Source: an uncultured Holophagales bacterium
GTDB taxonomy: Bacteria > Acidobacteriota > Thermoanaerobaculia > Multivoradales > UBA5704
Direction: 5' to 3'
Assembly (NCBI GenBank): GCA_963842525.1
Contig: CAWJGT010000009.1
Span: 928,001 to 992,000, forward strand
Length of the DNA: 64,000 nt
Part shown: positions 1 through 64,000 of the stretch, one piece after another
How positions within the stretch are numbered: the first letter of the stretch is position 1
How the letters are laid out: the number at the start of each line of letters is the position of its first letter
The notes under the pieces: model-generated
What the model was told of the DNA's origin: nothing
Database searches by the model: none
What the model saw: only the letters and a program-made list of their open reading frames with translations
Made by a program: the position numbers and the translations under genes

Positions 1-292
1 GGCCCGTTGACCGCGGTCCACGACCCGTCGACAGGTGGCGGCGTCTCGCTGCCCGCGAGCAGCGAGGCACGGGCTGCGGTCACTATGGCTCGTCTCGCGG
101 TCGCCGTGGCTCTTCTCCCAGTCGGTGAGTCTCGTCTCGCGGTCCGTGGCTTCCCGAGAGGGACCGGTCGCCCGCTGGACGCGGCCGGCGTCTGTCCCGC
201 TCTGATAGATTCGCTCCGGCCGGAGGCGTATCCTTCTAGTAGTGCGACCAGCCTTGAAGGTTTGAAGGATTTGCCCGAAAAAGGAGCGTTCG

Positions 293-1408
293 ATGTATCA
301 CTGCCGCAGATTGATGGCCGCTGCTCTGTTTGGGCTCGCTGTCCTCTTTGCATCGTCGGCTTCGGCGCAGGCCGACAAGGTGGACGACTACATCAAGGCT
401 GAGCTGCAGCAACGAAACATCCCTGGCCTCTCCATTGCCGTTGTACGCAATGGAGAAATCATCAAAACGAACGGCTACGGGCTGTCGAACGTCGAGCTGA
501 ACGTCGCTGCCACTCCGGAGACCATCTACCAATCCGGCTCGGTCGGCAAACAGTTTACGGCGACCCTCGCGATGATGCTGGTCGAAGAAGGCAAGCTGAG
601 CCTGGACGATCGCATCGGGAAGCACCTCGCCGACGCGCCGGCAAGCTGGAAAGACATCACCGTGCGCCACCTGCTGACACACACGTCGGGGATCTCGAAC
701 AGCCTCTATCGGAAGATCAACATGCGCTAGGACTACACCGAGGACGAGCTGGTCCGAGAGATCGCGGCGCTTCCGCTCGATTTCCCTCCCGGCGACAAAT
801 GGAACTACAGCAACCCCGGCTATGTGACGCTCGGCATCCTCATCCACAAGGTGACCGGCAAGTTCTACGGCGATCTGCTCCGCGAGAAGATCTTCGGGCC
901 GCTCGGCATGACGACCGCGCGCGTGCTCGACGAAGCCGACATCATACCGAATCGCGCCGCCGGTTACCGGCTCGTGGAAGGCAAATTGAAGAATCAGGAA
1001 TGGGTTTCACCGACCCTCAATACAACCGCCGATGGCGCACTCTACCTGACTGTGCTCGACATGGCGAAGTGGGACGCGGCGCTCTACTCGGAGAAGCTGC
1101 TCAAGAAGTCTTCGCTCGATCTGATGTGGACGCCGGCGAAGCTCAACGATGAAAAGACCGTGCCATACGGTTTCGGCTGGATGCTCGGCGAGATGCGCGG
1201 ACATCGCGTCGTCCAGCATGGTGGAGTATGGCAGGGCTTCTCAGCCCACATCGTGCGCTACATCGACAAGAAGCTGACGGTCATCGTGCTGACGAACCTT
1301 GCCGCGACGGCTGCGGGGACGATCGCCAACGGCGTCGCGGCTCTCTACGATCCCGAGCTCGCGCTGCATCAGAATGGCGCTGACACCGAGGCGAAGAAGA
1401 TCAAGTGA
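293..1408 (+). pseudogene. Secreted serine hydrolase, beta-lactamase class C / PBP-like family, interrupted by an in-frame TAG at 728-730
   Basis: Signal peptide, SxxK (SVGK), LLTHTSG, YxN (YSN, lying between the two ORFs) and HGG motifs. ORFs 293..730 and 824..1408 share a frame and read MR*DYTEDEL...WNYSNPGY across the stop. Confidence 0.85.
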
Positions 1409-1482
1409 AAAGGGCCAATGTGAAAAAAGGAATCTCTGGGCTCTCCGGCCTGCGGCCCCCAACTCCCGATCCGGGGTCTTGG

Positions 1483-1841
1483 TCAGCTTTTTCGCCGGCG
1501 CAGGGCCTTTCTGGGTAGTCCGCGCCGAACGAACCTGCGGACTCGGCGTGCTACCGCCACCGCCCGACGCGCCGCGGCCAGGGAGACCTCATCCCAGCCG
1601 GGATACCGGGCTCCAGTCGCATATTCGGTCAGCCGAGCTTGCTCCTCGTCGCTGAGGTCTGGTCGTAACTCCGTAGGAATAAGAGACAATAACCTTTCGA
1701 GATCGTGAGTGCGTGGTAACAGACGGTGTCTGTCGGACAACTTTCACCGAGCTTGAGTGTATGCGCTGCGTTCGTAAGATCGTTGTCAGCCTTGATCACC
1801 CATTCTTGGCATACGGTGATCAGCTTCTCACGATCGGGCAT
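1483..1841 (-). pseudogene. HEPN-domain protein (MNT-HEPN toxin-antitoxin partner) with an internal deletion and frameshift
   Basis: The N-part MPDREK...W.IKADNDL...TDTVCYHA and the C-part THDLERLL...LTEYATGARYPG are in different frames. The usual QQxxEKxLKA segment between them is absent. Confidence 0.75.
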
Positions 1842-2160
1842 ACAGCACCTTTCCCTCGCGCGCTGCCGGACGCTCGATGGTTCCGGGGATCTCCTTACGC
1901 CACTGGAATTCTTCGGGAGTCGTGACGACAATGTCCTTCGCAATATGGATATTCCTCAGGGCGAGACGGATCTCGACCTGTGTCTCCTGCTTGGAGCCGG
2001 AGAGCGGCATCACGACGAGCAGATCGACGTCACTGTCGGGGCCGGCGTCGCCGCGTGCATGCGAGCCGAAGAGGATGATCCTTTCCGGATGAAAGCGGCT
2101 CACGATCCGGCGTACCATCTGCTGAATCTCTCTTCTGGCAACGAAATCCGTCTTGTGCAT
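1828..2160 (-). CDS. Minimal nucleotidyltransferase (MNT) domain protein
   Basis: ILFGSHARGDAGPDSDVDLLVV pol-beta-type motif; 110 aa; overlaps the HEPN start. Confidence 0.9.
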   Translation of the reverse strand: MHKTDFVARREIQQMVRRIVSRFHPERIILFGSHARGDAGPDSDVDLLVVMPLSGSKQETQVEIRLALRNIHIAKDIVVTTPEEFQWRKEIPGTIERPAAREGKVLYARS

Positions 2161-2220
2161 CAGAAGAACCCTCGCCGAGTATGGTAGCTCATCCCCAGCG
2201 TGGACCGGTCAAGGTGCGTG

Positions 2221-5061
2221 TCACCGCCGGCCCGCGGGGCGCCGTCGGACCATCATCAAAGCAACGAGAACCAGAACGGCGATCCCGGCGCCGGCCATGA
2301 TGCGGGGGGCGGCGAGGAAGAGCCAGCTCCGTCCGCCCGGGACGGGCACGAGGTCGCCGTCTCCCAGGACGACCAGCCCGGCCCAAGCGTAGGCGGGGGC
2401 GCCGTCTTCGATGCGGTCGAGCTGGGCCGCGCGGAGGGCCGCGGCGACGCTCTTGCCCTGAGCGAGGTGGCGGTAGAAGCGGTCGAAGATGGCTGCGCCG
2501 TCGTCGTCGCGCAGCGGCCAGAGGCTCGCTACGACGGTATGGGCGCCGGCCTGGAAGAAGGCGCGCGCCACTCCCATCATCCCTTCGCCGCGGAGCACGG
2601 TGCCTGAAGCGCTGCGGCAGGAGGAGAGGACGGCGATCTGGCCGTTTAGCCGGAGGGGCACGATCTCGCGGAGCTGGAGGAGGCCGTCCTCCGTGGCCGG
2701 ATCGGGCGTCAGGAGGACGCCCGATCTTTCGCTGTTCTGGTCGTCGAGCACCGCATGGGTGGCGAAGTGCAGGACGCGGAACCGGTGGAGGTCCTCGCTC
2801 TTCAGAAAGCCCTCGGAGGCTTCCTGGCCGACCCGCAGGATACTGCCGCCGCCGAGGTATCGCACGGCGGCACGGCCTTCACGCCGGGCGAACGGCAGGG
2901 CTCCCAGCCTCGTGGCGGCGGCGAACACGGCGGAGCGTTCTGCGGCCGGGCCCGGAGGGCTCCCCGAGACGGTCCCCGGCAGCACGGGATCGGCGAGGGC
3001 GAGCAGCGGCTCTGCGGCCAGGGCGGGCTGAGCTTGCCGCCATTTCAGCCAGAGCGTGGCGGAGGGCGCGACGGCGATCTGGTAGCGCTCGGCGAGCGGC
3101 CCGGCCCCGGCCTTGGGGCGCAGGGCCGCGAACGGGAGTTGGTGGAGCGCGTCGTCCGGCAGGATCACGAGCCTCCGGACCCCGGATGGCAGATCGCGCA
3201 GCGCGTCCTGCAACAGGTCGCGATAGAGGCCGGCGGAGGGCGCCGCCTCGCTTCCGTCCCGCCGTTCGAAAAGGCCGTCGAGGAGGCGCACCGCGGGCCG
3301 CAACGAAACCCGGTCCCGCCGCAGGCGATAGATCCGCGTGCCGCCGTGCGTGATCGCCAGCAGCCAGGAGCCGCCGGCGAAGTCGCCGAACCATCCCTCG
3401 TCGGGGGCGATCTGGAAGGAGAGGAGGGCCTCGTCCGGCGCCAGCACCCTCCGCACTTCGGGCAGGGTGGCGAAGCCGGGGCGCTGCGCGCGGGCTCGTA
3501 TGGGGCCGGCGCTGGCGATCTGGTCCTCGATGCCGTCCTCCTCGATTTCGAGCCGGCGCAGCTCGCGGAGAGCCGAGGCCCGCTCCGAGGCCGGCAGGGT
3601 GGGCTCGAGAAGCCGGCGCTGGACCTGCGTGAGCTGTGCCAGGACCCGGGTGTGTCGCGCAGCGAGCCCTGCTGGTAGAACGGCCGGTGTTGCGCGGGCA
3701 GCCTCCAGCGCTTCGACGAGCGTCCGGGCACGCAGGCGCTCGGTGGTGGCGAAGGCTTCGTCGAGGCTTCCGGTAGAGTGGTTTTCGAGGAAGTCCTGGA
3801 GCAGGCGGCCGGAGAGCCAGTAGTAGTCCTCGGACCACAGGGAGAAGAGCCCGGCGCGGCCCGATTCCCCTTTCTGCTGCTCCCGGATCACTTCGAGGGA
3901 GCGCAGGGCCGTGCGCGAGTCGGCGGCGGCCTGCTCGCCGGGAAGGGTGGCCCAGCTCACACGCATCCGTTCCCGCAAAGCGTGGTAGCGCACCCAGGGG
4001 TCCTGGGACTGATCGGCGAGGGCGAGGGCTTCCGTTACGATCGGGACCGCGCGGGCAGGGTCTTCCCGCCGGAGCTGGCGCGAGAGGGCGACGAGGCATT
4101 GGCTCCGGTCCGCCGGGAGGCGCAGGGCCGCAAGGCACTGCTCGATGTGGTGGTGGGCTTCCGCGCCGCTCGAGAGCTGGCCGAGGACGATATGGGCGCG
4201 GGCAGCGATGTCTGGGATCCCGAGCTCGGAGGAGGCCGCCAGGATCTCGCGTGCCACCTGAGCGGTCTCCCGGCGGGTTTCCGGCCCAGGCATTTCGAGG
4301 ACCTCCTCGACCAGGCCACGCAGGACGCCATAGCGGGCGATGACCTCGAGGCGCCGCTCGCCATGCGCCCGGGCCAGATCGGCCAGCCGCCCATAGGCTG
4401 CACGTGCCTCGAGAATCCGGCCGAGAGAGAAGCTGACTCCGGCCATCTCCTCCAGGAAATCCCGCTGCAGGGTGTACAGATCGCCGGACCCCGGGAAGAC
4501 CGCGTTCTGCGCCTGGTGGAGCAGCACGTACGCCCTCTCCAGATTTCCCCCTCGCAGGCGGAGATGCCTGGCCTGGAGGACGTTCGCCCGGGCGGTCTGG
4601 AGAGGGTCTCCCGTGGCTCGGGCGATGGCGACGACCCGTTCCACCTCTCGTTCCGCCTCCTCCGGACGGCCCTGGCTGATCAAGACCATGTGCAGGGCGG
4701 TGCGGGCGCGGATCTCGCCGATGGCGTCACCGCTCCTGGCGAAGACCGCCGCGGCGTCCCTGTAGGGAAGCTCGGCGTGCCGCGGCTCTGTCCATCGCAG
4801 GTGACCCAGGTAGAACAGCAGCCACGGATGGCTGGGATGGCGGGAGAGCAGCAGCTCCACGCGCCGGGATGCTTCGGCTGCAAGGCCCGGCGACCGCCCG
4901 GCGGCATAGAAGCACTCGGCCGATGCCTCGGCCTCCGGCGCGGCGGAGAAGCGCTCTTCGCAGGCGCTCAGCGTCGAGTCACCCGCGGCGAGGACCGGGC
5001 CAGAGAGCAAGAGAAGGACCGAGGTGAGGAAAACGGCGATGGCGGGACGGCCGATAGGCAT
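2221..5061 (-). CDS. TPR-like helical repeat + CHAT (caspase-like) protease, exported and C-terminally membrane-anchored (copy 1)
   Basis: N-terminal signal peptide; CHAT motifs ILPDDALHQLPF, HFATHA (His), VLSSCRS (Cys), VASLW, WAGLV; hydrophobic C-terminal helix followed by RRRPAGRR. Confidence 0.9.
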   Translation of the reverse strand: MPIGRPAIAVFLTSVLLLLSGPVLAAGDSTLSACEERFSAAPEAEASAECFYAAGRSPGLAAEASRRVELLLSRHPSHPWLLFYLGHLRWTEPRHAELPYRDAAAVFARSGDAIGEIRARTALHMVLISQGRPEEAEREVERVVAIARATGDPLQTARANVLQARHLRLRGGNLERAYVLLHQAQNAVFPGSGDLYTLQRDFLEEMAGVSFSLGRILEARAAYGRLADLARAHGERRLEVIARYGVLRGLVEEVLEMPGPETRRETAQVAREILAASSELGIPDIAARAHIVLGQLSSGAEAHHHIEQCLAALRLPADRSQCLVALSRQLRREDPARAVPIVTEALALADQSQDPWVRYHALRERMRVSWATLPGEQAAADSRTALRSLEVIREQQKGESGRAGLFSLWSEDYYWLSGRLLQDFLENHSTGSLDEAFATTERLRARTLVEALEAARATPAVLPAGLAARHTRVLAQLTQVQRRLLEPTLPASERASALRELRRLEIEEDGIEDQIASAGPIRARAQRPGFATLPEVRRVLAPDEALLSFQIAPDEGWFGDFAGGSWLLAITHGGTRIYRLRRDRVSLRPAVRLLDGLFERRDGSEAAPSAGLYRDLLQDALRDLPSGVRRLVILPDDALHQLPFAALRPKAGAGPLAERYQIAVAPSATLWLKWRQAQPALAAEPLLALADPVLPGTVSGSPPGPAAERSAVFAAATRLGALPFARREGRAAVRYLGGGSILRVGQEASEGFLKSEDLHRFRVLHFATHAVLDDQNSERSGVLLTPDPATEDGLLQLREIVPLRLNGQIAVLSSCRSASGTVLRGEGMMGVARAFFQAGAHTVVASLWPLRDDDGAAIFDRFYRHLAQGKSVAAALRAAQLDRIEDGAPAYAWAGLVVLGDGDLVPVPGGRSWLFLAAPRIMAGAGIAVLVLVALMMVRRRPAGRR

Positions 5062-5094
5062 GCGGGCAGGGGTCCTGCCCCGATTCTAGACCAA

Positions 5095-5127
5095 CCGGCG
5101 GGCGGGGCGATCGGCCCCGCCCGCCGG
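5095..5127 (-). terminator. GC-rich hairpin after the small peptide ORF
   Basis: Perfect 14-bp stem CCGGCGGGCGGGGC / GCCCCGCCCGCCGG with a 5-nt loop; weak U tract. Confidence 0.6.
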
Positions 5128-5136
5128 GAAGGATGC

Positions 5137-5226
5137 TCAGGTCTTCGGCGGATCGACCGGAGGCGGAGGGATCTCGTCGCGGACTGTGGTGGCTGCCTTC
5201 GGGTCGAAAATCGTATTGTCTTTCAT
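5137..5226 (-). CDS. Unannotated 29-aa Pro-rich peptide MKDNTIFDPKAATTVRDEIPPPPVDPPKT
   Basis: GGAGA RBS 6 nt before the ATG, conserved promoter-like motif upstream and hairpin downstream; same layout as the 8236..8391 ORF. Confidence 0.55.
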   Translation of the reverse strand: MKDNTIFDPKAATTVRDEIPPPPVDPPKT

Positions 5227-5294
5227 GACTGGTCTCCAGCGGAATCATCGGATTTCAAATTTTGTCGTTTCCTTCGCGGCTTGCGCCGCCCACA

Positions 5295-5332
5295 CATCTC
5301 CAGGAACGATGGGGATAGGGAGATTCCCTCAC
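5295..5332 (-). promoter_or_regulatory. Putative ECF sigma promoter GTGAGGG-N16-TCGTTCCTGGAGATG (copy 1)
   Basis: Two identical blocks with an identical 16-nt spacer also occur at 8443-8480; CGTT is a typical ECF -10 core. Confidence 0.6.
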
Positions 5333-8160
5333 GCGACGGAACGACGACGTTTCCAGAGCAACAGCGAGGCGATGGCTAAAAGGAGGAGAATGGCGCCGGC
5401 GGCGATCCAGCGCTCGTCGAGGAGGAGGCCCTGGCGTCCGCCTGGAAGCGGGACCAGGTTCCCGTCCCCCAGGACGACGAGCCCGGCCCAGGCATAGGCC
5501 GGTGCGCCGTCTGCGATCCGGTCGAGCTGGGCCGCGCGCAGGGCCGCCGCCACGCTCCGGCCCTCGGCGAGGCGGCGGTAGAAGCGGTCGAACAGGGCCG
5601 CGCCGTCGTCGTCGCGCAGCGGCCAGAGGCTCGCCACCACGGTGTGGGCGCCGGCCTGGAAGAAGGCGCGGGCCAGGCCCATGACCCCCTCGCCGCGGAG
5701 CACGGTGCCCGAGGCGCTGCGGCAGGAGGAGAGGACCGCCACCGTGCCGTCGAGATGGAGGGGTACGATCTCGCGGAGCTGGAGGAGGCCGTCCTCGGTC
5801 GCCGGGGCCGGAGTCAGGAGGATGCCCGAACGCTCGGGGTTGCGGGCGTCCAGCACGGCATGGGTGGCGAAGTGGAGCATGCGGAACCGCCGCAGGTCTT
5901 CGCTCTTGAGATAGCCCTCGGAGGCGTCCTCTCCCATGCGCAGGAGGCTCCCGCCACCCAGGTACCGCGCCGCCGCGCGGCCCTCGCGGCGCGCGAAGGG
6001 CAGGGCTTCCAGACGGGCCGCGGCAGCGAACACGGCGGAGCGCTCTGCGGGCGGGCCGGCGGGGCGGCCCGTAGTGATTCCCGGCGTCCCCAGCATCACC
6101 GGATCGGCGAGGGCCAGCAGCGGCTCTGCCGCCGGCGCCGGCTGATTGCGCCGCCAGTGGAGCCAGAGGGTGGCGGATGGCGCGACGGTGATCTCGTAGC
6201 GGCTGGCCAGCGGCGGACCCCTCGGGTCGGGACGCAGCGCGGGGAAGGGGAGCTGGTGGAGCGCGTCGTCCGGGAGGAGCACGAGGCGCCGCACGTTCGG
6301 CGGCAGGTCTTTCAGGGCGTCGGCCAGGAGGTCGCGATAGAGGCCGGCGGCCGGCGCCTCCTCCGCGCCGTCGCGCCGTTCGAAGAGGCCGCTGAAAAGG
6401 GCTACGGCCGGCCGCAGGGCGATGCGGTCGCGGCGCAGGCGGTAGGCCCGGCTGCCGTCGCGCGTCGCAACGACGAGCCACGAGCCGCCGGCAAAGCCGC
6501 CGAACAGGTCCTCGTCCGGAGCGACCTGGAACGACAGGAGGGCCTCGTCCGGCGCGAGGGCGCGTTGCACTTCGGTCAGCGAGGCGAAGGCTGAGGCGAC
6601 GGAGCGGGCGGGGCTCGCACGGTCGATCTGGTCACGGACCTCGGCTTCTTCGAGCTCCAAGTGTTCGAGCTCTGTCTGGGCGGTCGTCCTCTCCGCCGCT
6701 GGCAGCTCGGGATCGAGCAGCCGGCGCTGGACCCGGGCGATGTCCTCGAGGAGGAGGGCGCGGCGCGTCCGTAGCGCCTGTTCGGTGGCGCCGTGCTCGG
6801 GGGTGGCCTGCGCGGCGGCGAGAGCATCGAGCAGAGCGCGGGCCCGCTTTCTCTCCATCACGCCGAAGGCGCGTCCGAGGCTGTCCCGTCCCTTGCGCTG
6901 CGCGGCGGCTTCGAGCAACCGGCCGGCGAGCCAGGAGTAGTCTTCGGACCAGCTCGAGAAGAAGCCGACCTGGCTGGACGAGTTTCCTTGCAGACCGCGC
7001 AGCGTCTCGATGGCGTCGAGCGCGGACTCTGAGTCGGCCACGGCCTGCTCCGTCGAGCCGGAGGCCCAACTGACGCGCATCCGCTCGCGCCAGGCGTAGG
7101 CCATCATCCAGGGCTTGTCGGACTGGCGGACCAGACGAAGCGACTCTTCGATGGCGGTTCGTGCCCGGGCGGGGTCCTCCGCCGAGAAATGGCGGGCCAG
7201 GGCATTGAGGCAATAGCTCCGGTCGTGGAGGTTGTCCGCAGCCTTCAGGCAGGCCTCCAGGTGCTGCCGGGCTTCGCGGCCGGTGGTGAGCAGGCCGAGC
7301 AGCCAGTGCGCCTTGGCTTCGACACCGCGGTTCTCGGCGGCCGCGGCGGTGGCCAGGGCATGCCGCGCAAGCTCGATCGCCTCCTGCCGGTACCCGGGAC
7401 GTGGTGCCTCGGCGACGCCGTCCAGAAAGGTGCGTGCCAGACTGTAGCGGGCACTGGCCTCTCCAAAGAGGTCGGTCTCCGACCGGGCCAGCTCCGCGGC
7501 ACGGAGATAGTTGGCCTTGGCCTCTTCGTAGCGCCCGAGCTCCAGGCTGACGTTGCCGAGCCAGACCAAGCAATCGCGCTGGATCGAGTACTCTCCCTTG
7601 GGAAAGGCGACTTCTTCGGCGCGGCGGAGAAGGAGGTAAGCCCGTTCCAGGTCCCGGCCGAGCGAGAACAGATAACGGACCCGCCCGATCTTCGCCCAGG
7701 CGATCAGATTTGGGTTTCCCGAGGCGTCGGCCACTTTCTCAGCCTGCTCCGCCTCGTCTCCAGCGGCTTCGGTGCGTCCCAATTGGGACAGGACGCGCTG
7801 CAGGTTCAGTCTCGCGAGAACCTCGCCACGGGGGATGCGCCTCTCGGCGAACTTCCTGGCGGCAGTGCGATAGAGCACCTCGGCTTCCGCCCAGTTCTGG
7901 GTCAGATGCCCCAGGTAGAACGTGATCCAAGGGTGGCCGGGCCGTTGGGAGAGGAGAGTCCGGAGCCGATTGACGGCCTCCTGCGCCTGTGCCGGATCTC
8001 GGCCCACCTCGTAAAAGCACTTGGCGGACTGCTCGGCGTCCGGCGTCGTAGCGAGTTGGGAATCGCAGGCCGCGAAGTCGGGCTTGACTTCGGCGTGTGC
8101 GCGTGCCAACGAAAAGGACAGGGCGAGGGCGAGCAGCAGGACGGCGGTACGAGAAGACAT
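5329..8160 (-). CDS. TPR-like repeat + CHAT protease, exported and membrane-anchored (copy 2)
   Basis: Likely start MSSRTAVLLL (signal peptide); HFATHA and LSSCRS dyad motifs; C-terminal TM helix plus KRRR; CHAT domain nearly identical to copy 1. Confidence 0.9.
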   Translation of the reverse strand: MSSRTAVLLLALALSFSLARAHAEVKPDFAACDSQLATTPDAEQSAKCFYEVGRDPAQAQEAVNRLRTLLSQRPGHPWITFYLGHLTQNWAEAEVLYRTAARKFAERRIPRGEVLARLNLQRVLSQLGRTEAAGDEAEQAEKVADASGNPNLIAWAKIGRVRYLFSLGRDLERAYLLLRRAEEVAFPKGEYSIQRDCLVWLGNVSLELGRYEEAKANYLRAAELARSETDLFGEASARYSLARTFLDGVAEAPRPGYRQEAIELARHALATAAAAENRGVEAKAHWLLGLLTTGREARQHLEACLKAADNLHDRSYCLNALARHFSAEDPARARTAIEESLRLVRQSDKPWMMAYAWRERMRVSWASGSTEQAVADSESALDAIETLRGLQGNSSSQVGFFSSWSEDYSWLAGRLLEAAAQRKGRDSLGRAFGVMERKRARALLDALAAAQATPEHGATEQALRTRRALLLEDIARVQRRLLDPELPAAERTTAQTELEHLELEEAEVRDQIDRASPARSVASAFASLTEVQRALAPDEALLSFQVAPDEDLFGGFAGGSWLVVATRDGSRAYRLRRDRIALRPAVALFSGLFERRDGAEEAPAAGLYRDLLADALKDLPPNVRRLVLLPDDALHQLPFPALRPDPRGPPLASRYEITVAPSATLWLHWRRNQPAPAAEPLLALADPVMLGTPGITTGRPAGPPAERSAVFAAAARLEALPFARREGRAAARYLGGGSLLRMGEDASEGYLKSEDLRRFRMLHFATHAVLDARNPERSGILLTPAPATEDGLLQLREIVPLHLDGTVAVLSSCRSASGTVLRGEGVMGLARAFFQAGAHTVVASLWPLRDDDGAALFDRFYRRLAEGRSVAAALRAAQLDRIADGAPAYAWAGLVVLGDGNLVPLPGGRQGLLLDERWIAAGAILLLLAIASLLLWKRRRSVA

Positions 8161-8195
8161 TGAGGGAGGGGAGTCTAGGCCACCCAGGGAGATTG

Positions 8196-8224
8196 AAAAA
8201 CGGGCGGCGCACCTGGGCCGCCCG
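8196..8224 (-). terminator. Intrinsic terminator after the 51-aa peptide ORF
   Basis: 8-bp stem CGGGCGGC/GCCGCCCG followed by TTTTT on the minus strand. Confidence 0.7.
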
Positions 8225-8235
8225 CCATGCAAAGG

Positions 8236-8391
8236 CTAACCGCCGATCGGCCCCGGGTTCTCGTCCGGAGGAGTGCAGCAGTAGGGATCGTAGTCCTTGC
8301 CGCCTTCCTTCGGATCGCCGGTGGTGTCCGGGGCGGTCGCGGCCGCGGGTCTCGTCTTCTCGTCTTGGGGCTCGGTCATCTCGTGAATCAT
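8236..8391 (-). CDS. 51-aa acidic, Pro-rich peptide MIHEMTEPQD...DYDPYCCTPPDENPGPIGG
   Basis: AAGGAG RBS 6 nt before the ATG at 8391; promoter-like motif upstream; terminator downstream. Confidence 0.65.
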   Translation of the reverse strand: MIHEMTEPQDEKTRPAAATAPDTTGDPKEGGKDYDPYCCTPPDENPGPIGG

Positions 8392-8442
8392 GATGTTCTC
8401 CTTCAATTCTTCAGGCCGGCGGGTCGGCTCCAGGTTTGCGTT

Positions 8443-8480
8443 CATCTCCAGGAACGAAGGGAGTGAGGCGTTCCCCTCAC
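8443..8480 (-). promoter_or_regulatory. Putative ECF sigma promoter GTGAGGG-N16-TCGTTCCTGGAGATG (copy 2)
   Basis: Matches 5295-5332 in both blocks and spacing, with a different spacer sequence. Confidence 0.6.
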
Positions 8481-8602
8481 CCCTCCTTCCCATCTCCCGG
8501 CTTGATACGGAGAACCATTCCCAAGGTTCTTGGATCCCACCTGCGGCAGGAAAAATTTATACGAGAGAAGATGCTAATTTCTCATCTTCTTTGTTCATTT
8601 CC

Positions 8603-9290
8603 CTACTGGACCGTCGTCACGAAGGTCTTCGAGCTCAGGCGGCTGCCGTCGGGAAGGTCGGCCTCGACCTTCCAGAAGAGACGCGAGCCGGTCGGCATGC
8701 CGGCGAGGGCGCTCGCGGGCACCTGGAAGCTCGGGCGTCCGCAGGTCCTTGGCGCTGGCGATCACCCGCAGATCCTCGGTGCTCACCTCGACGTCGTAGG
8801 TCGCGCCCGCGGCCGAGGGCGCCGACCAGCGCAGGACGAAGCGGTCGCGGGGCAGGGACGCGCCGTCCGTGATCCGCGACTGGATGGCGTCCTGCTGGCC
8901 TTCGCGATAGCCGGCCGTACCCTGGTCCGGCTGCTGGGCCTGGTAGAGCTGGACACCCACGACGGCCACCGCCAGCGCCGCCGCGGCTGCGAGGGCGAAG
9001 GTGCGCACGCGCTGCCAGGGGCCGTAGCGCACGACCGCGCCAGGAGCCGGAGCGGTGGAGACCACCGGCTCGGGCGCCTGGAGGGCGCGCGCCAGCCGCC
9101 AGTCCTCGGCGCAGGACGAGCACACCACGGTGTGCTCCACGATCTGCTCGACCTCGTCCGGCGTCAGCTCGCCGTGCACCGCCGCCCAGATCCTCTCCGG
9201 GGCGGGGCAGGTTTCGGGAGCCGGGGCGGGTTGCGAGACAGACGCGAATGCCCGGCGCAGCTTGGTGAGCTCCTCATCCTCCAAATTCAT
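8603..9290 (-). CDS. Zinc-binding anti-sigma factor (ZAS/zf-HC2) with TM helix and extracytoplasmic beta domain; 1-nt frameshift near 8730
   Basis: HTVVCSSC (HxxxCxxC), Ala/Val TM segment, ATGA overlap with the sigma gene. Removing one C near 8730 gives FQVPASAL...LFWKVEADLPDG...TFVTTVQ*. Confidence 0.85.
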
Positions 9291-9865
9291 CGCGCCACTC
9301 CTTTCCCATCGAGGCATCCACGCAGGTCCGCCAGGCCGCGGTAGACGAGGTTCTCCGCTTTCTTCGTGGTCCAGCCCAGCAGCTTGCCGATCTCGGGGAC
9401 GCTGTGCCCTTGCAGGTTGAGCGTCACGGCCGAGCGGCGCGGGCTGACCAGCCGGCCGAGGCAGTCCCGGATTGCCCGTCCGGTCTCCTTCGCGGCTGCG
9501 GTGCGCTCGGGGTCGGGGCTTTCCGACGCCGGATCGAACCGTACCTCCGAGCTCTCGTCTTCCAAAGGAACCTCCTGGCGCCTGCGTAGCCTCCGGATTT
9601 CATCGATAACGGCACTGTAGGCTGCCTTCCTGAGGTAGAACGAGCTGAACTCGGCGTTTCCCTCACGCTTGCGGTGGATCTCGACGACACGCATGAGGGC
9701 AACCTGGATGATGTCCTCGGAGCGGTCGGACATCCAGCGGGGGCAGGTCTGGGCCACTGCGCGCTTCAGGTCCTGGCGGAGCGCCACCAGGTCCAGCTCT
9801 GCCGGGCTGGGAAAGGCAATGACCCGGGAGCCCGGTTCGGAGGCGCTGTGTCTATCAGGTCCCAT
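9287..9865 (-). CDS. ECF-family RNA polymerase sigma factor
   Basis: Region 2 (SEDIIQVALMR...YLRKAAYSAVIDEIRR) and region 4 HTH (GHSVPEIGKLLGWTTKKAENLVYRGL); GAGGA RBS before the ATG at 9865. Confidence 0.9.
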   Translation of the reverse strand: MGPDRHSASEPGSRVIAFPSPAELDLVALRQDLKRAVAQTCPRWMSDRSEDIIQVALMRVVEIHRKREGNAEFSSFYLRKAAYSAVIDEIRRLRRRQEVPLEDESSEVRFDPASESPDPERTAAAKETGRAIRDCLGRLVSPRRSAVTLNLQGHSVPEIGKLLGWTTKKAENLVYRGLADLRGCLDGKGVAR

Positions 9866-9947
9866 CAGGTCCTCGCTGGGAAGGGATTTATAGCGCAAAA
9901 GGCCCCGCGCGTCCGCCCTACCCTCTGGGCGGTGGTCCTATCGAAGG

Positions 9948-12374
9948 TCACTCGGCCCGCAGGGCCACCAGGGGATCGACCCGGGTGGCGCGCCGGGCGG
10001 GGAGGAAGCTCGCGACCAGGGCCACGGCGATCAGGACGAGCGGCACCACGGCGAAGGTCAGGATGTCGGTCGGCTTGACGTTGTAGAGCAGCGCGGAGAG
10101 CCAGCCGGTGGTGGTCACCGCGATGGCGCCGACCAGCCCGGCGGCGAGCCCGGCCAGGGTGAGGCCGAGCCCCTGGCGCAGGACGTAGCGCAGCACGTCC
10201 CTGCGGTCGGCGCCGAGGGCCATCCGGATGCCGATCTCCTGGCGGCGCTGGGCCACCGAGTAGGCGATGATGCCGTAGAGGCCCACTGCGGCGAGGAGCA
10301 GCGCGAGCACGGCGAACAGCCCGAGGATCAGGGTACGCAGCCGCGGCCGGGCGATGGACTCGGAGATCTCCGTCTCCATGGTGGTCAGGTTGGCCACCGG
10401 GATGTCGGGGTCGATGGAGCGGGCCACCTGCCGGACCTCCCCGGCGAGCGCCAGCGGATCGCCCTCGGCGCGGACCATCACGTCCATGGCCCAGTGGGGC
10501 TGCTGCAGCAAGGGGATATAGAGATCGGGCCGCACGGCTTCGATCTCGCGGTAGCGGGCGTCGCCCACCACGCCGACCACGGTCAGCCAGGGGCGGTCCG
10601 TCTGGCCGCCGCGGCCCCAGCGCAGGCGCTTGCCCCTCGGGTCCTGGCCCGGCCAGAAGCGCTCGGCCGTGGACTTGTTGACGATGGCCACGAGCTGCGA
10701 CGTGTCGGTATCCGTCGTCGTGAAGTCCCGCCCCTGGAGCAGCGGGATGCCCATGGTCTGGAAGTAGCCGGGGCTGACCCGCTCATGGTTCGACGTCGGG
10801 TTGGTCGCCTGCGCCTCCGGCGTCTGGCCCTCGACCGTGAAGTCGTAGTCCCAGCCGATGGGGCCGGAGAGCGGGCGCAGGAGCACGAGGCTCGCGCGCT
10901 CGACCCCCGGCAGGGCCTCGACCTGCTGCAGCACGTTCTGGAAGTAGCCGGCCCAGTTGTGCGGCTCGGGGTACTTGCTGTTGAGCGTCAGGCGGAAGGT
11001 GAGGAGCCGCTCCGGCCGGAAGCCGAGGTTGGTCCGCTCGAGCTCCACGAAGCTGCGGATGACCAGCCCGGCGGTGACGAGCACGACCAGGGCCAGGGCC
11101 ACCTCGCCGGCGACCAGCAGGTTGCGCAGCCGGCTGGTGCGGACGCCCGCCGACGACTTGCCTCCTTCCTTGAGCGCCGCGGAGAAGTCCGGGCTGGTGG
11201 TCTGGAGCGCCGGCGCCAGGCCGAAGAGGAGCACGGTGGCGAGCGACACGGCCAGGGCGAAGGCGATGACCCGGCCGTCGATGCCCACCTCGTCCAGGCG
11301 CGGGATGTCCGCCGGGCCGATGGCGACGAGGACCTGGAGGCCGGCCCAGGCGAGCAGCAGGCCGACGACCGCCGCGAGAACGGCGAGCAGCAGGCCTTCG
11401 GCCAGGAGCTGCCGGACCAGTTGCGTGCGCCCGGCGCCGAGGGCGGTGCGCACCGCGGTCTCCTTCTGCCGCGCCGCGGCCCGCGCGAGGAGCAGGCCGG
11501 CGACGTTGGCGCACGCGATGAGCAGCAGGAGCCCGACGGCGCCGAGCATCAGGAGGAGCGCGGCCCGGGTGTCGCCCAGGATCTCCTCGACGATGGGCGT
11601 GACCCGCGCCGTATAGCCCTGATTGGCGACCGGGCGTTGCTGCTGCATCGCGAGGGAGACGCGGAGGAGGTCCTCGCGCGCCTGCTCCAGGCCGACGTCC
11701 GGCTTCAGGCGGCCGATCGCGTGCATGATCCGGAGGTCGCGGATCGAGGTGTCGGCATAGAGGTCGGACAGGGTCGTATAGAGGTCGACGCCCTGGGGGA
11801 AGCGGAAATCCGGGGGCAGGATACCCACGATCAGATGGGGCGTGTTGTCCAGGAGGACCTTCTGGTTGACGACCGCTGGGTCGGAGCCGAAGTGCCGCTG
11901 CCAGAAACCGTGGGAGAGCACCACCACCCGGGCGCCCGGCTTGTCCTCCTGGCCGGGCAGGAAGGTCCGCCCGAAGGCGGGCCGGACGCCGAGGACCCGG
12001 AAGAGGTTGTCCGAGGCCAGCCGTCCCCGCACGTGGAGGGCCTCGCCGCGGCCGGTCAGGGAGACGTCGGCGTCGTTGGTGGTGATCACCGCCAAGTCGG
12101 AGAAGACCCGGTTGTTGTCCTTCCAGTCGGTGAAGTCCTGGATCGAGACCTCGACGAGCTTCTGGTTGCGCTCCTTGACCTCGCCCCAGACGGTGACCAG
12201 GCGGTCCTGGTCGTGGAAGGGGAGGGGCCGCAGGAGCACGGCGTCGACCATGCTGAAGATGGCAGTGGCCGCGCCGATGCCGAGGCCGAGGGTGAGGACC
12301 GCCGGCAGCGTGAAGCCCGGAGACCGCACCGCGAGGCGAAGGGCATGCCGGAAGTCGCGCAGGAAGCTCGCCAT
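9948..12374 (-). CDS. ADOP-type duplicated MacB/FtsX ABC permease
   Basis: DFRHALR..RSPGFT...LGIGA, LLIACANVAGLLLAR, EIGIRMALGA and PARRATRVDPLVALR motifs; 808 aa. Confidence 0.92.
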   Translation of the reverse strand: MASFLRDFRHALRLAVRSPGFTLPAVLTLGLGIGAATAIFSMVDAVLLRPLPFHDQDRLVTVWGEVKERNQKLVEVSIQDFTDWKDNNRVFSDLAVITTNDADVSLTGRGEALHVRGRLASDNLFRVLGVRPAFGRTFLPGQEDKPGARVVVLSHGFWQRHFGSDPAVVNQKVLLDNTPHLIVGILPPDFRFPQGVDLYTTLSDLYADTSIRDLRIMHAIGRLKPDVGLEQAREDLLRVSLAMQQQRPVANQGYTARVTPIVEEILGDTRAALLLMLGAVGLLLLIACANVAGLLLARAAARQKETAVRTALGAGRTQLVRQLLAEGLLLAVLAAVVGLLLAWAGLQVLVAIGPADIPRLDEVGIDGRVIAFALAVSLATVLLFGLAPALQTTSPDFSAALKEGGKSSAGVRTSRLRNLLVAGEVALALVVLVTAGLVIRSFVELERTNLGFRPERLLTFRLTLNSKYPEPHNWAGYFQNVLQQVEALPGVERASLVLLRPLSGPIGWDYDFTVEGQTPEAQATNPTSNHERVSPGYFQTMGIPLLQGRDFTTTDTDTSQLVAIVNKSTAERFWPGQDPRGKRLRWGRGGQTDRPWLTVVGVVGDARYREIEAVRPDLYIPLLQQPHWAMDVMVRAEGDPLALAGEVRQVARSIDPDIPVANLTTMETEISESIARPRLRTLILGLFAVLALLLAAVGLYGIIAYSVAQRRQEIGIRMALGADRRDVLRYVLRQGLGLTLAGLAAGLVGAIAVTTTGWLSALLYNVKPTDILTFAVVPLVLIAVALVASFLPARRATRVDPLVALRAE

Positions 12375-12411
12375 AGGGACGAGGAATATACAGCACCGCG
12401 GGGCCGGAGCC

Positions 12412-12444
12412 GAACCCGGCCCCCCTGAGGTGGGGGCCGGGTTC
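12412..12444 (-). terminator. Hairpin between the cytochrome and permease genes
   Basis: 13-bp stem GAACCCGGCCCCC / GGGGGCCGGGTTC. Confidence 0.6.
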
Positions 12445-12467
12445 TTGCCGGCAGGATCAGGGTCGGC

Positions 12468-14555
12468 TCAGAACAGGAGGTTGCCCTCGCCCAGGGTGAA
12501 GTTGAGGCCGCTTCCGTACCTGGACTTGGCGAAGTTGAAGTCGTTCAGGGCGCCCTGGATCAGGCTCTTGCGCTGGCTGGTCGAGAGCGAGGAGTCGAGG
12601 ATGACGACGGTGTTCTTGGTGATGCCGTTGAGGAGGAAGAACACGGCGTCGGAGTGGAGGCCCTTGGCGTCCAGAACCTCGATGGCGTCCACGGCCTCGG
12701 TGTTGGCCAGCGAGAGCAGCATGTTGGTGGTGTTGCGCTTGTTGGGGTCCGTGCTGGCGCTGTTCTCCAGAGCCAGGGCGGCGGTGTTGCGCTTTTGCGA
12801 GAGGGCGGTGTTGAACGCCGCGTTGAGGACGCGCAGGAACTTGCCGATGTTGTCGATGTCCGTTGGCGACAACGGAACGGCCACGCCGCCGCCGGCGGGC
12901 GACTGGGCGAACGCCGGGGTCGTATAGAACTCCACCGCATCCTCGATGGTTTCGGAGCTGTTGTTGTGGAAGAACGGCTCGGTGTCGGCGGCCTCGATCA
13001 ACGGCGTCGTGTTGAACGTGCCGTCGCCGAAGCAGTCGTTGACCCCGTTGGCGTCGCAGTCGCGGTTGGCGACCCCGAAGCCGCCGTCGAGCGGATGGGG
13101 CTCGGTGGCCTGGCTGGGGTCGGGAGCCCTCTCGACGCCCGTGTCGAAGTTGAAGTTCTGGCCGGTGGCGATGTTGGCGCCCGCATTGGCGTGGCAGCCG
13201 TTGCAGCGGGCGTCGGTGGCCACGAACCGGACCTTGCCCGCCTGGGCGCCGGAGTTGGTCAGGGTCACGCTGGCGAGGTTGAGCTCGTTGAGGCGGCCGC
13301 TGGCCAGGGAGAAGGCCTCCATCCGGTCGAGCTGGGCGTCCGTCGGCAGGACGAAGTCAACACCGGAGACCCGGTTGAGGCGCTTGGTGAAGTGCTGGGT
13401 CACCGCGCCAACCGGGAAGAGGCGGAGTGCACCCGTGCTCGGAGCGCCGTCGCCGCTCCAGCCCGTGCGCTGGACCGGCGCCCTGCCGTCCGCTGGGGCC
13501 ACGATCGAAGTGGCCATCGAGAGCGAGTGCGGCACGCCGCGCATGGTGAACCTTACGGTGGGGCTGGGTGGGCCGAAGCCGTCGGTGTTTTCCAGGATGA
13601 GAGCATGATTGCGCATGAGCTGCGGGCGCTCGAGGCCGGGCACGCCGCCCAGGAAGGCTGGGAGCTCCGCCACGAAGAGCTTGTCGGTGGGGAACAGCGT
13701 CTGGATGAAGTCGAGGTCGAGCCCCTGGTTGTTCGTCACCCGGTGGCAGGTGGCGCAGGTGCGGCGGTTGCCGCTGAAGGTGCCGCGGAAGAAGAGGTCG
13801 GCGCCCTGGCCCACCGCCTGGCTGACCAGGCCGTGCGAGATGAGGACGGCCGAATTCGCCTCCGCCTCGCGGGGAACGAACATCGATCCCAGGGAGGCCG
13901 GGCTCAGGAAACCCTGCAGCCCGAGGGTCTCCCGCGCCTGCTCCTGCTCCACGCGGGTGGTCGTGTAGAGCCGCTCGAAATACGACCGGGTGCCGAGGAG
14001 CATGCTGCTCTCAGCCGGCGTCCTGCCGGCGCGCGAGACCACCACCAGGTCGAGCTCGAAGTCGCGGAAGAACTCGCGGCCGAGCCGCGCCGCGACCTTG
14101 GCGGCCGAGCCGCCCTCCAGGCGGCCGATGCGGAACATGCGGTCTCCCGGCTCCGGCTGCACGGTCCTGCCGGGGCCGTCCTGGTTGTCGACCATCCACA
14201 GGTCGGCCGGCTGCCCGTTCAGGCCGCGCACCTCGGCGCGCACCGAGCCGGCGATCAGGTCGAGGTCCACCTGGCCGCGAGCGGCGCTGGGCTCCGTGGA
14301 GAGACCCTCCGTCCAGCCGACGGTGATCATGACGTTGCCGTCGCCTCCGGCGGCGACGTACTTCTTCTGCCAGTCCCGATAGAACGGCTCGAGGGCCGAC
14401 TGCTCCGCGAGAATGGCCTGGAACGGATCAGCAGGCTGCACCGCCGCAGCGGGTGGCTCGGGGCTGAGGCCGGCGGTCAACAGCAAGATCGGCGGCAAGC
14501 CCAGGATGAAGACGGTAGCAAGGACGAAGGAAAGCAGCTTTATCTTGCGCTTCAT
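12468..14555 (-). CDS. Exported di-haem c-type protein, cytochrome c peroxidase/MauG-like superfamily
   Basis: N-terminal hydrophobic segment; CATCH and CNGCH haem motifs; TPLIEAADTEPFFHNNS resembles the CcP TAPYFHDGS segment. Confidence 0.75.
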   Translation of the reverse strand: MKRKIKLLSFVLATVFILGLPPILLLTAGLSPEPPAAAVQPADPFQAILAEQSALEPFYRDWQKKYVAAGGDGNVMITVGWTEGLSTEPSAARGQVDLDLIAGSVRAEVRGLNGQPADLWMVDNQDGPGRTVQPEPGDRMFRIGRLEGGSAAKVAARLGREFFRDFELDLVVVSRAGRTPAESSMLLGTRSYFERLYTTTRVEQEQARETLGLQGFLSPASLGSMFVPREAEANSAVLISHGLVSQAVGQGADLFFRGTFSGNRRTCATCHRVTNNQGLDLDFIQTLFPTDKLFVAELPAFLGGVPGLERPQLMRNHALILENTDGFGPPSPTVRFTMRGVPHSLSMATSIVAPADGRAPVQRTGWSGDGAPSTGALRLFPVGAVTQHFTKRLNRVSGVDFVLPTDAQLDRMEAFSLASGRLNELNLASVTLTNSGAQAGKVRFVATDARCNGCHANAGANIATGQNFNFDTGVERAPDPSQATEPHPLDGGFGVANRDCDANGVNDCFGDGTFNTTPLIEAADTEPFFHNNSSETIEDAVEFYTTPAFAQSPAGGGVAVPLSPTDIDNIGKFLRVLNAAFNTALSQKRNTAALALENSASTDPNKRNTTNMLLSLANTEAVDAIEVLDAKGLHSDAVFFLLNGITKNTVVILDSSLSTSQRKSLIQGALNDFNFAKSRYGSGLNFTLGEGNLLF

Positions 14556-14779
14556 AATACCTCCACCAGAGGGAAGTCCAGATCAAAGAGAGGAGAAGGA
14601 CATGGGGGCATGACGCCGCCGGTGGGCCCCGGCAGACGGGGGGCTGCGAAGCCATGCGGAGGTCCGATGCGAGGCGCAAGCGTCTGCGGGTCATGAGTCC
14701 CACACTTCGCCGCAGCGTCGGTGTCGCCGCTGCGCGCTACGTCAATCGCCTTCTGGAGGAGCTACTCGAAGATGTTCTT

Positions 14780-17700
14780 CTACTTACTTGGGTGCGGAGG
14801 ATCGACGAGACGTGACACCAAATCGTCGATATGCGGCGGCCGCAGGATGGAATAGTGGTCGCCGGGGATCGAGGCCACCCCAAGCTCGGCCACACGCCCT
14901 TCCCACCCCGGCAAGGAATCGCGCGGTGTGTCCTCGGGACGGAAGAGCAGCGCTTTGCCGCCGTAGGTGCCCCCCTCGTAGCAACGCGCCGCCTCGGCGT
15001 GTGTCCGGAAGGTCTCGAAGAGCCGCCTTGCTCCGACGAGGTCGAGCCCCGGCGGGAGGAGGTCGGCTTCGCGTGCCAGGCCGAGGAGGCGGCGCAGGCC
15101 CTCATTGATATCCAGGCTCCGCAGCTCCTCGACGATCATGGCGGGAAGCCCGATTCCGATCCGGGCCCCCAGGTCCGCGGCGAGAGCGAGGACGAGGTCG
15201 GAGTCGGGAAGGGGATCGCCATAGTGGCCTGGCGCCATGGTATCGATCAGGATGAGGTCGACACTCTCCCCCTCAGCCTCCAGCCGCCGGGCCATCTCGA
15301 AGGCGACGAGGCCGCCCAGCGACCAGCCGCCGAGGCGGTAGGGGCCTTGCGGATGCGCGTTCCGCAGACTGCGGAGATAGCGGTCGGCCATGTCCTCGAT
15401 TGTGGCCTCGGCACCGGTGGCCTGGAACCCGTAGACCGGATGATCGGGGCCCAGCATGTTGGCGAGGGGGGCATAGCCGAGCACGCTGCCTCCGGCCGGG
15501 TGGACCAGGAAGAGCGGCGGACGGGTGCCGGCCGGCTGGATGGCGACCAGCGGGTCCGTCTCGACAGTGGTCCCTTCCTGGCGCAGGACGGTGGCCAGAT
15601 CCTCGATCGTGGGGCTCATGAAGAGCACGGCGACCGGGAGGTCCCGGCCGAACCGTTCGCGCAGGCGGGCCATCAGGAGGATGGCCAGCAGGGAGTGGCC
15701 GCCCAGCTCGAAGAAGCTGTCGCGGACGCCGATCGGCCGGACGCCGAGCATGTCCTCCCAGAGGTGGACCAGCTCCAGCTCGACGGCATCGCGCGGCGGG
15801 AGGGCCTCGCGGTCGCCGGTGCGCTCCGGAGCGGGCAGGGCCCGGCGGTCGACCTTGCCAGCCGGCGTGAGCGGCAGGGCGTCGAGGCGCACGAAGGCCG
15901 AAGGGAGCATGGGCTCGGGGAGACGGCTGCGCAGGAAGGCGCGCAGCTCGCGGGGCGGGACGTCCCCGACCACATAGGCCACCAAGCGCTTGTCGCCTGG
16001 ACGATCCTCTCTCACCAGCACGGCGGCTTCGCGCACCCCCGGGCAGGAGGCGAGGGCGGCTTCGATCTCGCCGAGCTCGATCCGCAGGCCGCGGATTTTC
16101 ACTTGATGGTCGATCCGGCCGAGGAACTCCAGATTGCCGTCCGCCAGCCGGCGCGCCAGATCGCCGGTGCGGTACATGCGCTCGCCCTCGATCCCCGCGA
16201 ACGGCTCGGGGAGGAAACGCTCGGCGGTCAGGTCCGGCCGGCCGAGGTAGCCACGGGCGAGCCCCACACCGGAGAGCCAGACCTCGCCGGCCGCCCCAGG
16301 CGGGACTGGCTCCAGGTGCCGGTCGAGAAGCCAGGCGCGGGCGTTGCGCAGCGGCCGGCCGATCGGCGTCCGGCGGTCGCGCGCTTCCGGGCCTACGGGG
16401 TAGAGGGTTGCGCAGATGGTCGCCTCGGTGGGGCCGTAGCCGTTGAGGATCCGCAGCCCGGGGATGCTGCGCATCAGCGAGGCGAGGAGAGGCTCGGGGA
16501 TCGGCTCGACGCCGACGAGCAGCCGGCGCAGGCTCGGCGGGGGCGCCGCGGCCAGGTCCGCTAGCAGCATCGGCGGCACGTAGGCGCTCTCGATCCCGCG
16601 CTCGGCGAGCCAGGCGGCGAAGGCCCGGCCGTCGGCCCGCACCGCCGCGGGCGGGATCTCCAGCCGTCCCCCCGAAAGCAGGGCCGAGAAGACCTCCCAG
16701 ACCGAGGGGTCGAAGGACAGGCTCGTCCAGACGCTGGAGGCCGCGCCCACGGGCACCGGCGCCCGCTCGTCGAGCTCCGCCAGGTGATTCAGGACCCCGG
16801 CATGGTGGCAGGCGACTCCCTTGGGGCGCCCGGTGGAGCCGGAGGTGAAGAGGACGTAGGCGAGGCTCTCGGGGCGAGGCCGCCGCCCTAGCCCAGGGTT
16901 CACACCCTGGGCTACCGAATGGCGCCCTCCGGGCTCTGGAGAGCCGAGGATTTGAGAGCCCGGAGGGCGGAACTGGGTAGCCCCGGGTGTCAACCCGGGG
17001 TGAGCGGGCTCGACGACCTCTCGCGTGATCGTCGCCGCCAACCCAGCATCCTCCGCCATCTGCCGCAGCCGTTCCTCCGGATAGGCCGGATCGAGCGGCA
17101 CGTAGGCCCCGCCGGCCTGGAGCACCGCCAGGATCGCCACGATCGCATCGACCGAGGTCTCCATCCGGATCCCCACCCGGTCCTCCGCGCCGATCCCCAT
17201 GGCCAGGAGGTGCGAGGCCAACCGACCGGACCGTTCCGCCAGCTCGGCATAGGTGAGCCGCTGGTCGCCTTGGACCAGGGCCGGAGCCTCCGGCGTCCGC
17301 CGGGCCTGCTCCAGGAAGGGCTCGTGGAGGAGCCCCTCCGGCACAGGCTTTCGATCACCCTGGCTCTCCTCCAGGAGCTGGTGCCTCTCGGCCTCGGAAA
17401 GCAGCGGGAGACTGAAGACCGGCCGCGCAGGATCGGCGGCAGCCGCAGCGAGGAGGGTCTGCCAGCCGTCGGCCAGCCGGTCGAGGGTCGCGGGCTCGAA
17501 GAGGTCGGCGGCGTACTCGATGCCGAGGTTGATCGCCTCCCCGGTGTCGAGGACGTTGAAGAAGATCTCGTACTTCACCGCCGGTACGGTCGGGACCAGC
17601 GGAGAGACGCGCAAGCCCGGCAGCCCGGCCTCCCGCGGGTCGGCGGTCAGCAGGCCGAACGCCACCTGGAAGAGCGGCGAGCGGTCGAGCATCCGCTCGG

Positions 17701-20700
17701 GCTGCAGCTCCTCGACGAGCCGCTCGAACGGGAGGTCGGCATGGGCGTGGGACGCGAGGATGCTCTCCCGGACCCGGCCGGCCAGCTCCGCGAAGCCCGG
17801 CTCGCCCGCGAGGCCGGCGCGCAGCACCAGGACGTTGGCGAAGAGGCCGATCAGCCCCTCGGTCTCCAGGCGGTCGCGGCCGGCGGTGGGCGAGCCGACG
17901 CAGAAGTCCTCCTGATGGGCATGGCGGGCGAGGACGACCTGGAAGGCGGCCAGCAGGACCGCGAACGGGGTCGACACGGTGCCACGGGCGAGGGCGCGCA
18001 CGTTGGCCGCCAGATCGTCCGGGAGCCGCCGCCAGCGATAGGCGCCGCGCTGGCTCTGGATCGGCGGCCGCGGCCGGTCGGTGGGGAGGTCGAGGACCGG
18101 CGAGGCCCCGGCCAACCGCTCCCGCCACCAGGCGAGCTGCCGTTCCAGGACCTCCCCCTGGAGCCAGCCGCGCTGCCAGAGGGCAAAGTCCGCATACTGG
18201 ATCGGCAGGGCGGGCAGCGGAGAAGGGAGCCGCCGCGAGAAGGCGTCGTAGAGGGTTCCCAGGTCGCGCTGGAACACCTGGAGCGACCAGCCGTCGCTGA
18301 CGATGTGGTGGGACATCACGAGAAGAGCGTGCTCGGCGGGACCGAGCCGGAGGAGCCAGACCCGCAGCAGCGGCCCGCGGGCGAGGTCGAACGGGCGCGC
18401 CGCCTCTTCCAGGGCGATGCGGCGGGCCTCCTCCTCCCGGACCTCCGCGAGAAGGCCGGCGAGGTCGGTCAGGGGAAGCTCCGGCGTGGAGGCTGGCGCG
18501 ATCCGCTGCACCGGCTCGCCCGCGCGCTCCGCAAACGTGGTGCGCAGCGCCTCGTGCCGGCGCACGATCCCGGCCAGGGCCGCGGCGAGCGCCGGCACGT
18601 CCAGGTCCCCCTCCAGGCGCAGCGCCGCGGGGACGTTGTAAGCCGCGCTCCCGGGCTGCAGGCGGTCGAGGAACCAGAGCCGGCGCTGCTGGAACGAGAC
18701 GAGGGCCTCGTCCCAATCTCCAACGGGCCGCTCCGGCCGTGGCGTGATCGGAGGAGGGGCCGGTCCGGCCAGCACCGTCCGCGCCGACCGGATGCGATCC
18801 GCGAGCTCGGCCACGGTCGGCCGCTCGAAGAGGTCGCGCAGCGGCAGCTCGACCCCGAAGGCCCGGGTGACGCGCGCCAGAAGCTGGGTCGCCAGAAGGG
18901 AGTGTCCGCCGAGGGCGAAGAAGCTGTCGTGGCGCCCGACCCGCTCGGCGGCCAGCACCTGGCCCCAGATTCCGGCAAGCTCCTGTTCGACCGGATCGCG
19001 AGGCGGCTCGAAGGGCCGCTCGGCCTCCAGTTGTATCGCCGCCTCGGACCCCATCCGGGCGAGGACCCGGCGGTCCACCTTGCCATGAGGCGTCAGGGGC
19101 AGCGCAGGGAGCGGCACGAAGAGCGACGGGATCATGACCTCGGGAAGGCTCCGGCCGAGGAAGGCGCGCAACGCTTCGGGGGGCGGAGGATCGGACTCGG
19201 CGGCGAAATAGGCCACCAGCCGCTTGCCGGTGACGCCGCCCTCGTCCTGGACCAGCACCACCGCCTCGCGCACGTCCGGGTGGCGGGAGAGAGCCGCCTC
19301 GATCTCCGCCGGCTCGACACGGATGCCGCGGATCTTGACCTGATGGTCGATCCGCCCGAGGAAGTCGATCACGCCGTCCGGCTGCCATCGCGCGAGGTCG
19401 CCGGTCTTGTAGAGGCGCTCCCCGGGCTGCTCCGAAAACGGATTCGGCACGAAACGTTCGGCTGTGAGGTCGGGTTTGCCCGTATAACCGCGAGCGAGGC
19501 TGACGCCGCCGAGGAACAACTCTCCGGGCACCACCGCCGGGACCGGCGCGCCGTTGCGGTCCAGGATGTACTGCCGGGCGTTGGCGATCGGCCGGCCGAT
19601 CGGCGGTCCGGCAGGCCAGGTGCCCGGCGGCCCCGCAAGCATGTGGGCGGTGATGCCGTGCGTCTCGGCCGGGCCGTAGAAGTTGCGCAGGCGGCATGCG
19701 GGCAGCCGTTCGAAGAGGCGGGCCACCGCGGGTGTAATCTTCATGGCCTCGCCCACCGTGGTGACCCAGCGTAGCGAGGCGAGCCGTTCCTCCCGGCCTT
19801 CGCAGACCTCGGCGAGCTGCTGGAGCACGACGACCGCCAGCACCATCTCCTCGATCTTTTCCTCTTCGATGTAGCGGGCCATGGCTTCGGCATCGCGCCG
19901 CGCAGACTCCGTCAGGAGATGAAGCGAGCCGCCCGAGGCCAGGGCGGTGAGCAGCTCCTGGAAGAAGACGTCGAAGCTGAACGAGGAGAAGCCGAGCACC
20001 CGCCGCCCGCCGCCATAGGCGCCGATGTGCCAGCGCACCATGTTGACCAGCGCACGCTGGGTGAGGGCGATGCCTTTGGGACGGCCGGTGGTGCCGGATG
20101 TGTAGATGATGTAGCCGGGGTGGTCGGGGAGAGGGAGAACCTCACCCCCTGTCCCCCTCTCCCATCTCCCTTCCACCCCCCGCCGGGAGAGGGGGAACGC
20201 ATCCAAAGCCTTATGCCCGGGCTCGCCACCTTCGCTCCATCTACGTTCCCCCTCTCCCGGGGATAGGGAGGGTGGGAGATGGGAGAGGGGGTTAGGGGGT
20301 GAGGACATCAGCACCCGTGCCCCCGAATCCGCCAGCATGTACTCCAGCCGTTCCGCCGGATGCGCCGGGTCGAGCGGCACATAGGCCCCGCCTGCCTCCA
20401 GCACCGCCAGCATGGCGATCAGCAGCTCCATCGACCGCTCGGCGCAGATCGCGACCGGCGAGTCCGGACCGACTCCCAGCTCCCGCAGCCGGCCGGCGAG
20501 TGCGGACGTCCGGCGCCGCGTCTCCGCGTAGGTCAGACGCTCGTCGCCGAAGACCAGGGCGAGCGCCTCCGGAGTGCGCTCCGCCTGGGCGGCGAACATC
20601 GCGAAGGCCGTCTCCCGGTCTGCCCGTCTCGGATAGCCCCGGTGTCGTTCCACTCGCGGAGCACCTGCGGCCTCCTCGGCCGCGGTCAGGAGCGGGAGGC

Positions 20701-22133
20701 GCCAGATGGGGACATCGGGCTCGGCGATCGCGCTGCCGAACAGGACCTCCAGGTGCCCGATCATGCGCAGGATCGTGGCCGGCTCGTAAATGTCCGTGTC
20801 CAGCTCGACCCAGCCGCCGAGGCCGCCCGGGTCGTCCACCAGATGGAAGACCAGGTCGAACTTGGCGGTCTGGTTCGAGATCTCGAGCCCGCGCAGGGAG
20901 AGGTCGCCGGCCGCCTCGCTCCCGGCGGACGGGCCGGACGAGTCCGTCACCTGGGCGGCGAACATCACCTGGAAGAGCGGCGTGTGGGTCAGGTCGCGGT
21001 GCGGGTGCAGCTCCTCGACCAGCCGCTCGAAGGGGATGTCCTGGTGGGCGAAGGCGCCCAGCGTGGCCTCGCGCACGCGGCCGAGCAGCTCGCGGAAGGT
21101 CGGCTCTCCGGACAGGCCGGTGCGCAGCACCAGGGTGTTTACGAAGAAGCCGATCAGGCTCTCCAGCTCGATGCGGTTGCGGCCGGCGGTCGCCGTGCCC
21201 ACGGAGATGTCGTCCTGGCCGCTCCAGCGGTGGAGGAGGATCTTGACCACGGCGAGCTGCGCCACGAAGAGGGTGACCCCTTCGCGCTGCGCGATCGCCT
21301 GGAGCCCTTCGGCCAGCCGGGTGGGGAAGAGGAGATAGAGGCGGGCACCCCGGCCGCTCCGCACCTTGGGATGCGGCCGGTCCGTGGGCATCTCCAGGAC
21401 CGGCGGCGCTCCGTCCAGCTTCTCCTTCCACCAGGCGAGCTGGGAGTCCAGGACGCGGGCCGCGCAGCCACTGGCGCTGCCAATGCGCGTAGTCCGCGTA
21501 CTGGACCGGCAGCTCGGGCAGCTGCACCGGCCGGCCGTTCGCCAGGGCGTCGTAGATCGCCCCCATCTCGCGGTTCAGGATTACCGCCGACCAGCCGTCG
21601 CAGACGATGTGGTGCATGTTGAGGACGACCCGGTGGTCCTCGGGCGCCATGCGGACGGCGAGCGCACGGACCAGCGGGCCGGTGGCGAGCTCGAACGGCA
21701 GGCGGATCTCTTCCACGGCCACCCGGATGCCCTCGGTCTCCCGTGCCTGCGGGTCCGCCACGGCCGTAAGGTCGATCACCGGCATAGGGACCCACATCGC
21801 GGGAATCACCACCTGGACCGGCCGCCCTTCGATCGCCGGGAAGCAGGCGCGCAGCGCCTCGTGCCGGCGCACGACCTCGTTCAGGCTGCGCTCCAGGACC
21901 AGCACGTCCAGCGGTCCGCCGAAGCGGAAGGCCGTGTAGTCGTTGTACTGCGGCCCAGGCTCGAGCTGGTCGAGGAACCAGAGGCGCTCCTGCGCGAAGG
22001 AGAGAGGCCAGGAGGCCGGGTCCGGCCGCCGCGGAATGCTGTCGCCGCCCTCCAGATACTTGCGCTGGAGGCGGGACCGCAGCAGGGCCCGCTGCTCGGC
22101 CGAGAGCTTGTTGATTTTCTCGGAAACGCTCAT
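14780..22133 (-). CDS. Two-module NRPS C-A-PCP-C-A-PCP-TE (frameshift near 21456; compensated frameshift pair near 20615-20670)
   Basis: Start MSVSEKINKLSAEQRALL; HHIVCDGWS and HHIVSDGWS; YTSGTTGRPKG and FTSGSTGRPKG; two FFxLGGHSLL; GWSLG TE motif. Removing one C near 21456 joins QWLRGP to VLDSQLAWW. Confidence 0.92.
16891..17009. repeat. GTAG-type REP doublet (family B), in-frame inside NRPS A2
   Basis: Inverted GTAGCCC(A/C)GGGTGT.AACCC(T/G)GGG palindromes; a near-identical 119-bp copy lies at 29172-29290. Confidence 0.85.
20140..20304. repeat. REPIN/MITE-like inverted repeat (family A), in-frame inside NRPS A1
   Basis: CCTCACCCCC..CCCCCTCTCCC...GGGAGAGGGGG arms in inverted orientation; 165 nt = 55 codons; the first 56 bp are identical to the copy at 23939. 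Confidence 0.85.
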
Positions 22134-22135
22134 GA

Positions 22136-22352
22136 CCTCACCCCCTGGCCCCCTCTCCCATCGCACTCCCCCCGACCGGGAGAGGGGGAACGCAGGCGAA
22201 GCCTCTGTTCGAGATCGGCAAGGTTCTGGGAGCGGGTGCCTGGCGGGACGCAGCAGACTGCTCCGGGTCCGGTCTTCCATGACTTTCCGGAAAGCCGTCC
22301 CCCCTCTCCCGGTCGGTGGGGGGGCGGTGGGAGAGGGGGACAGGGGGTGAGG
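22136..22352. repeat. Family A REPIN filling the whole gap between the C-domain gene and the NRPS
   Basis: Same arms, inverted; flanked by CATGA on both sides (minus strand). Confidence 0.85.
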
Positions 22353-23798
22353 TCATGGGACCAGCTCCGACAACCGCCGCTCCGGATTCTCCGCGATCGC
22401 CTCCAGCAGGTCCACGAAGAGGTCGATCCAGCCTTCCACCGTGGCGCCGCGCCAGAGCGCGCGATCGTACTCGATCCACCCTTCGAGCAGGCTGCCCTGG
22501 TCCCAGATCGAGACCAGGAGGTCGAAGCGCGACGTGCCGCCATAGGTGACCAGGAGGGTCGCGCCCACGTCCTGGAAGTCGGCGGAGGGTGGATTCTCCA
22601 GAAAGAAGAAGGCGGTCTGAAAGACCGGGTGCCGCTCCGGGCCGTAGTCGGGCCGGACCTCCTCCAGGATGCGGCCGAACGGGAGATCCTGGTGGGCGTA
22701 GGCCTCCAGGGTCGAACGGCGCGTCCGGTGCAGCAGCTCGTGGAAGGTCGGGTCTCCCGACAGGTCGGCGCGCAGCGGCAGATAGTTGAGGAAGAGGCCG
22801 ATCAGCGGCTCCAGGTCCCGCTGGTTGCGGCCGAAGACCGGCGAGCCGATCGCGAAGTCCTCCTGGCCGGAGAGGCGGTGGAACAGGACGTCGAGCGCGG
22901 CCACCAGGATGTAGAAGAGACTGGCCTCCTCCTGCTTGGCCAGAGCCTTGAGCCGGCGCGTGGTCTCCTCGGAGACGTCCATGTGGGGCCGGGCGCCGCG
23001 GTGGCTCTGGACCTGCGGACGGGGGAAGTCGGTGGGCAGCTCCAGGACAGGCAGGTCGCGCAGCCGCTCCGTCCAATACGCGAGATGCCCGCGTGCCGTC
23101 TCTCCCTCCAGCCACTCGCGCTCCCAATGCGAGTAGTCCGAATACTGGAGGCGCGGTGATGGCAGGGGTGGCAGGGGCGACGGCCGGCCCGCCTGGAATG
23201 CCTGGTAGCAGGCAGCCATCTCGCGCTCGAACAGGGCGTAGGAGACCCAGTCGGTCGCCATGTGGTGCATCATGACCAGGAGAAGATGGCTCTCCGGCCC
23301 CAGCCGGGCCAGCGTGAACCGCGCGACCGGACCGTGGTGGAGATCGAAAAGCGCCCGCCAGCGCTCGCCGAGGAACCGCTGGGCCTCGGCCTCGCGCATC
23401 TCTTCCGGCAGCGCCGAGACGTCGACCAGCGGCATGGGAATCACCGTCTCGTCGGGCAGCAGCACCTGCATCGGCCGGCCGTCCACCACCGGGAAGGCCG
23501 AGCGCAGCACCTCATGCCGCCGGGTGACCTCGTCGAGCGCCGTCCCCAGGGCCGCGATATCGATCGGACCGGAGAAGCGCAGGCCGGTGTAGACGTTCCA
23601 CCCCGGATGGCCGCCGGCCTTCTGATGGAGATTCCACATCCACTCCTGGTTGGCCGACAGTGGATGCGGCCCGGCGCCGCCGCGGCGCGGGATGCCCTGG
23701 AGCACAGGCGGCGCGAGGTTCTTCCGCCTGAGCCGCATCTCCAGGAGCCGGCGCTGCTCCGGCGTGAGGTTGGCGATGCGCTGGTGGGTGTCGGTCAT
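22353..23798 (-). CDS. Stand-alone NRPS condensation-domain protein
   Basis: RRHEVLRS, HHMATDWVS (atypical HHxxxDG), LQYSDYS.W, LELPTDFPRP, AHQDLPF; N-terminal NLTPEQRRLLEMRL similar to the NRPS N-terminus. Confidence 0.88.
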   Translation of the reverse strand: MTDTHQRIANLTPEQRRLLEMRLRRKNLAPPVLQGIPRRGGAGPHPLSANQEWMWNLHQKAGGHPGWNVYTGLRFSGPIDIAALGTALDEVTRRHEVLRSAFPVVDGRPMQVLLPDETVIPMPLVDVSALPEEMREAEAQRFLGERWRALFDLHHGPVARFTLARLGPESHLLLVMMHHMATDWVSYALFEREMAACYQAFQAGRPSPLPPLPSPRLQYSDYSHWEREWLEGETARGHLAYWTERLRDLPVLELPTDFPRPQVQSHRGARPHMDVSEETTRRLKALAKQEEASLFYILVAALDVLFHRLSGQEDFAIGSPVFGRNQRDLEPLIGLFLNYLPLRADLSGDPTFHELLHRTRRSTLEAYAHQDLPFGRILEEVRPDYGPERHPVFQTAFFFLENPPSADFQDVGATLLVTYGGTSRFDLLVSIWDQGSLLEGWIEYDRALWRGATVEGWIDLFVDLLEAIAENPERRLSELVP

Positions 23799-23938
23799 CG
23801 GGGGAACTCGTCCTTCCGGCCCCCGATCTTATCCCCCACGCTACGCGTGGGTGACGGAATGAATGGCGAGCAAGCGTGGCCCAATGCCGCCCTGATCAGC
23901 GCAGGGCTCCGTCAAACTCAATGGTCGCGTGGGCAGAT

Positions 23939-24101
23939 CCTCACCCCCTGTCCCCCTCTCCCATCTCCCTTCCACCCCCCGCCGGGAGAGGGGGGACGCA
24001 TGCGGAGCCGTTCGGCGAGTTCGCCACGTAGGCATCAACAACGTCCCCCCTCTCCCGGGGATGGGTGGGTGGGAGATGGGAGAGGGGGACAGGGGGTGAG
24101 G
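23939..24101. repeat. Family A REPIN, intergenic
   Basis: Same inverted arms as 20140-20304. Confidence 0.85.
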
Positions 24102-24148
24102 TTTTCTTTCCGGCCGCCACGGACTCTGGCGGAGCCTCGTGCTCCCAC

Positions 24149-25378
24149 TCAGCGCTTCGTCGCCCGCACCCCCAGGTTCCAGATGGGCTTGCCGTGATCG
24201 CGCTGCAGGTCGCCGGGGTGCAGCGGATCCCACATGTCGAACGACCAGGTGCCCGCGTTGAAGACGGTCGCGTCGAAGCCGACGGCGCCAAAGTCGCGGG
24301 CCAGCTCTTCGGCGCTCCACATGTTCTGATGGGCGTGGAGCGGATTGTCGCGCAGGCGGTCCTCGGGTGTGAAGAGCGTCGAGCGCATCGAACGGAACGA
24401 GAGGCGGCCCGCGGCGTAATCACGGATGACACGGCCGGCATCCGTCTGCACCACGACGACTGCTCCGCCCGGACGCAGCTTGCGATGGAGGTCGCGGAGG
24501 AACTGCACGTACTTCGTGGCGGGAATGTGCTCCAGCGTGTGGCTCAGGAAGAACTCCTCGACCTCGCCGTCGCCGGCATGCACCTGGTCGAGGTCGGTGA
24601 TGTCGCAGCGGCGGTCGGCGCCCGGCACCAGGTTGACGGTGATGTAGCCGTCGCGCGGCCAGACGCCGCCCAGGTCGTACTTCGCGGGGCCATGGCCATT
24701 GCTCGGCGGCGGAGCCTCCGGCGGGCGCTCCTGGCTTGCCGGCTGGGGATTGTGCGTCCACCCGTTGGGGCTCGTGGCGCCGTTCCACCAGTGCTTCGCG
24801 TAGGCATCCGGCGTGGGCTCGTGCAGCCGGTGCGTCTCCCACCAGGGGATCGGGTAGAAGAACGCCTCCGGGTGGACGCGGATGTCGCCGCGGTCGCGCG
24901 CCAGCTCGGTGAGCAGCGCCGGACCGGTGACCTCGTTCGGCCGCGCATTGACGTCGTCCGGGTCGAGCGCACGGATGCGGTCCAGCGCCGCGCGCACCAT
25001 CATCCCGGCCAATGGATGGCCCGGCACGCAGCCGACGAGGGACGGGCACAGGAAGGCCTCGCTCTCGCGGCCGCAGAAGGCGGCGTCGCCCAGCAGCTCG
25101 TCGAACGGACGGAGGCACTCCAGGTCGGAATCGACATAGACGCCGCCGTGGAGGCGCAGCACCTCGAAGCGGGCCACGTCGCTCTTCACGACCACGGAGT
25201 AGCGCGGGTCGGCGAGCAGCTCCTGCACCTCGCCGGACGCGCCGTCGCCGAGGTCGGTGCGCCAGAAGCGGAAGGTCCAATCGGGGTGGTGCTGCATCCA
25301 GCTCTGGCGGAAGCGGTGCAGCTCCGGCCGGAACGCGTCCTCGCCGGGCCAGACGTGATGGATTGTCTTCGGAATCAT
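24149..25378 (-). CDS. GT32-like (DxD) glycosyltransferase fused to a SAM methyltransferase-like domain
   Basis: MIPKTIHHVW, SDVARFEVL..HGGVYVDSD and TGPALLT; then DLGG...SHTLEHI...LRPGG; ATGA overlap with the upstream gene. Confidence 0.85.
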   Translation of the reverse strand: MIPKTIHHVWPGEDAFRPELHRFRQSWMQHHPDWTFRFWRTDLGDGASGEVQELLADPRYSVVVKSDVARFEVLRLHGGVYVDSDLECLRPFDELLGDAAFCGRESEAFLCPSLVGCVPGHPLAGMMVRAALDRIRALDPDDVNARPNEVTGPALLTELARDRGDIRVHPEAFFYPIPWWETHRLHEPTPDAYAKHWWNGATSPNGWTHNPQPASQERPPEAPPPSNGHGPAKYDLGGVWPRDGYITVNLVPGADRRCDITDLDQVHAGDGEVEEFFLSHTLEHIPATKYVQFLRDLHRKLRPGGAVVVVQTDAGRVIRDYAAGRLSFRSMRSTLFTPEDRLRDNPLHAHQNMWSAEELARDFGAVGFDATVFNAGTWSFDMWDPLHPGDLQRDHGKPIWNLGVRATKR

Positions 25379-26553
25379 CGGGGTCTCTGGAGGTCGGTGC
25401 CCAACCTCCCCTCCTGCCAGACGATCTTTCTCGCCGGCGTGTAAAAGTTCATGGACGGCATCATGCGGATGTAGAAGTCGTCGATCGGCCGGTCCAGCGA
25501 GTCGACCTCGTCCAGCATGCGGTCGATCGCCGGCAGGCGCAGGAACGACATGGTGGTGCCCCAGGTGCCCACGAGGCGCGCGTGGTTGGGACCGAGGACA
25601 CGTGGCGGGGTGCAGTGCTCGCCGCCGGGCAGGTGCAGCACGTCCCAGTCCTCGGGCACCTCGTCGAGGAAGGCCGCGAACGCATCCAGGAAATCGTCGG
25701 CGAGCACGAGGTCGTCCTCGACGATCGCGCAGGGCGCCCGGCGCGCCTGCGCCTGTTTGAGCAGGGCGGCGTGGGAGAGGTAGCAGCCGACGGCGCCCGG
25801 CCGCACCCAGTCCGGGCGGATGCTCCGGAGCTGGAGGCGCTGCCCGTCGAAGGCCTGGAAGCGGCGCGCGCCGGTGATGCCGATGCGCGCCAGTTGCTCC
25901 CGCGCGTGCTGCAGACGGTCCGGGCGCCGGTCGAGGTTGACGATCCACCACTCGTAGCGGTCGAGCAGGGCGCGCAGGGACAGCCGCGGGCCGCGGTACA
26001 GGATGCGCTTGGTGCCATAGCGGAAGACGGCGCGCAGACCGTCCCGGGCTTCCGGCGGCGCCAGCAGGTTGAGCGGACGCCAGTCGCCGTCGTCGATGTC
26101 GGCGTTGTCGACGCGCTCGTCGTCGCAGTTGACGAGGAGCACGTGCTTGAAGGAGGCGAGCGCCGGTTGGGCGAGAAACGCGCGCACGCTCTCCAGGCTC
26201 CAGTGCTGGAGCACGTCCTTGACCAGGAGGAGGTCGAAGCCGGTATACGCGCCGAGCTGCCGGGCGTCGCCTTCGACGTACTCCACGCCCGGGAAGCGCG
26301 CGCGGTTCCTCTCGACGACGGCCGGCACGATGTCGAGCCCGACGTAGCGCGCCCCCTTCCAGTCGATCGCGTGCGGATAGCCCACCAGGCCGCAGCCGGC
26401 GTCGAGCACGCTGCGGATCTCGTGCTCGACGAGGAGCTGCTCGACGAAGGAGCGGTACGGCCGGCTCGCCTCCAGCGTGGAGCCCGGCTGCCGCTCGTCC
26501 CAGACGCCATCTTCGTACAGGCTGCAGAAGACCTGGGCGTGATCCCCGAGCAT
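25375..26553 (-). CDS. Class I SAM methyltransferase fused to a GT25 glycosyltransferase
   Basis: VLDAGCG, YVGLDIV and KDVLQHW; then VNLDRRPDRL, GAVGCYLSH and IVEDD. Confidence 0.85.
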   Translation of the reverse strand: MLGDHAQVFCSLYEDGVWDERQPGSTLEASRPYRSFVEQLLVEHEIRSVLDAGCGLVGYPHAIDWKGARYVGLDIVPAVVERNRARFPGVEYVEGDARQLGAYTGFDLLLVKDVLQHWSLESVRAFLAQPALASFKHVLLVNCDDERVDNADIDDGDWRPLNLLAPPEARDGLRAVFRYGTKRILYRGPRLSLRALLDRYEWWIVNLDRRPDRLQHAREQLARIGITGARRFQAFDGQRLQLRSIRPDWVRPGAVGCYLSHAALLKQAQARRAPCAIVEDDLVLADDFLDAFAAFLDEVPEDWDVLHLPGGEHCTPPRVLGPNHARLVGTWGTTMSFLRLPAIDRMLDEVDSLDRPIDDFYIRMMPSMNFYTPARKIVWQEGRLGTDLQRPR

Positions 26554-26559
26554 GGCGCC

Positions 26560-29500
26560 TCAGACCCTCAGACCCCGCAGCTCGCTGCGGGCGGTGGGGT
26601 TGCGCGGGTCGAGGCGCAGCGCGGTCTCGAGCTGCCCCCGCGCCTGGTCGCGGCTGCCCAGGCGGCGGTAGAGCTTGCCGAGCTGGGCGTGCACCCAGGG
26701 GCGGTTGCCGTCCTGGGGATGGAGCAGGCGGTCGGCTTCGAGCATGGCCGCCAGCGCCTCGTCGTGGCGGCCGAGGCCTTCGAGGGTCTGCCCCTTGTCG
26801 TACCAGGCCCAGGGGTCGAGCGGATCGGCCGCCAGGGCGCGCTCGTAGCGCTCCAGCGCCTCGCGGTAGCGGCGGGCGAGCCGCAGGGCATCGCCGAGGC
26901 GCTTCTGCCGGCCGGCGTCGCCTTCCAGCTCGCGCCGGATGCCAGTGTAGAACTCCAGGTCCGCCGCCATGAAGGATGGCGGATCGATGACCTTCCAGGA
27001 GGATGCCTCGATGTGCTGGCCGCAGAGGAACGCCCAGGCATTCTCTTCGTGGCGGATGTAGACGAAGACGCTGTCATTGAGGACCTTGCGGATGCGCGCC
27101 CGGCCCGAGAGGCGGCGCAGGAACGCCGCGTCCTCGGCGAGGTTGATCTCGGGGAAGCGGGCTTGGCGCTGCCAGACGTCCCGCTTGTAGCCGATCGAGC
27201 CGCCATGGACGTCGGCGTAGAACATGCGGGCGTGCAGGCTGGCGGTGCACGACCAGAACCTGCCGTCGAGGACGTTGAGGATCCAGCCGGTGTCGAGGCC
27301 GCAGACCTCGGCCTCGTTGCGCAGCAGGGGCTGGATCTGGTGGCTCAGCCGCCGCGGGCCGTGCCAGTCGTCGTCGTCGAAGTGGACGATGATCTCGCCG
27401 CGGCTCGCTTCGACCGCCCGGTTGCGCTTCTCGCCGATCGTGACCTTGCGCTCCAGGCGGATGTAGCGGATGCGTTCGTCGTCGGGAATGAGGTCGGCCA
27501 CCGGATCGGTGCCGTCGTCGACGATGACCAGCTCCTTGTGCGGATGGTCCTGGCGGAGGAAGTAGCGGATCGCCTGCGGCATGTAGAGCCGCCGGTTGTA
27601 GGTCGGCATGATGCAGGAGACGAGCGGCACCTCGCGGTCGACGATGATCTGGATTTCTCCCCCTCTCCCGGGGGGTGGGAGTTCGGATGGGAGAGGGGGT
27701 CGGGGGGTGAGGGCCTCACGGTAGAAGAGGGCGTCCTCGTCGCCGGTCACTCGTTCCAGGGGCTGCGGATAGTTGGGGAGGCGGCGCAGGCGTGCCTCCA
27801 CGTCCATGCCGTTCTCGCGCCGCCAGGTGTTGCCGCGGTGGCGCACGACCATGAAGGCCTCGGGCTTCTTGAGCAGCGGCAGCAGCCGGGGCTTCGCATC
27901 GGCGAGGAAGAAGTAGTCCTCGGCCGCGGCCACGTCGCGGAAGCGCGTCGCCTCCCACAGGCTACGGAAATAGCAGAAGGTGGCGCCGGCCACGCCGCGG
28001 CTGCGGCAGACCTTGAGCCGGCCGTCCGGCAGGCGCACCAGGTAGTCGCCGAGCCCGGCGAGCCCCCGCGGGTCGTCAGCGGCGCAGAGCGCCGCGGTCA
28101 CGGCCGAGAGGTAGTCGCGCCGGTACCAGTCGTCGTCGTCCCAGTGCGCGATGATCTCGCCGCGGCTCGCCTCGATCGCCCGGTTGCGCTTCTCGCCCAG
28201 GGAGAGGGGGCCGTCGCAGCGGAGGTAGCGCACCCGCGGATCGGCCGGCAGGAGATGATCTACTTTCTGCCTCGCCGTCGTCGATCATCAGCAGCTCGCG
28301 GTGTGGATAGTCCTGGCGCAGGAAGTACTCGATCGCCTGACGCACGAACGCGGGCCGGTCGCGGGTCGGCATGATGCACGACACCAGCGGCACGCGTCCG
28401 GCTCCCCGTCTCTGGATGGAAGGGCCGGAGCGATGCCGTAGGAGGCGAGGTCCGTGCCGAGGACGCCGTGCAGAAGGTCGGCCGGCCGCGGCTGCCAGCG
28501 CGGGTCGGAGGTGTGCTTGGTGCTGGTGTTGCCGCCATGGATCAGGCCGACGTAGAAGTGGTTGTCCGGCAGGGCAAGGATACGCGGGCCATGGCCGGCC
28601 CACAGGAAGCGGGTGTCCTCGCCCACGTCCACAGCCGGGAAGCGGTTGCGCCGCCAGACCTCGCGGCGGTAGCAGAAGGTGCCGCCCGCCACCCACGCCC
28701 GACCGCGGGTGGGGTAGACGTACTCCCAGGACTTGCCGGAGGAGGGCTCGAAGTAGAGCAGCCGGTCGAGGCCGCAGAGGTCCGCCTTGCCGGCGAGCAG
28801 GGCCTCAACCTGGACGGTCAGACGGCGCGCGGACATCCAGTCGTCGTCGTCCCAGTGGACGAGGATGTCGCCCTGGGCGGCCTCACAGCCGCGATTGCGC
28901 TTGGCGCCCAGCGGCATCCGCCCGTCCATGCGCACATAGCGGATCGACGGCAGGTCCGGCAGCAGGTCGCGCACCGGCTCGGCGCCGTCGTCGCCATCGT
29001 CAATCACCACCAGCTCCTTGGCCGGCCAGTCCTGGCGCAGGAACCAGCGCACGGCATGGGGGAGGTAGGCGCGCCGCGCGGCGCTGGTCGGCATGAGGCA
29101 GGAGACGAGCGGGTGCTCGGTGGTGGTGAGAGGCATGGAGGCGGATGCCTCGTGCCCGTGCCCAGGCCCGTGCCCAGGGTTTACACCCTGGGCTACCGAA
29201 TGTCGCCCTCCGGGCTCTGGAGAGCCTGGGTTTCCAGAGCCCGGAGGGCGGAACTGGGTAGCCCCGGGTGTAAACCCGGGGCGAGCGGGCGTGGTCCGGT
29301 CAGCCTGCGGCCGGATCTGCACCAGCCCCTTCGGCGCGAAATTCTCGCAGGCATCCCCCCGGCAGTGGTCTCGGAACGGTCCTCCGCCTGCGAGCTGCCG
29401 GCCGCAGAGGCGGCGCTGGTAGAGATGGCGGTTGGCGGCGTGGAGGCCATCCTCCTGGCGGATCCGCCAGGCGGGGAGCGGCCGGCGGTGGACGTAGGCT

Positions 29501-30071
29501 CCTCGCGCCCAGACGGCGGGAAAGCCGGCTCGAGCGGATCGGGCGGCCAGGTCCATCTCCCAGCAGGGGCCGGCGCCGTAGGCCTCGTCGGCGCCGCCCG
29601 TGGCGTCGGCCGCGGCGCGGGTGATGGCGAGGCAGAAGTCGCACGGGTCGTGGAGCGGCTGCAGGCGTTCCCAGGTGCCAGCCGCTTCGCGGGCGAGCTG
29701 TTCGGCGAAGCTAAGGACCTCCTGGCGGCTCGCGCCCGGGGCAGGCGCGCTCGCGGCGCGCTGGCGGTTCCAGGCGAGGTTGGCCGACGGACCGGCGAGG
29801 CCATGGGACGGGTCTGCCTCCAGGGCGGCGAGGAGCGCCTCCAGCCAGCCCGGCGCCGGGAGCGTCCCGCTCTCCAGAAAGACGGCCACCGGCGCGTCGC
29901 CCTGCGTGAGCAGGCCGAGGAGATGGTTGAACGTCGCTGCCGGCGGCCCTTCCGGCAGGAGCACGGGTCGGCGGGTGTGCCGGCGAGCCACTCCAGGGTC
30001 TCGGCCAGACCGCGCTCGTCGCGCTCGCCGCGGGGGCCGCGGCGGATGAAGACGCCGATCAGGGCCTTCAC
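26560..30071 (-). CDS. Multi-domain glycosyltransferase: degenerate GT2 + three tandem GT2 domains + TPR (reconstructed over frameshifts near 29965, 28400 and 28262)
   Basis: Three repeats of PLVSC(L/I)MPT..FLRQDxPxxEL...DDG...LGxKRN...H(W/F)DDDDW; C-terminal TPRs; GTGA overlap with the TPR gene. Confidence 0.8.
27657..27712. repeat. Single family A arm, in-frame in the GT2 inter-domain linker
   Basis: CCCCTCTCCC...GGGAGAGGGGGTCGGGGGGTGAGG, translated LTPRPPLPSELPPPGRGG. Confidence 0.75.
29172..29290. repeat. Family B REP doublet, in-frame in the GT2 linker
   Basis: Copy of 16891-17009 in the same orientation and frame (PGxTPGATQFRPPGS...SPEPGGRHSVAQGVNPG). Confidence 0.85.
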
Positions 30072-31114
30072 GCCTGGGGCTCCTCCGCGGCGCGGGCGCG
30101 CAGGTACTGGCCGGCGCGCACGGCGTACTTGCCTTCGGCCGACGCCAGCTCGGTGAGCAGCGGGACGGCTTCGTCGCCGCGGCCGGTCTGGTCCAGGGCC
30201 AGCGCGCGGTAGAAGCGACCGCGTGGCGTCTCGTCTGTCTCTTCGGCCAGCGCTTCGAGCCGGGCCAGGGCCTCGGTGGCGCGGCCCTGGGAGAGCGCGA
30301 TCACCGCCAGATCGGTGTGGGCCTCGACGCTCGTGGGATCGATGATCATTATCCGCTCCAGCTCCTGGGCCGCTTCGCCGACGAGCCCGCGGGCCATCAG
30401 CGTCGTGGCCAGTTGATGACGGGCGTCCAGGTCCTCGGGTGCCAGTGCCAGGGCGCGGCGCAGGGCGTCGGTGGCCGAGCCCAGGTCGTGGCGGGCGAAG
30501 AGGACGGTGCCGAGCTGCGCCCAGCCGCGAGAGGAGGCAGGATCGAGGTCCACGGCGCGGCGCAGGACCGCGACGGCCTCCTCCGTCCGGTTCTGCACGG
30601 CGATGGAGGTGCCGAGCGAGACGTAGAGGTCGGCATCGGTTGGGGCCAGCTCCAGGGCGCCGCGCCAGGCGGCCTCGGCCGCCGCGGGCTGGCCGGCCAC
30701 GAGCTGGAGGCGGCCGAGGTTGCTCCAGGCCAGGAGGTTTTCCGGATCGCTCGTGACCGCGTGCGCCAGGGCTTCGAGGCCGGCTTCCAGGTCTCCCTGG
30801 GCGAAGCGGGCCGCGCCGAGGTTGGCCAGCGCCATGCTGCGCTCGGGGTCGATCTCCAGGGCCCGCTCGTAGTGGTGGATCGCCTCGTCGAGCTGCCCTT
30901 CCTGGGCGAAGGTGAAGCCGAGGTTGTTCCAGGCCGTGGCATTGCCGGGGTCGAGCGCCAGGGCCGCGCGGTATTCGTGGCGGGCGCCGTCCACGTCGCC
31001 CTCCACGTGGAGCAGCGCGCCGCGGCTCAGGCAGGCGCGGACCGCATCGCCGCCGTCCGCGTCCGGGCCGCCGCCGTTGCGCTTGGGGATGGGGAAGTGC
31101 TTGGGGTCGTCCAT
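30068..31114 (-). CDS. All-TPR protein
   Basis: Start MDDPKHF; repeated ALxLDP...AWNNLG TPR units. Confidence 0.88.
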   Translation of the reverse strand: MDDPKHFPIPKRNGGGPDADGGDAVRACLSRGALLHVEGDVDGARHEYRAALALDPGNATAWNNLGFTFAQEGQLDEAIHHYERALEIDPERSMALANLGAARFAQGDLEAGLEALAHAVTSDPENLLAWSNLGRLQLVAGQPAAAEAAWRGALELAPTDADLYVSLGTSIAVQNRTEEAVAVLRRAVDLDPASSRGWAQLGTVLFARHDLGSATDALRRALALAPEDLDARHQLATTLMARGLVGEAAQELERIMIIDPTSVEAHTDLAVIALSQGRATEALARLEALAEETDETPRGRFYRALALDQTGRGDEAVPLLTELASAEGKYAVRAGQYLRARAAEEPQA

Positions 31115-31134
31115 GGTGCTTGCTTCTCCTGAGG

Positions 31135-34100
31135 TCAGAGGATCCGTTTGACCAGCCCCGAGAGCATGTCGAGCGGGTCGATGTCCGGGACCTCGAACTG
31201 GACGTCGGACAGCGAGACGTCGAAAGGCTGGCCCTCCCGGTAGTGGATCGGGAAGGTGATGCCGAAGCGGAGGCCGGAGCCGTACTGGAACGAGGCGAGG
31301 TTCTTGCGCTTGTTGACCAGGGTGACCGTCTTGATCAAGAGGTCCGCTTTGACCTTGAGGTAGGCGGTGATGTCGAACGTGAATTTGGGCTCGGCGTAGA
31401 CCTTCGCTTCGGCATCGAGCGACAGCCCCTTGGCCGGGCTCCACTCGACCGTCACTTCGGCCTGTGCGGCGCCCTCGACGCCGAGCGCGGCGCCCACCTC
31501 CAGCCCGGCTTCGGCGCTGACGACCGGGATGCCGGCGCCGACGCCGCCCTTGATGAAGAGGCGCAGGCCGGCGGAGGCCGGGACGTGGAACAGGGCGCGG
31601 CCGGTGACCTTGGTCTCCTCCTCGTGCGACGGGTTGTAGGTGATCTCCAGGCTGAGGTCGCGGAGCTGGCCCGGCCCGATGCCGGCCTTGGCGTCGAGGC
31701 CGCCGCCGACGGTGGCGAAGATGCCGATGCGCTTGCCGAGCACGGACACGCCCACCAGCGGGATGTCGATCCCGATCTCGAAGATCCTCTTGTTGACCTT
31801 TTTCTCGGGGAAGACGTCGAGGGCCGAGGGCAGAGCGATCTTGCCCGAGACCTCGATCTCGCCGTTGGGGAGCAGCTTGATGCCGGCGGTGCCCTGCAAC
31901 CAGGGTGCGATCTTGATCGTGGCGATGCCCGAGCCGAACGGCGTGATCGTCTCGGTTGGCGGGCCGGAGGGCTGGCCGTCGTCGCCCACGGCGCGGTTGG
32001 TGGCGCCCAGGGTGATGTTCCCCTTGAGCATCCCCTTCTCGAACGGCACCGTGCCGTGGACGGTGAAGGCGCCGTCGTCGTAGTCGACGTCGATGTTGGC
32101 GGTGAGGCCGTGGAAGCCGATGATGGCGTTGCCGTGGGCCTTGACCACGTAGTCGGTGCCACCTTCGCGGGGCTTCATCGAGGCCTCGACCGAGCCGCCC
32201 TTGACCAGCGGGATGTCGGAGGCGAGCTGGAGGTTGCCCATGGCCTCGATGCCGACGGCCGGGTTGTACTTGACCTCCAGCGAGGCCTTCTCGATACCCC
32301 GCATGTCGGGCTCGACCGCGCCCTTGGCCTCCCAGAGGTCGCCGTCGATCAGCACCTCGACGGTGGCCGACTTGACGCCCTTGAGCTTGCCGGACTTGAC
32401 GCCCAGCTTGCCCTTGCCGCCGAATTTCTCGTCGCGGTACCAGACCTCGAATTCGGCGGGCGAGAAGAGGTCGCTCTCGAGCTCGAGCTTGCCTTTGAGG
32501 CCGAAGCCCTTGGAGGTGGAGCCGAGGCCGTGCAGGCTGCCGTGGCCGAGCTTCTCGACGTCGAAGAAGACGTCGCCGAGGACCTCGAAGCCCCGGGTGC
32601 CGGCATTGACGGTGAGGCTCGCGTCGGTCACCTTGATCGGGCCGGGGAAGGAGTAGTCGCCGATGTCGAACGTCTTGCTCAGGTAGACGTCGTCGCCTTC
32701 GATGACGATGTCGATCTCGACGTTCTTGGAGAACAGGGGGATGCTGGGCCTGAGCTTGCCGCGGGCGATGATCCCCTTTTCAGGATCGAGCTCGGCGTTG
32801 TCGATGGTGATAGGGCTCAGCCCCTTGGCCTTGAGCACCTTGCTCACGGCGCGGGTGACGGCGGATTGGGGCACGAAGCCGCCCCAGTCCACGGCGTCGG
32901 ACTCCTGGATGGGGAAGCTCAGGGCCACCTGCTCGATGATCTTGTTGTCCTTGAACGCCGTGCCGCTGAGCGAGCCGCCCTTGCTCTTGCTGTAGTCGAC
33001 CTGGTTGATCCGGAAGTTCTTGCCGAATGGGAGGCTCACCTTCTTCGACGTGACCTTCTTGCCCCAGTCGATGAAGCGCACGCCGCCGCCGGTCTCGCTG
33101 GTGTAGATGGCCAGCTTGTCCGGGTCTCCCTCCAGGCCCGCGGCCTCGATCTGCTTCTTGGTCAGGGCGCTCAGGACGTCGATCTGCTCGCCGGCCTGGA
33201 TCTGGGGGAGCGTCCACGTCTCGGGTGTGCCCTTGGGGGCCAGCCCGCCGACCACGCTTTCGACCTTGATGGTGTAGGAGCGGCGGACCGCCTCCGCCGT
33301 GGGGGGCTTCCTGGTCCACACCGGGCCCGTGGCGGCGTCGATGAGCTTCTGGATGCGGGCGTTGCGCTCCACCCGGATCTGCCGGCCGGACTCCTGGTTG
33401 GGGCCGGACTCCAGCAGCCACATGTTGCCGATCTCATGGGGGCCGCCGAGCTGCAGCTCGAGCTGGTGATCGACGTCATGGAACTTCCGCTGGCCGTCCT
33501 TGCCCCAGAACGGCCGCAGGGCGCGCTGGCGGATGGCCTCCTTGTCGCCGATGACGTAGTTCTTGTCTCCCTTGAGCTTGAGGAAATGGATGGGCTGACC
33601 CTGCTGGGTCGCGCGCGGTGACTTCTCCTTGGTCAGCTTGGTCTTCAGCTTCGATTCGAGCCCCGGGCCCTCCTTGGCCACCTTCTCCCAGACGGCCCGC
33701 TGGTCGTCCGGCCGCTTGTCGTCGGTCTTCTGGGGCAGGTCGAAGGGCGTCTTGGTGAACTTCTTCTTGAAGGTGGGGACCTTCATCTCGGGAATGGACG
33801 CCTTCTGGGTGCGGCGGTTGATGGTCCCCTCGGGGCCGATGTACTCGTCGGGGTCGGTCGACTTGTTCTTGCTCTTCCCCTTCGCCCGCTGCACCACCTG
33901 GCGCTGCACGGCGCCGCTCTGCTGCACCACGTGGGTGGCCTCGTGGGCCATCAGGCCGAGGTCGTTCTGCGACTCGCCGCTGGCAAGCCAGATGTCCTGG
34001 CCGTGGGTGAAGGCGCGGGCATTCAGGTCTTCGGCGGATTTCTGGGCGGAGCTGTCGGAGTGCACCCGCACGCCGCTGAGGTCGCTGCCCAGGCGGTCCT

Positions 34101-35289
34101 CCAGCACGGAGCGGGTGCCGGTATTCAGAGGCTCGCCGCCGCCTTTTCCCGAGATGGCCTGCTCGGCGGCGTTGGCCATGGACGGAGCCGGGGCCGCCGG
34201 AGCCCCACCGCCACCCCCGGCGCCCGCCGTATCGGCCTGGACCGGCTCCTCGTCCTTGTCGCCGCCAGCTTTCTGAACCGGCTTCTTCTCGTCCTTCGGC
34301 GCCTCTGCCTTCTGAACCGGCTTCGCCTTCTCGTCCTTGCCGTCCTTGGTGTCCTTGGCGTCCTTTTGAACCGCCTTCTCTTCAGGCTTCTTGGCGGGCT
34401 CAGCTTTCTGCACCGGCTTTTCCGGGGGCTTTTTCTCCGGCGCCTCGGCCTTCTGGAGGGCGGCCTTCTCGCGGTCCTTCTCCGGACCCACGGTGCGGGG
34501 CTTCTCGGAGGGCGGGCCCTTCAACATCTCCTCGACGGGGGACGCCGCCGCTTTCTGGACCGGCTTTTCCTCGGGCTTTTTCTCCGCGGCAGCCTGGATG
34601 GCTTCGGTCTCCGGCTCGTCCTCGGCCTTCTGGACCGGTTTCTCCTCGGGCTTTTTCGCCGGCTCGGCTGCGGCCTGGATGGCCTCGGGCTCGGGCTCCT
34701 CCTCGGCCTTCTGAACCGGCTTGTCGTCAGGCTTCTTCTCGGCTGCGGCGGCCTGAACGGCCTCGGCCTCGCCCTCGCCCTCGTCTTCCGCCTTCTGGAC
34801 CGGCTTGTCCTCAGGCTTCTTGGCCGGCTCGGCGGCGGCTGCCTGGACCGGCTCGTCCTCTTCGGCCTTCTGGACAGGCTCTTCGTCCTCGGCCTTCTGG
34901 ACGGGCTTCTCCTCGGGCTTCTTCTCCGGGGCTGCCGCGCTCTGGACCTCGTCCTCGCCTTCGTCCATGGCCCGCTGCACGGCCCAGCGCTGGGCTCCTC
35001 CCCCCATGCTGCCGGGCGCGATGCTGGAAATGGCTGGCGCGTCGAGGCCGGAGGTGACGCGCTGGGCGACCGACTCGGCCTCCTGCTCGTAGCGGTCGCC
35101 GGGCTGGCCGAGGACCGGCTTGCGCTGCACGCCGGCACCCCCACCGCCAAGGCCGATCATCGGGCCCTCGGCGAAGTGCGGCCCGCGGGCGGCCGCGGAC
35201 TGCCGTGCCGCGGCGGCAGGGGCCGGCCCGGCGCCTTCGCCTCCGGAAGCGCCCGGCTTTCCTTTGGACTTGCCGCGGCTATGGCTCAT
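31135..35289 (-). CDS. DUF4157 (eCIS-associated) protein with VQK repeats, an HNH-like motif and a long beta-rich C-terminus; candidate cargo/effector
   Basis: Start MSHSRGK (ATGA overlap with the ATPase); DRYEQEAE; DLSGVRVHSD...ARAFTHGQDI...AHEATHVVQQ; DVDHQLELQLGG...NMWLL...N. Confidence 0.85.
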   Translation of the reverse strand: MSHSRGKSKGKPGASGGEGAGPAPAAAARQSAAARGPHFAEGPMIGLGGGGAGVQRKPVLGQPGDRYEQEAESVAQRVTSGLDAPAISSIAPGSMGGGAQRWAVQRAMDEGEDEVQSAAAPEKKPEEKPVQKAEDEEPVQKAEEDEPVQAAAAEPAKKPEDKPVQKAEDEGEGEAEAVQAAAAEKKPDDKPVQKAEEEPEPEAIQAAAEPAKKPEEKPVQKAEDEPETEAIQAAAEKKPEEKPVQKAAASPVEEMLKGPPSEKPRTVGPEKDREKAALQKAEAPEKKPPEKPVQKAEPAKKPEEKAVQKDAKDTKDGKDEKAKPVQKAEAPKDEKKPVQKAGGDKDEEPVQADTAGAGGGGGAPAAPAPSMANAAEQAISGKGGGEPLNTGTRSVLEDRLGSDLSGVRVHSDSSAQKSAEDLNARAFTHGQDIWLASGESQNDLGLMAHEATHVVQQSGAVQRQVVQRAKGKSKNKSTDPDEYIGPEGTINRRTQKASIPEMKVPTFKKKFTKTPFDLPQKTDDKRPDDQRAVWEKVAKEGPGLESKLKTKLTKEKSPRATQQGQPIHFLKLKGDKNYVIGDKEAIRQRALRPFWGKDGQRKFHDVDHQLELQLGGPHEIGNMWLLESGPNQESGRQIRVERNARIQKLIDAATGPVWTRKPPTAEAVRRSYTIKVESVVGGLAPKGTPETWTLPQIQAGEQIDVLSALTKKQIEAAGLEGDPDKLAIYTSETGGGVRFIDWGKKVTSKKVSLPFGKNFRINQVDYSKSKGGSLSGTAFKDNKIIEQVALSFPIQESDAVDWGGFVPQSAVTRAVSKVLKAKGLSPITIDNAELDPEKGIIARGKLRPSIPLFSKNVEIDIVIEGDDVYLSKTFDIGDYSFPGPIKVTDASLTVNAGTRGFEVLGDVFFDVEKLGHGSLHGLGSTSKGFGLKGKLELESDLFSPAEFEVWYRDEKFGGKGKLGVKSGKLKGVKSATVEVLIDGDLWEAKGAVEPDMRGIEKASLEVKYNPAVGIEAMGNLQLASDIPLVKGGSVEASMKPREGGTDYVVKAHGNAIIGFHGLTANIDVDYDDGAFTVHGTVPFEKGMLKGNITLGATNRAVGDDGQPSGPPTETITPFGSGIATIKIAPWLQGTAGIKLLPNGEIEVSGKIALPSALDVFPEKKVNKRIFEIGIDIPLVGVSVLGKRIGIFATVGGGLDAKAGIGPGQLRDLSLEITYNPSHEEETKVTGRALFHVPASAGLRLFIKGGVGAGIPVVSAEAGLEVGAALGVEGAAQAEVTVEWSPAKGLSLDAEAKVYAEPKFTFDITAYLKVKADLLIKTVTLVNKRKNLASFQYGSGLRFGITFPIHYREGQPFDVSLSDVQFEVPDIDPLDMLSGLVKRIL
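34235..34960 (-). repeat. About 17 degenerate (P/A)VQ(K/A)A low-complexity repeats in the DUF4157 protein
   Basis: KKPEEKPVQKAE-type units. Confidence 0.8.
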
Positions 35290-37410
35290 GACAGGGCGTC
35301 CAGGAAGGCCTCCATGCCACCGCGCCGGTCCATCCGCGGGCGATCGGTGAGCGGGCAGGCGGCGCCCGCCTTGCGGTATTCGGAGCGCACCGCCTGCTCC
35401 ACGTGGCGGCCGTCGACCGCTACGCCCTCGTCGAGCGCCAGCAGTGCGGCGTGCAGCGCGGCATTGCGGATCTGGCCGCCGGTCAGGGCGCAGCGCAGGG
35501 CCACGTCCTCCAGGGTGCCGGGGTCGCACGAGCGGTCCTGGGGCAGGTGGATCTGCCAGATCTGCCAGCGCTCCTCGGCTTCCGGCGGCAGGAACTCGAC
35601 CACCGCGTCCATGCGGCGCTGGAAGGAGCGGTCGATGCGCTCGCCGGCATTGGTGGTGATGACGACGATGCCCTGGAAGGTCTCCAGGCGCTGCAGCAGG
35701 TAGTTGGTCTCCAGGTTGGCGTAGCGGTCGTTGGCGCTGCGTACGTCCGTACGGTTGCCGAGCAGGGCGTCGCCCTCGTCGAGGAGCAGCACCACGTCGA
35801 GCTCCTCGGCCCGGGCGAGGACGCGGTGGAGGTTCTTCTCGGTCTCGCCGACGTACTTGTCCACCACGGCCGCGAGGTCGACCCGGTAGAGGTCGCGCTC
35901 CAATTCGGTCGCCAGGATGCGGGCGGCCAGGGTCTTGCCGGTGCCGCTGGGGCCGGTGAAGAGGGCGCGGACGCCACGGTGGGGACCGTTGCCGAAAGCG
36001 GGCCCCAGGCCGTCGGCCAGCGCCTCGCGGTGGCGGCAGCGCCGGCCGAGGTCGTGCAGGCGCGAAAGAGTGGGGCCGGAGGTCACCAGCGTGTCCCAGG
36101 AGCTGCCGGTCTCCAGGCGGCTGGCCAGGGTGTCCAGCTCCTGGCGGTTGAGCGTGCGGCACGCCTCGCGCACATCGGCCGGCCGTACCTCGCCGCGGCC
36201 GTCCAGGGCCGCCTGGGCGCGGGCGATGCCGGCGGCTCGCCGGATGTGCCCTTCGGGAAGATGAAAGCCGGCGGCGATCTCGTCCAAGCCTTCCACCGGA
36301 TGCCCGGCCAGCGACTCCTCCCAGCAGCGCCGGCGCTCGTCGCGGCGCGGCGCCGGCAAAATGAAAGTGACCGCGCGCTCCAGGGCCGGCCCGGAGAGGC
36401 CGCCTTCGAAGCCGAGGGCCACACCCACGGAGCCGGTATAGCCGGGCAGCTCCGGCACCGCGGCGGTCTGACCGGGCGGCAGGTCGAAGGTGAAGACCGG
36501 CAGCGACCGGGTAGCGACGCAGAGCGGACCGAGCAGGCGCCGGGCCGCCTCGGGAATCTTGCCTTCCTGGGCCTCCACCTCCAGGACACCGCGCCCGAGC
36601 GCGGCGGCAACGGCCCCGAGCACGCGCACACGGTCGCTGCCGCGCAGGCCGCGCGCCACGGCGGCGCCTGCCTCTCCCGAGGCGAGCAGGCCGGGGAGAT
36701 GGCGCAGGCGCGCCAGCAGGGGAGGCGGCAGGACCAGGCCGTCCACGCCGGGGAAGCTCGCCGCGGGGTGCAGCCGGCAGCCGGCCGGCATTTCGGGTGT
36801 CACGTCGCCGCGCACCGCGTCCCACACCGGCGGCGGCACGCGCAGCACCCATTCGGAGCGCGGCGCGCGCTCGTCCAGAGGCTGGAGCAGGCCGGCCTGG
36901 AGGAGCGGCCGGCAGAGCGACCAGGGGTCGGACTCGCGGCCGGGCCGGGGGCCGCCGAGCATGAGCCGGCCCACCAGCTCGACGCACGGCCGCCGTTCGG
37001 CGAGCGGCGCCTGGAGCTCGGCGAAGAGGGCGCCGAAGCGCGGGTCTTCCTCCACCAGGCCTGCGGTCAGGAGCGCCAGCCGGCCGGCGAAGCCTGCACC
37101 AGCGGCCTCGGCCAGCGCGGCGAGAGGCAGGTGGATAGTCCGCGGCCTTCTCCCACGCCAGAACCTCGGCCTCCCACCAGCCGAGGGCGCCGTCCCAGCC
37201 CAGGCCCTCGGGGAGGAGCGGGCGCATCTCCTCGTAATAGCCACCCAGGAAGGGATAGCGGCGCAGCACGCCCTCCAGCCCCGCGGGGCTCGCGCCCGCC
37301 GCGCGCAGGGAATGGAAGAGCCGGTAGAGGGCGGCATACAGGCAGAGCCGGAAATGGGAGGCCGCGGTCCGTGGCAGGTCGGCGAAGGCGGAGGATTCGG
37401 TGGCGCTCAC
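35286..37410 (-). CDS. eCIS AAA+ ATPase (Afp15/Pvc15-like); frameshift near 37137
   Basis: GPSGTGKT, KYVGETEKNL, LLLDEGD, DRYANLETNYLLQRLE; GTG start with an AGGAG RBS. Confidence 0.9.
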
Positions 37411-37420
37411 GGGCGGGCTC

Positions 37421-39610
37421 CTAGTGGAAGTGGAACTGGACGACACGGCCGAACGCCGGGAGCCACCCCGGATCGCGGTCGAGCCCGGAGACACGGACCG
37501 GCATGGAGATGCTCGCGAGGTCCAGGACCACGTCCACGTGCGTGGTGGTGACATGGACGCGGCCGGGCCGCAGCAGCAGGAGCGGCGGCAGCTCCTCCGG
37601 CCGCGCAGGGTCGAGCCCCAGGCCCTGGGCCAGGCGCAGGCGGAGATAGGGGAGAGCGAGGGCCGTCCAGCGAGCGAGCCCGCCGTGCACGAGCCCGTGC
37701 TGCTGCGACTCGACCCCGTGCGGCTGCCGCTCACCCTTGTTTCGCAGCAAATCGACCTCGCCGCGATGCAAATCAGCCTCGATTCGCATCGCCGCGAGCC
37801 CGCTTTGATGCGAACCAGGCTCGTGCGGCTGCCACTCGACCCCGTGTGGCAGCGGCGCGACCCCGAGCGGCCCGCGCACGACCCCGCGCGGCAGCGGCGC
37901 GCCCTCGTGTGGCAGCGGCACGACCGTGTGCGGCAGCGGCACGAGCGTGTGCAGCAGCGGCAGCACCTCCATTTGCATCACAGCGGCCTCGTGCAGCACG
38001 GGCCAGGAGGCCGGCGGGCGCAGCTCATGGGTACCCGTATAGCCACGGCCGGGAGGCTCGTCGGGCTCCCGGCCGGCAAGCACCGCCAGCACGCGCCAGA
38101 CAGGGTCCGCCGCGAGATGGCCTGCCTCACCGAGGAGGCCGCGGGCGATCGCCTCCAGGACGCCCCAGGCCCCGACCCGGCTCGCGAGACGCCAGTCCTC
38201 CTCGAAGCAGTCGGGGAGGTCGAGCGACGTCATGAGGTTGATCAGGTAGAAGATACCGGCGACCTCGGTGGCGACGCCGTCCTCGAAGAGGAGGGATGGG
38301 GGTTCCTCGAACGCCTCGATCTCGTTGTCTACGGCAGGCTCATCCGTGCTGGCCTGCACCTGCTCTGCTGCCGAGAGGGGCTCGGGCATGGGCGCCGCCC
38401 TACCGACCTCCCCATCCGTTGCATCCCCCACTGTAGAGACGCCCCGTGGGGCGTCTCCGAAGCGGCGAGATCCTTCCGAAGGCCGCTGCGGATGCGCGGT
38501 CGCCTCGATGGCGTCCGGATCGGTTCGTCTATCCCCGGCGCCCGATCGGTCCTGTGGTTCATCGGGACGGCCTTGCCGCCGCGGAGACGCCCCACGGGGC
38601 GTCTCTACAGTGGGTGGTGGCGCCCCCTCTCCCGGGGGATGGGAGTGCGGATGGGAGAGGGGGTCGGGGGGTGAGGGCTCCGCGCTGCGCACGCGGCCTG
38701 GTGGTGACCGCCGGGGCCCCCCAACCTTATTTATATAGGGCGCCGGCCACTCCAGCGGCGCCCCCCCCTCCCACCACTCCCGCAGCTCCGTGGCAAAGAC
38801 GGCGCTTCGTGCCCTTGCCGGCTCCTCGAAGAGGGCCAGGGAGACGGCGAGGAGGACCCTCTGTGCCGGGGCGAGCCGGGCGGCGTCCGGGATCTCGCGG
38901 AGACGCTTCTGCCACGCTGGTTGGGGAGAGGTGGCAGAGAACGTCTGTGGCTTGGCGGATGCCACGATGGGATCCGGGGCCGTTTTACCCGCCCGACCCC
39001 CGGCGGGCGGGACGCCCGCGGTCCCAGGGGAGAGATCCGGAGCTCCGTAGGTCTGGGCGACGGTTTCGAGGATCGATAGGGCTTCGGCCTCGGAGAGAGG
39101 CTTGCAGACCTCGACGGCGCGTCCCTGCCTCGCAAGCTGATGGAGGAGGGCGGGCACGTGCGTGGGCTCGGCGGCGAGGAGCCTTGGGAGGTCCCTGGCA
39201 CCTCGGCGGCGCAGGACCTGGCTCCACCACCAGCAGCCGACGGCATTGCCGCGGGCGAGGTCGAGGGCCAGGCAGGCGAGCATCTCGGCCTCGTCGGCGA
39301 AGAGGACGGCCTCGGCGTCCGGCGGCACCGGGCCGTGGGCTGGACGGGCGGCGCGCCGGCAGAAGGTGTCGAGGGCGGTGCGGGCCGCCCGCTCCCAGGT
39401 GGGATCGGGCAGGGCCGGCCCGTTGCTCGGGAGCTTCCCGGGCAGCGGGTCGGCCATGCGGCGGACGATGAGCATGGCGGACGGCGGCAGCTCGGCGGGG
39501 TGCAGATCCGCGCTCCCCAGCCAGGCGCCCGCGGCGAGGCGGACCGCCGGCGTGTCGCCGGCGGCCGATCGCACCCGGAGCGTCCCTACCTCGGCCGTGC
39601 CTGCCACCAT
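37421..39610 (-). CDS. eCIS-associated protein (possibly tape-measure related) with a REP-filled linker
   Basis: Start MVAGTAE; AGIFYLINL and terminal GLDRDPGWLPAFGRVVQFHF; directly upstream of the ATPase. Confidence 0.65.
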   Translation of the reverse strand: MVAGTAEVGTLRVRSAAGDTPAVRLAAGAWLGSADLHPAELPPSAMLIVRRMADPLPGKLPSNGPALPDPTWERAARTALDTFCRRAARPAHGPVPPDAEAVLFADEAEMLACLALDLARGNAVGCWWWSQVLRRRGARDLPRLLAAEPTHVPALLHQLARQGRAVEVCKPLSEAEALSILETVAQTYGAPDLSPGTAGVPPAGGRAGKTAPDPIVASAKPQTFSATSPQPAWQKRLREIPDAARLAPAQRVLLAVSLALFEEPARARSAVFATELREWWEGGAPLEWPAPYINKVGGPRRSPPGRVRSAEPSPPDPLSHPHSHPPGEGAPPPTVETPRGASPRRQGRPDEPQDRSGAGDRRTDPDAIEATAHPQRPSEGSRRFGDAPRGVSTVGDATDGEVGRAAPMPEPLSAAEQVQASTDEPAVDNEIEAFEEPPSLLFEDGVATEVAGIFYLINLMTSLDLPDCFEEDWRLASRVGAWGVLEAIARGLLGEAGHLAADPVWRVLAVLAGREPDEPPGRGYTGTHELRPPASWPVLHEAAVMQMEVLPLLHTLVPLPHTVVPLPHEGAPLPRGVVRGPLGVAPLPHGVEWQPHEPGSHQSGLAAMRIEADLHRGEVDLLRNKGERQPHGVESQQHGLVHGGLARWTALALPYLRLRLAQGLGLDPARPEELPPLLLLRPGRVHVTTTHVDVVLDLASISMPVRVSGLDRDPGWLPAFGRVVQFHFH
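37696..37989. repeat. Degenerate 21-bp tandem repeat, about 14 units
   Basis: Units such as CGTGTGGCAGCGGCGCGACCC and TGTGCGGCAGCGGCACGAGCG in strict 21-nt phase. Confidence 0.75.
38427..38614. repeat. GTAG-type REP doublet (family C), in-frame
   Basis: Perfect 33-bp inverted repeat CCCACTGTAGAGACGCCCCGTGGGGCGTCTCCG at 38427-38459 and 38582-38614. Confidence 0.88.
38622..38677. repeat. Single family A arm, in-frame
   Basis: Translated PSPPDPLSHPHSHPPGEG; closely matches 27657-27712. Confidence 0.75.
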
Positions 39611-39614
39611 GCGC

Positions 39615-41915
39615 TCAGGGCCTCCAGCGCAGCCCCAGGAGGAGGGTCGAGAAGTCGATGTCCGGGCTGGCGAAGACGCGGTGGAAGTTGTAGCCGAGCT
39701 CCACCCCGAAGCCGGAGGGGAACATGTGCAGCACCCCGAAGCCGGCATTGGCCCCGGAGTCGCTCCCGCCGGGGTCGACGTCGTAGGAGCCGACGCCCCC
39801 GTTCACGAAGGGCTGCCAGAAGCCGCCCGGGAAGAAGAGCTTGGCGTTGACCGAAAGCTGATCGATCTCCGGGTCCGGCAGATCCTCCACCCCCGCGAAT
39901 TCGTGGTGGCCGTAGAGCAGCTCCAGGGTGACGCGGTCGGTGAGCCGGAATTCGAGGTCCACCATCCAGCTCAGGTCGCCGTCCGCGATATCGGCGAGGT
40001 CGCCGTGCGGCTCGTTGATGCCGGCGTGGAGGCTGAAGCCGAAGCGGCCGGTGCCGCCCGTACCGGTGGTGCCGGTGCGGCCGCCGATCCGGGCTACGGC
40101 CGTGACCTTGCGGACCTCGCCGGGCTTGAACCGCTGGGGCTTGGTGTCCAGGGCGAGCTCGACCCCTTCCAGGCCGGGCGGTATGTGGGCGTCCAGTTGC
40201 AGGAAGATCGTCTTCTCTTCGCGGGTGGGATTGCCCACCTCGAACTGGAAGCGGATCTCTCCCTGCTGCTGGAGCACGCCGACGGGGATGAGTTGGACGA
40301 TGCCGCCGATCTCTTCGTGGAAGTTGTAGGGAGGCTTGTCCGAGGGCGGCTGGCCGGTCCCGAAGCCTCGCACCTGGATGATGAGGTGGTCGCGGCCGAG
40401 CTTTTCGAGATCGGCCGGCGGCAGCAATACGTGTCCTCCCGGGTCCCGCACGACCGGCGGGTCCTGCTCGCCGCCCGGCTCCTCGCGCTGCAGGGGGGCG
40501 AAGAGCAGAGGCGCGGAGAGCGAGGCGGTCCGGACCTCCGGGCGTGGCAGGTCGGGCTGCCGGTCCAGCAGGGCCACCTGGCAGGCCGCGTCGGGGCAGA
40601 CCGCGGACTCGGCGAGCCGCGAGATGTTCTGCTGCGCCGAATGATGGCCGCTCAACCCGTAGACGTCCGACATCTGCGTGAGCTGCGCGTCGGTGGTGAT
40701 GGCCAGGATGTCGGCCTCGTCGAAGTCGGGCTTGAACGCCGGTGGCAGCACGTAGACCCGGATGCAGGGGTGACCGGTCAGCCCGATCAGGCCGGCCGTC
40801 GTCTCGATCGATTTGAGGCAGGTCCGCGCGCTCGCCGGCAGGCTGACGTTCTTGCGCAGCTCCACCACGGTCCAGTCCGGGACGCCGATGCCATAGCGGC
40901 CGCGCAGGAAGAGGAGGTTGCGGGTCTGGGGCGAGGAGCTGCTGTTGTTGAAGCACCCCTCCACCCGGAGCCTGCAGGGGTCGGCCGGGTAGTAGGAGTT
41001 GTCCTGCACGTTGCAGCGGTACGCGTCCACGTCGTTGCTGATCCAGTAGGCGGGGACGTGCGACAGCCAGACGTCGGGGGGCGGCGTGGTTACATAGCCC
41101 GTGGCCCACGTGTCGGGGATCGACCAGCCGTCCTGGCAGCCGTTGACCGGGTTGTCGGCATTGGTGACCGGCAGGTTGTTGGGGATGCTGGCGCCGTAGC
41201 CGTCGCACACCCCCGACACGCAGGTGCCGAAGTCGTTGACCACTGCCAGGGCCGCGCCCACGTCCCCCGCCGGGTTGCCGAGCAGGGCGAGGGGGATCTC
41301 GACCTCCACGGTGTAGCGCGTCGGAGCGGAGAGCTGGCGCACGGCGACCGTGGGCGTCTGCGCGGCGGGCAGCCCGGCGGTGATGTCGTTCCAGACCGGG
41401 TGGCCGCAGAAGCCCGGGTCTCCGGAGCCGTCGAAGACCGTCACCTGGACGTTTTCCAACTCCAGGTCGGCATCGAGCTGCTCCCAGCGGTGGACGATCT
41501 GGACCTTGTAGTCCTTGGCGACGTCGGCTCCCGCCCCGGCCAGGACCCCGCCACCGCTCAGGTTGGCGTCGAACTGGAAGGCGATCCGTTCACCGTTGAG
41601 CAGGAGCCCGCCGCCGAACTCGGTGCTGGTGTCGTTGACCTCGAGGAAGAAACCGAGGTAGTTGACGCCGGTCCTGGTATAGCGCTTGCTGAAGACGGTG
41701 ATGTCCTTGGACACGCCGTCCTCGTCCAGCAGCGTCTCGAAGCAGGGGCTGGCGGAGGTGAGCTGCGACGCGTCGTTCCACTCCGCTCCCTGGACGCCGT
41801 CGACGGTCACCGCGGTCCCGGTCTGCAGGCCGATCGGACAGGGGGAGGTGGCGGCCAGCGGTGGGGCCAGGGCGAGCAGGAGCGCCACGGCCGGGAGGAC
41901 AGATCGGGATCTCAT
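39615..41915 (-). CDS. Exported Cys-rich protein with a C-terminal outer-membrane beta-barrel
   Basis: Signal peptide; TVDG...EW.DA start reminiscent of CBM9/DOMON; many Cys; alternating beta strands from GRFGFSLHAG to LLLGLRWRP. Confidence 0.7.
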   Translation of the reverse strand: MRSRSVLPAVALLLALAPPLAATSPCPIGLQTGTAVTVDGVQGAEWNDASQLTSASPCFETLLDEDGVSKDITVFSKRYTRTGVNYLGFFLEVNDTSTEFGGGLLLNGERIAFQFDANLSGGGVLAGAGADVAKDYKVQIVHRWEQLDADLELENVQVTVFDGSGDPGFCGHPVWNDITAGLPAAQTPTVAVRQLSAPTRYTVEVEIPLALLGNPAGDVGAALAVVNDFGTCVSGVCDGYGASIPNNLPVTNADNPVNGCQDGWSIPDTWATGYVTTPPPDVWLSHVPAYWISNDVDAYRCNVQDNSYYPADPCRLRVEGCFNNSSSSPQTRNLLFLRGRYGIGVPDWTVVELRKNVSLPASARTCLKSIETTAGLIGLTGHPCIRVYVLPPAFKPDFDEADILAITTDAQLTQMSDVYGLSGHHSAQQNISRLAESAVCPDAACQVALLDRQPDLPRPEVRTASLSAPLLFAPLQREEPGGEQDPPVVRDPGGHVLLPPADLEKLGRDHLIIQVRGFGTGQPPSDKPPYNFHEEIGGIVQLIPVGVLQQQGEIRFQFEVGNPTREEKTIFLQLDAHIPPGLEGVELALDTKPQRFKPGEVRKVTAVARIGGRTGTTGTGGTGRFGFSLHAGINEPHGDLADIADGDLSWMVDLEFRLTDRVTLELLYGHHEFAGVEDLPDPEIDQLSVNAKLFFPGGFWQPFVNGGVGSYDVDPGGSDSGANAGFGVLHMFPSGFGVELGYNFHRVFASPDIDFSTLLLGLRWRP

Positions 41916-41945
41916 CGTTCTTCTCCTCTTTTCGGGTGCCCCATG

Positions 41946-44482
41946 TCACTGTGGCTCCGGGGACACGAAGATGTTGAAGGACTCCGGATGGGCGCCCGAG
42001 AGCGCCGGCTCGAGACCGACGGACTCGGCCCGCACGGTGAACGTCGCCGCTCGGCCGAGGGCATTGGGCGTCCGCACCAGCACCTGCACCTGCCGCATCG
42101 CTCCCGGGGTCAGCATGACCTCGCGCCGGAAGGTGCCGGGCGCCGGGTTGTCGGCCGGTTGCGCCGTGTCGATGGCGACCTGCCAGCCCGAGAGCGGGTT
42201 CGCCAGCAGCGCGACGATGAAGAAGAAGGCGGCCGGTGGCGCCGGCTCCTCCCCGGGCGGCGGAGGAGGTGCGGTGTAGGTCAGGTTGAAGGCGTAGGTC
42301 AGGACGGTGTTGAGCGGAGCGTTCTCCGTATCCTGCGACGGCCGCTGTACCGTCGATTCGAACTCGACCCGCCGGAGCACCGCCTCGCCCGGTTCGGAGC
42401 CGACCTCCAGGTCGAAGGTGGTCTGCTGCGTCCGGTCGTTGGGGGGGCCGATGTGGGCGGTGATGGTGAGGACGGCGGTCTCGCCGACTTCGGCGTCCTG
42501 CGGAGCGCGCACCCGTGCTTCGAGGACCGCCTGGCCGCCGCTGGGGAGGTCGATCTCGGAGGCTTCCTGGCCGGTGGCGGCGCGGTGGAGCGTGGTGGAG
42601 CCCTGCCAGTCGCCGGTAGGGGCCACGGTGCCGGCCTCGAGATGGAAGGTGAGCCGCCGGTCGGTGCTGTTGAAGAGAGTGACGCGATGGGGGAACGGCT
42701 CGGCGCGGCCAGGCACCAGGACCTCGCCTTGCGGGCTCTGTTTGTCGCCCAGCGAGAAGGGCCCGACGGCGACCCCCTCGCCGCTCCACGCGCCGACGAA
42801 GCGGTTGATCTCGTCCTGGGCACGCACCGCGGCCAGCAGGTCGTCGGCGTTGACCGAAGGAAGGAGCCCCGGCTCGCCGTGGCTGAGCACCTGGTCGAGC
42901 AGCCGGGTCAGGGCCTGGCCGAACGGCCGCCGGCTCTGGGTGTCCGGGACGCCGGCGATGTCGGAGTCCAGCAGGCCGGAGAGTCGCGCTGGATGCCGTG
43001 GATCTGGCGGAACGCCTCCAGGGACGCCGGGGTGTCCAGGGTGAAGGCGGCGGCGCGCGATGCGTGGCGGTTGGCCAGGTCGGTCACGTCGCGCACCGCG
43101 GCGGAGATCGAGACGCGGGCCGCCACCTCGGCGGCGACGCTGCCCATGGGCAGGAAGATGCGCCGCCGGATGAGGCCGCGGTAGGCGTTCCAGGCGTCCT
43201 CGAAGGCGTGGGTCACCCCGTCGCGGCTGCTCGGGCCGTCGAGGGAACGGCTGGCGAAGAGCAGGTAGAGCTGGTCCGACCGGTCCGCCGTCACCGCTGC
43301 AACGTTCTCGTCGATCCGGAAGGCCTGGAAGACCGCCCTTCCCGCCAGGTCCACGGCCGGCTGGCGGAACGACCGCTCCAGGAGCTCGGTGGCGAGCCCG
43401 GCCGGCAGGCGGTCCGGCTGCCCCGCGGTGAAGGCCTGCAGGAAGCCGCTGGGGCTCAACCCCCGCGGCGAGCCGGCGCCGGTGACCGGCACATACGCCG
43501 CCGGTGGCACGAAGCGGAACAGCCGTTCGAGGCGCATGGAGGAGAGCTGGGCCGGCGGGCGCGTGATGTCGCGCAGGTGGTCGAGGAACTGGAGCAGCCG
43601 CTCGAGGCCGTCGGCGGCGAGCAGCGACAGGTCGGCCGGCGCCGGCCGCCAGCGCGCCACACGGCGCACCGCCCAGCGGTCGAGGAAGCGGACGCCGCCG
43701 TTGTCCCAGCGCAGGAGCGCCAGCGGCACGTCGCAGTCGCCCAGGCCGCCGCTCGCGCGCAGGTCGTCGAGCGCCGACGGGGCCGCGTCGAACGCGGGCG
43801 CCTCGCCGGCACGCAGGCGCGTTGTCCCGACGGCGCCGGCCGAGGAGCGCAGGCAGAGGTGCGCCAGCAGGTTGCGCAGCCGCGACAGGCTTTCGGCGTC
43901 GCTCAGGGCGAGGAGGCCCTGGACCTCGGTGCGCACCGGGTCGTCACCGCCACCCGTCAACGGCAGCCGCACCAGGCGGAAGCGCACGCCTTCGACGGCA
44001 TAGCGGCTGCCGCAGCCGGCGAGGGTGCGCTCGTCGCCCAGCTCGCGGCCCGGAGCGCGCTCGCGGAAGCCGGAGGCCGGGCAGACGGCCAGCACATAGG
44101 CCCCGGCGCCGGTCAGTATCAATTCGCCTCCGGGGTTGGCGCAGGAGGAGAACAGGCCGGCTTCGGGCGGGACCTCTTCGATCCGCTGGGTCAGGGCCAG
44201 CTCCACCCCCTGGGCCAGGGCCAGCGTGTCGCCGCGGTGGTTCAGGGCGAGCCCCGCCGACACCGTCACCCGCGGCACCCGGCTGCCCGAGCCGGCGTCG
44301 GCCAGCTCCACCTCCAGGCCCTGCACCACCCCTTCGCCGATCGCGCGGCCGAGCTGGCGGTGGTGGCCGCGGTTGGCCTCCTGCTCCGTGCGCAGGTCTT
44401 CGGCGGTCAGCCAGCGGCCGTTGAAGAAGTGCGTGTTGCGGATGCCGCCGTCGAGGATCGTCTCGTCGAGCTGTCGTGCCAT
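41946..44482 (-). CDS. eCIS fibre/baseplate-attached protein with Ig-like C-terminal domains; frameshift near 42983
   Basis: HFFNGRWLTAEDL...GEGVVQGLEV N-terminus typical of CIS fibre anchors; adding one C joins QRD to LSGLLDSD...VLSHGEPG. Confidence 0.7.
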
Positions 44483-44515
44483 GGCGTCCGTTCTCCCTTC
44501 ATGCCTCGGCCGGGC

Positions 44516-46837
44516 TCACTGCGGCCGCAGCCGGCCGACGACGGCCGGAGTAATCCCAATCGCCTGGAGGTCGTCCAGCGATGAGAAGCTCCCCACCTCG
44601 TTGCGCCGCGCGAGGATACGGTCCGCCAGGGCCGGGCCGATGGTGGGGACGGTCAGCAGCTCCTCCCGCGTGACCGTGTTGAGGTCGAAGCCTCCGCGGA
44701 TGATCAAGCCGAGCCGGAATTCGGCCCAGCTCTCGAAGCGCCCTCCCTGGAGGCCGAAGACGGAGCCCGAGGGATGGCTGCCGGTGGTCAGCTCGCCGCG
44801 CAGGTGCTCGGCGTCGACCGCCCGGCCGCTCTCGTCGACGACGAAATCGCCGCGCAGCACGACGGTGAAGCGCGCCGGCTGCGCCAGGACGTCGTTGGAG
44901 AGGAGCGCGCGGTTGAAGACCAGGGCGGCGCCGGGCGCCAGCGGCCCGGGGATGCGCCGGGCGCTGACGATGAGCTGCCCCTGGAGCTGGATGTTGTCGA
45001 TCGGCACGACCTCGAGCGGGACGATGCGCAGTTGGTTGCGCAGCTCGCCCTGTCCCTCGCTGAAGAGCTGGAAGGTGTTGGCGTCCAGAGAGCCGGCGCG
45101 CACCACCACGCGACCGGTGAAACGCAGGGCGACCGCCGTGACCGTCTGGGTGTCCAGGACCAGGTTGAAGGAGCTGTTGCCGCCATGCGTCCAGCTCAGC
45201 GCGTCGATGCGCACCAGGTCGCTTTCGATGATCTCAACCTCCGGCGGCGGGGCGGCCGTGACAGGGAGCGGCGTCCACTGGTTGTTGAAGAAGGTCAGCA
45301 CCTCGTTCGGGTTGGGCGCCACGGTGGAGACGACACGGCCGCGCAACCCGGCCACCGTCGGGTTGGGGTAGGTCGTTGCCAGGTCGCCGCCGGCCGCCTG
45401 GCCGAACGTCAATGCCTGGCCGCTCGCCGTGGCCTGCGCGAGGTTGGTGATCCGGTTGTTGCCGGCGCTCAGGTTGCCGGTCAGCGCCCGGGTGCCGCTG
45501 GCCAGCAGGTACTGCGGATGGTCGTCGGCGCCGAGCCCGGTGAGGGCCGAGTGCGCCGTGACGCCACTGCCCCCCTGGGGCGGGCGTGGCATCCACTGGC
45601 CTTCGGAGAAGGTGAGCACCTGGTTCTCGTTGGGCTGCTGCGGGGAGACGAAGCGGCCTTGCAGACGGGTGACCGAGGGATTGGGATAGGTCAATCCCAG
45701 GTCGCCGCCGGCCGCCTGGCTGAACGGCATGGCCTCGCCCGCGTTCTGCGCCTGCGCGAGATTGTTGATCCGGTTGCCGCCGGCGCTCAGATTGCCGGAC
45801 AGCGCCCGGGTGCCGTTGGCCAGCAGGTACTGCGGGTGGTCGTCGGCGCTCAGCCCCTGGAGCTCGGCGTGAACGTTGACGTCCTCGATGTCCGTCGAGC
45901 CGGTCAGCATCTCCTGGAGCAGGCGGGTATGGAGGAGCACCGGCCGCCTGTCGACGGAGACCTGAGGGTCGCCGGTGAGGGCGAGGTCGTCATCGACGTC
46001 GAGGTCGAGGCGCGCGAGGAGCACGCAGTCCTCGGCCGGCTCGCCCGCGCAGCCGCCACCGGGGATGGCCGGCCGCACCTCGCCGACCCAGACCCGGTAG
46101 GCCGCGCGCAGGATGCGGCGGATGTCGTCCGGATGGACGTGGATGACGTCGCTGCCGGGCGGCGACTCCGGTCCGGCCGGAGGCGAGGCTTCCTCCAGGA
46201 GGCCGCGCACCAGATCCTCCATCTCCTCCTCTGTGATCTCGCTCGGCTGGTCTTCTTCGATGTCGATGCGGCCGAGCAGCTCGCCGAAGCGGCGCACCAT
46301 GTCCTCCTCGGCCTGGTCCGGCGGGTCGAGGGAGATCTCCAGCTCGAAGGACTCGGTGATGCGCGATGGCGCCAGGCTGTCCTCCTGCGAGCGGCAGGGT
46401 CCGCCCGGGATGGGCACCGGGTCGGTCTCGCAGTCGCGGAAGCAGAGCCGCACGTAGAGCGGCAGCGGCCCCGCCGCGGGCGGCGAGCCGAGGCGGCCGA
46501 GGACCTCCTCGCGATGGCGCAGCAGCCAGGCGCCGAGCTGCGCGCACTGCGCCTCGGGCACCCGCACCACGTTGCCGCGGGGGGTCACCGCGAGGCCGGG
46601 CTCGACCCGCACCTCGGTGTCGCCGCCGTCCGGCGCGGTCGAGACGCGGAGGCCGCAGGCCACGCCATAGCCGTGGAGCAGCCGGTTGTGCAGCTTGTCC
46701 CGTTCCAGGAAGTGGAGCTGTTCCTGCCGGAACTCGTCCTCTCCCAGCACGAGGCCGAGGGTGTAGTTGACCCGCTTGGCGGGGTCGAGCGTCCCGCGCG
46801 AGAGCGGGCTGGCGGTCTGGAAACAGGAGCAGGTCAT
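44516..46837 (-). CDS. eCIS tail-fibre-like protein with a duplicated 106-aa repeat and a C-terminal ComEA-like helix-hairpin-helix
   Basis: RVNYTLGLVL...EQ...LHGYGVACGLRV; two DDHPQYLL repeats; DLNTVTREELLTVPTIGPALADRI...GSFSSLDDL. Confidence 0.8.
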   Translation of the reverse strand: MTCSCFQTASPLSRGTLDPAKRVNYTLGLVLGEDEFRQEQLHFLERDKLHNRLLHGYGVACGLRVSTAPDGGDTEVRVEPGLAVTPRGNVVRVPEAQCAQLGAWLLRHREEVLGRLGSPPAAGPLPLYVRLCFRDCETDPVPIPGGPCRSQEDSLAPSRITESFELEISLDPPDQAEEDMVRRFGELLGRIDIEEDQPSEITEEEMEDLVRGLLEEASPPAGPESPPGSDVIHVHPDDIRRILRAAYRVWVGEVRPAIPGGGCAGEPAEDCVLLARLDLDVDDDLALTGDPQVSVDRRPVLLHTRLLQEMLTGSTDIEDVNVHAELQGLSADDHPQYLLANGTRALSGNLSAGGNRINNLAQAQNAGEAMPFSQAAGGDLGLTYPNPSVTRLQGRFVSPQQPNENQVLTFSEGQWMPRPPQGGSGVTAHSALTGLGADDHPQYLLASGTRALTGNLSAGNNRITNLAQATASGQALTFGQAAGGDLATTYPNPTVAGLRGRVVSTVAPNPNEVLTFFNNQWTPLPVTAAPPPEVEIIESDLVRIDALSWTHGGNSSFNLVLDTQTVTAVALRFTGRVVVRAGSLDANTFQLFSEGQGELRNQLRIVPLEVVPIDNIQLQGQLIVSARRIPGPLAPGAALVFNRALLSNDVLAQPARFTVVLRGDFVVDESGRAVDAEHLRGELTTGSHPSGSVFGLQGGRFESWAEFRLGLIIRGGFDLNTVTREELLTVPTIGPALADRILARRNEVGSFSSLDDLQAIGITPAVVGRLRPQ
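45269..45871 (-). repeat. Tandem 318-bp duplication in the fibre gene
   Basis: H..L.GL.ADDHPQYLLA.GTRAL.GNLSAG...TYPNP...QW.P occurs twice. Confidence 0.85.
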
Positions 46838-49722
46838 CTCGGGTTCTCCTGGAAACCGGAGGCGGCCGGGGACACGCCGCTGACACCGCCGACGCGATCG
46901 CGTCCGGCGACGAAGCGGTCCGGCTCGCCCCAGGGGTGGGAAGGCGGCAGATAGCTCTCGCCCAGATAGGCGCCGCCGAGCGCCAACGGCAACAGACGGC
47001 CGCCCTGGTCGACGGTCGTATCGAGCCCTACCCGCGCCTGGCCGACGCGGAACAGGGCCCAGAACTCGCGCACCTCGAAACGGGTGTGGGCCGGTTTTTC
47101 CCGCTCCACGACCCTCTGCACCAGCTCCAGCCGGCGCTGGCGTGCCACGGTGTCCTCGTCCACCGCCACCGGCACCAGCACGGTGAAGCGGTGGGCGTTG
47201 CGCCGCAACGGCAGGGCCGTGGAGACGAAACGGATCCAGTCGGCCAGCGGTGCGCCGGAGGAAGGCAGCTCGGCAGGCAGCGGCACGTCGGCGAAGGAAG
47301 CTGGAGCTGTCGATCCAGTCAGGCCCCAGGCCCGGTTGAGCTCGGAGATGCGGCGGTAGCGGTGGGCCAGGAAGGCGCGCCAGGCGGGTGCATCGCCGGC
47401 GCCGGCCGCGGTATAGGTGAAGCCGATCTCCCAGCGGGTGAAGCGCAGCCAGTCTTCGCGGCGGGCGTTATCTTCCGGGGGTGGCACGAGCGCCGGCAGG
47501 CGCAGCTCGGCGAAGCTCTGGTAGCTCGTGCCGCCCCAGGCCGCGTTCAGGGCCTCGATCTCCTCATGGACCCGCTGCAGATAGTCGCGCCAGAGCTGGT
47601 GGAGCGGCCCGGCGCCGAGCGCCGGGGTCCACGCCTGGCCGGCCGCCACCAGCCGCGGCATCTCCAGCTCCTCGGGGTCGCCCACGCTCACCCCGGGCTG
47701 CCCTCGGGTGAGGAAGCTCTCCAGGATGCGCACCGAGCGCCGCGTCGCCGCCACCCGCGGGTCGGTGACGTCCTCGGTGAACAGGCCGTCGTCCACGCAG
47801 CCGTCGAGGGCCAGGCGGAGCATGCGGATCAGCCCGGCGGTGGTGCCGCGCTGCTGGAACAGCTCCGGAGCGTGGCGCAGGAACAGGCGCTGGCGCGCCG
47901 CGTCCCAGGACGGATCGAGCTCGGCGCCCAGCCAGCCGGCGAGCCAGTCGAGGTATTCGCTGGCGTCGCGGTCCCACAGCTCCTGCGCCTGCTCGATGCG
48001 CCCTTCGAGCGTGGTGAAGATCCCCTCGACGTTGGCGAGGTAGCGGTCCAGGAACGAGGCCGAGGCCTCGTCCAGCCGGTAGGCCTGCGGCAGGTACTCC
48101 TTGAGGTAGGAGAAGCGCGGGTACCAGGCGCGCAGCGCCCGCACCCGCGGCGTGGCCCGCCGGTTGCCGGAGAAGGTCAGGCGGAGCTGGATCCAGCGCC
48201 CGCGGGCACGCTGGAAGAGCAGCTCCCACGTGCCGATACCGGCGGTCCGGCCGCGCCGCAGCTCCTCGGCGGACCAGACGCGGATGTACGGCAGCTCGGG
48301 CCCGCCGGCGCGCAGATAGGGGTCGGGCTCCCGCTCCCAGGGCAGGCCGGCGAGCAGGTCCGGCCGTTCGGCGGCGCGGCTCTCGACCGCCACCGCGGTG
48401 CCTTCGGGGATGCAGGCGTCGAGCAGCAGCCGGTGCCAGACGCACTCGGGGTCGCGGCCGTCGAGCGGCGCCGTGGTGAGCGACCCTTCGGTCAGGAAAC
48501 GGGGCCGCGGCGCCTCGGCGAGCGGCAGCCAGCGCTCGCCCGAGTCGTAGTGGGCACCACCCTCCGACGCATCCGGCCCGCCTCCTGCCACCAGGCCGCG
48601 TCCGCCGGCGCGCCGCATGGGGTAGTAGCTGCGCTGGAGCGTGAGCCGCAGCTCCTCGCCGTCCACCTCCAAGGCGAAGGCGAAGGACTGGTTGCCGTCG
48701 GCGCCGCCGAGGAAGAGCGTGCCCCGGACCTGATCGTGCGACAGGCCGGCGGCCGGCACGAAGGCGAGGTCGAAGGCGGTGAGGCCGGCCGTCCCCTCTT
48801 CGGCCGCTCCTTCGAGGGCGCGATCGAGCACGATCTCGGGACCCAGGAACCGGCCGCAGCGCAGGCGGTGGAGGCGCGACCACCCCTCGCCCGGCCGGGT
48901 CTCCAGGACCAGGACGCTGCCGTCCGGCAGGGCCTCGACCGCGGTGGCATGGATGGGCTCCGGCGGCGAGCCGAGCGCCAGAGGAACGCCCTGCGGGCGC
49001 GGCCGGCCGGCGCGGCGCCGGGGCGTCTGGCCGTGCGGCGCGAAGTCCCCTTCCTCGTCCACGCCCGGCTCGGGCTCGCCGAGCATGCGGAGGTGGCGGT
49101 CCAGGGTCCACAGGAGCGGCGGACCGTCCGGCGCAAGCTCCGCGGCGTCGAGAGGCCGGTCGAGGATGACGACGCCGCCCGCCGGCAGCGGCGCCATGTC
49201 GAACGGCTCGAAACGGTCGCCGGCCGGCCAGGGGAGCACGCTCAGGGGCGGACCGCCGGCGTGGAGGTCGAAGACCAGCAGGCCCGGCGGGTCGAGCACG
49301 CCGACGACGAGGTAGTGGTCGCAGGTCACGGCGAGACCACGCAGGCGCGGCTCCACGGTCGCCGGAGCTGGAGCCAGGGGCTGGAAACCGCTCTGTGGCG
49401 CCAGTGGGCAGACGGTTGGAGGAACCGGCCAGAACCGCTCAGAGGCTGTGGCGCCCGGAGGCAGGAAGCGGACCTCCCGCTCATCCCCTTCATCGGTGCC
49501 GATCCAGTACCAGTTGCCATAGCGGTCGCGGGCGGCGCCGCGGCGGTCCTCCAGGCGGGGCGGCCGGTCGCCGGGCGGCGTGGAGAAGCGGAAGAGCTGG
49601 GCCTCCAGCCCGACGCCGTTGCGCTCCTCGTCGAAGGCGAGGCCGCCGTCCGCAGGGAGCAGGGGCTCCCAGTCGCGCCTGCCCAGCAGGAGATGGAACC
49701 GCGTGCCGTTGACGTCGCCCAT
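46834..49722 (-). CDS. Baseplate wedge / P2 gpI-like tail protein
   Basis: YLPQAY...FLDRYLA, YLDWLAGWLG, RGTTAGL, EKPAHT; start MGDVNGTRF. Confidence 0.8.
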   Translation of the reverse strand: MGDVNGTRFHLLLGRRDWEPLLPADGGLAFDEERNGVGLEAQLFRFSTPPGDRPPRLEDRRGAARDRYGNWYWIGTDEGDEREVRFLPPGATASERFWPVPPTVCPLAPQSGFQPLAPAPATVEPRLRGLAVTCDHYLVVGVLDPPGLLVFDLHAGGPPLSVLPWPAGDRFEPFDMAPLPAGGVVILDRPLDAAELAPDGPPLLWTLDRHLRMLGEPEPGVDEEGDFAPHGQTPRRRAGRPRPQGVPLALGSPPEPIHATAVEALPDGSVLVLETRPGEGWSRLHRLRCGRFLGPEIVLDRALEGAAEEGTAGLTAFDLAFVPAAGLSHDQVRGTLFLGGADGNQSFAFALEVDGEELRLTLQRSYYPMRRAGGRGLVAGGGPDASEGGAHYDSGERWLPLAEAPRPRFLTEGSLTTAPLDGRDPECVWHRLLLDACIPEGTAVAVESRAAERPDLLAGLPWEREPDPYLRAGGPELPYIRVWSAEELRRGRTAGIGTWELLFQRARGRWIQLRLTFSGNRRATPRVRALRAWYPRFSYLKEYLPQAYRLDEASASFLDRYLANVEGIFTTLEGRIEQAQELWDRDASEYLDWLAGWLGAELDPSWDAARQRLFLRHAPELFQQRGTTAGLIRMLRLALDGCVDDGLFTEDVTDPRVAATRRSVRILESFLTRGQPGVSVGDPEELEMPRLVAAGQAWTPALGAGPLHQLWRDYLQRVHEEIEALNAAWGGTSYQSFAELRLPALVPPPEDNARREDWLRFTRWEIGFTYTAAGAGDAPAWRAFLAHRYRRISELNRAWGLTGSTAPASFADVPLPAELPSSGAPLADWIRFVSTALPLRRNAHRFTVLVPVAVDEDTVARQRRLELVQRVVEREKPAHTRFEVREFWALFRVGQARVGLDTTVDQGGRLLPLALGGAYLGESYLPPSHPWGEPDRFVAGRDRVGGVSGVSPAASGFQENPR

Positions 49723-49724
49723 CC

Positions 49725-51973
49725 TCAGCACTCCTCCGGGACTACGGGCACGGGCACGCGGCGGGGTCCGCCGGGTGCGGCGGGCGCCGGGCCGGCCAGC
49801 TCGGAGAGCGGCGCCGGGTCGCCCGCCTGGACCGACAGGGCGGCGAGGCGCGGCAGCTCCAGGCCGGCGAGGTCGATGCGGTCGGCGGGCGTCGGCCCGC
49901 CGCGGCCGAGCAGCACACCGGTGACTTTGGCGACGCCGTCGACCCGCGCGGCGACCGCCCACAGCTCCAGGGCCTCGACCGGGTTGGACAGCGGCCAGCC
50001 GGTGCCGTCGCGCCCGCCTTCGAGCGGGGAGAGGAAGCGGCGCAGCTCGCGCTTGACCGCCTCGCGCGCCCCGGCCTGGTCGCGGCCGGCCACCACTTCA
50101 ATGCCGACCGACAGCCAGACCGGCACGTAGACCGGGCCGCTCACCCACAGCTCGGTGGTGACCAGCCGGCGCGGCGACAGGTAGGCGCACAGGGTCTCCA
50201 GGAAGCGCGCGTCCGGCTCCGGCGCCTCCGGATGGAGCGGGTCGAAGCGCGGGATGACCATCAGCGTCACCACCCCCTCGGCCGGCGTATCGGGAGCGTC
50301 GGGCTGGAACAGGGGCAGCACCTCCACGCGGCCGACGTCCACGCCGGGAGCGCGGCGGGCGATCTCCTCGAAATCGCGCTCCGACACCAGCCGGTCGCGG
50401 TGGCGCAGGGTCTGCGGGATGCGCTGCTCGGCGTCGCGCACGGTCTCGGCGTCGGCGCCGCCCCAGGTGGGGACCGGGTTGGCGACCTGCATGCCGGCCG
50501 GCAGGCTCGTCCCCTTGCTGACCGCGCCGATCCCGACCATGCCGGCGCGCCCGCCGCCGAAGTCGTAGCTCGCCTGGATCACCGCTCCCGCCGTGGGCCG
50601 GGCGCCGCGCAGGCCGTCGCCAAAGCGCACGGCGCCGGTGGCGCGGTCGACGGTGAACGCCCGCGCCGCCGCCGGATCGGCCCCATCACTCCCACCCCGG
50701 AGACCCCAGGAAACATCTCCCAGCGGCACCTCGGGCGCCGCCAGGCGGAGGTCCTCCACCTCGCGCCACGGCTCACCGCCGACGCTGAGCGAGACGCTCC
50801 CGGGGAGCACCGGCGTGTTGGCCAGGCGCAGCTCCTGGTCGGGCTCGCCCGTGCCGCGGCCGAGCACCTCGCCGGCCACGTGGGCACGCTGCACGACCCG
50901 TGCGGCGTTGATCCCGAGCCAGCTCAGACGGCCCGACGGCCTGCCGGTGTCCGAGGCAGTTCCCGACGGCGCCCGCAGGCCGACGCGGAGCCAGGTCACA
51001 AGGCGGTCGGCCAGGGAATCCTCGGCCAGCGCCGGCGGGAAGTCGCCCGTGCCCTCGTCCTGCGGCTCGAGGTCGTCCCACAGCCGCAGCCGTTCGGCGC
51101 CGGGGAGCGGCAGCTCCACGATCCCCGGCTCGTCCAGCAGGTCGCCGCTCGACCGGGCGTCGAGCGGGTCGAAGCGAGCCACCCGCTCGCCCGACGGACC
51201 CAGGTCGTCGCGGCCGGTGGGCCGCGGCAGCGACCAGGTGAGGGAGGGCTGGGCGCCGGCCTCCACGCGGCCGCCGGGCGGCAGCTCGCGGGCGCCGCCT
51301 GGGGCGGCCGGTACGACCCCCAGGGTCAGCACCTGGCCGGCGATGGCGTGCCGCGCCGCCTCCACGTCGGCCGGCGAGCGGGCGAAGAGCGCCACCCAGA
51401 GCGAGCCGTCCACGGTGCTCCCCAGGTCGAGCTTCCGGGGGGAGCGCGCCGGATCGCGGCGCCGGGAGCTTCCCGCGTCTCGTAGAAGGCGAGCACGGAG
51501 CCTTCGCCGGTCAGCGCCGCGAAGAGCTGGTCGTAGAGCGACCGCACCTCGGCCTCGCGGTCGCCGGGCAGCTCGGCCTTGTAGAAGACCCGCGACTCGA
51601 CCGGCAGCACGGCCAGGCCGTCGACGGTGCGGAACGGCACCTGGCCGGCGGTCAGCTCCAGGTCCGGCGGCAGCACGCGGGCCTCGACCGCGCCGCGCAG
51701 GTTGGAGAACGCCACCAGCCCCCGCGCCGCCTCGGCCGGCTGCAGCGGGATGCCGAGGAGGTTCAGGAACTTGATGCGGTTGCGCTCCGGGATGCGGTTG
51801 GCGCGGTAGAGCAGGCTCTCCGTCATGAAGGAGAAGAGCTGGAGGAGCGTGACGCCCGGGTCGGCGTCGTTGAAGTTGGTCCATTCCGGCAGGTGGACCG
51901 GGATGCGCGCCAGCGCCTCTTCCAGGATCTGGCGATAGGTGCGGTCGTCGAGGACCGGTTCGGTCAGGGCCAT
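49725..51973 (-). CDS. Baseplate J-like protein (Afp11-like); frameshift at about 51435-51475
   Basis: LDDRTY...PEWTNFNDADPGVTLLQLF; FGDGLRG; GGADAET; RDRLVSERDFE. Confidence 0.88.
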
Positions 51974-51987
51974 GGTCTCTCTTCTCC

Positions 51988-52389
51988 CTAGCCCGCCAGG
52001 CGGACGCTCAGGTCGATGCGGTCGGACGATCCGGTCGCGACCAGGGCATAGCGGATGGTGACCGCCGCCGACTGCACGGTGGTCGCGTCGGTCGCGTCGG
52101 CTTCGACCGTCACCGACTCCAGGCGGATGCGCGGCTCCCACAGCGAGAGCGCGCGGACGATGCGTTCCTCGATCAGCCGGTGGGTCGCCACCGTGTTGGG
52201 TTGGAACAGGAACCGGGCGAGGCCGGCGCCGAAGTCGGGCAGCAGGATCCGCTCGCCGGGCTCGGTGAGCAGGATGATGCGGATGGCCTCGCGGATGTTC
52301 TCCGGGCCGACCGAGAGGGCCACCCGGCCGTCCGGCCCCAGCCTTGGGGGGAACGCGAAACCCTGTCCGAAGATGCGTGCCTCGTCCAT
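51988..52389 (-). CDS. GPW/gp25 baseplate protein (Afp9-like)
   Basis: G.GFAFP, IREAIRIILLTEPGERILLPDFG, WEPRI. Confidence 0.92.
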   Translation of the reverse strand: MDEARIFGQGFAFPPRLGPDGRVALSVGPENIREAIRIILLTEPGERILLPDFGAGLARFLFQPNTVATHRLIEERIVRALSLWEPRIRLESVTVEADATDATTVQSAAVTIRYALVATGSSDRIDLSVRLAG

Positions 52390-52392
52390 CGC

Positions 52393-53982
52393 CTAGCTCG
52401 CCTTCAGCTTGAGAGGCAGGCAGATCCGGAAGAACGGGATCCACCAGAACACGATGTTGAGGACGAAGACGATGATCAGCAGCAGGATGAGGGCGCAGAT
52501 GGTGATGATGGGGATGGACAGCGAGCAGATCATCCCCAGGCTGAAGCCGCCCTCGTCGCCGACGTCGCCGTTGTCCAGGTCCTCCAGCTTGATCCCCTGG
52601 ATGCGCGACATCTGGCGCCGGAGCTGGTCGGAGATTAGGAAGGAGACGGCGCGCGGGAACTTGCGCAGCCCCTTGATGCTGGTGTCGACCGGCATCTGGA
52701 TGCGGATCTGGCGGGCCGGCGCGTCGGGGTCGAAGAAAGTGGCGAGCTGGAAGGCCTGGCTCGGCGCGCTCACCGCCGGCGGATGGATGCCCGCGCAGAC
52801 CGGCCGCTCGTAGACGCACCGCACCACGTAGAGGGCGCCGGCCGACGGGTCGAGCTTGGGCACCGCGGGCACGGCCGCCGCGGGCGGGTCCGGGATCTGG
52901 GCAGAGTCGAAGGCCGCGATCACCGCCGCCTTCAGCGCGTCCGCTATGGGTGCAGGCTGGAAAACGGCGTTGCGCAGGTCGTACATGGGCAGGCTGGGAT
53001 CCGCGCCGGACTCCAGGATCTCGGCCCGCCGGTCGTCCACCTCGCGCAGGGCCTCGGACCAGGTCGAGCCTCCGACAGAGTCGGTGCGCAGGCGCGTCCA
53101 GAGGTCGCGCCTGGGTCCCGTTAGCGAGCTTGTGTTGAACGGCAGGGCGTTCCACACCGTGCTGGCGTGGGTCCGGAGGTATTCGGCCAGATCGAGCAGG
53201 ATGAAGAGCGACGTGGTCCGGGCGAGATCCGTGCCGCTGGCCGTCAGCGGGATGTCCGCCAGCTCGCGCAGCGCCCCGATCACCCGTTCGTCGAGCTCGT
53301 GGTGCCGCGGGTCACCGAGGTCGTCGCCGGGATCGGCGATCGGCGACAGCTCCGGCCCCGCGGCAAAGGTCTCGCGGCTCGCGGCCGGCACCAGGCCGAA
53401 GAGGAGGCGGCGCGGGTGGCCGTTGGCCTTGAAGCTCAGCGGGAAGAGCGGCAGGCGCTCCTCGCCGGGCAGGACGGTTGGAACACTCGCATCCTGCACA
53501 GGCCGCCATCCCTGGCCGGGCACCCAGCCGTGCTCGCGGAAGGTCGAAGGCACGTTGGGATTGACGGTGCCATCCGCCACGGCCGGCACCAGGCGGCGCA
53601 GCACGAACGTGGTGGTCTCGCCGGCCCCGGCGTCGATCTTCCGGTCGGGGAAGCCCGGGGTGCGGCAGACCAGGCTCGCCGTCACGAGATAGAACCGGCC
53701 ATGGACCGGCTGGTAGAGCTTGAGCGTGCGGGCGAGCAGAGGGTCGCCCGGCTCGAGCCAGCCGGCGCCGGGATCGCGCCAGGTCTCGGGGTGCGCCACC
53801 AGGCCGGCCAGGTCCGGCGCCGCCGTGGCGAGGCGCGCCTGCACCTGCTCCATGAAGTCGTCGCCCGCCAGCCGGAGCAGCGCCGGCCGCCGGAAGCGGT
53901 CGGCGACGGGAGCGGACACTCCTCCCTGTAACGCCCGGTTCCACAGCGGCTGTGCCGTCAACCATTCGATCGGATGCATCAC
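52393..53982 (-). CDS. Uncharacterised eCIS protein with a C-terminal transmembrane segment
   Basis: 529 aa; ends ICSLSIPIITICALILLLIIVFVLNIVFWWIPFFRICLPLK; lies between spike and gp25. Confidence 0.75.
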   Translation of the reverse strand: MMHPIEWLTAQPLWNRALQGGVSAPVADRFRRPALLRLAGDDFMEQVQARLATAAPDLAGLVAHPETWRDPGAGWLEPGDPLLARTLKLYQPVHGRFYLVTASLVCRTPGFPDRKIDAGAGETTTFVLRRLVPAVADGTVNPNVPSTFREHGWVPGQGWRPVQDASVPTVLPGEERLPLFPLSFKANGHPRRLLFGLVPAASRETFAAGPELSPIADPGDDLGDPRHHELDERVIGALRELADIPLTASGTDLARTTSLFILLDLAEYLRTHASTVWNALPFNTSSLTGPRRDLWTRLRTDSVGGSTWSEALREVDDRRAEILESGADPSLPMYDLRNAVFQPAPIADALKAAVIAAFDSAQIPDPPAAAVPAVPKLDPSAGALYVVRCVYERPVCAGIHPPAVSAPSQAFQLATFFDPDAPARQIRIQMPVDTSIKGLRKFPRAVSFLISDQLRRQMSRIQGIKLEDLDNGDVGDEGGFSLGMICSLSIPIITICALILLLIIVFVLNIVFWWIPFFRICLPLKLKAS

Positions 53983-53994
53983 GTTTCCTCGTCC

Positions 53995-54711
53995 CTACCA
54001 GATATTTCCAGCGCCGGGCGTATAGCTGGCGCTGACCACGGAATTGGTGATCACGGTGTCGGCCTGCACCACGCCGCTGAACTTGGACATGCCGGCATTG
54101 ACCGTCACCATGCCGGCCGAGATCTCGACCGTGCTTGCGGTGACCGTGACCTTGGCCGACGTGGTGACCGACACCCCCTCGGGCGCGGCCTTGATCTGGT
54201 TGCCGTTGCTGTCGCGCACCTCGACCGAGCGCGCGCCGTCGTCGAGCAGCACGGTGTGGCCGCCGGGGGTCTCCAGCTTCAGGACCTCGCGGCCGTCGCT
54301 GTCGTCGAGCGTGATCTTGACGCCGTTGCGCGAGCGCAGCAGCTTGACCGGGTTCCTGCCAGCGCCGTCCATGCTCTGCGGCGGGGCGTCGACGCCGTTC
54401 CACAGGCTGCCGACCACATAGGGCCGCCGAGGGTCGCCCGCCTCGAAGGCGAGCAAGACTTCATCGCCCACGTCGGGCACGAACCAGCTCCCGCGGTTGT
54501 TGCCCGCCATCAGGGTGGCGAGCCGCGCCCAGGCCTCGTACGCCTGGCCGTCGCCGTCCGGCGACCACGGGAGCTTGACCTTGACGCGGCCCTGCCCCTG
54601 CGGGTCCGAGATGTCCGAGACCACGGCGGCGTAGACCCCATAGAAGAGCCCGCCGAAGCCGCGGCTCACCCGCGCATCGAGCAGCTCGTCCAGGGCTTCA
54701 GCTACGGGCAT
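53995..54711 (-). CDS. Spike protein, gp5/gpV OB-fold (VgrG C-terminal part)
   Basis: DPQGQGRVKV, WARLA, FVPDVGDEVLLAFEAGDPRRPYVVGSLW. Confidence 0.9.
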   Translation of the reverse strand: MPVAEALDELLDARVSRGFGGLFYGVYAAVVSDISDPQGQGRVKVKLPWSPDGDGQAYEAWARLATLMAGNNRGSWFVPDVGDEVLLAFEAGDPRRPYVVGSLWNGVDAPPQSMDGAGRNPVKLLRSRNGVKITLDDSDGREVLKLETPGGHTVLLDDGARSVEVRDSNGNQIKAAPEGVSVTTSAKVTVTASTVEISAGMVTVNAGMSKFSGVVQADTVITNSVVSASYTPGAGNIW

Positions 54712-54713
54712 GC

Positions 54714-55799
54714 TCAGGGCCTCCCCAGGTTGGGCCGCTCGACGGCGAAGCGGGTGCGGTAGCCATGGAGGGCATCGAACGTCTGCCGCACCTCGGTGAC
54801 GTAGTACTCGCCTTCAAAAAGAGACCCGACGGATTTGAGGTCCACCCGCGTGCCGACCCGGATGCGCGCGTCGCCGTCCGAGATCCCCTGGCCGGTCAGG
54901 AACCGGCGGGCCATGCCGCGGAAGCGCGCCTTGGCCAGGCCGTCGGCCTCGCCGGGGGTGAGCGAGACGAGATGGACGATGCGCTCCGGCCGGTCGCCGA
55001 AGGCGCTCTTGAGGACCTTGGCGCCCGAATCGCCGCCGTTCAGCTCGGACTGCACCGCGCTGTCCGAGGCTTCGCCCTTGATCCCTTCCTTGGCGGCCAC
55101 ATCCCAGCCGGATACGGTGAGGCTGGTGCGCTGGGCGGCCAGGTCGGCGAGGACCGAGAATTCGCGCAGCGTGCGGCCGTACTCCAGCGACACCTGGCCG
55201 GCGTTGCGGCGCGCCCGTGCCTGGGCGTGCAGGGTGGCGCCCTCGACCCAGACCTCGGCGTCGGCGGCGCGCGCCCGCTCGCGCAAAAAGGCCAGGTCGC
55301 TCTGGTTGACCTGGGCGAGCACGGTATGGGTCGGCCCGTCGAGGTCCACCTGCGCCGTGAGGCCGTGCTTGGAGGCGATGAAGCGCGCCACGTCGGCGTC
55401 GCTCGAATCCTCGTAGGTGCGGCTGCGGCGGGTCATGCGCAGGTCCTGCAACCGGTCCTCGGCGAGCACGGCGATCTCCGGCGGCCGGCCTTCGGGGAAG
55501 TGGGCTTCGAGGCCGGTGACCTTCCCCGTGAAGACCTTGGCGGCGGCATCGCCGTCGCCCATGTCCACCTCCAGCGGCTTGCCGAAGTCGAAGGCGGCGC
55601 GGTCGAAGAAGAGGAAGCCGGGAGCGCCGTCCTTGGTCCCCCAGTTGCCGAACACCGCCTCGCAGCGGTAGAGGCCCGCCGTGGTCTCCTCGACGACCAG
55701 CGACAGCAGACCGTCGACGAGGCCCGGCTGGTCGCGGCCGTCCAGGCGGAAGCGCGGGCGGGCGCTGTAGAGGGCCGAGGTGGGGAGGAACGGCGGCAT
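54714..55799 (-). CDS. Hub protein, phage late control D/gp27-like (VgrG N-terminal part)
   Basis: FTGKVTGLEA, SDADVA..IA, QVNQSDLAFLRERA, FEGEYYVTEV. Confidence 0.88.
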   Translation of the reverse strand: MPPFLPTSALYSARPRFRLDGRDQPGLVDGLLSLVVEETTAGLYRCEAVFGNWGTKDGAPGFLFFDRAAFDFGKPLEVDMGDGDAAAKVFTGKVTGLEAHFPEGRPPEIAVLAEDRLQDLRMTRRSRTYEDSSDADVARFIASKHGLTAQVDLDGPTHTVLAQVNQSDLAFLRERARAADAEVWVEGATLHAQARARRNAGQVSLEYGRTLREFSVLADLAAQRTSLTVSGWDVAAKEGIKGEASDSAVQSELNGGDSGAKVLKSAFGDRPERIVHLVSLTPGEADGLAKARFRGMARRFLTGQGISDGDARIRVGTRVDLKSVGSLFEGEYYVTEVRQTFDALHGYRTRFAVERPNLGRP

Positions 55800-55811
55800 G
55801 CTCTCGTTCTC

Positions 55812-55998
55812 CTAATGCGCCCGCAGCCGGGTCGGTGCGCGCGGCTTGATGGCGCAACAGGTTGCGCAGCTCTTCGAGGCTGAGGGACGGCGGTGAGGCG
55901 GCGCGGCGGCCTCCCGTCCGGCCGGCCCGGCGGCGCCGCGGCGCCTCGCCGGCCGGCGGCGCGGCCACGACATCCAGCTCGTTGATGATCACGCCCAT
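55812..55998 (-). CDS. Small eCIS protein (about 61 aa); 1-nt frameshift near 55830
   Basis: MGVIINELDV start; removing one C gives ...RLRAH*, immediately before the RBS of the hub gene. Confidence 0.55.
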
Positions 55999-56016
55999 GC
56001 AGTCAGGTCCTTCCGC

Positions 56017-56741
56017 TTAGCGCCTGCCGCCGCCGGGGCTCAGCAGGCCCGGGAGGACGGCGCGGGTTGTCCACGTTGTTGGCTTCGGCGAGGGGGCGCC
56101 AGTTCTCGGCTTGGCCCTGGCGGCCGGCCACGCCCTGCACGGTCTCGCCCTGCCGCACCGGCTCCTGCGGCGTGCGGCCCGGAGCGCCCTGGCCACCCGC
56201 CCCGCCGGCGCCTGCACCGCTTCCGGGGGCGCCTGGCAGGTCGCGGATCTCTCGCTGAATGTCCTGGCTGAGCAGGCTGACCGAGACCTTGGAGCGCAGC
56301 GGCCGGCCTTCTTCGGAGAAGAGCTTCCAGGCTCTCGTTGAGCGACTCCATGATCCCGTCGAACAGGAAGCTCCCCCAGGCGAAGCGCACCCCCGGCGGC
56401 ACCGGGTTCTTCTGCTTGGGGTCCTTCTTCGGCGTGATGAAGTAGGAGACCTCGCGGGTGAGCAGGCGCACGTCGTTGGGTGCCCCCGGCGCGCGGTCGT
56501 CCGGATCGACCGTGACGTCGAACCAGAGGTCGAGCGTCAGCTTGGTGGTGCTCTTGGAGACGAACTGCACGGCCGCCTTCTTGCCCTGGTCGCCGCCGCC
56601 GAGCTGGTTGCTGTAGGCCACCTTCAGGCTGTCGGGGTTGAACTGCACGCGCACCTTCTTCTCCAGCTCGACCACCTGCTGGTTGTTGTCCCACTTGATC
56701 TCCTGCAGCTCGGCCTTGGCGATGGTCTGCGGCTCGGGCAC
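56017..56741 (-). CDS. Tube initiator (Afp7-like) with a C-terminal LysM-like domain; several frameshifts
   Basis: VQFNP, PPGVRFAWG..LFDG; in shifted frames GRPLRSKVSVSL and VRQGETVQGVA...WRPLAEANNVDNPR. Confidence 0.75.
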
Positions 56742-56765
56742 GGTCGATCTCTCCCCCTTTAGGGC

Positions 56766-57233
56766 CTAGGCCCCGGGCGGCACAAGCTGCAGCCGCTCGT
56801 AGGCGATGTTCATCTCTTCGATGGCGATCTGGCCGTCCTTGGCGTTCAGCGCCGGCATCCTCAATTTGGTCGGCAGGCAGCCGGTCAGGGTGAAGGTCAG
56901 CGCCCGCTCGCGCACCCGGTCCTGCGGCAGCAGCACCACCTGGCCGAAGGCGCGGATGCCGCGCGTGTCGCGGCGCAGCACGCGGTCGAACCACGCCCAG
57001 AGGTCGAGCGTGCGGGTGACGCCGCGCTTCAGAACGAGCTGGCCATAGGCCGTGGGGCCCAGCAGGTGGATGGGCCGCGAGTTGTTGCCCCCTTCGCGGA
57101 TGGTCTGCGGCGTCATGGTCACTTCCAGGCCGTCGCACTCGGAGAACTCGGCGTTGCAGAAGATCTGGCCGCCGGGGACCTGGAGCTCCACCAGGAAGTT
57201 GAAGGTGGAGAAGGGGCGCTCGATCTCGGCCAC
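56766..57233 (-). CDS. Tail tube protein (T4 gp19-like, Afp5 type)
   Basis: FNFLVE, FSECDGL, REGG, LVLKRG, IAIEEM.IAYE. Confidence 0.92.
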   Translation of the reverse strand: MAEIERPFSTFNFLVELQVPGGQIFCNAEFSECDGLEVTMTPQTIREGGNNSRPIHLLGPTAYGQLVLKRGVTRTLDLWAWFDRVLRRDTRGIRAFGQVVLLPQDRVRERALTFTLTGCLPTKLRMPALNAKDGQIAIEEMNIAYERLQLVPPGA

Positions 57234-57235
57234 GC

Positions 57236-60071
57236 TCAGGCCTCCTCCAGGAACGGCGGCTCCTGGCCTGCCTGGACCAGGCGCACGGTGAGGAAGGCCA
57301 GCGGGCGCGACGGCGCCACCCGCAGCTCGACGACGAAGCGGCCCAACTCGGCGGTGCCCGGCGGGTTGACCGAGGAGTCGATCACCACGCGGTAGGCCTC
57401 GGCGGGCGTGGCGCCGGTGAAGGCGCCGCGGATGTAGAGCCCGGCCAGCACCTGGTCGAACCGCCGCCAGACGCGGCGCCGGAAGGTGTCGTCGTGCGGC
57501 TCGAAGACGTAGGTGGTCCCCTCGCGCAGCGCCAGCCGGCGGAGCAACGACAGCAACCGGCGGACGTTGACCGGCCGCACCTCCGCGTCATTCGCTGAGC
57601 GTGTCCGCCGAAAGGGCTAGAAAACCGCGCGGGTCGGAGCGCAGCAGGTTGACGCGGACGTTCAGGAGGCGCGCCCAGGAACGGGTGCTGAACGGCGGGT
57701 CCAGGGCCACCACGTCGCGCAGCGGTACGTTGGCCGGCGCGATCCAGGCGCCGCGCGATCGCGCCAGGGCTGCATAGGTGCCGCCGACCGCACCTTCCGG
57801 AGGAGCCCAGAGGGCCTCGCCGCCTGCCGCCACCCCCACCCCCCCAACACCCCGCCGGGCGATCCACGGGTGATAGAGGGCGCCATAGCCGAGCACCGGC
57901 CGCTCGCCGTCGGTGAAGAGCGGCACGCCGCCGGGAGCGAGCAGCGGCACGCCGGCCACAGCCTCGGGCGCGGCGCCGGGGGTCAGATGCGTCAGGTGGT
58001 CCAGCGCCTCCTCCTCGCGGAACGAGCGGGGGAGCGCGAGGAGCGCCAGCAGGTCGCCGCGCGCGCAGCAGAAGCGCAGCAGCGCCCGTTGCACCGCGGC
58101 CAGGACGGTGGCGTCACCGTCGCCCTCGCTGGAGGTCGTCATCCGCCAGGCCGTGGGCGGGGGCGCCGAGCGTCGCAGGGTGATCGACCATGGGCCGCTT
58201 TCGCCATCCCGCACGGCGCGCACGCGGTAGAGGAGCGTCCGTGCCGGGGGGCCGGAGAACCGGTGGGATGTGCCGGAGGCGATGCGGGTCGGGCGGGCGT
58301 CGGCGAAGGACGGATCGGCCGACTCTTCGACGACATAAGCGGTCGCACCAGGAACGCCGGCCCAGAGGAGGACGTCGCCCTCGGGCGGCGAGCCGTACGG
58401 CTCCAGGTGCGGCTCCGGCGTTGCCAGCGGCTCCTCGTCGCAACGGACGAAGGGCTCGGCGGGCAGCACGGCGCGGACGGTGTTGGACCACGGCCCGGCC
58501 TCGCTGCCGCGGTCGGCCCGCACGCGGAACCAGCGCGCCGCGGGACAGGCGACGGGCGGGGGCACATCGAGGAGAAGGCCGGCGATCCCATCCCAGCTCC
58601 GCACGGCGCGGCCAAGGCCGGCATCGTCCCCCTCCTCGACCCGGAAGGTCACGTCCGCCGGTCCCGTCCAGGTCCAGGTCAGGTCCACGCCTTCATCGGA
58701 TTCCGGCGCGGCAACGAGCACCGGCGCCGGCAGCTCGGGCGTGATCTCGGGCGTCTCGCGCTCCCAGCCGGCATGGACGGCATCGGGCACTGCCAGCAGG
58801 CTGACCTCTTCCAGGGGAAGGAGCGCGTGGAGCCCGCCGAGGTCTTCGCCGACCACATACAGCCGGTGGTTGGCCTCGGCGAGGAGCGAGCCGGCGCCGA
58901 GCTGGGCGAGCCGCCGGTCCAGGAAGAGAAGGGCGCCGAAATTCGCCAGGCCGTCGCGCTCCAGTGCCGTGTCCGGCGAAGCGTCCGTGGACGGGCCGCG
59001 GGCCGCGTCCGCCGCAGGGGCCGACGGCATGGCGACGGGCAGATAGAGAGGCGCCGGGTCGTCCGGGCCGGCGAAGGGGAAGCGGGGCGTTGCGGCATCC
59101 CTGGCCAGCGGCCCGCTGGCGGGCACGCCATGGGGCGGCGCCGCCAGGAGCCCGGCGTCGGTAGGCAGGCCACCCCAGAAGCGCGGGTGGGCGGCGGCGA
59201 AGCCGAGCCGGCTGAGCCGGGCGCGCAGCCCGTCACCTTCCCAGGCCAGCAGCTCGAAGGTGAGCCGGCGCACCGACGGCACCCCCGCGAGCGGCGGGCT
59301 GGCCAGGCGGATCGCCTCCCACAGCGCCAGACCGTCGGTCTCGGAGATCGGGATCAGCCGCCGCAGGCCGGGCTCAAGGGCCGACGGCGGCGAGCCCTGT
59401 AGCTCCGGCAGCGCCCAGAACCCCTGGCTGGAGGTCAGCAGCAGGCCGCGCCGCCGGGGCTCCGGCTGCGTCACGGCCTCGACCGGCAGGAAGAGGACCG
59501 GGCCCTGATCGTTGATGGGGTCGAAGTCGAGCTCCAGGAGGTCGCCCGGAGCGGCGCCACCGGGCGGCAGGGAGAGGTACAGGCGGTAGTCGTTGGGAGC
59601 GGCGGAGAACGGCTCGCCCTGGGAGGGATCGAGCGGCAGCCCCTCGCGGTCGAGCACGGCGCCGGCGCGCAGGCGGTCGGCCCAGCTCCCCTCGGCGCGG
59701 GCGCGTGTTTCGGCCGGCTCCCAGGAGTCGGCCCGCACCAGGCCGGGCACCGGAAAGCGCTGGGTGCTCGCTCCGGCGCCGGCTACCCGCACCACCCAGC
59801 AGCGCCGGCCGCCGTTGCGGAAGAAGTCCTCGACCGCGGCGCCCAGGTGAGCGGTCTGCAGCCGTCCGGTTTCGGCGTCCCAGGCGAGCGGCGCGTCGCC
59901 GCCGAACAGGTCGCGAAAGCGCGCCGCGTCCTCCACCGCCACCGGCATCCCCACGGGGCCGGCGGCGGCGAAGCCCACGAACGCCGCCACGTCCATGCGC
60001 GGCAGGGCACGCTCCGCGGCCGGTGGCTCGGCCCGGAACCGGACTCCTGGCAGCTCCGCTTCGAGGATCAC
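57236..60071 (-). CDS. Sheath protein 2 with two inserted FN3-like domains; frameshift near 57590
   Basis: RMDVAAFVGFA..GP, FF.NGG.RCWVVRV, YGALYHPW, APAN, VNVRRL, VFEP. Confidence 0.85.
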
Positions 60072-60084
60072 CGCGGCCTCCGCC

Positions 60085-60544
60085 TCACGTGGTCTCCAGC
60101 ACGATCCGCTCGGAGGCCAGGACGAGCTCCTCGATGGCCACGTCCGTGCCCTTGCCGTTGAGCGCCGGGCCGGTGTACTTCATGGGCCGCGCGTTCTTGA
60201 GCTTCCCACTTGACCGCGGTCTCCGACCGGTCCTGGGTGAGCAGCTCGATCGTCACGTCCTTGAGGGCGTCCTGGGCGCCGTTGCGCACCTCCTCCAGCC
60301 ACTGGTAGAGGTTGGTCGCGCCGATGACGCCGCGCTTGAGCGTGATGTCCGGGGTCTTGTACGTGCCGGTGATCTTCATCGGCGCGTTGTCCTTGAAGTT
60401 GCCGGCGCGGTATTCGGCCACGGTGATCTCCATGCCGAGGCCGCTGATCTCCTGGAAGCCGGCCTTGACGTCCGTGGCGTCAAGGCCTTCCCAGCTCACC
60501 AGGAAGTTGAACTGGCTGTAGGGGCGGTCACGTTCGATGGCCAT
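60085..60544 (-). CDS. Tail tube protein (gp19-like, Afp1 type); frameshift near 60207
   Basis: FQEISGL, EYRAG, ITLKRG; the shifted frame continues WKLKNARPMKYTGPALNG...VAIEELVL. Confidence 0.88.
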
Positions 60545-60561
60545 CGTCTAGCCTCCTCGGG

Positions 60562-62490
<1,929 letters not shown>

Positions 62491-62512
62491 TGCGGTCTTC
62501 CTCCTGATCGGG

Positions 62513-63421
62513 TTACGGGGGCGAGCCCGCTGCTTCGACGAGCAGCTCGGGCCGGCCGGAGGTGCGCAGCACCAGCTCGCGGCCGTAGGCCAGCTCGGCC
62601 TCCAGCTCCGGGATGGTGGGGCCGGCATCCGGCCACAGCCGTGCCGGCTCCTGGTGCCGGATGGCGCGCAGGTCGGGCACGCCCCAGGCGACGGGTTGAG
62701 TGGGAAGCCCGGGTGACCAGCGCACCCGGGCGGTGAGGTGCCAGCGCTGCCCCGCCAGCGGCGGGAACGTGCCGTTGGGCGGCGACGTGGCGATCGTGCC
62801 GGTGACGGTAGGCCAGGGGAGGAGCACGGTCACGCTGCCGCGGCGGTCGGCCAGGCCATACCAGCGGTCGCCCCCCTCCAGCTCCAGCTCCAGCAGCGCA
62901 TGCGCCGCCGGCGCCGGTGCACCATCCGGCCCGCTGCTGTCCGCGTCGGCGAGCTGGGCCCGCACCACGGCCAAGCCGGGGCCTGCCGGCCGGTTGGGGG
63001 ACGAGAACAGATAGCAGCGCGCCGATGCCGCGGACAGCGGGCTCGCATCGAGCCCGGGATTCCACGGGCCGCGGTAGGGGAGCGGCAGGTCCACCGCGAA
63101 CGCCACGGGCAGGAAGCGGCGCCGCGCGTCCTCGACGCTCACCAGGAAGCGCACCGAGAGCGGCTCCGGCGGGCTCGCCAGCAGCTCGGTATCATCGTCA
63201 GAGCGCTCCAGGGCGCGCAGGCCCGGCAGGCCGTGAAAGGCCCACAGCCCGCCGGCGGTGCGCACGGCCGTGCGCTCGGGCCCCACGCCGTCGGCGCGCC
63301 GCGCCCGCACCAGCAGGCTGTCGCGCACCTGCTCGTCGAGAGCGGGGTCCCAGAAGCGGATGCCCAGGAGCGTCCGTACGGTGAGCTCCTCCAGGACACG
63401 GACGTCGACCAGAGGCTCCAT
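62513..63421 (-). CDS. Conserved hypothetical eCIS protein (beta-sandwich-like)
   Basis: Clean ORF between the cap and sheath genes with tight spacing. Confidence 0.65.
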   Translation of the reverse strand: MEPLVDVRVLEELTVRTLLGIRFWDPALDEQVRDSLLVRARRADGVGPERTAVRTAGGLWAFHGLPGLRALERSDDDTELLASPPEPLSVRFLVSVEDARRRFLPVAFAVDLPLPYRGPWNPGLDASPLSAASARCYLFSSPNRPAGPGLAVVRAQLADADSSGPDGAPAPAAHALLELELEGGDRWYGLADRRGSVTVLLPWPTVTGTIATSPPNGTFPPLAGQRWHLTARVRWSPGLPTQPVAWGVPDLRAIRHQEPARLWPDAGPTIPELEAELAYGRELVLRTSGRPELLVEAAGSPP

Positions 63422-63422
63422 C

Positions 63423-64000
63423 TCAGGCCCTCTCAACAACGCCGTGGCGGAAGCGCCGTTCCTGGACCAGCGGCCGGTCGGCCGGCCCTGCGCCGGCCTC
63501 GCCCGTTGCCGTCTCGGTCTCCACCTGCTCCAGCCACACCGCCCGCGCCTGGTAGGGGACCGACAGGTGGTATTCGTTCTGCGCCAGGTTCTCCCACAGC
63601 CGCAGGAGGTCCTCGGTGGACAGCTCGGTGGGGGAGAGCTCCACCGTCTCCTCGGGCCGGAAGACGTCCGCGGTCACCCGGTTGAGCAGGCCGGCGGGCA
63701 GCACCGGGTGGTCCTCCAGGACGCGCATGGCCCAGCCGGCCACGCGGTGCTGGAGAGAGGCCTCGCGGCCCCAGAACGACAGCAGGAAGTGCAGATCAAG
63801 GGGGAGCTGGTGAGGCGCCTGCACCCCGCCCGGCCCCAGGCGGCCGGCCGGCAGGCGGTGGGTGCCATTGATGTAGACCCGGTAGAGGAAGAGCGACACC
63901 CCGGCGTTCAGCGGCTCTTCCTTGAGCTGCCGGGCGGTGAGCACCCGGAACTGCAGCTCGTGATCGTCGAGCTCCGCCGCAGCGGATTCGGAGCGCAGCA
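63423..64000 (-). CDS. DUF4255 / Pvc16-like cap protein (5'-truncated by the window edge)
   Basis: VSLFLYRV, LPLDLHFLL, LED.PVL, LSVPYQARAV. Confidence 0.88.
   Translation of the reverse strand, partial: LRSESAAAELDDHELQFRVLTARQLKEEPLNAGVSLFLYRVYINGTHRLPAGRLGPGGVQAPHQLPLDLHFLLSFWGREASLQHRVAGWAMRVLEDHPVLPAGLLNRVTADVFRPEETVELSPTELSTEDLLRLWENLAQNEYHLSVPYQARAVWLEQVETETATGEAGAGPADRPLVQERRFRHGVVERA

Follow-up and report, generated by a model that had tools for sequence, protein, structure and literature searches.

Tandem units of promoter-like motif, putative micro-protein gene and hairpin precede TPR-CHAT protease genes beside an ECF sigma/anti-sigma pair in an acidobacterium

The window analysed here is a 64,000-nucleotide stretch of contig CAWJGT010000009.1 from an uncultured Holophagales bacterium. 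On its minus strand, directly downstream of genes encoding an ECF-type sigma factor and a zinc-finger anti-sigma factor, lie two adjacent units, each running from a promoter-like motif through a ribosome-binding site, an acidic, proline-rich small open reading frame (ORF) and a GC-rich hairpin into a TPR-CHAT gene. The features are given below from 5' to 3' along that strand.

9287..9898, minus strand: ECF-type sigma gene, 203 aa (Pfam Sigma70_r2 and r4_2; TIGR02937 sigma70-ECF, 4.7e-16)
9638..9665, minus strand: third copy of the core motif, TGAGGG-N17-CGTTC, near codon 78 of the sigma-coding sequence; candidate internal anti-sigma promoter
8595..9317, minus strand: anti-sigma gene with N-terminal zf-HC2 (PF13490, 5.8e-5)
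8443..8480, minus strand: promoter-like motif 1 (GTGAGGG at 8474-8480, 17-nt spacer from TGAGGG, CGTTC at 8452-8456, downstream block CTGGAGATG)
8236..8391, minus strand: putative micro-protein gene 1, 51 aa, MIHEMTEPQ...DPYCCTPPDENPGPIGG; Shine-Dalgarno GGAG, 6 nt from the ATG
8196..8226, minus strand: hairpin 1, terminator- or attenuator-like (8 G-C and 2 G-U pairs, core stem 8201-8224, then TTTTT)
5329..8160, minus strand: TPR-CHAT gene 1 (CHAT1), 943 aa, with Sec-type signal peptide, TPR superhelix, CHAT domain (PF12770, 1.1e-60) and C-terminal membrane helix followed by KRRR
5295..5332, minus strand: promoter-like motif 2, exact match to GTGAGGG-N16-TCGTTCCTGGAGATG
5137..5226, minus strand: putative micro-protein gene 2, 29 aa, MKDNTIFDPKAATTVRDEIPPPPVDPPKT, with Shine-Dalgarno GGAG
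5095..5127, minus strand: hairpin 2 (14-bp GC stem, 5-nt loop, weak T tract TTGGTCT)
2221..5061, minus strand: TPR-CHAT gene 2, 946 aa, paralogue of gene 1 (PF12770, E about 1e-60)

The window contains exactly two matches to the 38-nt pattern GTGAGGG-N16-TCGTTCCTGGAGATG, against an expectation of zero; no further match was found in the window at up to three mismatches, and none in 100 dinucleotide-preserving shuffles. The TGA of the second copy (5329-5331) doubles as the stop codon of CHAT gene 1. The small ORFs start at GAAGGAGAACATC-ATG and GCTGGAGACCAGTC-ATG and end in YCCTPPDENPGPIGG and EIPPPPVDPPKT, respectively, and the 5' leader spans some 45-70 nt, as roughly read from the motif and ATG coordinates. 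The CHAT genes begin 33-36 nt beyond the outer helix of their respective hairpins and are preceded by CCCCTCCCTCA and CCCTGCCCGC, neither of which holds a good Shine-Dalgarno sequence, in contrast to the GGAG of the peptide genes. No sigma-70-like promoter was found between positions 2000 and 10200 of the window. An earlier note had described two promoter, small-ORF and hairpin units, one per CHAT gene; the 38-nt matches, the ribosome-binding sites, the ORFs of 51 and 29 aa and the hairpins confirm them, and comparison of the two 38-nt copies bears out its reading of conserved blocks and spacing around different spacers.

We searched for the motif as TGAGGG-N(14-19)-CGT ahead of 70 CHAT genes whose upstream sequence measured 450 nt or more. 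It lies 200-560 nt upstream of 52 of these genes, including 37 of 40 at 50% or higher identity to CHAT1 and 9 of 22 below 45%. The spacer is exactly 17 nt in 52 of 52 sites although 14-19 nt were allowed, giving the geometry GTGAGGG(G/A)A-N-TCGTT with 17 nt from TGAGGG to CGT; over 1.69 Mb of locus sequence, both strands included, the search pattern has 134 matches. Relatives of the sigma factor (40-71% identity) are encoded upstream of CHAT in 40 loci (39 fetched plus the window), as are relatives of the anti-sigma factor. At these genes, the motif recurs in the sigma/anti-sigma spacer of 22 of the 23 loci that have one, and inside the sigma gene, at the position seen in the window, in 10 of the 17 loci with overlapping sigma and anti-sigma genes. 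As had been supposed, the motif thus behaves like a fixed-geometry promoter tied to the adjacent sigma/anti-sigma pair, and co-location leads us to infer that this sigma factor, and not another, is its reader. The motif precedes the sigma gene itself in only 1 of 40 loci, a near-absence that is unusual for ECF systems, and the wiring seen is therefore one of negative feedback via the anti-sigma factor and not an obvious positive peptide loop. Three-frame translation against orthologues ending in ...LLWQVxAxxPDGxxxxSPTFTTxLQ indicates that the anti-sigma gene of the window appears to be frameshifted near 8725-8745, the conserved C-terminal end running on in another frame (ORF 8603-8722). An ADOP permease adjoins the sigma gene in the window and in one other locus (L050) only.

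Comparable small ORFs were looked for beside homologous CHAT genes, and 49 of the 70 are preceded by a proline-rich one with an upstream ribosome-binding site. The products end in ...CCxxPPxxDPGPxKG or ...PPPPxDPPK; micro-protein 1 belongs to the CC..PP..DPGP family, and the tail of micro-protein 2 matches the ...ELPPPPDDPPKA peptides found ahead of orthologous CHAT genes in three loci (L001, L002 and L003). An alignment of 36 peptides combines a variable N-terminal part with a conserved tail whose P, D and G residues are encoded by several synonymous codons, and in some 40 genomes both the reading frame and the tail motif persist under synonymous variation. Selection on the peptide sequence is shown by this comparison to act at the protein level, and the small ORFs evidently form a conserved, translated micro-protein family. 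No Pfam or NCBIfam model exists for it. A profile search of a 1.84-billion-protein library returned 30 representatives of 38-52 aa, all stand-alone proteins, and a larger collection yielded 51 stand-alone proteins of 36-69 aa without a Pfam domain and, where named, called hypothetical; gene callers of several sources already annotate family members. The Cys-Cys pair common in the peptides has been swapped for Gly-Asp at least three times and is therefore not essential. No signal peptide or hydrophobic segment was found in the peptides (maximum 12-residue hydropathy 0.88), which are predicted to be cytoplasmic, and the micro-protein structure model is disordered and of low confidence.

Hairpin 1 (-21.3 kcal/mol, z -1.7) was equalled in stability by 12 of 200 shuffles and taken alone is not exceptional for its composition; hairpin 2 (-37.6 kcal/mol, z -4.4) was equalled by none of 200. 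A simple terminator scan called neither of the two. Across the homologous hairpins of 33 sequences, pairing holds in 95.3% of cells and compensatory changes are seen at 9 of the 11 pairs, a level that none of 500 shuffles reached, and 24 of the 33 carry at least five T within 12 nt after the hairpin. On this covariation, the hairpin is shown to be a conserved structure; the leaders match no Rfam family.

The two CHAT paralogues are 59% identical overall, and in their alignment the TPR half is visibly more diverged than the CHAT half. The AF2 model of CHAT1 (pLDDT 88, pTM 0.85) matches Csx29 (1e-12), DdvA (2e-12), separase (2e-10; structures 5u1t, 7nj1 and 5mz6) and the peptide-binding TPR of LGN (1e-7) in Foldseek, and H763, H767 and C813 do not vary among 106 sequences, showing a protease fold of the separase/craspase/DdvA type with invariant His and Cys. 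The CHAT proteins are predicted to be exported and periplasmic: they have a signal peptide, near-invariant Cys pairs and, at the C terminus, a membrane helix with a basic tail. Neighbourhood comparison identified the ECF sigma, zinc-finger anti-sigma and CHAT genes as the only widely conserved genes at the loci, with no conserved transporter or exporter nearby; no CBASS or CRISPR context was detected, PADLOC returning weak matches only. Together, these results show the anatomy of the unit and its conservation within one clade of Thermoanaerobaculia and lend good support to the transcription units and to a genuine micro-protein family. The module, which has no existing name, recurs in dozens of related soil bacteria.

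We consider it moderately probable that the locus comprises two tandem units of one ECF-sigma regulon in which each micro-protein acts in trans as a partner to the TPR-CHAT of its unit. The adjacent sigma factor would read both unit promoters as well as the one ahead of the anti-sigma gene, producing negative feedback. The hairpin would stop most transcripts, so that the micro-protein would be made in large excess over the protease; the CHAT gene that follows lacks both the space for a further promoter and a good Shine-Dalgarno sequence. The TPR-CHAT, a caspase-like protease, would be exported by Sec and anchored by its C terminus; the micro-protein would be its pseudosubstrate, substrate or ligand, bound via the conserved C-terminal tail, and would have diverged jointly with the TPR half after duplication of the module. 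All of these functional steps we infer from sequence and models. Topology is the weakest link: because the peptide carries no export signal and its partner is predicted to reach the periplasm, the peptide may act in the cytoplasm, where it could guard against unexported protease, or exit the cell by another route.

Co-folding of CHAT1 residues 24-905 with peptide 1 scored 0.53 (runs 0.52, 0.53 and 0.61) against 0.00 for the best of three controls, the runs sharing at least 39% of contacts with a partner pLDDT of at least 37. Of 157 solved complexes 116 attain the pass mark, as do 2 of 215 mismatched pairs, yet scores up to 0.60 account for just 18 of the 157 solved complexes and for both passing mismatches. 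By this calibration a pass of the weak kind, such as that of the one pair run, is, unless backed by a strong prior, wrong more often than it is right. The interpretation of the earlier note holds in part: the promoter-like motif, the micro-protein family and the conserved hairpin are supported comparatively, whereas binding of the peptide to its TPR-CHAT is plausible, with weak support from a single co-fold. In a quick tree (49 of 55 rows), the peptide-bearing CHAT genes form one clade with support 100, and the peptide classes follow the clades of the CHAT TPR half, a pattern that vertical co-inheritance alone would give.

The small ORF could instead encode a cis-acting leader peptide, itself functionless, with ribosome slowing on the proline-rich tail against the hairpin setting read-through into CHAT. 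The conserved part is indeed a C-terminal tail rich in PPP, DPP, PPD and DPGP just before the stop codon, behind an N-terminal part that varies, and proline motifs of this kind stall ribosomes. Every ORF is followed by a hairpin, beginning only 9-11 nt past the stop codon in the window, and the CHAT genes have neither a promoter nor a good ribosome-binding site of their own. Across 33 sequences, however, the stop-to-stem distance varies between 8 and 37 nt, with a median of 22, and there is therefore no fixed ribosome-hairpin register. Two loci (L012 and L018) have two tandem peptide genes with a hairpin after the second only, non-proline positions (Cys-Cys, Asp, Lys-Gly) are conserved too, and sister clades encode conserved small proteins of 53-98 aa downstream of the same promoter, all of which makes a purely cis-acting role unlikely.

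It is quite unlikely that the peptides are exported or released signals, sensed by the periplasmic TPR so that activated CHAT acts on the periplasmic domain of the anti-sigma factor and closes the loop, a scheme in line with the peptide feedback signalling proposed in the earlier note. TPR receptors with adjacent pro-peptide genes are the model for such a scheme. Here, the peptide gene adjoins a TPR protein gene, and a periplasmic location is predicted for the TPR-CHAT as well as for the anti-sigma factor's C-terminal domain. Against this, neither a signal peptide nor a hydrophobic segment is present in the peptides, and the loci share no conserved exporter, the ADOP permease being adjacent in the window and L050 alone. 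The co-fold offers weak support for binding (0.53), and one report proposes that in DdvA a periplasmic TPR-CHAT clips an anti-sigma factor (PMC11506125). With a motif before the sigma gene in 1 of 40 loci, however, that gene is outside motif control and induction would mainly raise the anti-sigma factor, and outgroup loci devoid of peptides keep sigma, anti-sigma and CHAT, so that the core system works without them.

Alternatively, the peptides could work in the cytoplasm, independently of CHAT, on the sigma and anti-sigma factors or on some other target, with gene placement dictated by where the regulon promoters are; this would suit the predicted cytoplasmic location of both the peptides and the anti-sigma zinc finger. 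It is nonetheless improbable: the Cys-Cys pair that many peptides could bring to such a role is dispensable, and the peptide gene always lies directly upstream of CHAT and was duplicated along with it. Chance ORFs are plentiful in high-GC genomes and peptide 2 has just 29 residues, but the strong, correctly spaced ribosome-binding sites, the frame and tail motif preserved under synonymous variation, the predictions by several gene callers and the lack of an Rfam match for the leaders make it very improbable that the small ORFs are untranslated and that the conserved element is a promoter with a structured leader/terminator RNA alone.

A micro-protein acting in trans on its own TPR-CHAT can be set against several known systems. 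In excerpts of two reports, DdvS/DdvA of Myxococcus xanthus consists of an ECF sigma factor and a transmembrane anti-sigma factor whose periplasmic domain is a TPR-CHAT (PMC11506125, PMC6061681), the former also mentioning the separase/securin mechanism. Like the present one, that system brings together in one locus an ECF sigma factor, a zinc-finger anti-sigma factor and a periplasmic TPR-CHAT bearing a His/Cys dyad, and both have ECF-type promoters with CGT in the -10 element (GTAA-N16-CGT there, TGAGGG-N17-CGT here); DdvA is also among the best CHAT1 fold matches (2e-12). The TPR-CHAT here is separate and anchored by a C-terminal helix, whereas that of DdvA is fused to the anti-sigma factor, and a micro-protein gene and a hairpin precede each CHAT gene, features for which the excerpts of these reports describe no DdvA counterpart. 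Also unlike DdvA, the locus has two TPR-CHAT paralogues, in an acidobacterium, and no CBASS or CRISPR context.

In eukaryotes, securin is the small pseudosubstrate partner of separase. The proposed pair resembles it in joining a helical-repeat, caspase-like protease of the same fold to a small partner, modelled as disordered, that may occupy the protease as a pseudosubstrate and would be in excess over it. There is no sequence relation, however; peptide binding is weakly supported by the co-fold, the predicted locations differ (periplasm for the protease, cytoplasm for the peptide), and the peptides, at 29-70 aa, are far shorter than securin. In the type III-E CRISPR craspase, the TPR-CHAT protein Csx29 cleaves Csx30, with a functional link to an ECF-type sigma factor. 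Csx29 is among the best CHAT1 fold matches (1e-12), and craspase likewise has a dedicated protein substrate encoded near a TPR-CHAT protease and the sigma link, but it is cytoplasmic and RNA-activated via Cas7-11, Csx30 is full-size, and CRISPR genes are absent here.

Staphostatin is a cytoplasmic inhibitor co-encoded with the secreted cysteine protease staphopain. By analogy, an inhibitory role would explain a signal-less operon partner of an exported cysteine protease, guarding against protease that folds too early, ahead of export, although staphostatin is a folded beta-barrel without homology to the peptides and its gene lies downstream of the protease gene. In the precursor-peptide operons of lantibiotic clusters, the small gene is followed by a leaky terminator. 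The loci described here lack any conserved maturase, transporter or immunity gene nearby, and conservation in the peptide falls on its C-terminal part, not on a leader, but the order is alike: the promoter comes first, then a small, probably highly translated gene, the hairpin and the enzyme gene, an arrangement that would yield many peptide transcripts per enzyme transcript.

A scan of the 64-kb window for GTGAGGG-N16-TCGTTCCTGGAGATG recovered exact matches at 8443-8480 and 5295-5332 on the minus strand, the coding strand of every gene in the region of the two units, with different spacers and with the conserved blocks in register. No other instance was found in the 64 kb with 3 mismatches tolerated, nor in dinucleotide-preserving shuffles (0/100). 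The earlier note had described this element as occurring twice, with shared blocks and spacing and differing spacers, and as followed each time by a ribosome-binding site, a short Pro-rich ORF, a hairpin and a gene for a TPR-CHAT protein; both units are indeed so built. Together with the sigma and anti-sigma genes upstream of unit 1, they comprise the following features.

9287-9898, minus strand: ECF-type sigma gene (TIGR02937, 4.7e-16)
9638-9665, minus strand: third TGAGGG-N17-CGTTC in the window, near codon 78 of the sigma gene
8595-9317, minus strand: zf-HC2 anti-sigma gene, with a 31-nt overlap with the sigma gene
8443-8480, minus strand: motif of unit 1
GAAGGAGAACATC, minus strand: sequence 5' of the small-ORF ATG of unit 1
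8236-8391, minus strand: small ORF of unit 1 (peptide 1), 51 aa, ending in ...DPYCCTPPDENPGPIGG
8201-8224, minus strand: core stem of the hairpin of unit 1, then TTTTT
5329-8160, minus strand: CHAT gene of unit 1 (CHAT1), 943 aa
5295-5332, minus strand: motif of unit 2
GCTGGAGACCAGTC, minus strand: sequence 5' of the small-ORF ATG of unit 2
5137-5226, minus strand: small ORF of unit 2 (peptide 2), 29 aa, ending in ...DEIPPPPVDPPKT
5095-5127, minus strand: hairpin of unit 2, 14-bp stem
2221-5061, minus strand: CHAT gene of unit 2 (CHAT2), 946 aa

The peptide genes have strong Shine-Dalgarno sites, and the sequence just 5' of the window CHAT genes is C-rich. The only window ORFs to match the peptide profile were these two, both themselves members of it.

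Using a profile of 26 CHAT homologues, we retrieved 74 loci from one-genome-per-species contigs and examined 70 CHAT genes, among them the two of the window, each preceded by 450 nt or more of sequence; 3 more were excluded because their upstream sequence was too short. The motif TGAGGG-N(14-19)-CGT[TAC] is present on the coding strand, 200-560 nt upstream, at 52 of the 70 genes (37/40, 6/8 and 9/22 for genes with at least 50%, 45-50% and less than 45% identity to CHAT1, respectively). The spacer is exactly 17 nt at 52/52 sites although 14-19 nt were permitted, defining a bipartite motif of fixed spacing with the consensus GTGAGGGGATcGgg...gtTCGTTcc over the 52 sites, in which CGT falls within the -10 element. 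All locus sequence, searched on both strands, contains 134 matches in 1.69 Mb, and the presence of about 50 of these inside the short upstream intervals is a strong enrichment. The TGA stop of CHAT1 (5329-5331) forms part of the GTGAGGG block of the unit 2 motif, and the stop of the upstream CHAT gene likewise provides the TGA of the next TGAGGG at 7 of 11 tandem-module junctions checked (the window, at 5329-5332, and L001, L002, L020, L023, L028 and L040).

Relatives of the sigma and anti-sigma genes lie upstream of CHAT in 39 retrieved loci and in the window. Where the two genes are separated, the motif occurs in the spacer, before the anti-sigma gene, at 22 of 23 loci; at 10 of 17 loci where they overlap, the window among them, it lies within the sigma gene, near codon 78. 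The window copy, at 9638-9665, is probably a promoter for the anti-sigma gene. ECF sigma genes usually, if not obligatorily, are autoregulated through their own promoter. Here this feature is absent, the motif being found within 400 nt upstream of the sigma start at only 1 of 40 loci. A simple scan of 2000-10200 returned no sigma-70 promoter. With a CGT-bearing -10 element, a fixed spacer and several genes of one small set behind it, the motif resembles an ECF promoter, and we infer from its co-location that it is read by the adjacent ECF sigma in particular. Long sigma/anti-sigma spacers carry a second motif copy that faces the opposite way, toward the sigma 3' end (L031, at 4573-4677, and L012, L017, L018, L033, L037, L043, L045, L046 and L058); the window has none. 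In L031, a hairpin and T tract follow this copy some 60-70 nt on, and such copies could drive a sigma-dependent small RNA or an antisense transcript.

When every ORF of 120 aa or longer from the 74 loci and the window was clustered, CHAT, anti-sigma and sigma were the only widely shared genes besides shadow ORFs, and no maturase or exporter was conserved beside the peptide gene. In the window, a gene for an ADOP-family duplicated permease (9948-12374, minus strand) abuts the sigma gene, as it does in L050, and an NRPS gene (14780-21391, minus strand; 2203 aa, two modules plus a thioesterase) lies farther upstream; neither is conserved with the module. The ADOP family and the names carried by homologues assign the window to the class Thermoanaerobaculia of the Acidobacteriota, and one of the loci with the module, L034, comes from a Thermoanaerobaculum MAG. 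The window's anti-sigma gene is apparently frameshifted near 8725-8745: its 240-aa frame enters unrelated sequence after ...AKDLRTPEL, and the conserved, orthologue-like end (...VPASALAGMPTGSRLFWKVEADLPDGSRLSSKTFVTTVQ) is found in another frame, in ORF 8603-8722. Either the assembly is wrong by one base here or the periplasmic domain is truncated, and in the latter case the sigma could be left more active.

The earlier note had made its proposal depend on the presence of comparable small ORFs beside homologous CHAT genes, and these do occur. Small ORFs were called automatically as Pro-rich if they had a ribosome-binding site, a length of 18-115 codons and four or more Pro among their final 18 residues. 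Such an ORF is present in 49 of the 70 CHAT upstream regions, and motif and ORF together in 42/70; the criterion misses evident members, such as those of L014, L023 and L028 (tails ...CCRAPGDPDGGPDT), and picked the wrong ORF in L035. In an alignment of 36 sequences, the N-terminal part is variable, hydrophilic and rich in Thr, Pro and Asp, and the tail is conserved, typically as ...(D/N)xCC(T/V/S)xPPxxDPGPxKG and in other branches as ...GDAPPDxDPGPIKG or ...ELPPPPxDPPK(A/T/R). Peptide 1 has the CC-PP-DPGP type of tail; peptide 2 has the ELPPPPxDPPK type, as do the peptides that precede its CHAT gene's orthologues in L001, L002 and L003. Conserved positions are encoded by varied synonymous codons (CCG, CCC or CCT for Pro, GAT or GAC for Asp, all four codons for Gly), a pattern that marks selection at the level of the protein. 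On three or more occasions within the clade, Gly-Asp has taken the place of the Cys-Cys of the tail (CCTAPP to GDAPP), and the cysteines are thus dispensable.

Profile searches returned 51 small proteins at E <=0.01 from a 5.8-billion-cluster collection, none with a Pfam domain and all 'hypothetical' where named by their source, and 30 at E <=0.001 from 1.84 billion representatives, all stand-alone proteins of 38-52 aa. Peptides 1 and 2 matched 0 families in Pfam and NCBIfam, and peptide 1 had no match among the PADLOC models and no usable one in the ESM Atlas. In two loci (L012, 5515-5818; L018, 5539-5823), tandem peptide genes that both end in CCTSPPSTDPPPPKG share one promoter, with a hairpin after the second gene only. 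CHAT genes of sister clades have other small proteins behind the same promoter (second modules of L008, L023, L028 and L035; L010, L013, L022, L026 and L040). These are either pairs of 49-59-aa proteins, one per pair with ...VTVAYSVTPEENYAGPP... or a close variant, or single 71-98-aa proteins with ...QDPPKPN or ...QDPPRA at or near the C-terminus; those of L022 and L023 had no match in Pfam.

The downstream hairpins were assessed by folding and covariation, since a simple terminator scan called neither of the two in the window. Hairpin 2 folds at -37.6 kcal/mol (z -4.4, 0/200 shuffles as stable); hairpin 1, taken by itself, is not exceptional (-21.3 kcal/mol, z -1.7, 12/200 shuffles as stable). 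Across 33 aligned downstream regions, pairing is maintained in 95.3% of cells and 9 of 11 hairpin pairs show compensatory changes, values attained by 0 of 500 column shuffles, and sliding the partner by 1-3 columns lowers pairing to 38-60%. The hairpin is thus a conserved structure, and in 24 of 33 cases the next 12 nt contain at least five T, which is notable for a GC-rich genome. The distance from the peptide stop to the stem ranges from 8 to 37 nt in the 33 sequences, with no fixed register. A permissive Rfam scan of 2000-10200 gave sub-threshold chance matches only, none of them in the leaders.

Both CHAT proteins match PF12770 over the whole model (1.1e-60 for CHAT1, 1.6e-60 for CHAT2), preceded by weak TPR matches, and H763, H767 and C813 are invariant in 106 homologues, so that the catalytic-type His and Cys are kept, with two candidates for the His. 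In the AF2 model of CHAT1 (pLDDT 88, pTM 0.85), helical repeats extend to about residue 534 and are followed by an alpha/beta domain in which these residues are placed after strands 759-765 and 807-810. Foldseek ranked Csx29 first (1e-12), with DdvA (2e-12) and separase (2e-10), at probability 1.00 each and with global TM-scores of only 0.25-0.37, low values as expected of flexible multi-domain proteins; the N-terminal half matched the peptide-binding TPR of LGN/Pins. In a sequence search of the PDB, this protein's profile matches only TPR proteins (LGN/Pins and others), its CHAT relatives being found by fold only. PADLOC gave nothing beyond weak BovA and TPR matches, and hence no defence-system assignment.

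CHAT1 and CHAT2 carry a Sec-type signal peptide, near-invariant Cys pairs and a C-terminal hydrophobic helix with KRRR or RRR, from which the body is predicted to be periplasmic and tethered at its C-terminus. The two proteins are 59% identical overall, the protease half being visibly much more alike in the alignment than the TPR half. Just before the C-terminal helix and Arg-rich tail lies a strongly conserved juxtamembrane motif, GDGxxVP(L/V)PGGR(K/R)G (regions 5329-5460 and 2221-2350, minus strand); it matched no NCBIfam model, and its layout recalls C-terminal sorting signals or an autoprocessing site. A resemblance noted by eye between the peptide tail and this linker (GDGDLVPLPGGRKG vs GDAPPDPDPGPIKG), which might have indicated mimicry, was rejected: the peptide profile misses the linker in 106/106 CHAT sequences, giving only negative-score matches outside it in 19/106.

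In a quick maximum-likelihood tree built on the TPR half from 49 of 55 labelled rows (the other six had short translations), peptide-bearing CHAT genes form one clade with support 100, genes without a peptide branch outside that clade, and the peptide classes track sub-clades. The module therefore has a single origin, in which promoter, peptide gene and hairpin were inserted between anti-sigma and CHAT, and it was later duplicated as a unit.

We infer that each micro-protein acts in trans as a partner of the TPR-CHAT protein encoded after it, because the peptide gene always lies directly before the CHAT gene, because the two genes have been duplicated together with peptide classes tracking TPR clades, and because CHAT1 and peptide 1 co-fold at a level classed as 'weak support'. 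The earlier note had proposed binding of each peptide to its TPR-CHAT protein, and this co-fold gives weak support for it in the one pair that was run. Residues 24-905 of CHAT1 with peptide 1, modelled with alignments, scored 0.53 (runs 0.52, 0.53 and 0.61) against 0.00 for the best of 3 controls; the mark is attained by 116 of 157 solved complexes and 2 of 215 mismatched pairs, with 18 of the 157 solved complexes and both passing mismatches at 0.60 or below. The runs share at least 39% of contacts, and the pLDDT of the partner is at least 37 (38-40 in the three runs), a low confidence that is consistent with disorder. Proteases of the separase-type fold have dedicated partners (securin and Scc1, Csx30, DdvA's own linker), and a role as decoy, substrate or ligand would therefore fit. 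The predicted compartments do not match: the peptides have no hydrophobic segment or export signal (maximum 12-residue hydropathy 0.88, median net charge -4), and CHAT has a signal peptide and C-terminal anchor. Cytoplasmic inhibitors of secreted cysteine proteases act on the protease before export. Judged from these sequence predictions, the peptide may act similarly on not-yet-exported protease or leave the cell by some other route; otherwise the partner idea would be wrong.

In the mechanism that we propose, the ECF sigma, once freed from the anti-sigma, would transcribe the peptide-CHAT units and also the anti-sigma gene, creating negative feedback. The hairpin would end most transcripts, and the micro-protein would thereby be in large excess over the protease, as suggested by the hairpin stop combined with the strong Shine-Dalgarno sites of the peptide genes as against the C-rich sequence 5' of CHAT. 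In its most complete form, this would be a bacterial counterpart of separase and securin under ECF control, with decoy micro-proteins and a protease-gated sigma switch, a combination that we regard, taken jointly, as tentative and rather unlikely. Each TPR-CHAT protein would be paired with a disordered micro-protein that co-evolves with it and is produced in large excess from the sigma-dependent promoter they share; the Pro-rich C-terminal tail of the micro-protein (..PPxxDPGPxKG or ..PPPPxDPPK) would be lodged in the TPR groove or the active site and serve as a decoy that cannot be cleaved. Protease activation would be timed by loss, export or consumption of this micro-protein, and the likeliest target would be the periplasmic domain of the anti-sigma, yielding a sigma switch with a peptide timer.

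The position of the small ORF and its Pro motifs would suit a cis-acting leader peptide, with a Pro-rich tail that sets the pace of ribosomes before they reach the terminator; the variable stop-to-stem distance (8-37 nt), the one hairpin common to the tandem peptide genes of L012 and L018, the conservation of non-proline residues and the longer small proteins in the same place in sister clades nevertheless make it quite improbable. Micro-proteins acting in the cytoplasm on the sigma/anti-sigma pair would be a rival to a partnership with the protease. The peptide feedback signalling of the earlier note, in which an exported peptide would be sensed by the periplasmic TPR, lacks an export signal, a conserved exporter in the loci and a positive loop on the sigma gene (motif upstream in 1/40), and the sigma/anti-sigma/CHAT core is kept in peptide-less relatives. 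That the small ORFs are untranslated is unlikely given their conserved tail, synonymous codon use and database relatives.

To our knowledge, TPR-CHAT proteases are widespread in bacteria and a partner or trigger is known for few, craspase and DdvA among them. The trans-acting partner reading would provide an entire clade of predicted periplasmic TPR-CHAT proteins with a conserved candidate partner that bears a defined motif of 10-15 residues; should a decoy or ligand role be true, securin-type control would extend to bacteria, or a new kind of envelope signalling would emerge. The family, largely unnamed and with one window copy of 29 aa, exemplifies genes that annotation misses. The motif would further give the promoter read by an acidobacterial ECF sigma not characterised before, in an unusual wiring that places the anti-sigma rather than the sigma under the motif, in some genomes from within the sigma coding sequence, and that in some relatives would yield a short RNA from a divergent copy.

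ECF regulons and TPR-CHAT proteases are known kinds; as far as we checked, neither the micro-protein family nor the promoter-peptide-hairpin-protease module has been described. In our literature search, no work turned up on peptides of this sort or on acidobacterial ECF-CHAT loci, the CHAT/TPR/ECF work being that on DdvA and craspase. RRNPP pairs combine a pro-peptide bearing an N-terminal secretion signal with a TPR receptor that resides in the cytoplasm and carries an output domain. With these the module shares gene adjacency alone, its peptides having no secretion signal and its TPR protein being predicted periplasmic. It also differs from a leader-peptide attenuator in lacking a fixed ORF-terminator register (8-37 nt, 33 sequences), and from a RiPP-type precursor operon in lacking a conserved maturase or exporter (74 loci and the window). 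The term 'chat' has 0 occurrences in the text of the ECF re-classification paper (PMC7826278), whose supplementary group-wise neighbourhood and promoter tables might already include the group of this sigma. Among described systems, DdvS/DdvA of Myxococcus comes closest; there, according to the sections available to us, a periplasmic TPR-CHAT is fused to the anti-sigma (PMC11506125) and DdvS promoters read GTAA-N16-CGT (PMC6061681). Set against those sections, the TPR-CHAT here is a separate, C-terminally anchored and duplicated protein, each copy is preceded by a micro-protein gene and a hairpin, and the promoter reads TGAGGG-N17-CGT. A securin-like inhibitor is matched in that the partner is small and modelled as disordered, and not in sharing a compartment with its protease; as in separase, Csx29 and DdvA, a helical-repeat superhelix is joined to a caspase-like fold with its His and Cys kept.

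Follow-up and report, generated by a model that had tools for sequence, protein, structure and literature searches.

Organization of the CIS operon

The stretch of DNA analysed here (the window; 64,000 nucleotides from an uncultured Holophagales bacterium) contains a complete operon for a lineage-II contractile injection system (CIS), a phage-tail-like machine, and this operon continues into a cassette of glycosyltransferase (GT) and methyltransferase (MTase) genes, with every gene of operon and cassette on the minus strand. The operon starts in the cap gene, ~25–360 nt past the window end, where ORF starts were read and two ORFs scanned. Sheath, tube, hub, spike, gp25, baseplate J, cap and an Afp15-like ATPase are all encoded at this single locus, and Pfam detects no capsid, portal or terminase gene among the 41 window ORFs scanned. 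Pfam matches comprise Pvc16_N, two sheaths, two gp19 tubes, CIS_tube, GPD and a spike OB domain, then gp25, baseplate J, Tail_P2_I, AAA and eCIS_core (DUF4157), followed by TPR, GT2, MTase plus GT25 and GT32 plus MTase.

The Afp16-like cap or tail terminator (63423..64000; Pvc16_N, E 5e-27) runs on past the window into C9:992025+. It is followed by a 302-aa protein in the cap-adaptor position (62513..63421), which alignment, a structural model and a fold search resolve into two Ig/transthyretin-like sandwiches (transthyretin-like folds score as high as Z 9.4; Alg16B was not among the matches listed). This protein carries Ser-Pro-Pro (SPP) motifs at 63175, 62785 and the C-terminus (62524), as well as SPL near residue 127, and all four SPP/SPL sites sit in loops modelled at pLDDT<50, though a Pro-rich loop of any kind would be expected to score this low. 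Next come sheath 1 (60562..62490; Pfam), tube 1 (60068..60544; Phage_T4_gp19), a long sheath 2 with large insertions (57236..60071; PHROG 23 tail sheath, Phage_sheath_1C; SPP at 59393, 59300 and 58391), tube 2 (56766..57233; Phage_T4_gp19), an Afp7-like CIS_tube protein (56003..56741; PF19266) and a split Afp8 (53995..55799) consisting of hub (54714-55799; Phage_GPD) and spike (53995-54711; Phage_base_V). A conserved subtype gene without any Pfam match (52393..53982; a cluster of 7 loci) encodes a hydrophobic C-terminal helix (hydropathy 3.35), and we infer an Afp6/plug-like role for its product. The baseplate and fibre region comprises gp25 (51988-52389; Pfam), baseplate J (49725-about 51970; Pfam), an Afp12-like wedge (46834-49722; Pfam; SPP at 48969), a tail-fibre-like protein (44516..46837; PHROG tail fibre matches; SPP at 46486, 46186 and 46165) and a CIS13-like protein (42908-44482; NF053767 below cut-off). 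Beyond these lie an Ig-like ORF (41946-42890; weak FixG_C), a signal-peptide-like protein with a C-terminal OMP beta-barrel (39615..41915; OMP_b-brl, E 5e-6) for which no homologue turned up in the related loci and which stays unclustered, a further conserved subtype gene (37421-39610), the Afp15-like AAA ATPase (35286-about 37410) and a 1384-aa DUF4157 (eCIS_core) protein without SPP (31135..35289; PF13699), which is the probable cargo.

Like the lineage II CIS of dbeCIS (PMC6899500), the locus combines the core genes with a split Afp8, a single Afp11 and divergent Afp12/13-like genes, and neither a PAAR gene (afp10) nor a tape measure was seen in either; these are the gene features of subtype IIb, a likeness of gene content, with trees covering the ATPase only and no reference loci. 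Among solved sheaths, sheath 1 is closest to those of the lineage relatives 9EZM, 8BKY and 8BL4, the latter two being Streptomyces sheaths of systems working inside the cell. The 9EZM sheath of Halogeometricum belongs to a membrane-bound system that works inside the cell (PMC11566945), and because the nearest solved sheaths thus come from systems acting intracellularly, release of the particle is uncertain. The window departs from these systems in its GT/MTase cassette and in having outer proteins rich in SPP. The main text of PMC6899500 nowhere uses the word 'glycosyl', which the AlgoCIS and archaeal papers use in other contexts only.

A cassette of soluble glycosyltransferases and methyltransferases

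Four genes follow the CIS operon, in the order TPR, GT-A/GT2x3-TPR, MTase-GT25 and GT32-MTase. They encode a stand-alone TPR protein (30068..31114; Pfam), a multi-GT protein (26560..30071) that begins with a GT-A domain, continues with three GT2 repeats from the subfamily termed here the anchor GT2 and ends in a TPR, a SAM methyltransferase joined to GT25 (25375..26553; Pfam, PHROG 2835 and 3382) and, as the last gene of the operon, a GT32 (DXD) joined to a methyltransferase (24149..25378; Pfam). The original prediction of one continuous strand with ATGA/GTGA overlaps or gaps of ≤20 nt was borne out when the junctions were mapped: ATGA overlaps join ATPase to DUF4157 (35289-35286) and MTase-GT25 to GT32-MTase (25378-25375), a GTGA overlap joins TPR to multi-GT (30071-30068), and the remaining spacings are 20 nt (DUF4157 to TPR) and 6 nt (multi-GT to MTase-GT25). 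The predicted count of about six GT domains likewise holds (the N-terminal GT-A, three GT2 repeats, GT25 and GT32), as do the two MTase domains (Pfam). The multi-GT gene has the content originally described, though not in a single open frame, being broken near 29985, 28400 and 28260. Tube 1 (near its end), the long sheath (in two frames), CIS_tube, baseplate J and the ATPase are also broken, among several structural genes. Since the assembly likewise has rpoB and secA split over frames (rpoC is whole), the breaks are most likely assembly indels.

The window GT2 matches PF00535, and the anchor subfamily has an invariant D-D-D-D-W signature. Its model (pLDDT 84) resembles SpsA/TarS-type folds (GT-A); the top fold matches are viral GT2s (TM 0.84-0.85), with PDB entries reaching only TM 0.73 and ≤23% identity. 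No NCBIfam equivalog reaches its cut-off for the anchor GT2, and no close solved or named member of the subfamily was found. The N-terminal GT-A domain alone has no Pfam or NCBIfam match; it shares 43% identity with the N-terminal domain of a homologue (G003) that matches GT2-like families. As originally noted, flippase, polymerase and nucleotide-sugar families are without a match among the 41 ORFs scanned. The cassette ORFs contain no hydrophobic 19-residue stretch above 1.3 and no membrane helix, and the operon encodes neither an ABC exporter nor a membrane-bound initiating transferase, so it does not conform to a Wzx/Wzy or ABC polysaccharide locus. No MptE-like/Maf domain matches in the window.

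Linkage of the anchor GT2 to CIS across phyla

The anchor GT2 subfamily (2,227 clusters at E<1e-30) is tied to CIS in many phyla, while its partner GTs and MTases are swappable. It adjoins CIS genes in 57/80 loci, and relatives carrying it have it on a CIS contig in 5/6 cases, the sixth contig being only 1.5 kb. Among 400 sampled genomes of the phylum, 29 were positive for the cap gene; all nine strong GT2 matches (9/9) fall within these 29, and 0/371 cap-negative genomes has one. The linkage is far above chance, and the original prediction, which named unlinked homologues as its refutation, survives this check. Records from cultured Myxococcus, Corallococcus, Pyxidicoccus and Bradyrhizobium also carry the anchor GT. 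For PF00535 overall, PMC8213781 gives an odds ratio of 0.28, a depletion in eCIS; this whole-family score masks the anchor subfamily.

The predicted co-occurrence of the whole gene set holds for GT2; the window's GT25, GT32 and second MTase have no BLAST homologue at the other loci compared (E<1e-8), with GT25-MTase and GT32-MTase fusions recurring at Pfam level (L089, L077 and G172). Methyl 'capping' of the glycan was an analogy: no MTase was seen in the cassettes of G187, G401 and G010. Three SPP-rich subtype A/B loci without the anchor GT2 carry an unrelated second cassette, with weak MptE-like/Maf matches (E 0.006-0.008, below cut-off); an orthologue of the stand-alone TPR protein precedes it in G182 (49% identity, E 4e-103). 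A further type, 'Nterm', contains a GT2 and Methyltransf_24 pair. The same pair, a likeness of domain content, occurs in the proteins of eCIStem accessory cluster 633 (~730 aa; Geller et al. 2021, PMC8213781). The supplementary tables of that study place the cluster at eCIS loci from Pedobacter, Algoriphagus and Arcticibacter and include similar-sized GT2 genes of Caulobacter, Nocardioides and Phenylobacterium, while its main text is silent on the cluster.

Ser-Pro-Pro enrichment in structural proteins

Outer structural proteins of cassette-bearing loci have an excess of SPP. The motif was first noticed by eye in the window, and later counts include sets without it. In 19 cassette-bearing loci these proteins hold 155 SPP (43.0 expected), and in 33 cassette-free loci 56 (53.2 expected); with the window excluded, SPP ranks top of 4,949 tripeptides. 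The window CIS genes contain 9 SPP in 9,966 aa, whereas the genome's four CIS loci that lack a cassette have 1 in 22,062 aa. In each of the 13 cassette loci with more than 0.7 SPP per 1000 aa, the motif is spread over 3–7 unrelated protein families, and it is encoded by 54 different codon triplets using both TCN and AGY serines. Tubes, gp25 and CIS_tube have no or nearly no SPP. At aligned positions, Ser in G187 and G401 faces Thr in four cassette-free homologues, and several SPP sites are short loop insertions; one aligned cap site is Thr in G172 despite its cassette.

The association has exceptions. SPP is low despite a cassette in G005 (a single GT2 domain) and G424, and 'Nterm' cassettes show 10 SPP in 22,652 aa (0.44 per 1000, versus 0.30 without a cassette). 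It is raised without a linked cassette in G583 (1.18; its GT lies elsewhere in the genome), G021_C83 (1.15), G019_C58 (0.98), G021_C25 (0.72) and G577 (0.66).

Comparison with known glycosylation systems

In mycobacteriophages (Freeman et al. 2023, as described in PMC12363180 and PMC10877033), a particle-encoded GT set modifies the particle's own structural proteins, as we propose for the cassette. There capsid and tail tube are modified, whereas the window has no capsid and the motif is missing from its tubes. As a fold match to the anchor GT2, the Che8 GT is only distant (TM 0.58, 19%), and no close homologue turned up in the phage collection. Giant-virus GT2s are among the top fold matches of the anchor GT2. 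For chlorovirus PBCV-1 (A064R/A061L) and giant-virus glycogene clusters, PMC9614988 describes soluble cytoplasmic GT-GT-MTase proteins making an O-methylated particle glycan; A064R has two GT domains plus an MTase and builds a methyl-capped capsid glycan. These are eukaryotic viruses; the PBCV-1 glycan is N-linked, and many of them bring nucleotide-sugar genes of their own, which the cassette lacks. The cassette shares with virion self-glycosylation systems its soluble, particle-encoded and often MTase-fused GTs, and differs in serving a headless CIS operon on a bacterial chromosome rather than a capsid virus; it may work like these systems without being a member.

The flagellin O-glycosyltransferases FlmG and Maf (PMC7591256, PMC3426422) are reported to be soluble and to O-glycosylate a self-assembling surface structure, and they share a TPR domain with the cassette. 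The window, by comparison, has no flagellin nearby and a C-terminal TPR that is not conserved in its family, and where those systems use a single transferase it has many GTs together with MTases. The TPR-GT2 fusion, invoked originally as a sign of protein O-glycosylation, proved particular to this locus (TPR matches in 0/16 anchor GT proteins scanned), so a conserved substrate-binding TPR fused to the GT is not a trait of the anchor family.

Proposed function and alternatives

We consider it reasonably probable, on sequence evidence, that the soluble enzymes of the cassette attach an O-linked glycan to SPP serines at the surface of the particle and O-methylate this glycan. The cassette would then serve the injection system as its own glycosylation module in the cytoplasm. 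One of its GTs (anchor GT2 or N-terminal GT-A) would move sugar from a host nucleotide-sugar to the SPP serine, at sites where the cap-adaptor-like protein, the long sheath, the wedge and the fibre have flexible loops; the remaining GT domains would lengthen the chain by single sugars, with no lipid carrier involved, the MTases would O-methylate it, and the TPR domains may dock the enzymes on one another or on subunits. In the second cassette type, the Maf-like domain could be the serine transferase; it counts against the proposal that two unrelated cassette types would need to read one motif. The particle would end up with a glycan coat that varies from strain to strain, and the use of this coat is a guess: shielding from proteases or adsorption, solubility, avoidance of kin cells or target binding.

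An alternative that we regard as unlikely is that the cassette remodels a surface glycan of the producer, be it LPS, teichoic acid or capsule, and thereby makes the fibres spare kin, as in phage serotype conversion. The partner families include GT9, GT25, GT4, GT8-like and Capsule_synth, whose best-known roles are in envelope glycans, partners vary by strain as in surface loci, and the 'Nterm' type without SPP could be explained. This leaves the SPP in structural proteins unexplained, and the window has no membrane-bound enzyme, flippase or polymerase. Anchor GT proteins have no membrane segments (70/70), and within 7 kb of the 57 CIS-linked loci lie 8 multi-helix genes, 4 of them DUF4157-cluster cargo. 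The same anchor enzyme also occurs in hosts whose envelopes differ greatly, taxa without LPS included.

It is similarly improbable that the GT linkage is real while SPP merely marks certain CIS clades by descent, for instance as a flexible linker or binding motif, with the acceptor elsewhere. The ATPase tree yields only 3 independent pairs on supported branches and a sign test that is not significant, so common descent may account for part of the SPP signal; nearly all of the subtype A clade is rich in SPP, even G577, which lacks the GT, and subtype C shows the opposite trend. Against this, SPP-rich loci are scattered over the tree and have a cassette wherever they occur, a linked cassette is present in every one of the 10 loci (of 52) with the highest SPP density, and TPP, APP and GPP are unchanged between cassette and cassette-free loci. 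SPP-rich proteins also adjoin the anchor GT2 outside CIS operons: in L067 (9 sites) and L098 (8) a LysM gene and a zincin-like protein, and in G583 (7) and G126 (3) a collar gene and a roughly 950-aa protein.

These neighbours resemble cargo, and the anchor GT2 most often directly follows the DUF4157 gene, as would suit a cassette that glycosylates the DUF4157 protein or other effectors instead of the shell. We give this reading a low probability: DUF4157 proteins are SPP-poor (9 in 39,079 aa; none in the window), and in other layouts the GT follows fibre genes or stands in front of the sheath. With SPP in structural proteins and not in DUF4157 proteins, the particle is indicated as acceptor, which narrows the original proposal of a glycan on particle or cargo to the former.

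A role of the GT/MTase proteins as toxins for injection, comparable to the GT domain in Afp18 of Yersinia ruckeri, is very unlikely; their genes lie at the operon end, where cargo genes are found, an eCIS GT effector is known (PMC10598620) and two partner proteins weakly match 'GT4-conflict', but multi-GT plus MTase assembly lines fit glycan synthesis rather than modification of a single host target, and no DUF4157 or loading domain is fused in the proteins scanned. Tailoring of the product of the NRPS cluster that begins 350 nt downstream on the same strand is largely refuted and scarcely credible, the cassette being translationally coupled to the CIS operon and separated from the NRPS genes by a repeat element, with homologues elsewhere following CIS and not NRPS genes.

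Implications

Particle self-glycosylation has been described for a few phages and giant viruses, and no report of it for bacterial injection systems was found in the literature searched; the SPP enrichment in outer structural proteins of cassette-bearing CIS is new. Beyond the proposed O-glycosylation at this locus, we suggest tentatively, at somewhat less than an even chance, that a widespread CIS class builds a strain-variable methylated O-glycan coat, using a short transferable SPP sequon that entered exposed loops of up to seven structural proteins in concert, served by at least two unrelated enzyme sets and reused for other secreted assemblies. If right, this reading predicts exact modification sites and adds a variable glycan layer to CIS biology, which could set stability, target range or kin discrimination. 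It would also define a new pathway of protein O-glycosylation in the cytoplasm, directed by a tag of three residues, and soluble, lipid-carrier-free enzymes that may glycosylate such a tag would be a useful glycoengineering tool.

Organisation of the CIS operon and its cassette

The 9.9 Mb assembly that holds the window (34 contigs) carries a complete contractile injection system (CIS) operon on the minus strand, which runs from the right end of the window to position 31135 according to Pfam, PHROG and NCBIfam scans. Its gene content agrees with subtype IIb as described in section 10 of PMC6899500, and the nearest solved sheaths are 9EZM, 8BKY and 8BL4. The operon continues unbroken into genes for a TPR protein (31114-30068), a multi-glycosyltransferase (multi-GT) protein (30071-26560), a methyltransferase (MTase)-GT25 protein (26553-25375) and a GT32-MTase (25378-24149), all on the minus strand; the overlaps and short gaps of the original prediction were seen again on re-reading the junctions. 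A sigma-54-type activator gene lies divergently upstream of the operon, past the window edge. Both the multi-GT gene and a number of structural genes are split by frameshifts. Assembly errors are the likely cause, given that rpoB and secA are likewise split in the same assembly (rpoC is intact).

The operon also encodes a 766-aa signal-peptide-like protein that ends in an OMP beta-barrel (39615-41915, minus), for which the related loci gave no homologue, and a fibre-like protein ending in a helix-hairpin-helix (ComEA-like, DNA-binding) domain (44516-44700, minus); a cargo-like gene of locus L096 likewise has a helix-hairpin-helix domain. Short palindromic repeats (27640-27712, 38600-38680, 23955-24105 and 29165-29300) sit in frame inside coding sequence, namely between GT2 repeats and in gene 37421-39610, and also downstream of the operon; they comprise one family of around 600-650 genomic copies and another of around 48. 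Downstream is an NRPS cluster (12468-23798, minus) and upstream, past the window, are PKS/NRPS genes (995720-1001756 of the same contig), the CIS operon being inserted among biosynthetic clusters. An ECF sigma factor, a zinc-finger anti-sigma factor and two TPR-CHAT (caspase-like) proteins are encoded consecutively at 2221-9898 (minus).

Linkage of the GT2 subfamily to CIS loci

An alignment places the GT2 repeats of the window in a distinct subfamily, here called the anchor GT2 (2,227 clusters at E<1e-30). Close homologues of the cassette are mostly from Acidobacteriota records, which makes this the probable phylum of the host. The subfamily is linked to CIS genes in four partly overlapping samples, the counts of which are not additive. 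Among 40 relatives, six carry the anchor GT2 (E<1e-30) and all six a CIS_tube (Afp7-like) gene; in five the GT2 gene shares its contig with CIS genes, and the contig of the sixth is only 1.5 kb long. A GTDB genome scan identified at least 592 relatives, the best 80 of which span Acidobacteriota, Chloroflexota, Myxococcota, Pseudomonadota, Actinomycetota, Bacteroidota, Gemmatimonadota and others. In these best 80 of at least 592, a CIS marker lies within 10 kb of the anchor GT2 at 57 of the 80 loci and at 49 of the 59 having at least 8 kb upstream (45/80 and 42/59 with structural genes or ATPase as the only markers); inspection recognised one further CIS locus, L075, beyond the marker count.

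Across 400 genomes sampled evenly from the phylum of the window, the anchor GT2 was detected at E<1e-25 in 14, with seven candidates scored per genome, so that some GT2 genes may have been missed. Strong matches (E<1e-45) occur in nine genomes, all among the 29 positive for the cap gene marker Pvc16_N (one of these, G063, is unpublished and GT-negative) and in none of the 371 negative genomes (Fisher p 1.5e-11, overstated as kin are not independent); the five weak matches all lack Pvc16_N. In six of the nine the gene is on the contig of the cap gene, in one it follows ATPase and DUF4157 genes on another contig, and in two it is outside the CIS operon. In 201 genomes of Myxococcota (the phylum of compared genome G433), a strong match to the cap-adaptor-like gene was found in nine, with the GT 33-35 kb downstream in five, elsewhere in one and absent in three, two of whose contigs end early; one further genome has the GT without a CIS gene in the 40 kb examined. 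The predicted co-occurrence of GT2 homologues with CIS elsewhere is borne out by the 57 of the best 80 loci and by all nine strong-match genomes. Within the window's own genome, the cassette accompanies one of five CIS loci; the other four, of various layouts, are all without it (C19:322-345 kb, C3:1826-1850 kb, C3:1852-1878 kb and C30:72-98 kb).

Composition and enzymes of the cassette

The cassette is soluble and modular. Partners of the anchor GT2 vary (GT9, GT4, GT17, GT25, GT32, GT8-like and NPCBM, with MTases of the Methyltransf_24, TylF, FkbM and 11/23/25 families) and frequently form fusion proteins of 700-1,600 aa; BLAST against the other loci gave no close homologue of the window's GT25, GT32 or second MTase. 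TPR-GT2 fusion, which the original prediction called typical of protein O-glycosyltransferases, proved not to be conserved in the anchor GT2 family by Pfam scan. NCBIfam holds no equivalog for any cassette domain, PHROGs gave weak GT matches only, and the phage collection searched gave one weak match. The anchor GT2 domain is predicted to adopt a GT-A fold, its model lying closer to viral GT2s (TM 0.84-0.85, identity up to 31%) than to solved proteins (TM up to 0.73, identity up to 23%). The Afp, PVC and MAC loci are not known to carry such a GT/MTase cassette.

A membrane-like segment was found in none of 70 anchor GT2 proteins.

Enrichment of Ser-Pro-Pro in cassette-bearing loci

Repeated Ser-Pro-Pro (SPP) was first noticed by eye in structural proteins of the window and, having been found after the fact, was tested in other loci. 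Called genes of the window CIS contain nine SPP in 9,966 aa; the genome-wide rate is 0.16 per 1000, and just one SPP occurs in the 22,062 aa of this genome's four CIS loci that lack a cassette. In the 80 GT-anchored loci (best 80 of at least 592), SPP reaches 2-4 per 1000 in DUF6519, cap-fusion and neighbouring baseplate proteins, 0.3 in other genes and 0.23 in DUF4157.

For a comparison independent of the GT, CIS loci were picked via cap or CIS_tube matches and labelled in this analysis as subtypes A, B and C. In subtypes A and B, a restriction made once subtype C was seen not to fit, SPP ranks first of 4,949 tripeptides with the window excluded (97 in 57,473 aa vs 44 in 120,248 aa). Across all subtypes, a rank test on SPP gave p 4.5e-4 (13 vs 32 loci); a tripeptide ranking within subtype C brought up no other motif (highest z 2.7, 1,395 ranked). 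The three highest subtype A/B loci scored GT-negative (in G172, G182 and G037) end in a second, unrelated cassette, represented by L110:1838-6769 (plus), L194:15130-17931 (plus) and L208:3613-6180 (minus). This second cassette opens with a weakly MptE/Maf-like domain, after which come domains resembling GT4, GT2, GT32 or Capsule_synth, and in G182 it is preceded by an orthologue of the TPR gene of the window. The three loci were regrouped as cassette-positive after all called proteins of these loci were screened with the same GT queries. The final count, limited to loci whose structural proteins total 2,000 aa or more (three shorter loci and eight fragments without structural genes were dropped), gives 155 SPP vs 43.0 expected from within-protein shuffles in 19 cassette loci, window included, and 56 vs 53.2 in 33 other loci. 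TPP, APP, GPP and PSP do not differ between the two groups, and SPL, SPA and PPS are mildly higher in cassette loci. The shuffles rule out Pro/Ser content as sole cause, and an origin in DNA repeats is excluded by the use of 54 codon triplets; one SPP in gene 37421-39610, outside the counted segment, does derive from an in-frame repeat element.

The motif clusters in the cap-adaptor-like protein, fibre, long sheath, DUF6519, baseplate J, sheath and cap; tubes, gp25 and CIS_tube have almost none of it. Aligned sites are short loop insertions or have Ser replacing Thr, and in the one cap-adaptor-like protein modelled, four S-P-P/L sites are all predicted in low-confidence loops. This protein is identified by where its gene lies and by its Ig-like fold, as PDB searches gave no sequence match and Alg16B was absent from the fold matches.

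Some results go against the pattern. SPP per 1000 aa is 2.02 in loci of the window type (six, window excluded), 1.12 with the Maf-like cassette (three), 1.09 with anchor-only or other cassettes (five), 0.44 with the type carrying an 'Nterm' domain (four) and 0.30 without a cassette (33), so that the 'Nterm' type misfits. Rates of 0.66-1.18 per 1000 also occur in five loci that have no linked cassette, one of which carries the GT elsewhere in its genome; for some loci the DNA covered does not extend downstream. In an ATPase tree, the loci that are both SPP-rich and cassette-bearing make up one large clade plus several branches within a second. An independent-pairs sign test on this tree (40 rows, two short rows omitted, threshold 0.6 SPP per 1000) was not significant, with only three pairs on supported branches, so that p values computed per locus make the case look stronger than it is.

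Outside CIS operons, the anchor GT2 adjoins SPP-rich proteins in two further settings. One, found in two phyla (L166:16048-19628, plus; L247:4767-8362, minus), joins a protein of approximately 950 aa, which matches no Pfam family and contains 3-7 SPP, to a gene with a tail-collar domain and to the anchor GT2; a PatG-like S8 protease is encoded upstream in G126. The other (L098:2184-12868, plus; L067:9185-19103) comprises a small LysM gene and a zincin-like protein of 1,100 aa that carries 8-9 SPP, next to a GT/MTase mega-protein; no CIS structural gene lies within range. Elsewhere, GAD-like/Tdi1 immunity genes between cargo gene and GT cassette (L050:9374-9964, plus; L154:6676-7218, minus) support the large proteins upstream being toxins.

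Proposed role of the cassette

Remodelling of the producer's envelope is unlikely, as is the reading of SPP as a lineage trait unrelated to glycosylation. Glycosylation of cargo is quite improbable; SPP-rich neighbours outside CIS operons, such as the zincin-like protein, would be compatible with it, and within CIS loci the motif favours structural proteins. It is very improbable that the GTs are themselves toxins, and a role in tailoring the neighbouring NRPS product is barely conceivable; membership of the NRPS cluster was rejected, as the genes are coupled to the CIS operon, a repeat element lies between them and the NRPS genes, and homologues elsewhere follow CIS genes.

No earlier description of a CIS with an accessory glycosylation module was found in the literature searched. 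CIS-part glycosylation is not reported in the available portions of PMC6899500, PMC8894135, PMC11566945, PMC10598620, PMC11297309 and the ixotrophy preprint (10.1101/2024.01.29.577165), and the open literature searched gave no report of CIS glycosylation or of an SPP sequon in bacteria. According to PMC8213781, GT2 is depleted overall in eCIS, and its supplement contains an uncommented GT2+MTase cluster among Bacteroidota loci. Other sources describe the chlorovirus particle-glycan enzyme A064R (PMC9614988), cite glycosylation of mycobacteriophage capsid and tail tube (PMC12363180, PMC10877033) and treat the cytoplasmic flagellin O-glycosyltransferases FlmG and Maf (PMC7591256, PMC3426422).

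The acceptor is probably some protein of the CIS. Somewhat less firmly, we favour a cassette that would O-glycosylate SPP serines of outer CIS subunits in the cytoplasm, with fused GTs lengthening the glycan from host nucleotide-sugars and MTases O-methylating it. In this reading the linkage, solubility, modularity and motif are observed; its chemistry, acceptor and purpose are inferred. Such a cassette would work like viral particle self-glycosylation, although the CIS locus is not a virus, and its product may be a variable glycan coat on the particle.

Follow-up and report, generated by a model that had tools for sequence, protein, structure and literature searches.

Ser-Pro-Pro motifs on the outer proteins of an eCIS lineage: a candidate cytoplasmic O-glycosylation sequon

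General O-glycosylation systems of bacteria act on short acceptor motifs or segments, such as D-(S/T)-(A/I/L/V/M/T) in Bacteroidota or Ala/Pro/Ser-rich stretches in systems of the PglL type, and the glycan is built on a lipid carrier before an oligosaccharyltransferase transfers it in the periplasm. Among phages, the glycosyltransferase (GT) clusters of mycobacteriophages also include a methyltransferase (MT). According to one account (PMC12363180, citing Freeman 2023), phage-encoded GTs, with Che8 gp110 and Corndog gp38 named, glycosylate mycobacteriophage capsid and tail-tube proteins. The locus described here resembles these virions (Che8, Corndog and Myrna), as that account portrays them, in pairing a phage-tail-type particle with its own gene cluster containing soluble GTs and, putatively in our case, in having structural proteins modified in the cytoplasm before release. 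It differs in that the particle is an eCIS and not a virus, in that the proposed targets are the fibre, the sheath, the spike and an Ig-like protein rather than, on the same account, the capsid and tail tube, and in that a defined Ser-Pro-Pro motif is proposed. As in general O-glycosylation, many unrelated proteins would carry a short acceptor motif containing Ser within exposed segments of low complexity, whereas the substrates here are cytoplasmic, the GTs lack a TM-like segment and the motif is a different one; Pfam revealed no OTase-like domain in the ORFs scanned from the window and other loci.

The window, by which we mean the whole stretch of 64,000 nucleotides analysed, carries an eCIS operon on its minus strand (44516-64049), identified by Pfam. 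It encodes a Pvc16_N protein, two sheaths, three tube proteins, a GPD hub and a Phage_base_V spike, together with gp25, Baseplate_J and Tail_P2_I proteins and a fibre with HHH. The sheath, tube, baseplate, spike and hub that make up an Afp/PVC-like core are all represented (Phage_sheath_1/1C, Phage_T4_gp19 twice, CIS_tube, GPW_gp25, Baseplate_J, Tail_P2_I, Phage_base_V and Phage_GPD), and Pfam also recovers a cap, an AAA+ ATPase (Afp15-like) and a payload marked by DUF4157:

63423-63998, Pvc16_N (cap, Pvc16/Afp16), Pfam
35286-37337, AAA, Pfam
31135-35130, eCIS_core, Pfam

The eCIS_core (DUF4157) domain marks the payloads of such loci (PMC11297309). The likeness to Afp/PVC-type eCIS thus extends over the Pvc16-like cap, sheaths, tubes, hub, spike, gp25, Baseplate_J, P2_I, fibre, AAA ATPase and DUF4157 payloads, and sheath 1 matches the solved CIS sheaths 9ezm (2e-104), Afp3 (1e-42) and Pvc2 (5e-40). 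What sets this locus apart from Afp/PVC-type eCIS is a conserved GT/MT cassette combined with Ser-Pro-Pro on outer proteins, of which we found no mention in the eCIS literature searched.

The original prediction had counted 11 SPP motifs in the structural proteins, with SP(L/I) variants in sheath 1. All 11 are present, ten in confident ORFs and one in a small ORF, and so are both variants, in a sheath 1 that is without SPP in this genome:

62513..63421 (-), 302-aa protein, tandem beta-sandwich (Ig-like) fold, AlphaFold
63167-63175 (-), ASPP at aa 83 of the 302-aa protein
62777-62785 (-), TSPP at aa 213 of the 302-aa protein
62516-62524 (-), terminal GSPP, last three residues of the 302-aa protein
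60562..62628 (-), sheath 1
61942-61950 (-), TSPI at aa 227 of sheath 1
61822-61830 (-), SSPL at aa 267 of sheath 1
57588..60071 (-), sheath 2, N-terminal and insertion part, frame consistent by GC3 over the whole ORF
59385-59393 (-), GSPP at aa 227 of sheath 2
59292-59300 (-), ASPP at aa 258 of sheath 2
58383-58391 (-), GSPP at aa 561 of sheath 2
57236..57580 (-), C-terminal domain of sheath 2 in another frame, without SPP, Pfam Phage_sheath_1C
55801..55998 (-), small ORF upstream of the hub gene, putative end
55888-55896 (-), ASPP in the small ORF
46834..49962 (-), baseplate wedge protein (Tail_P2_I, GH42-like region), Pfam
48961-48969 (-), GSPP at aa 332 of the wedge
44516..46837 (-), fibre / peripheral baseplate protein, weakly CIS13-like, TssK-like N-terminal domain, C-terminal HHH
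46478-46486 (-), GSPP at aa 118 of the fibre
46178-46186 (-), ASPP at aa 218 of the fibre
46157-46165 (-), ESPP at aa 225 of the fibre

Reading frames were verified by GC3. Sheath 2 shows an apparent frameshift near 57581-57616, its orthologues in loci L006 and L008 being single ORFs, and residues 181-293 of sheath 1 are unaligned to the closest solved sheath, 9ezm. The end of the small ORF is only putative because its frame stays open for 394 codons in this genome; its N-terminus weakly resembles ORFs of 62-73 aa at the same place in L022, L039, L048, L052 and L042 (E 5e-4 to 6e-3). The 302-aa protein has no family match in Pfam or NCBIfam. Its AlphaFold model (pLDDT 87, pTM 0.84) retrieved adhesin/pilin-like beta-sandwiches in Foldseek with low TM scores, and its three motifs sit in blocks with pLDDT values of 70, 65 and 61. 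For the fibre, residues 1-330 were modelled at pLDDT 86.7, with residues 220-226 below 50, and the top Foldseek matches are Anabaena CIS baseplate chains (7b5h) and TssK. In these two confident models the conserved sites are loops or tails with pLDDT of at most 70 and the folds exceed 90, which bears out the loop-like positions expected of the motif.

As a background we used our own crude gene calls over the whole genome (6454 ORFs, 2.53 million aa), which give an SPP rate of 0.213 per 1000 aa. At that rate the 15 eCIS proteins should hold 1.3 SPP and they hold 10 (Poisson 1.3e-6), so that the predicted excess over the genome-wide rate is real on this measure; for [GA]SPP the figures are 8 observed and 0.35 expected, and only one of 5988 blocks of 15 consecutive genes has an SPP density this high. 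Shuffling each protein separately, as a correction for the high Pro content, leaves 2.6 SPP expected, with 10 or more in 3 of 20000 shuffles, and 0.57 [GA]SPP expected, with the observed level reached in none of 20000. The SPP codons are just those used most often (GGC TCG CCG CCS), and the motifs in this locus have no repeat beneath them at the DNA level. The original prediction gave a single SPP for its comparison proteins; the window's other 17 proteins hold 3 in 12091 aa. When tripeptides occurring at least 4 times in the eCIS proteins were scanned, SPP came second behind PGA (composition-corrected p 3.9e-4), a rank and value that do not survive correction for the roughly 8000 possible tripeptides in this genome alone, and the count from this genome alone is therefore not decisive.

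It is the comparative data, rather than the single-genome count, that decide that the enrichment is real. We compared orthologues of the 15 eCIS proteins in 80-81 syntenic eCIS loci that span more than 10 phyla and GC contents of 54-75%, a widespread and horizontally spreading eCIS lineage, and found 558 SPP against 143 expected (3.92x, composition-corrected). The controls were much flatter, with TPP at 1.23x, PSP at 0.97x, PPS at 1.87x and 18 other xPP between 0.39x and 1.52x. Directly before the Ser, G (2.9x), A (1.9x) and S (1.9x) are preferred; SPP is mostly followed by A, G, S or E, with Pro at 0.9x in that position. GC content is no driver, as shown by the SPP-rich locus L050, which has 22 SPP against 2.7 expected at 57% GC. 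By family, observed over expected counts are 147/12.7 for the fibre, 130/14.5 for the 302-aa protein, 64/9.6 for sheath 1, 123/26 for sheath 2, 20/4.8 for the spike and 12/1.8 for the hub; the wedge stands at 27/18.8, and no enrichment is seen for Baseplate_J (4/18.8), gp25 (0/1.6), the 233-aa tube (5/7.8) or unk529 (23/22). This distribution fits the exterior of the particle, and the outer components concerned are the fibre, the Ig-like 302-aa protein, both sheaths and the spike.

Individual sites are conserved to very different degrees. SPP is found in 35 of 50 fibre orthologues at site 225, in 30 at site 218 and in 11 at site 118, with tandem xSPP arrays between 218 and 225, and the 302-aa protein has it in 29 of 50 at site 213, 22 at the C-terminus (in the form ...TPA(G/A/V)SPP*) and 11 at site 83. 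At fibre site 225 the Ser itself is retained in 45 of 51 rows, and at site 213 of the 302-aa protein in 44 of 51, Thr occurring once at most at either site; the flanks of the conserved sites are variable among orthologues that are 33-45% identical. Of 62 sheath 2 orthologues, 16 have SPP exactly in the column of site 227 and 26 have it within -6..+8 residues, and in sheath 1 orthologues SPP clusters map to reference position ~227 in 14 loci and to ~231 in 15. Three of the ten sites of this genome are not conserved as SPP, namely sheath 2 aa 258 (1 of 62), sheath 2 aa 561 (0 of 62 exactly, 9 nearby) and wedge aa 332, where only 1 of 59 orthologues has SPP and many have SPL instead. Over six families we distinguished 65 site clusters, a few of them widespread and most lineage-specific, and neighbouring SPPs are most often 4 residues apart (31 cases) or 5 (17 cases). 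Overall, (G/A/S)-Ser-Pro-Pro, with the weaker variants SP(L/V/I), is a selected short linear motif of the outer components, situated in flexible, predicted exposed loops, in insertion domains and in a single C-terminal tail.

The enzymes that would act on this motif lie at the operon end:

24149..29991 (-), GT/MT cassette, operon end, Pfam
24149-25378 (-), GT(DXD)+MT, Pfam
25375-26553 (-), MT+GT25, Pfam
26560-28233 (-), GT2+TPR, Pfam
28288-29991 (-), GT2, Pfam
30068..31444 (-), TPR protein between effector and GT cassette, Pfam

No TM-like segment was found in the window's four GT/MT proteins, and the operon-end GTs are predicted to be soluble. Searched against PDB and NCBIfam, they matched nothing but generic GT-A enzymes and never reached a family cut-off, their nearest named relatives, far below the cut-offs, being the polysaccharide-making WcaA, TuaG and heparosan/chondroitin synthases; the eCIS_core (DUF4157) payload domain is absent from them by Pfam. 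All five of the distant loci first examined have orthologous GT2s at the operon end, often as fusions with a methyltransferase, and the GT-to-hub distance is 24-33 kb in the five loci first checked. By their coordinates in 14 other genomes, the orthologues share the strand of the hub gene and follow it downstream, so that GTs linked to their putative substrates, as in sequon-type O-glycosylation, are found in this operon, as four GT/MT genes, and in those genomes. Most loci have a GT2 cassette at the operon end, usually with a methyltransferase; a GT2 orthologue was present in 54 of 75 genomes searched, 5 of the other 20 searched have a second GT type (Glyco_trans_1_2+GT2, sometimes joined by an MT), and G049 has a GT1/Capsule_synth protein instead. 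The GTs are thus a conserved part of this eCIS lineage. The GT2+TPR protein joins a GT domain to TPR repeats as OGT-type enzymes do, and its TPRs, the only part matching OGT, weakly match OGT and SPINDLY (E ~1e-4). It does not, however, have the GT41 (GT-B) domain after N-terminal TPRs that would identify it as OGT-like, since its catalytic domain is Glycos_transf_2 (GT2, GT-A) and its TPRs lie at the C-terminal end; such a fusion was seen in this window only and in none of the other loci examined.

If the motif were the acceptor for these enzymes, it might be expected to follow them, and in the raw counts it does so in part. Among loci with at least one SPP expected, and taking an observed/expected ratio of at least 2.5 (a threshold of our own choosing) as enriched, 42 loci with a GT are enriched and 9 are not, against 4 and 10 without one (Fisher p 2.7e-4, kinship ignored). 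Pooled ratios are 4.35 for loci with a GT and 2.14 for those without, the latter falling to 1.39 after five uncertain negatives are dropped, but the link is not significant among 7 phylogenetically independent pairs (p ~0.4), of which about 3.5 go in the same direction, 1.0 in the opposite and 2.5 show no difference. Site-by-site Fisher tests gave odds ratios of 2-4 with p from 0.08 to 0.48. At about the expected SPP level are the GT-less loci L037, L043, L010, the Salinibacter/Salinivenus clade and L069, in five or more separate places of the tree; they have lost the motif at conserved sites, keeping the loops with a changed sequence. There are exceptions in both directions. A GT is accompanied by hardly any SPP in L026 (1 observed, 1.8 expected), L071 and L088 (0 each) and L017 (1), the conserved sites of L026 holding GSPV, GSPL and GSPF, and neither GT type was found in the SPP-rich loci L025 (downstream region read), L018, L042 and L021. 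Since many of the genomes are MAGs, an absent GT may be an assembly gap.

Because the motif recurs in surface loops, is conserved across phyla and mostly travels with GTs, SPP may be a sugar-attachment site, and we consider it a candidate cytoplasmic O-glycosylation sequon with a probability a little short of even. The motif has the marks of an acceptor, being enriched 3.9x, Ser-specific, positionally conserved, located in loops of pLDDT of at most 70 and shared by several unrelated proteins. The original proposal that SPP is the acceptor of the operon's GTs thus draws support from its Ser specificity, the flexible loops and tails, site turnover, arrays, soluble conserved GTs and mostly unenriched GT-less loci, and is weakened by the independent pairs and by L026, L071, L088 and L025. 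On this reading the Ser of SPP would be O-glycosylated in the cytoplasm, before or during particle assembly, by the soluble GT2-type GTs of the operon end, usually fused or adjacent to methyltransferases, and the released particle would bear (methylated) glycans on its surface. The Ser would be the modified atom, the GTs would act on the motif, and the glycan may have a role in shielding, solubility or target binding.

The alternative that deserves most attention is mechanical. SPP could serve surface loops and linkers as a stiff spacer or hinge of polyproline-II type, selected for mechanics or assembly and never modified, with the GT/MT cassette serving polysaccharide, a modification of the producer's surface for self-protection, or particle release. 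Sites in loops and linkers of variable length, GTs whose nearest named relatives are polysaccharide enzymes, a GT link that loses significance after phylogenetic pairing, and SPP without a detected GT in L025 or GTs with hardly any SPP in L026, L071 and L088 are all in keeping with this. Yet a spacer leaves unexplained the demand for Ser over Thr (SPP 3.9x, TPP 1.2x), the neutral PSP (1.0x), the G/A preference at -1 and a protein that ends in a conserved SPP; loops persist in GT-less loci while their sequence changes, and the lack of TM-like segments would be unusual for polymerising synthases. We regard this explanation as rather unlikely. Chance or composition in Pro-rich, high-GC proteins, which the second rank in the tripeptide scan and an off-frame SPP rate of ~1.4 per 1000 codons (estimated from listed off-frame matches in the window DNA) might favour, is contradicted by the composition-corrected 3.9x replicated in 80 other loci, 56-58% GC loci included, by conserved positions, by the flat PSP, TPP and other xPP controls and by frames checked by GC3, and is very improbable indeed.

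Two further alternatives fared poorly; of these, TPR docking and a kinase had been raised in the original prediction. As a docking peptide shared by outer components for one assembly factor, chaperone or TPR protein, SPP would have the form of a short linear motif located in disordered stretches and at one C-terminus, a frequent binding place of TPR domains, and the window does encode a TPR protein and a GT2-TPR fusion. TPR docking cannot be a general explanation, however, because Pfam found no TPR domain among the downstream ORFs scanned from 8 other motif-bearing loci, and arrays of up to eight units with rapid site turnover would be unusual for a single docking site; we think it improbable. 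Marginally less probable again is another modification by an enzyme encoded outside the operon, either proline-directed phosphorylation, for which Ser-Pro is the classic kinase context, or one based on hydroxylation, as in the glycomodules of plant extensins, of which Ser-Pro-Pro repeats are reminiscent. Neither a kinase nor a prolyl hydroxylase (2OG-oxygenase/P4H) domain was detected by Pfam in any operon ORF scanned, TPP is not enriched as kinase sites, accepting Ser and Thr alike, would lead one to expect, and Pro at 0.9x after SPP does not fit an extensin-type Ser-(Hyp)n glycomodule, in which at least four Pro follow the Ser. For a locus that moves horizontally, a host enzyme common to more than 10 phyla is unlikely, and among accessory enzymes only GTs and MTs travel with it.

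Returning to glycosylation, we propose more tentatively still that the particles of this lineage are coated with O-linked, probably methylated glycans, attached to a cytoplasmic (G/A/S)-Ser-Pro-Pro sequon by multi-domain soluble GT2-methyltransferases. Were this so, the lineage would supply the first example of a glycosylated contractile injection system, and its motif would be a new sequon for O-glycosylation in bacteria. A coat on the fibre, sheath, spike and Ig-like decoration protein could serve shielding, stability or target recognition, and SPP arrays together with fast gain and loss of sites would tune it, much as in viral glycan shields; in locus L074 such an array comprises eight xSPP units.

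In this extracellular contractile injection system (eCIS), Ser-Pro-Pro (SPP) is a selected, serine-specific short linear motif borne by flexible segments of the outer components, and no accessory enzymes accompany it other than soluble glycosyltransferases (GTs) and methyltransferases (MTs). A complete eCIS operon runs from 64049 down to about 24149 in the window, whose GC content is ~71% and whose genes all lie on the minus strand; the gene models are based on GC3 and codon-usage scoring.

The eCIS operon in gene order (assignments from Pfam, with NCBIfam in addition where given)
from 64049, minus strand: Pvc16-like cap
62513-63421, minus strand: 302-aa protein of no known family
60562-62628, minus strand: sheath 1, followed by a tube protein
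57588-60071, minus strand, C-terminal part at 57236-57580: sheath 2, followed by two further tube proteins and a small ORF
next, minus strand: GPD hub, Phage_base_V spike, 529-aa protein (unk529), gp25 and Baseplate_J
46834-49962, minus strand: P2_I-like wedge
44516-46837, minus strand: fibre, with HHH at its C-terminus
42908-44482, minus strand: second weakly CIS13-like protein (Pfam, NCBIfam)
39615-41915, minus strand: outer-membrane beta-barrel protein, then a 775-aa protein (Pfam, NCBIfam)
35286-37337, minus strand: AAA ATPase
31135-35130, minus strand: 1331-aa eCIS_core (DUF4157) payload, followed by a TPR protein
24149-29991, minus strand: four GT/MT proteins, with an NRPS beyond

Sheath 2 is spread over two frames (57236-60071): its 827-aa ORF stops at a TGA, with the junction near 57581-57616, and its Phage_sheath_1C domain forms a separate 114-aa ORF in the other frame. 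The orthologs in two related loci (L006 and L008) are single ORFs, and the split stems from either a frameshifting mutation or an error in the assembly. Upstream of the hub gene, the small ORF (54814-55998, minus strand; N-terminus MGVIINELDVV) is weakly conserved as ORFs of 62-73 aa in five other loci; its frame in this genome runs for 394 codons without a stop and overruns the hub gene in a different frame, which could reflect a lost stop or an indel. A 2199-codon open frame (31135-37734, minus strand) likewise overlaps the AAA ATPase gene in a different frame, and only its downstream, eCIS_core part scores as coding, illustrating the length that spurious ORFs reach at this GC content. Between the fibre genes and the ATPase, the ~750-aa beta-barrel protein has a signal-peptide-like N-terminus and a C-terminal barrel, and it is kept in some distant loci, including those of genomes G049 (L007:16412-18664) and G063. 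The 524-aa protein after the fibre matches the fibre's NCBIfam model weakly (CIS13 family, 2.3e-8, far under the cut-off), shows 33-41% identity across six loci and has no SPP in this genome; it is probably a second fibre-like protein.

All eleven SPP motifs that the original prediction put forward as a candidate modification sequon are present where it placed them, and its expectation of enrichment over the proteome background is borne out. Against 6454 ORFs obtained for the 9.95-Mb genome by crude gene calling on codon usage (76% coding, an approximation), with 538 SPP in 2.53 million residues, the 15 eCIS proteins carry 10 SPP where 1.3 are predicted, and 8 [GA]SPP where 0.35 are expected. 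Among 5988 blocks of 15 adjacent genes, a single one matches this density, and the other 17 proteins of the window hold 3 SPP in their 12091 residues. Just 11 proteins of the genome have at least three SPP; three of them belong to this operon (fibre, sheath 2, 302-aa protein), and the remaining eight range in length from 654 to 5629 residues. Since eCIS proteins are Pro-rich, per-protein shuffles are the fairer control, and these give an expectation of 2.6 for SPP (at least 10 in 3 of 20000 shuffles) and of 0.57 for [GA]SPP (the observed count in none of 20000). When all tripeptides occurring at least four times were scanned, PGA came first and SPP second (composition-corrected p 3.9e-4); as thousands of tripeptides are possible and SPP is second, this genome alone proves nothing. 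An origin of the motifs in DNA-level repeats or REP elements was discarded, the codons being ordinary preferred ones in frames confirmed by GC3. Mis-framed ORFs (off-frames are SPP-rich) were also rejected as a source for sheath 2 and the 302-aa ORF, on the basis of frame profiles and orthologs.

Close relatives were of little help in replicating this result because the 302-aa protein is found in only 5 of 61 such genomes (G000 included); these few carriers have the same motifs in the same places at 43-45% identity. From a collection of species-representative genomes we then drew on 80 syntenic loci out of 250 relatives found through alignment of the hub protein, each with 10 kb on either side where contigs allowed. 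They range from 54 to 75% GC and come from Acidobacteriota, Chloroflexota, Rhodothermota, Myxococcota, several Proteobacteria, Verrucomicrobiota, Planctomycetota, Gemmatimonadota, Nitrospirota, Deinococcota, Actinomycetota and Poribacteria; cultured carriers among the relatives are Roseithermus sacchariphilus MEBiC09517, Halochromatium glycolicum DSM 11080 and Myxococcus eversor AB053B. Orthologs were identified by blastp against stop-to-stop ORFs, with residues counted from the first aligned one to the stop so that upstream read-through was kept out, and one duplicate locus (L008 = L068) was dropped from the counts. Across these loci SPP is seen 558 times, where the composition of the individual proteins predicts 143 (3.92x). 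The controls stand at 1.23x for TPP, 0.97x for PSP and 1.87x for PPS, the last inflated by overlapping arrays, and the other 18 xPP tripeptides lie between 0.39x and 1.52x. The residue preceding the serine is enriched for G (2.9x), A (1.9x) and S (1.9x), and the distance from one SPP to the next peaks at 4 and 5 residues, as in tandem xSPP units. The enrichment is limited to particular families, and that of the spike and hub comes almost entirely from one conserved site each (one cluster in the spike; in the hub, 11 loci at one site and 1 locus at another).

SPP observed and expected in each family over the syntenic loci
Fibre: 147 observed, 12.7 expected
302-aa protein: 130 observed, 14.5 expected
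Sheath 1: 64 observed, 9.6 expected
Sheath 2: 123 observed, 26 expected
Spike: 20 observed, 4.8 expected
Hub: 12 observed, 1.8 expected
Baseplate_J: 4 observed, 18.8 expected
gp25: 0 observed, 1.6 expected
unk529: 23 observed, 22 expected
233-aa tube: 5 observed, 7.8 expected

The ten sites of this genome are unevenly conserved: four strongly, three partly and three not. SPP is found at fibre residues 225 and 218 in 35 and 30 of 50 orthologs, respectively, and in the 302-aa protein at residue 213 in 29 of 50 and as the last three residues in 22 of 50, where it ends a conserved ...TPA(G/A/V)SPP tail. Partial conservation is seen at fibre residue 118 and at residue 83 of the 302-aa protein (each 11/50), and at sheath 2 residue 227 (16/62, or 26/62 when nearby SPPs are counted). 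The sites that are not conserved are sheath 2 residues 258 (1/62) and 561 (0/62) and wedge residue 332 (1/59, mostly SPL instead). Many orthologs carry arrays across the fibre 218-225 stretch, as in locus L074 with eight SPP-x units and then a conserved DF(M/L)(F/Y)G-SPP. At conserved sites the serine is nearly invariant (45 and 44 of 51 rows), and Thr appears there no more than once. No SPP occurs in this genome's sheath 1, whose TSPI at residue 227 aligns with the SPP of 14-15 orthologs, which fits the SP(L/I) variants originally remarked upon in this protein. Across six families, SPP sites form 65 separate clusters in all; most are confined to particular lineages and a few are widespread.

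The loop-like placement proposed for the motifs is confirmed by two predicted structures. The AlphaFold model of the 302-aa protein (pLDDT 87, pTM 0.84) consists of tandem beta-sandwiches, for which Foldseek returned only adhesin- or pilin-like beta-sandwiches at low TM; the sequence blocks that contain its SPP sites average pLDDT 70, 65 and 61, and the sole segment below 50 contains an ASPL. Fibre residues 1-330 (pLDDT 86.7) resemble the Anabaena CIS baseplate component (7b5h) and TssK, with residues 220-226, between the two conserved SPPs, falling below pLDDT 50; SPP118 lies in a loop, albeit an ordered one. Residues 181-293 of sheath 1, which bear SPP in orthologs, do not align to the closest solved sheath. 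By analogy with known CIS architecture, the SPP-bearing parts would point outward once the particle is assembled.

None of the window's four GT/MT proteins has a TM-like segment or the eCIS_core domain of payloads; Pfam, PDB sequence search and NCBIfam gave only generic GT-A/GT2 matches, all under family cut-offs. In the first five distant genomes tested, with the window's GT2 at 26560-28233 as query, the best genomic match sits 24-33 kb downstream of the hub gene and on its strand, beyond the AAA ATPase and the payloads, and is fused to or neighbours a methyltransferase (Pfam). Counting these five, and with the GT2 at 28288-29991 as query for the others (E <= 1e-12), 54 of 75 genomes gave strong GT2 matches and two more gave weak ones only (about 1e-14). 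Of 20 GT2-negative genomes searched, 5 have a second GT type (Glyco_trans_1_2+GT2, with or without methyltransferase), which closes the operon in L066, L068 and L053, and G049 has a GT1/Capsule_synth protein in place of GT2. Three SPP-poor loci (L037, L043 and L010) have no GT in their readable downstream DNA. Several GT2 ortholog matches contain in-frame stops, namely two in G068 (locus L059, among the 54), three in G121, two TGA in each of G106, G092 and G063, and one each in G098 and G102; such stops may reflect gene decay, boundaries between genes or faulty assembly.

Comparison of SPP counts in loci with and without a GT supports the proposed coupling in the raw table and not among independent pairs. 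With a self-chosen enrichment threshold of obs/exp >= 2.5, and counting only the 65 loci whose SPP expectation is one or more, 42 loci with a GT are enriched and 9 are not, against 4 and 10 without one (Fisher p 2.7e-4, ignoring kinship). Pooled obs/exp is 4.35 with a GT and 2.14 without, or 1.39 once five uncertain negatives are removed. GT-less, SPP-poor loci fall at at least five separate places in a FastTree phylogeny of concatenated hub, spike, gp25 and tube, and at conserved sites they have kept the loops and lost the motif. Of seven independent pairs, about 3.5 go in the predicted direction, 1.0 in the opposite one and 2.5 are ties (p about 0.4, an underpowered comparison), and site-wise SPP against GT status also goes in the predicted direction (p 0.08-0.48). 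Four loci (L026, L071, L088 and L017) have a GT and little or no SPP, L026 having GSPV, GSPL and GSPF at conserved sites, and L025 is SPP-rich with no GT found. Because the loci are kin, exceptions run both ways and many of the genomes are incomplete MAGs, the coupling is suggestive rather than established.

A conserved, serine-specific motif on the outer proteins, travelling with dedicated GT and methyltransferase genes across many phyla, points to surface modification, and cytoplasmic O-glycosylation of the SPP serine is the most economical explanation, one that we hold tentatively and rate slightly below an even chance. If SPP were instead a purely structural polyproline spacer, which is unlikely but deserves real weight, the serine requirement, the flat PSP and TPP controls and the terminal SPP would all be left unexplained. 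Docking of TPR proteins at the motif seems improbable given that, among the loci whose downstream ORFs were scanned, the TPRs are peculiar to the cassette of this window, and it is distinctly improbable that the serine carries another modification, as the scan of ORFs reported neither a kinase nor a hydroxylase. Enrichment by chance we regard as very improbable indeed.

If O-glycosylation were confirmed, a modification step would be added to eCIS assembly, a new cytoplasmic O-glycosylation sequon and its enzymes would be defined, and the presence in these operons of GT cassettes that are not payloads would be explained. These particles are being engineered as protein-delivery devices, and how stable they are, what they target and how the immune system recognises them depend on their surface chemistry. 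Full-text literature searches (PMC10598620 included) returned neither glycosylated eCIS structural proteins nor a bacterial Ser-Pro-Pro sequon, and glycosyltransferases go unmentioned in the retrieved text of a 2024 eCIS toxin paper (PMC11297309). The nearest precedent, from the retrieved portion of PMC12363180 (citing Freeman 2023), is the glycosylation of mycobacteriophage virions by phage GTs. The surface modification proposed here is absent from the CIS literature searched, and it is directly testable in the cultured carriers.

A pentapeptide-repeat protein lies upstream of the GT genes in two unrelated loci (L094:17409-18449 and L106:6486-7478), directly before the GT gene in G120 and with one 245-aa ORF between in G063. 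Downstream of the AAA ATPase the payloads are varied (L092:9904-13185, L095:4429-5418, L104:5416-8316 and 4940-5410, L103:4042-6717); domains in related loci include an APOBEC-like deaminase, a Tle1-like phospholipase and an eCIS_core-colicin-DNase/WHH protein with a SUKH immunity gene, and the GT-less Gallionellaceae locus carries a thermolysin-like peptidase and an amidase.
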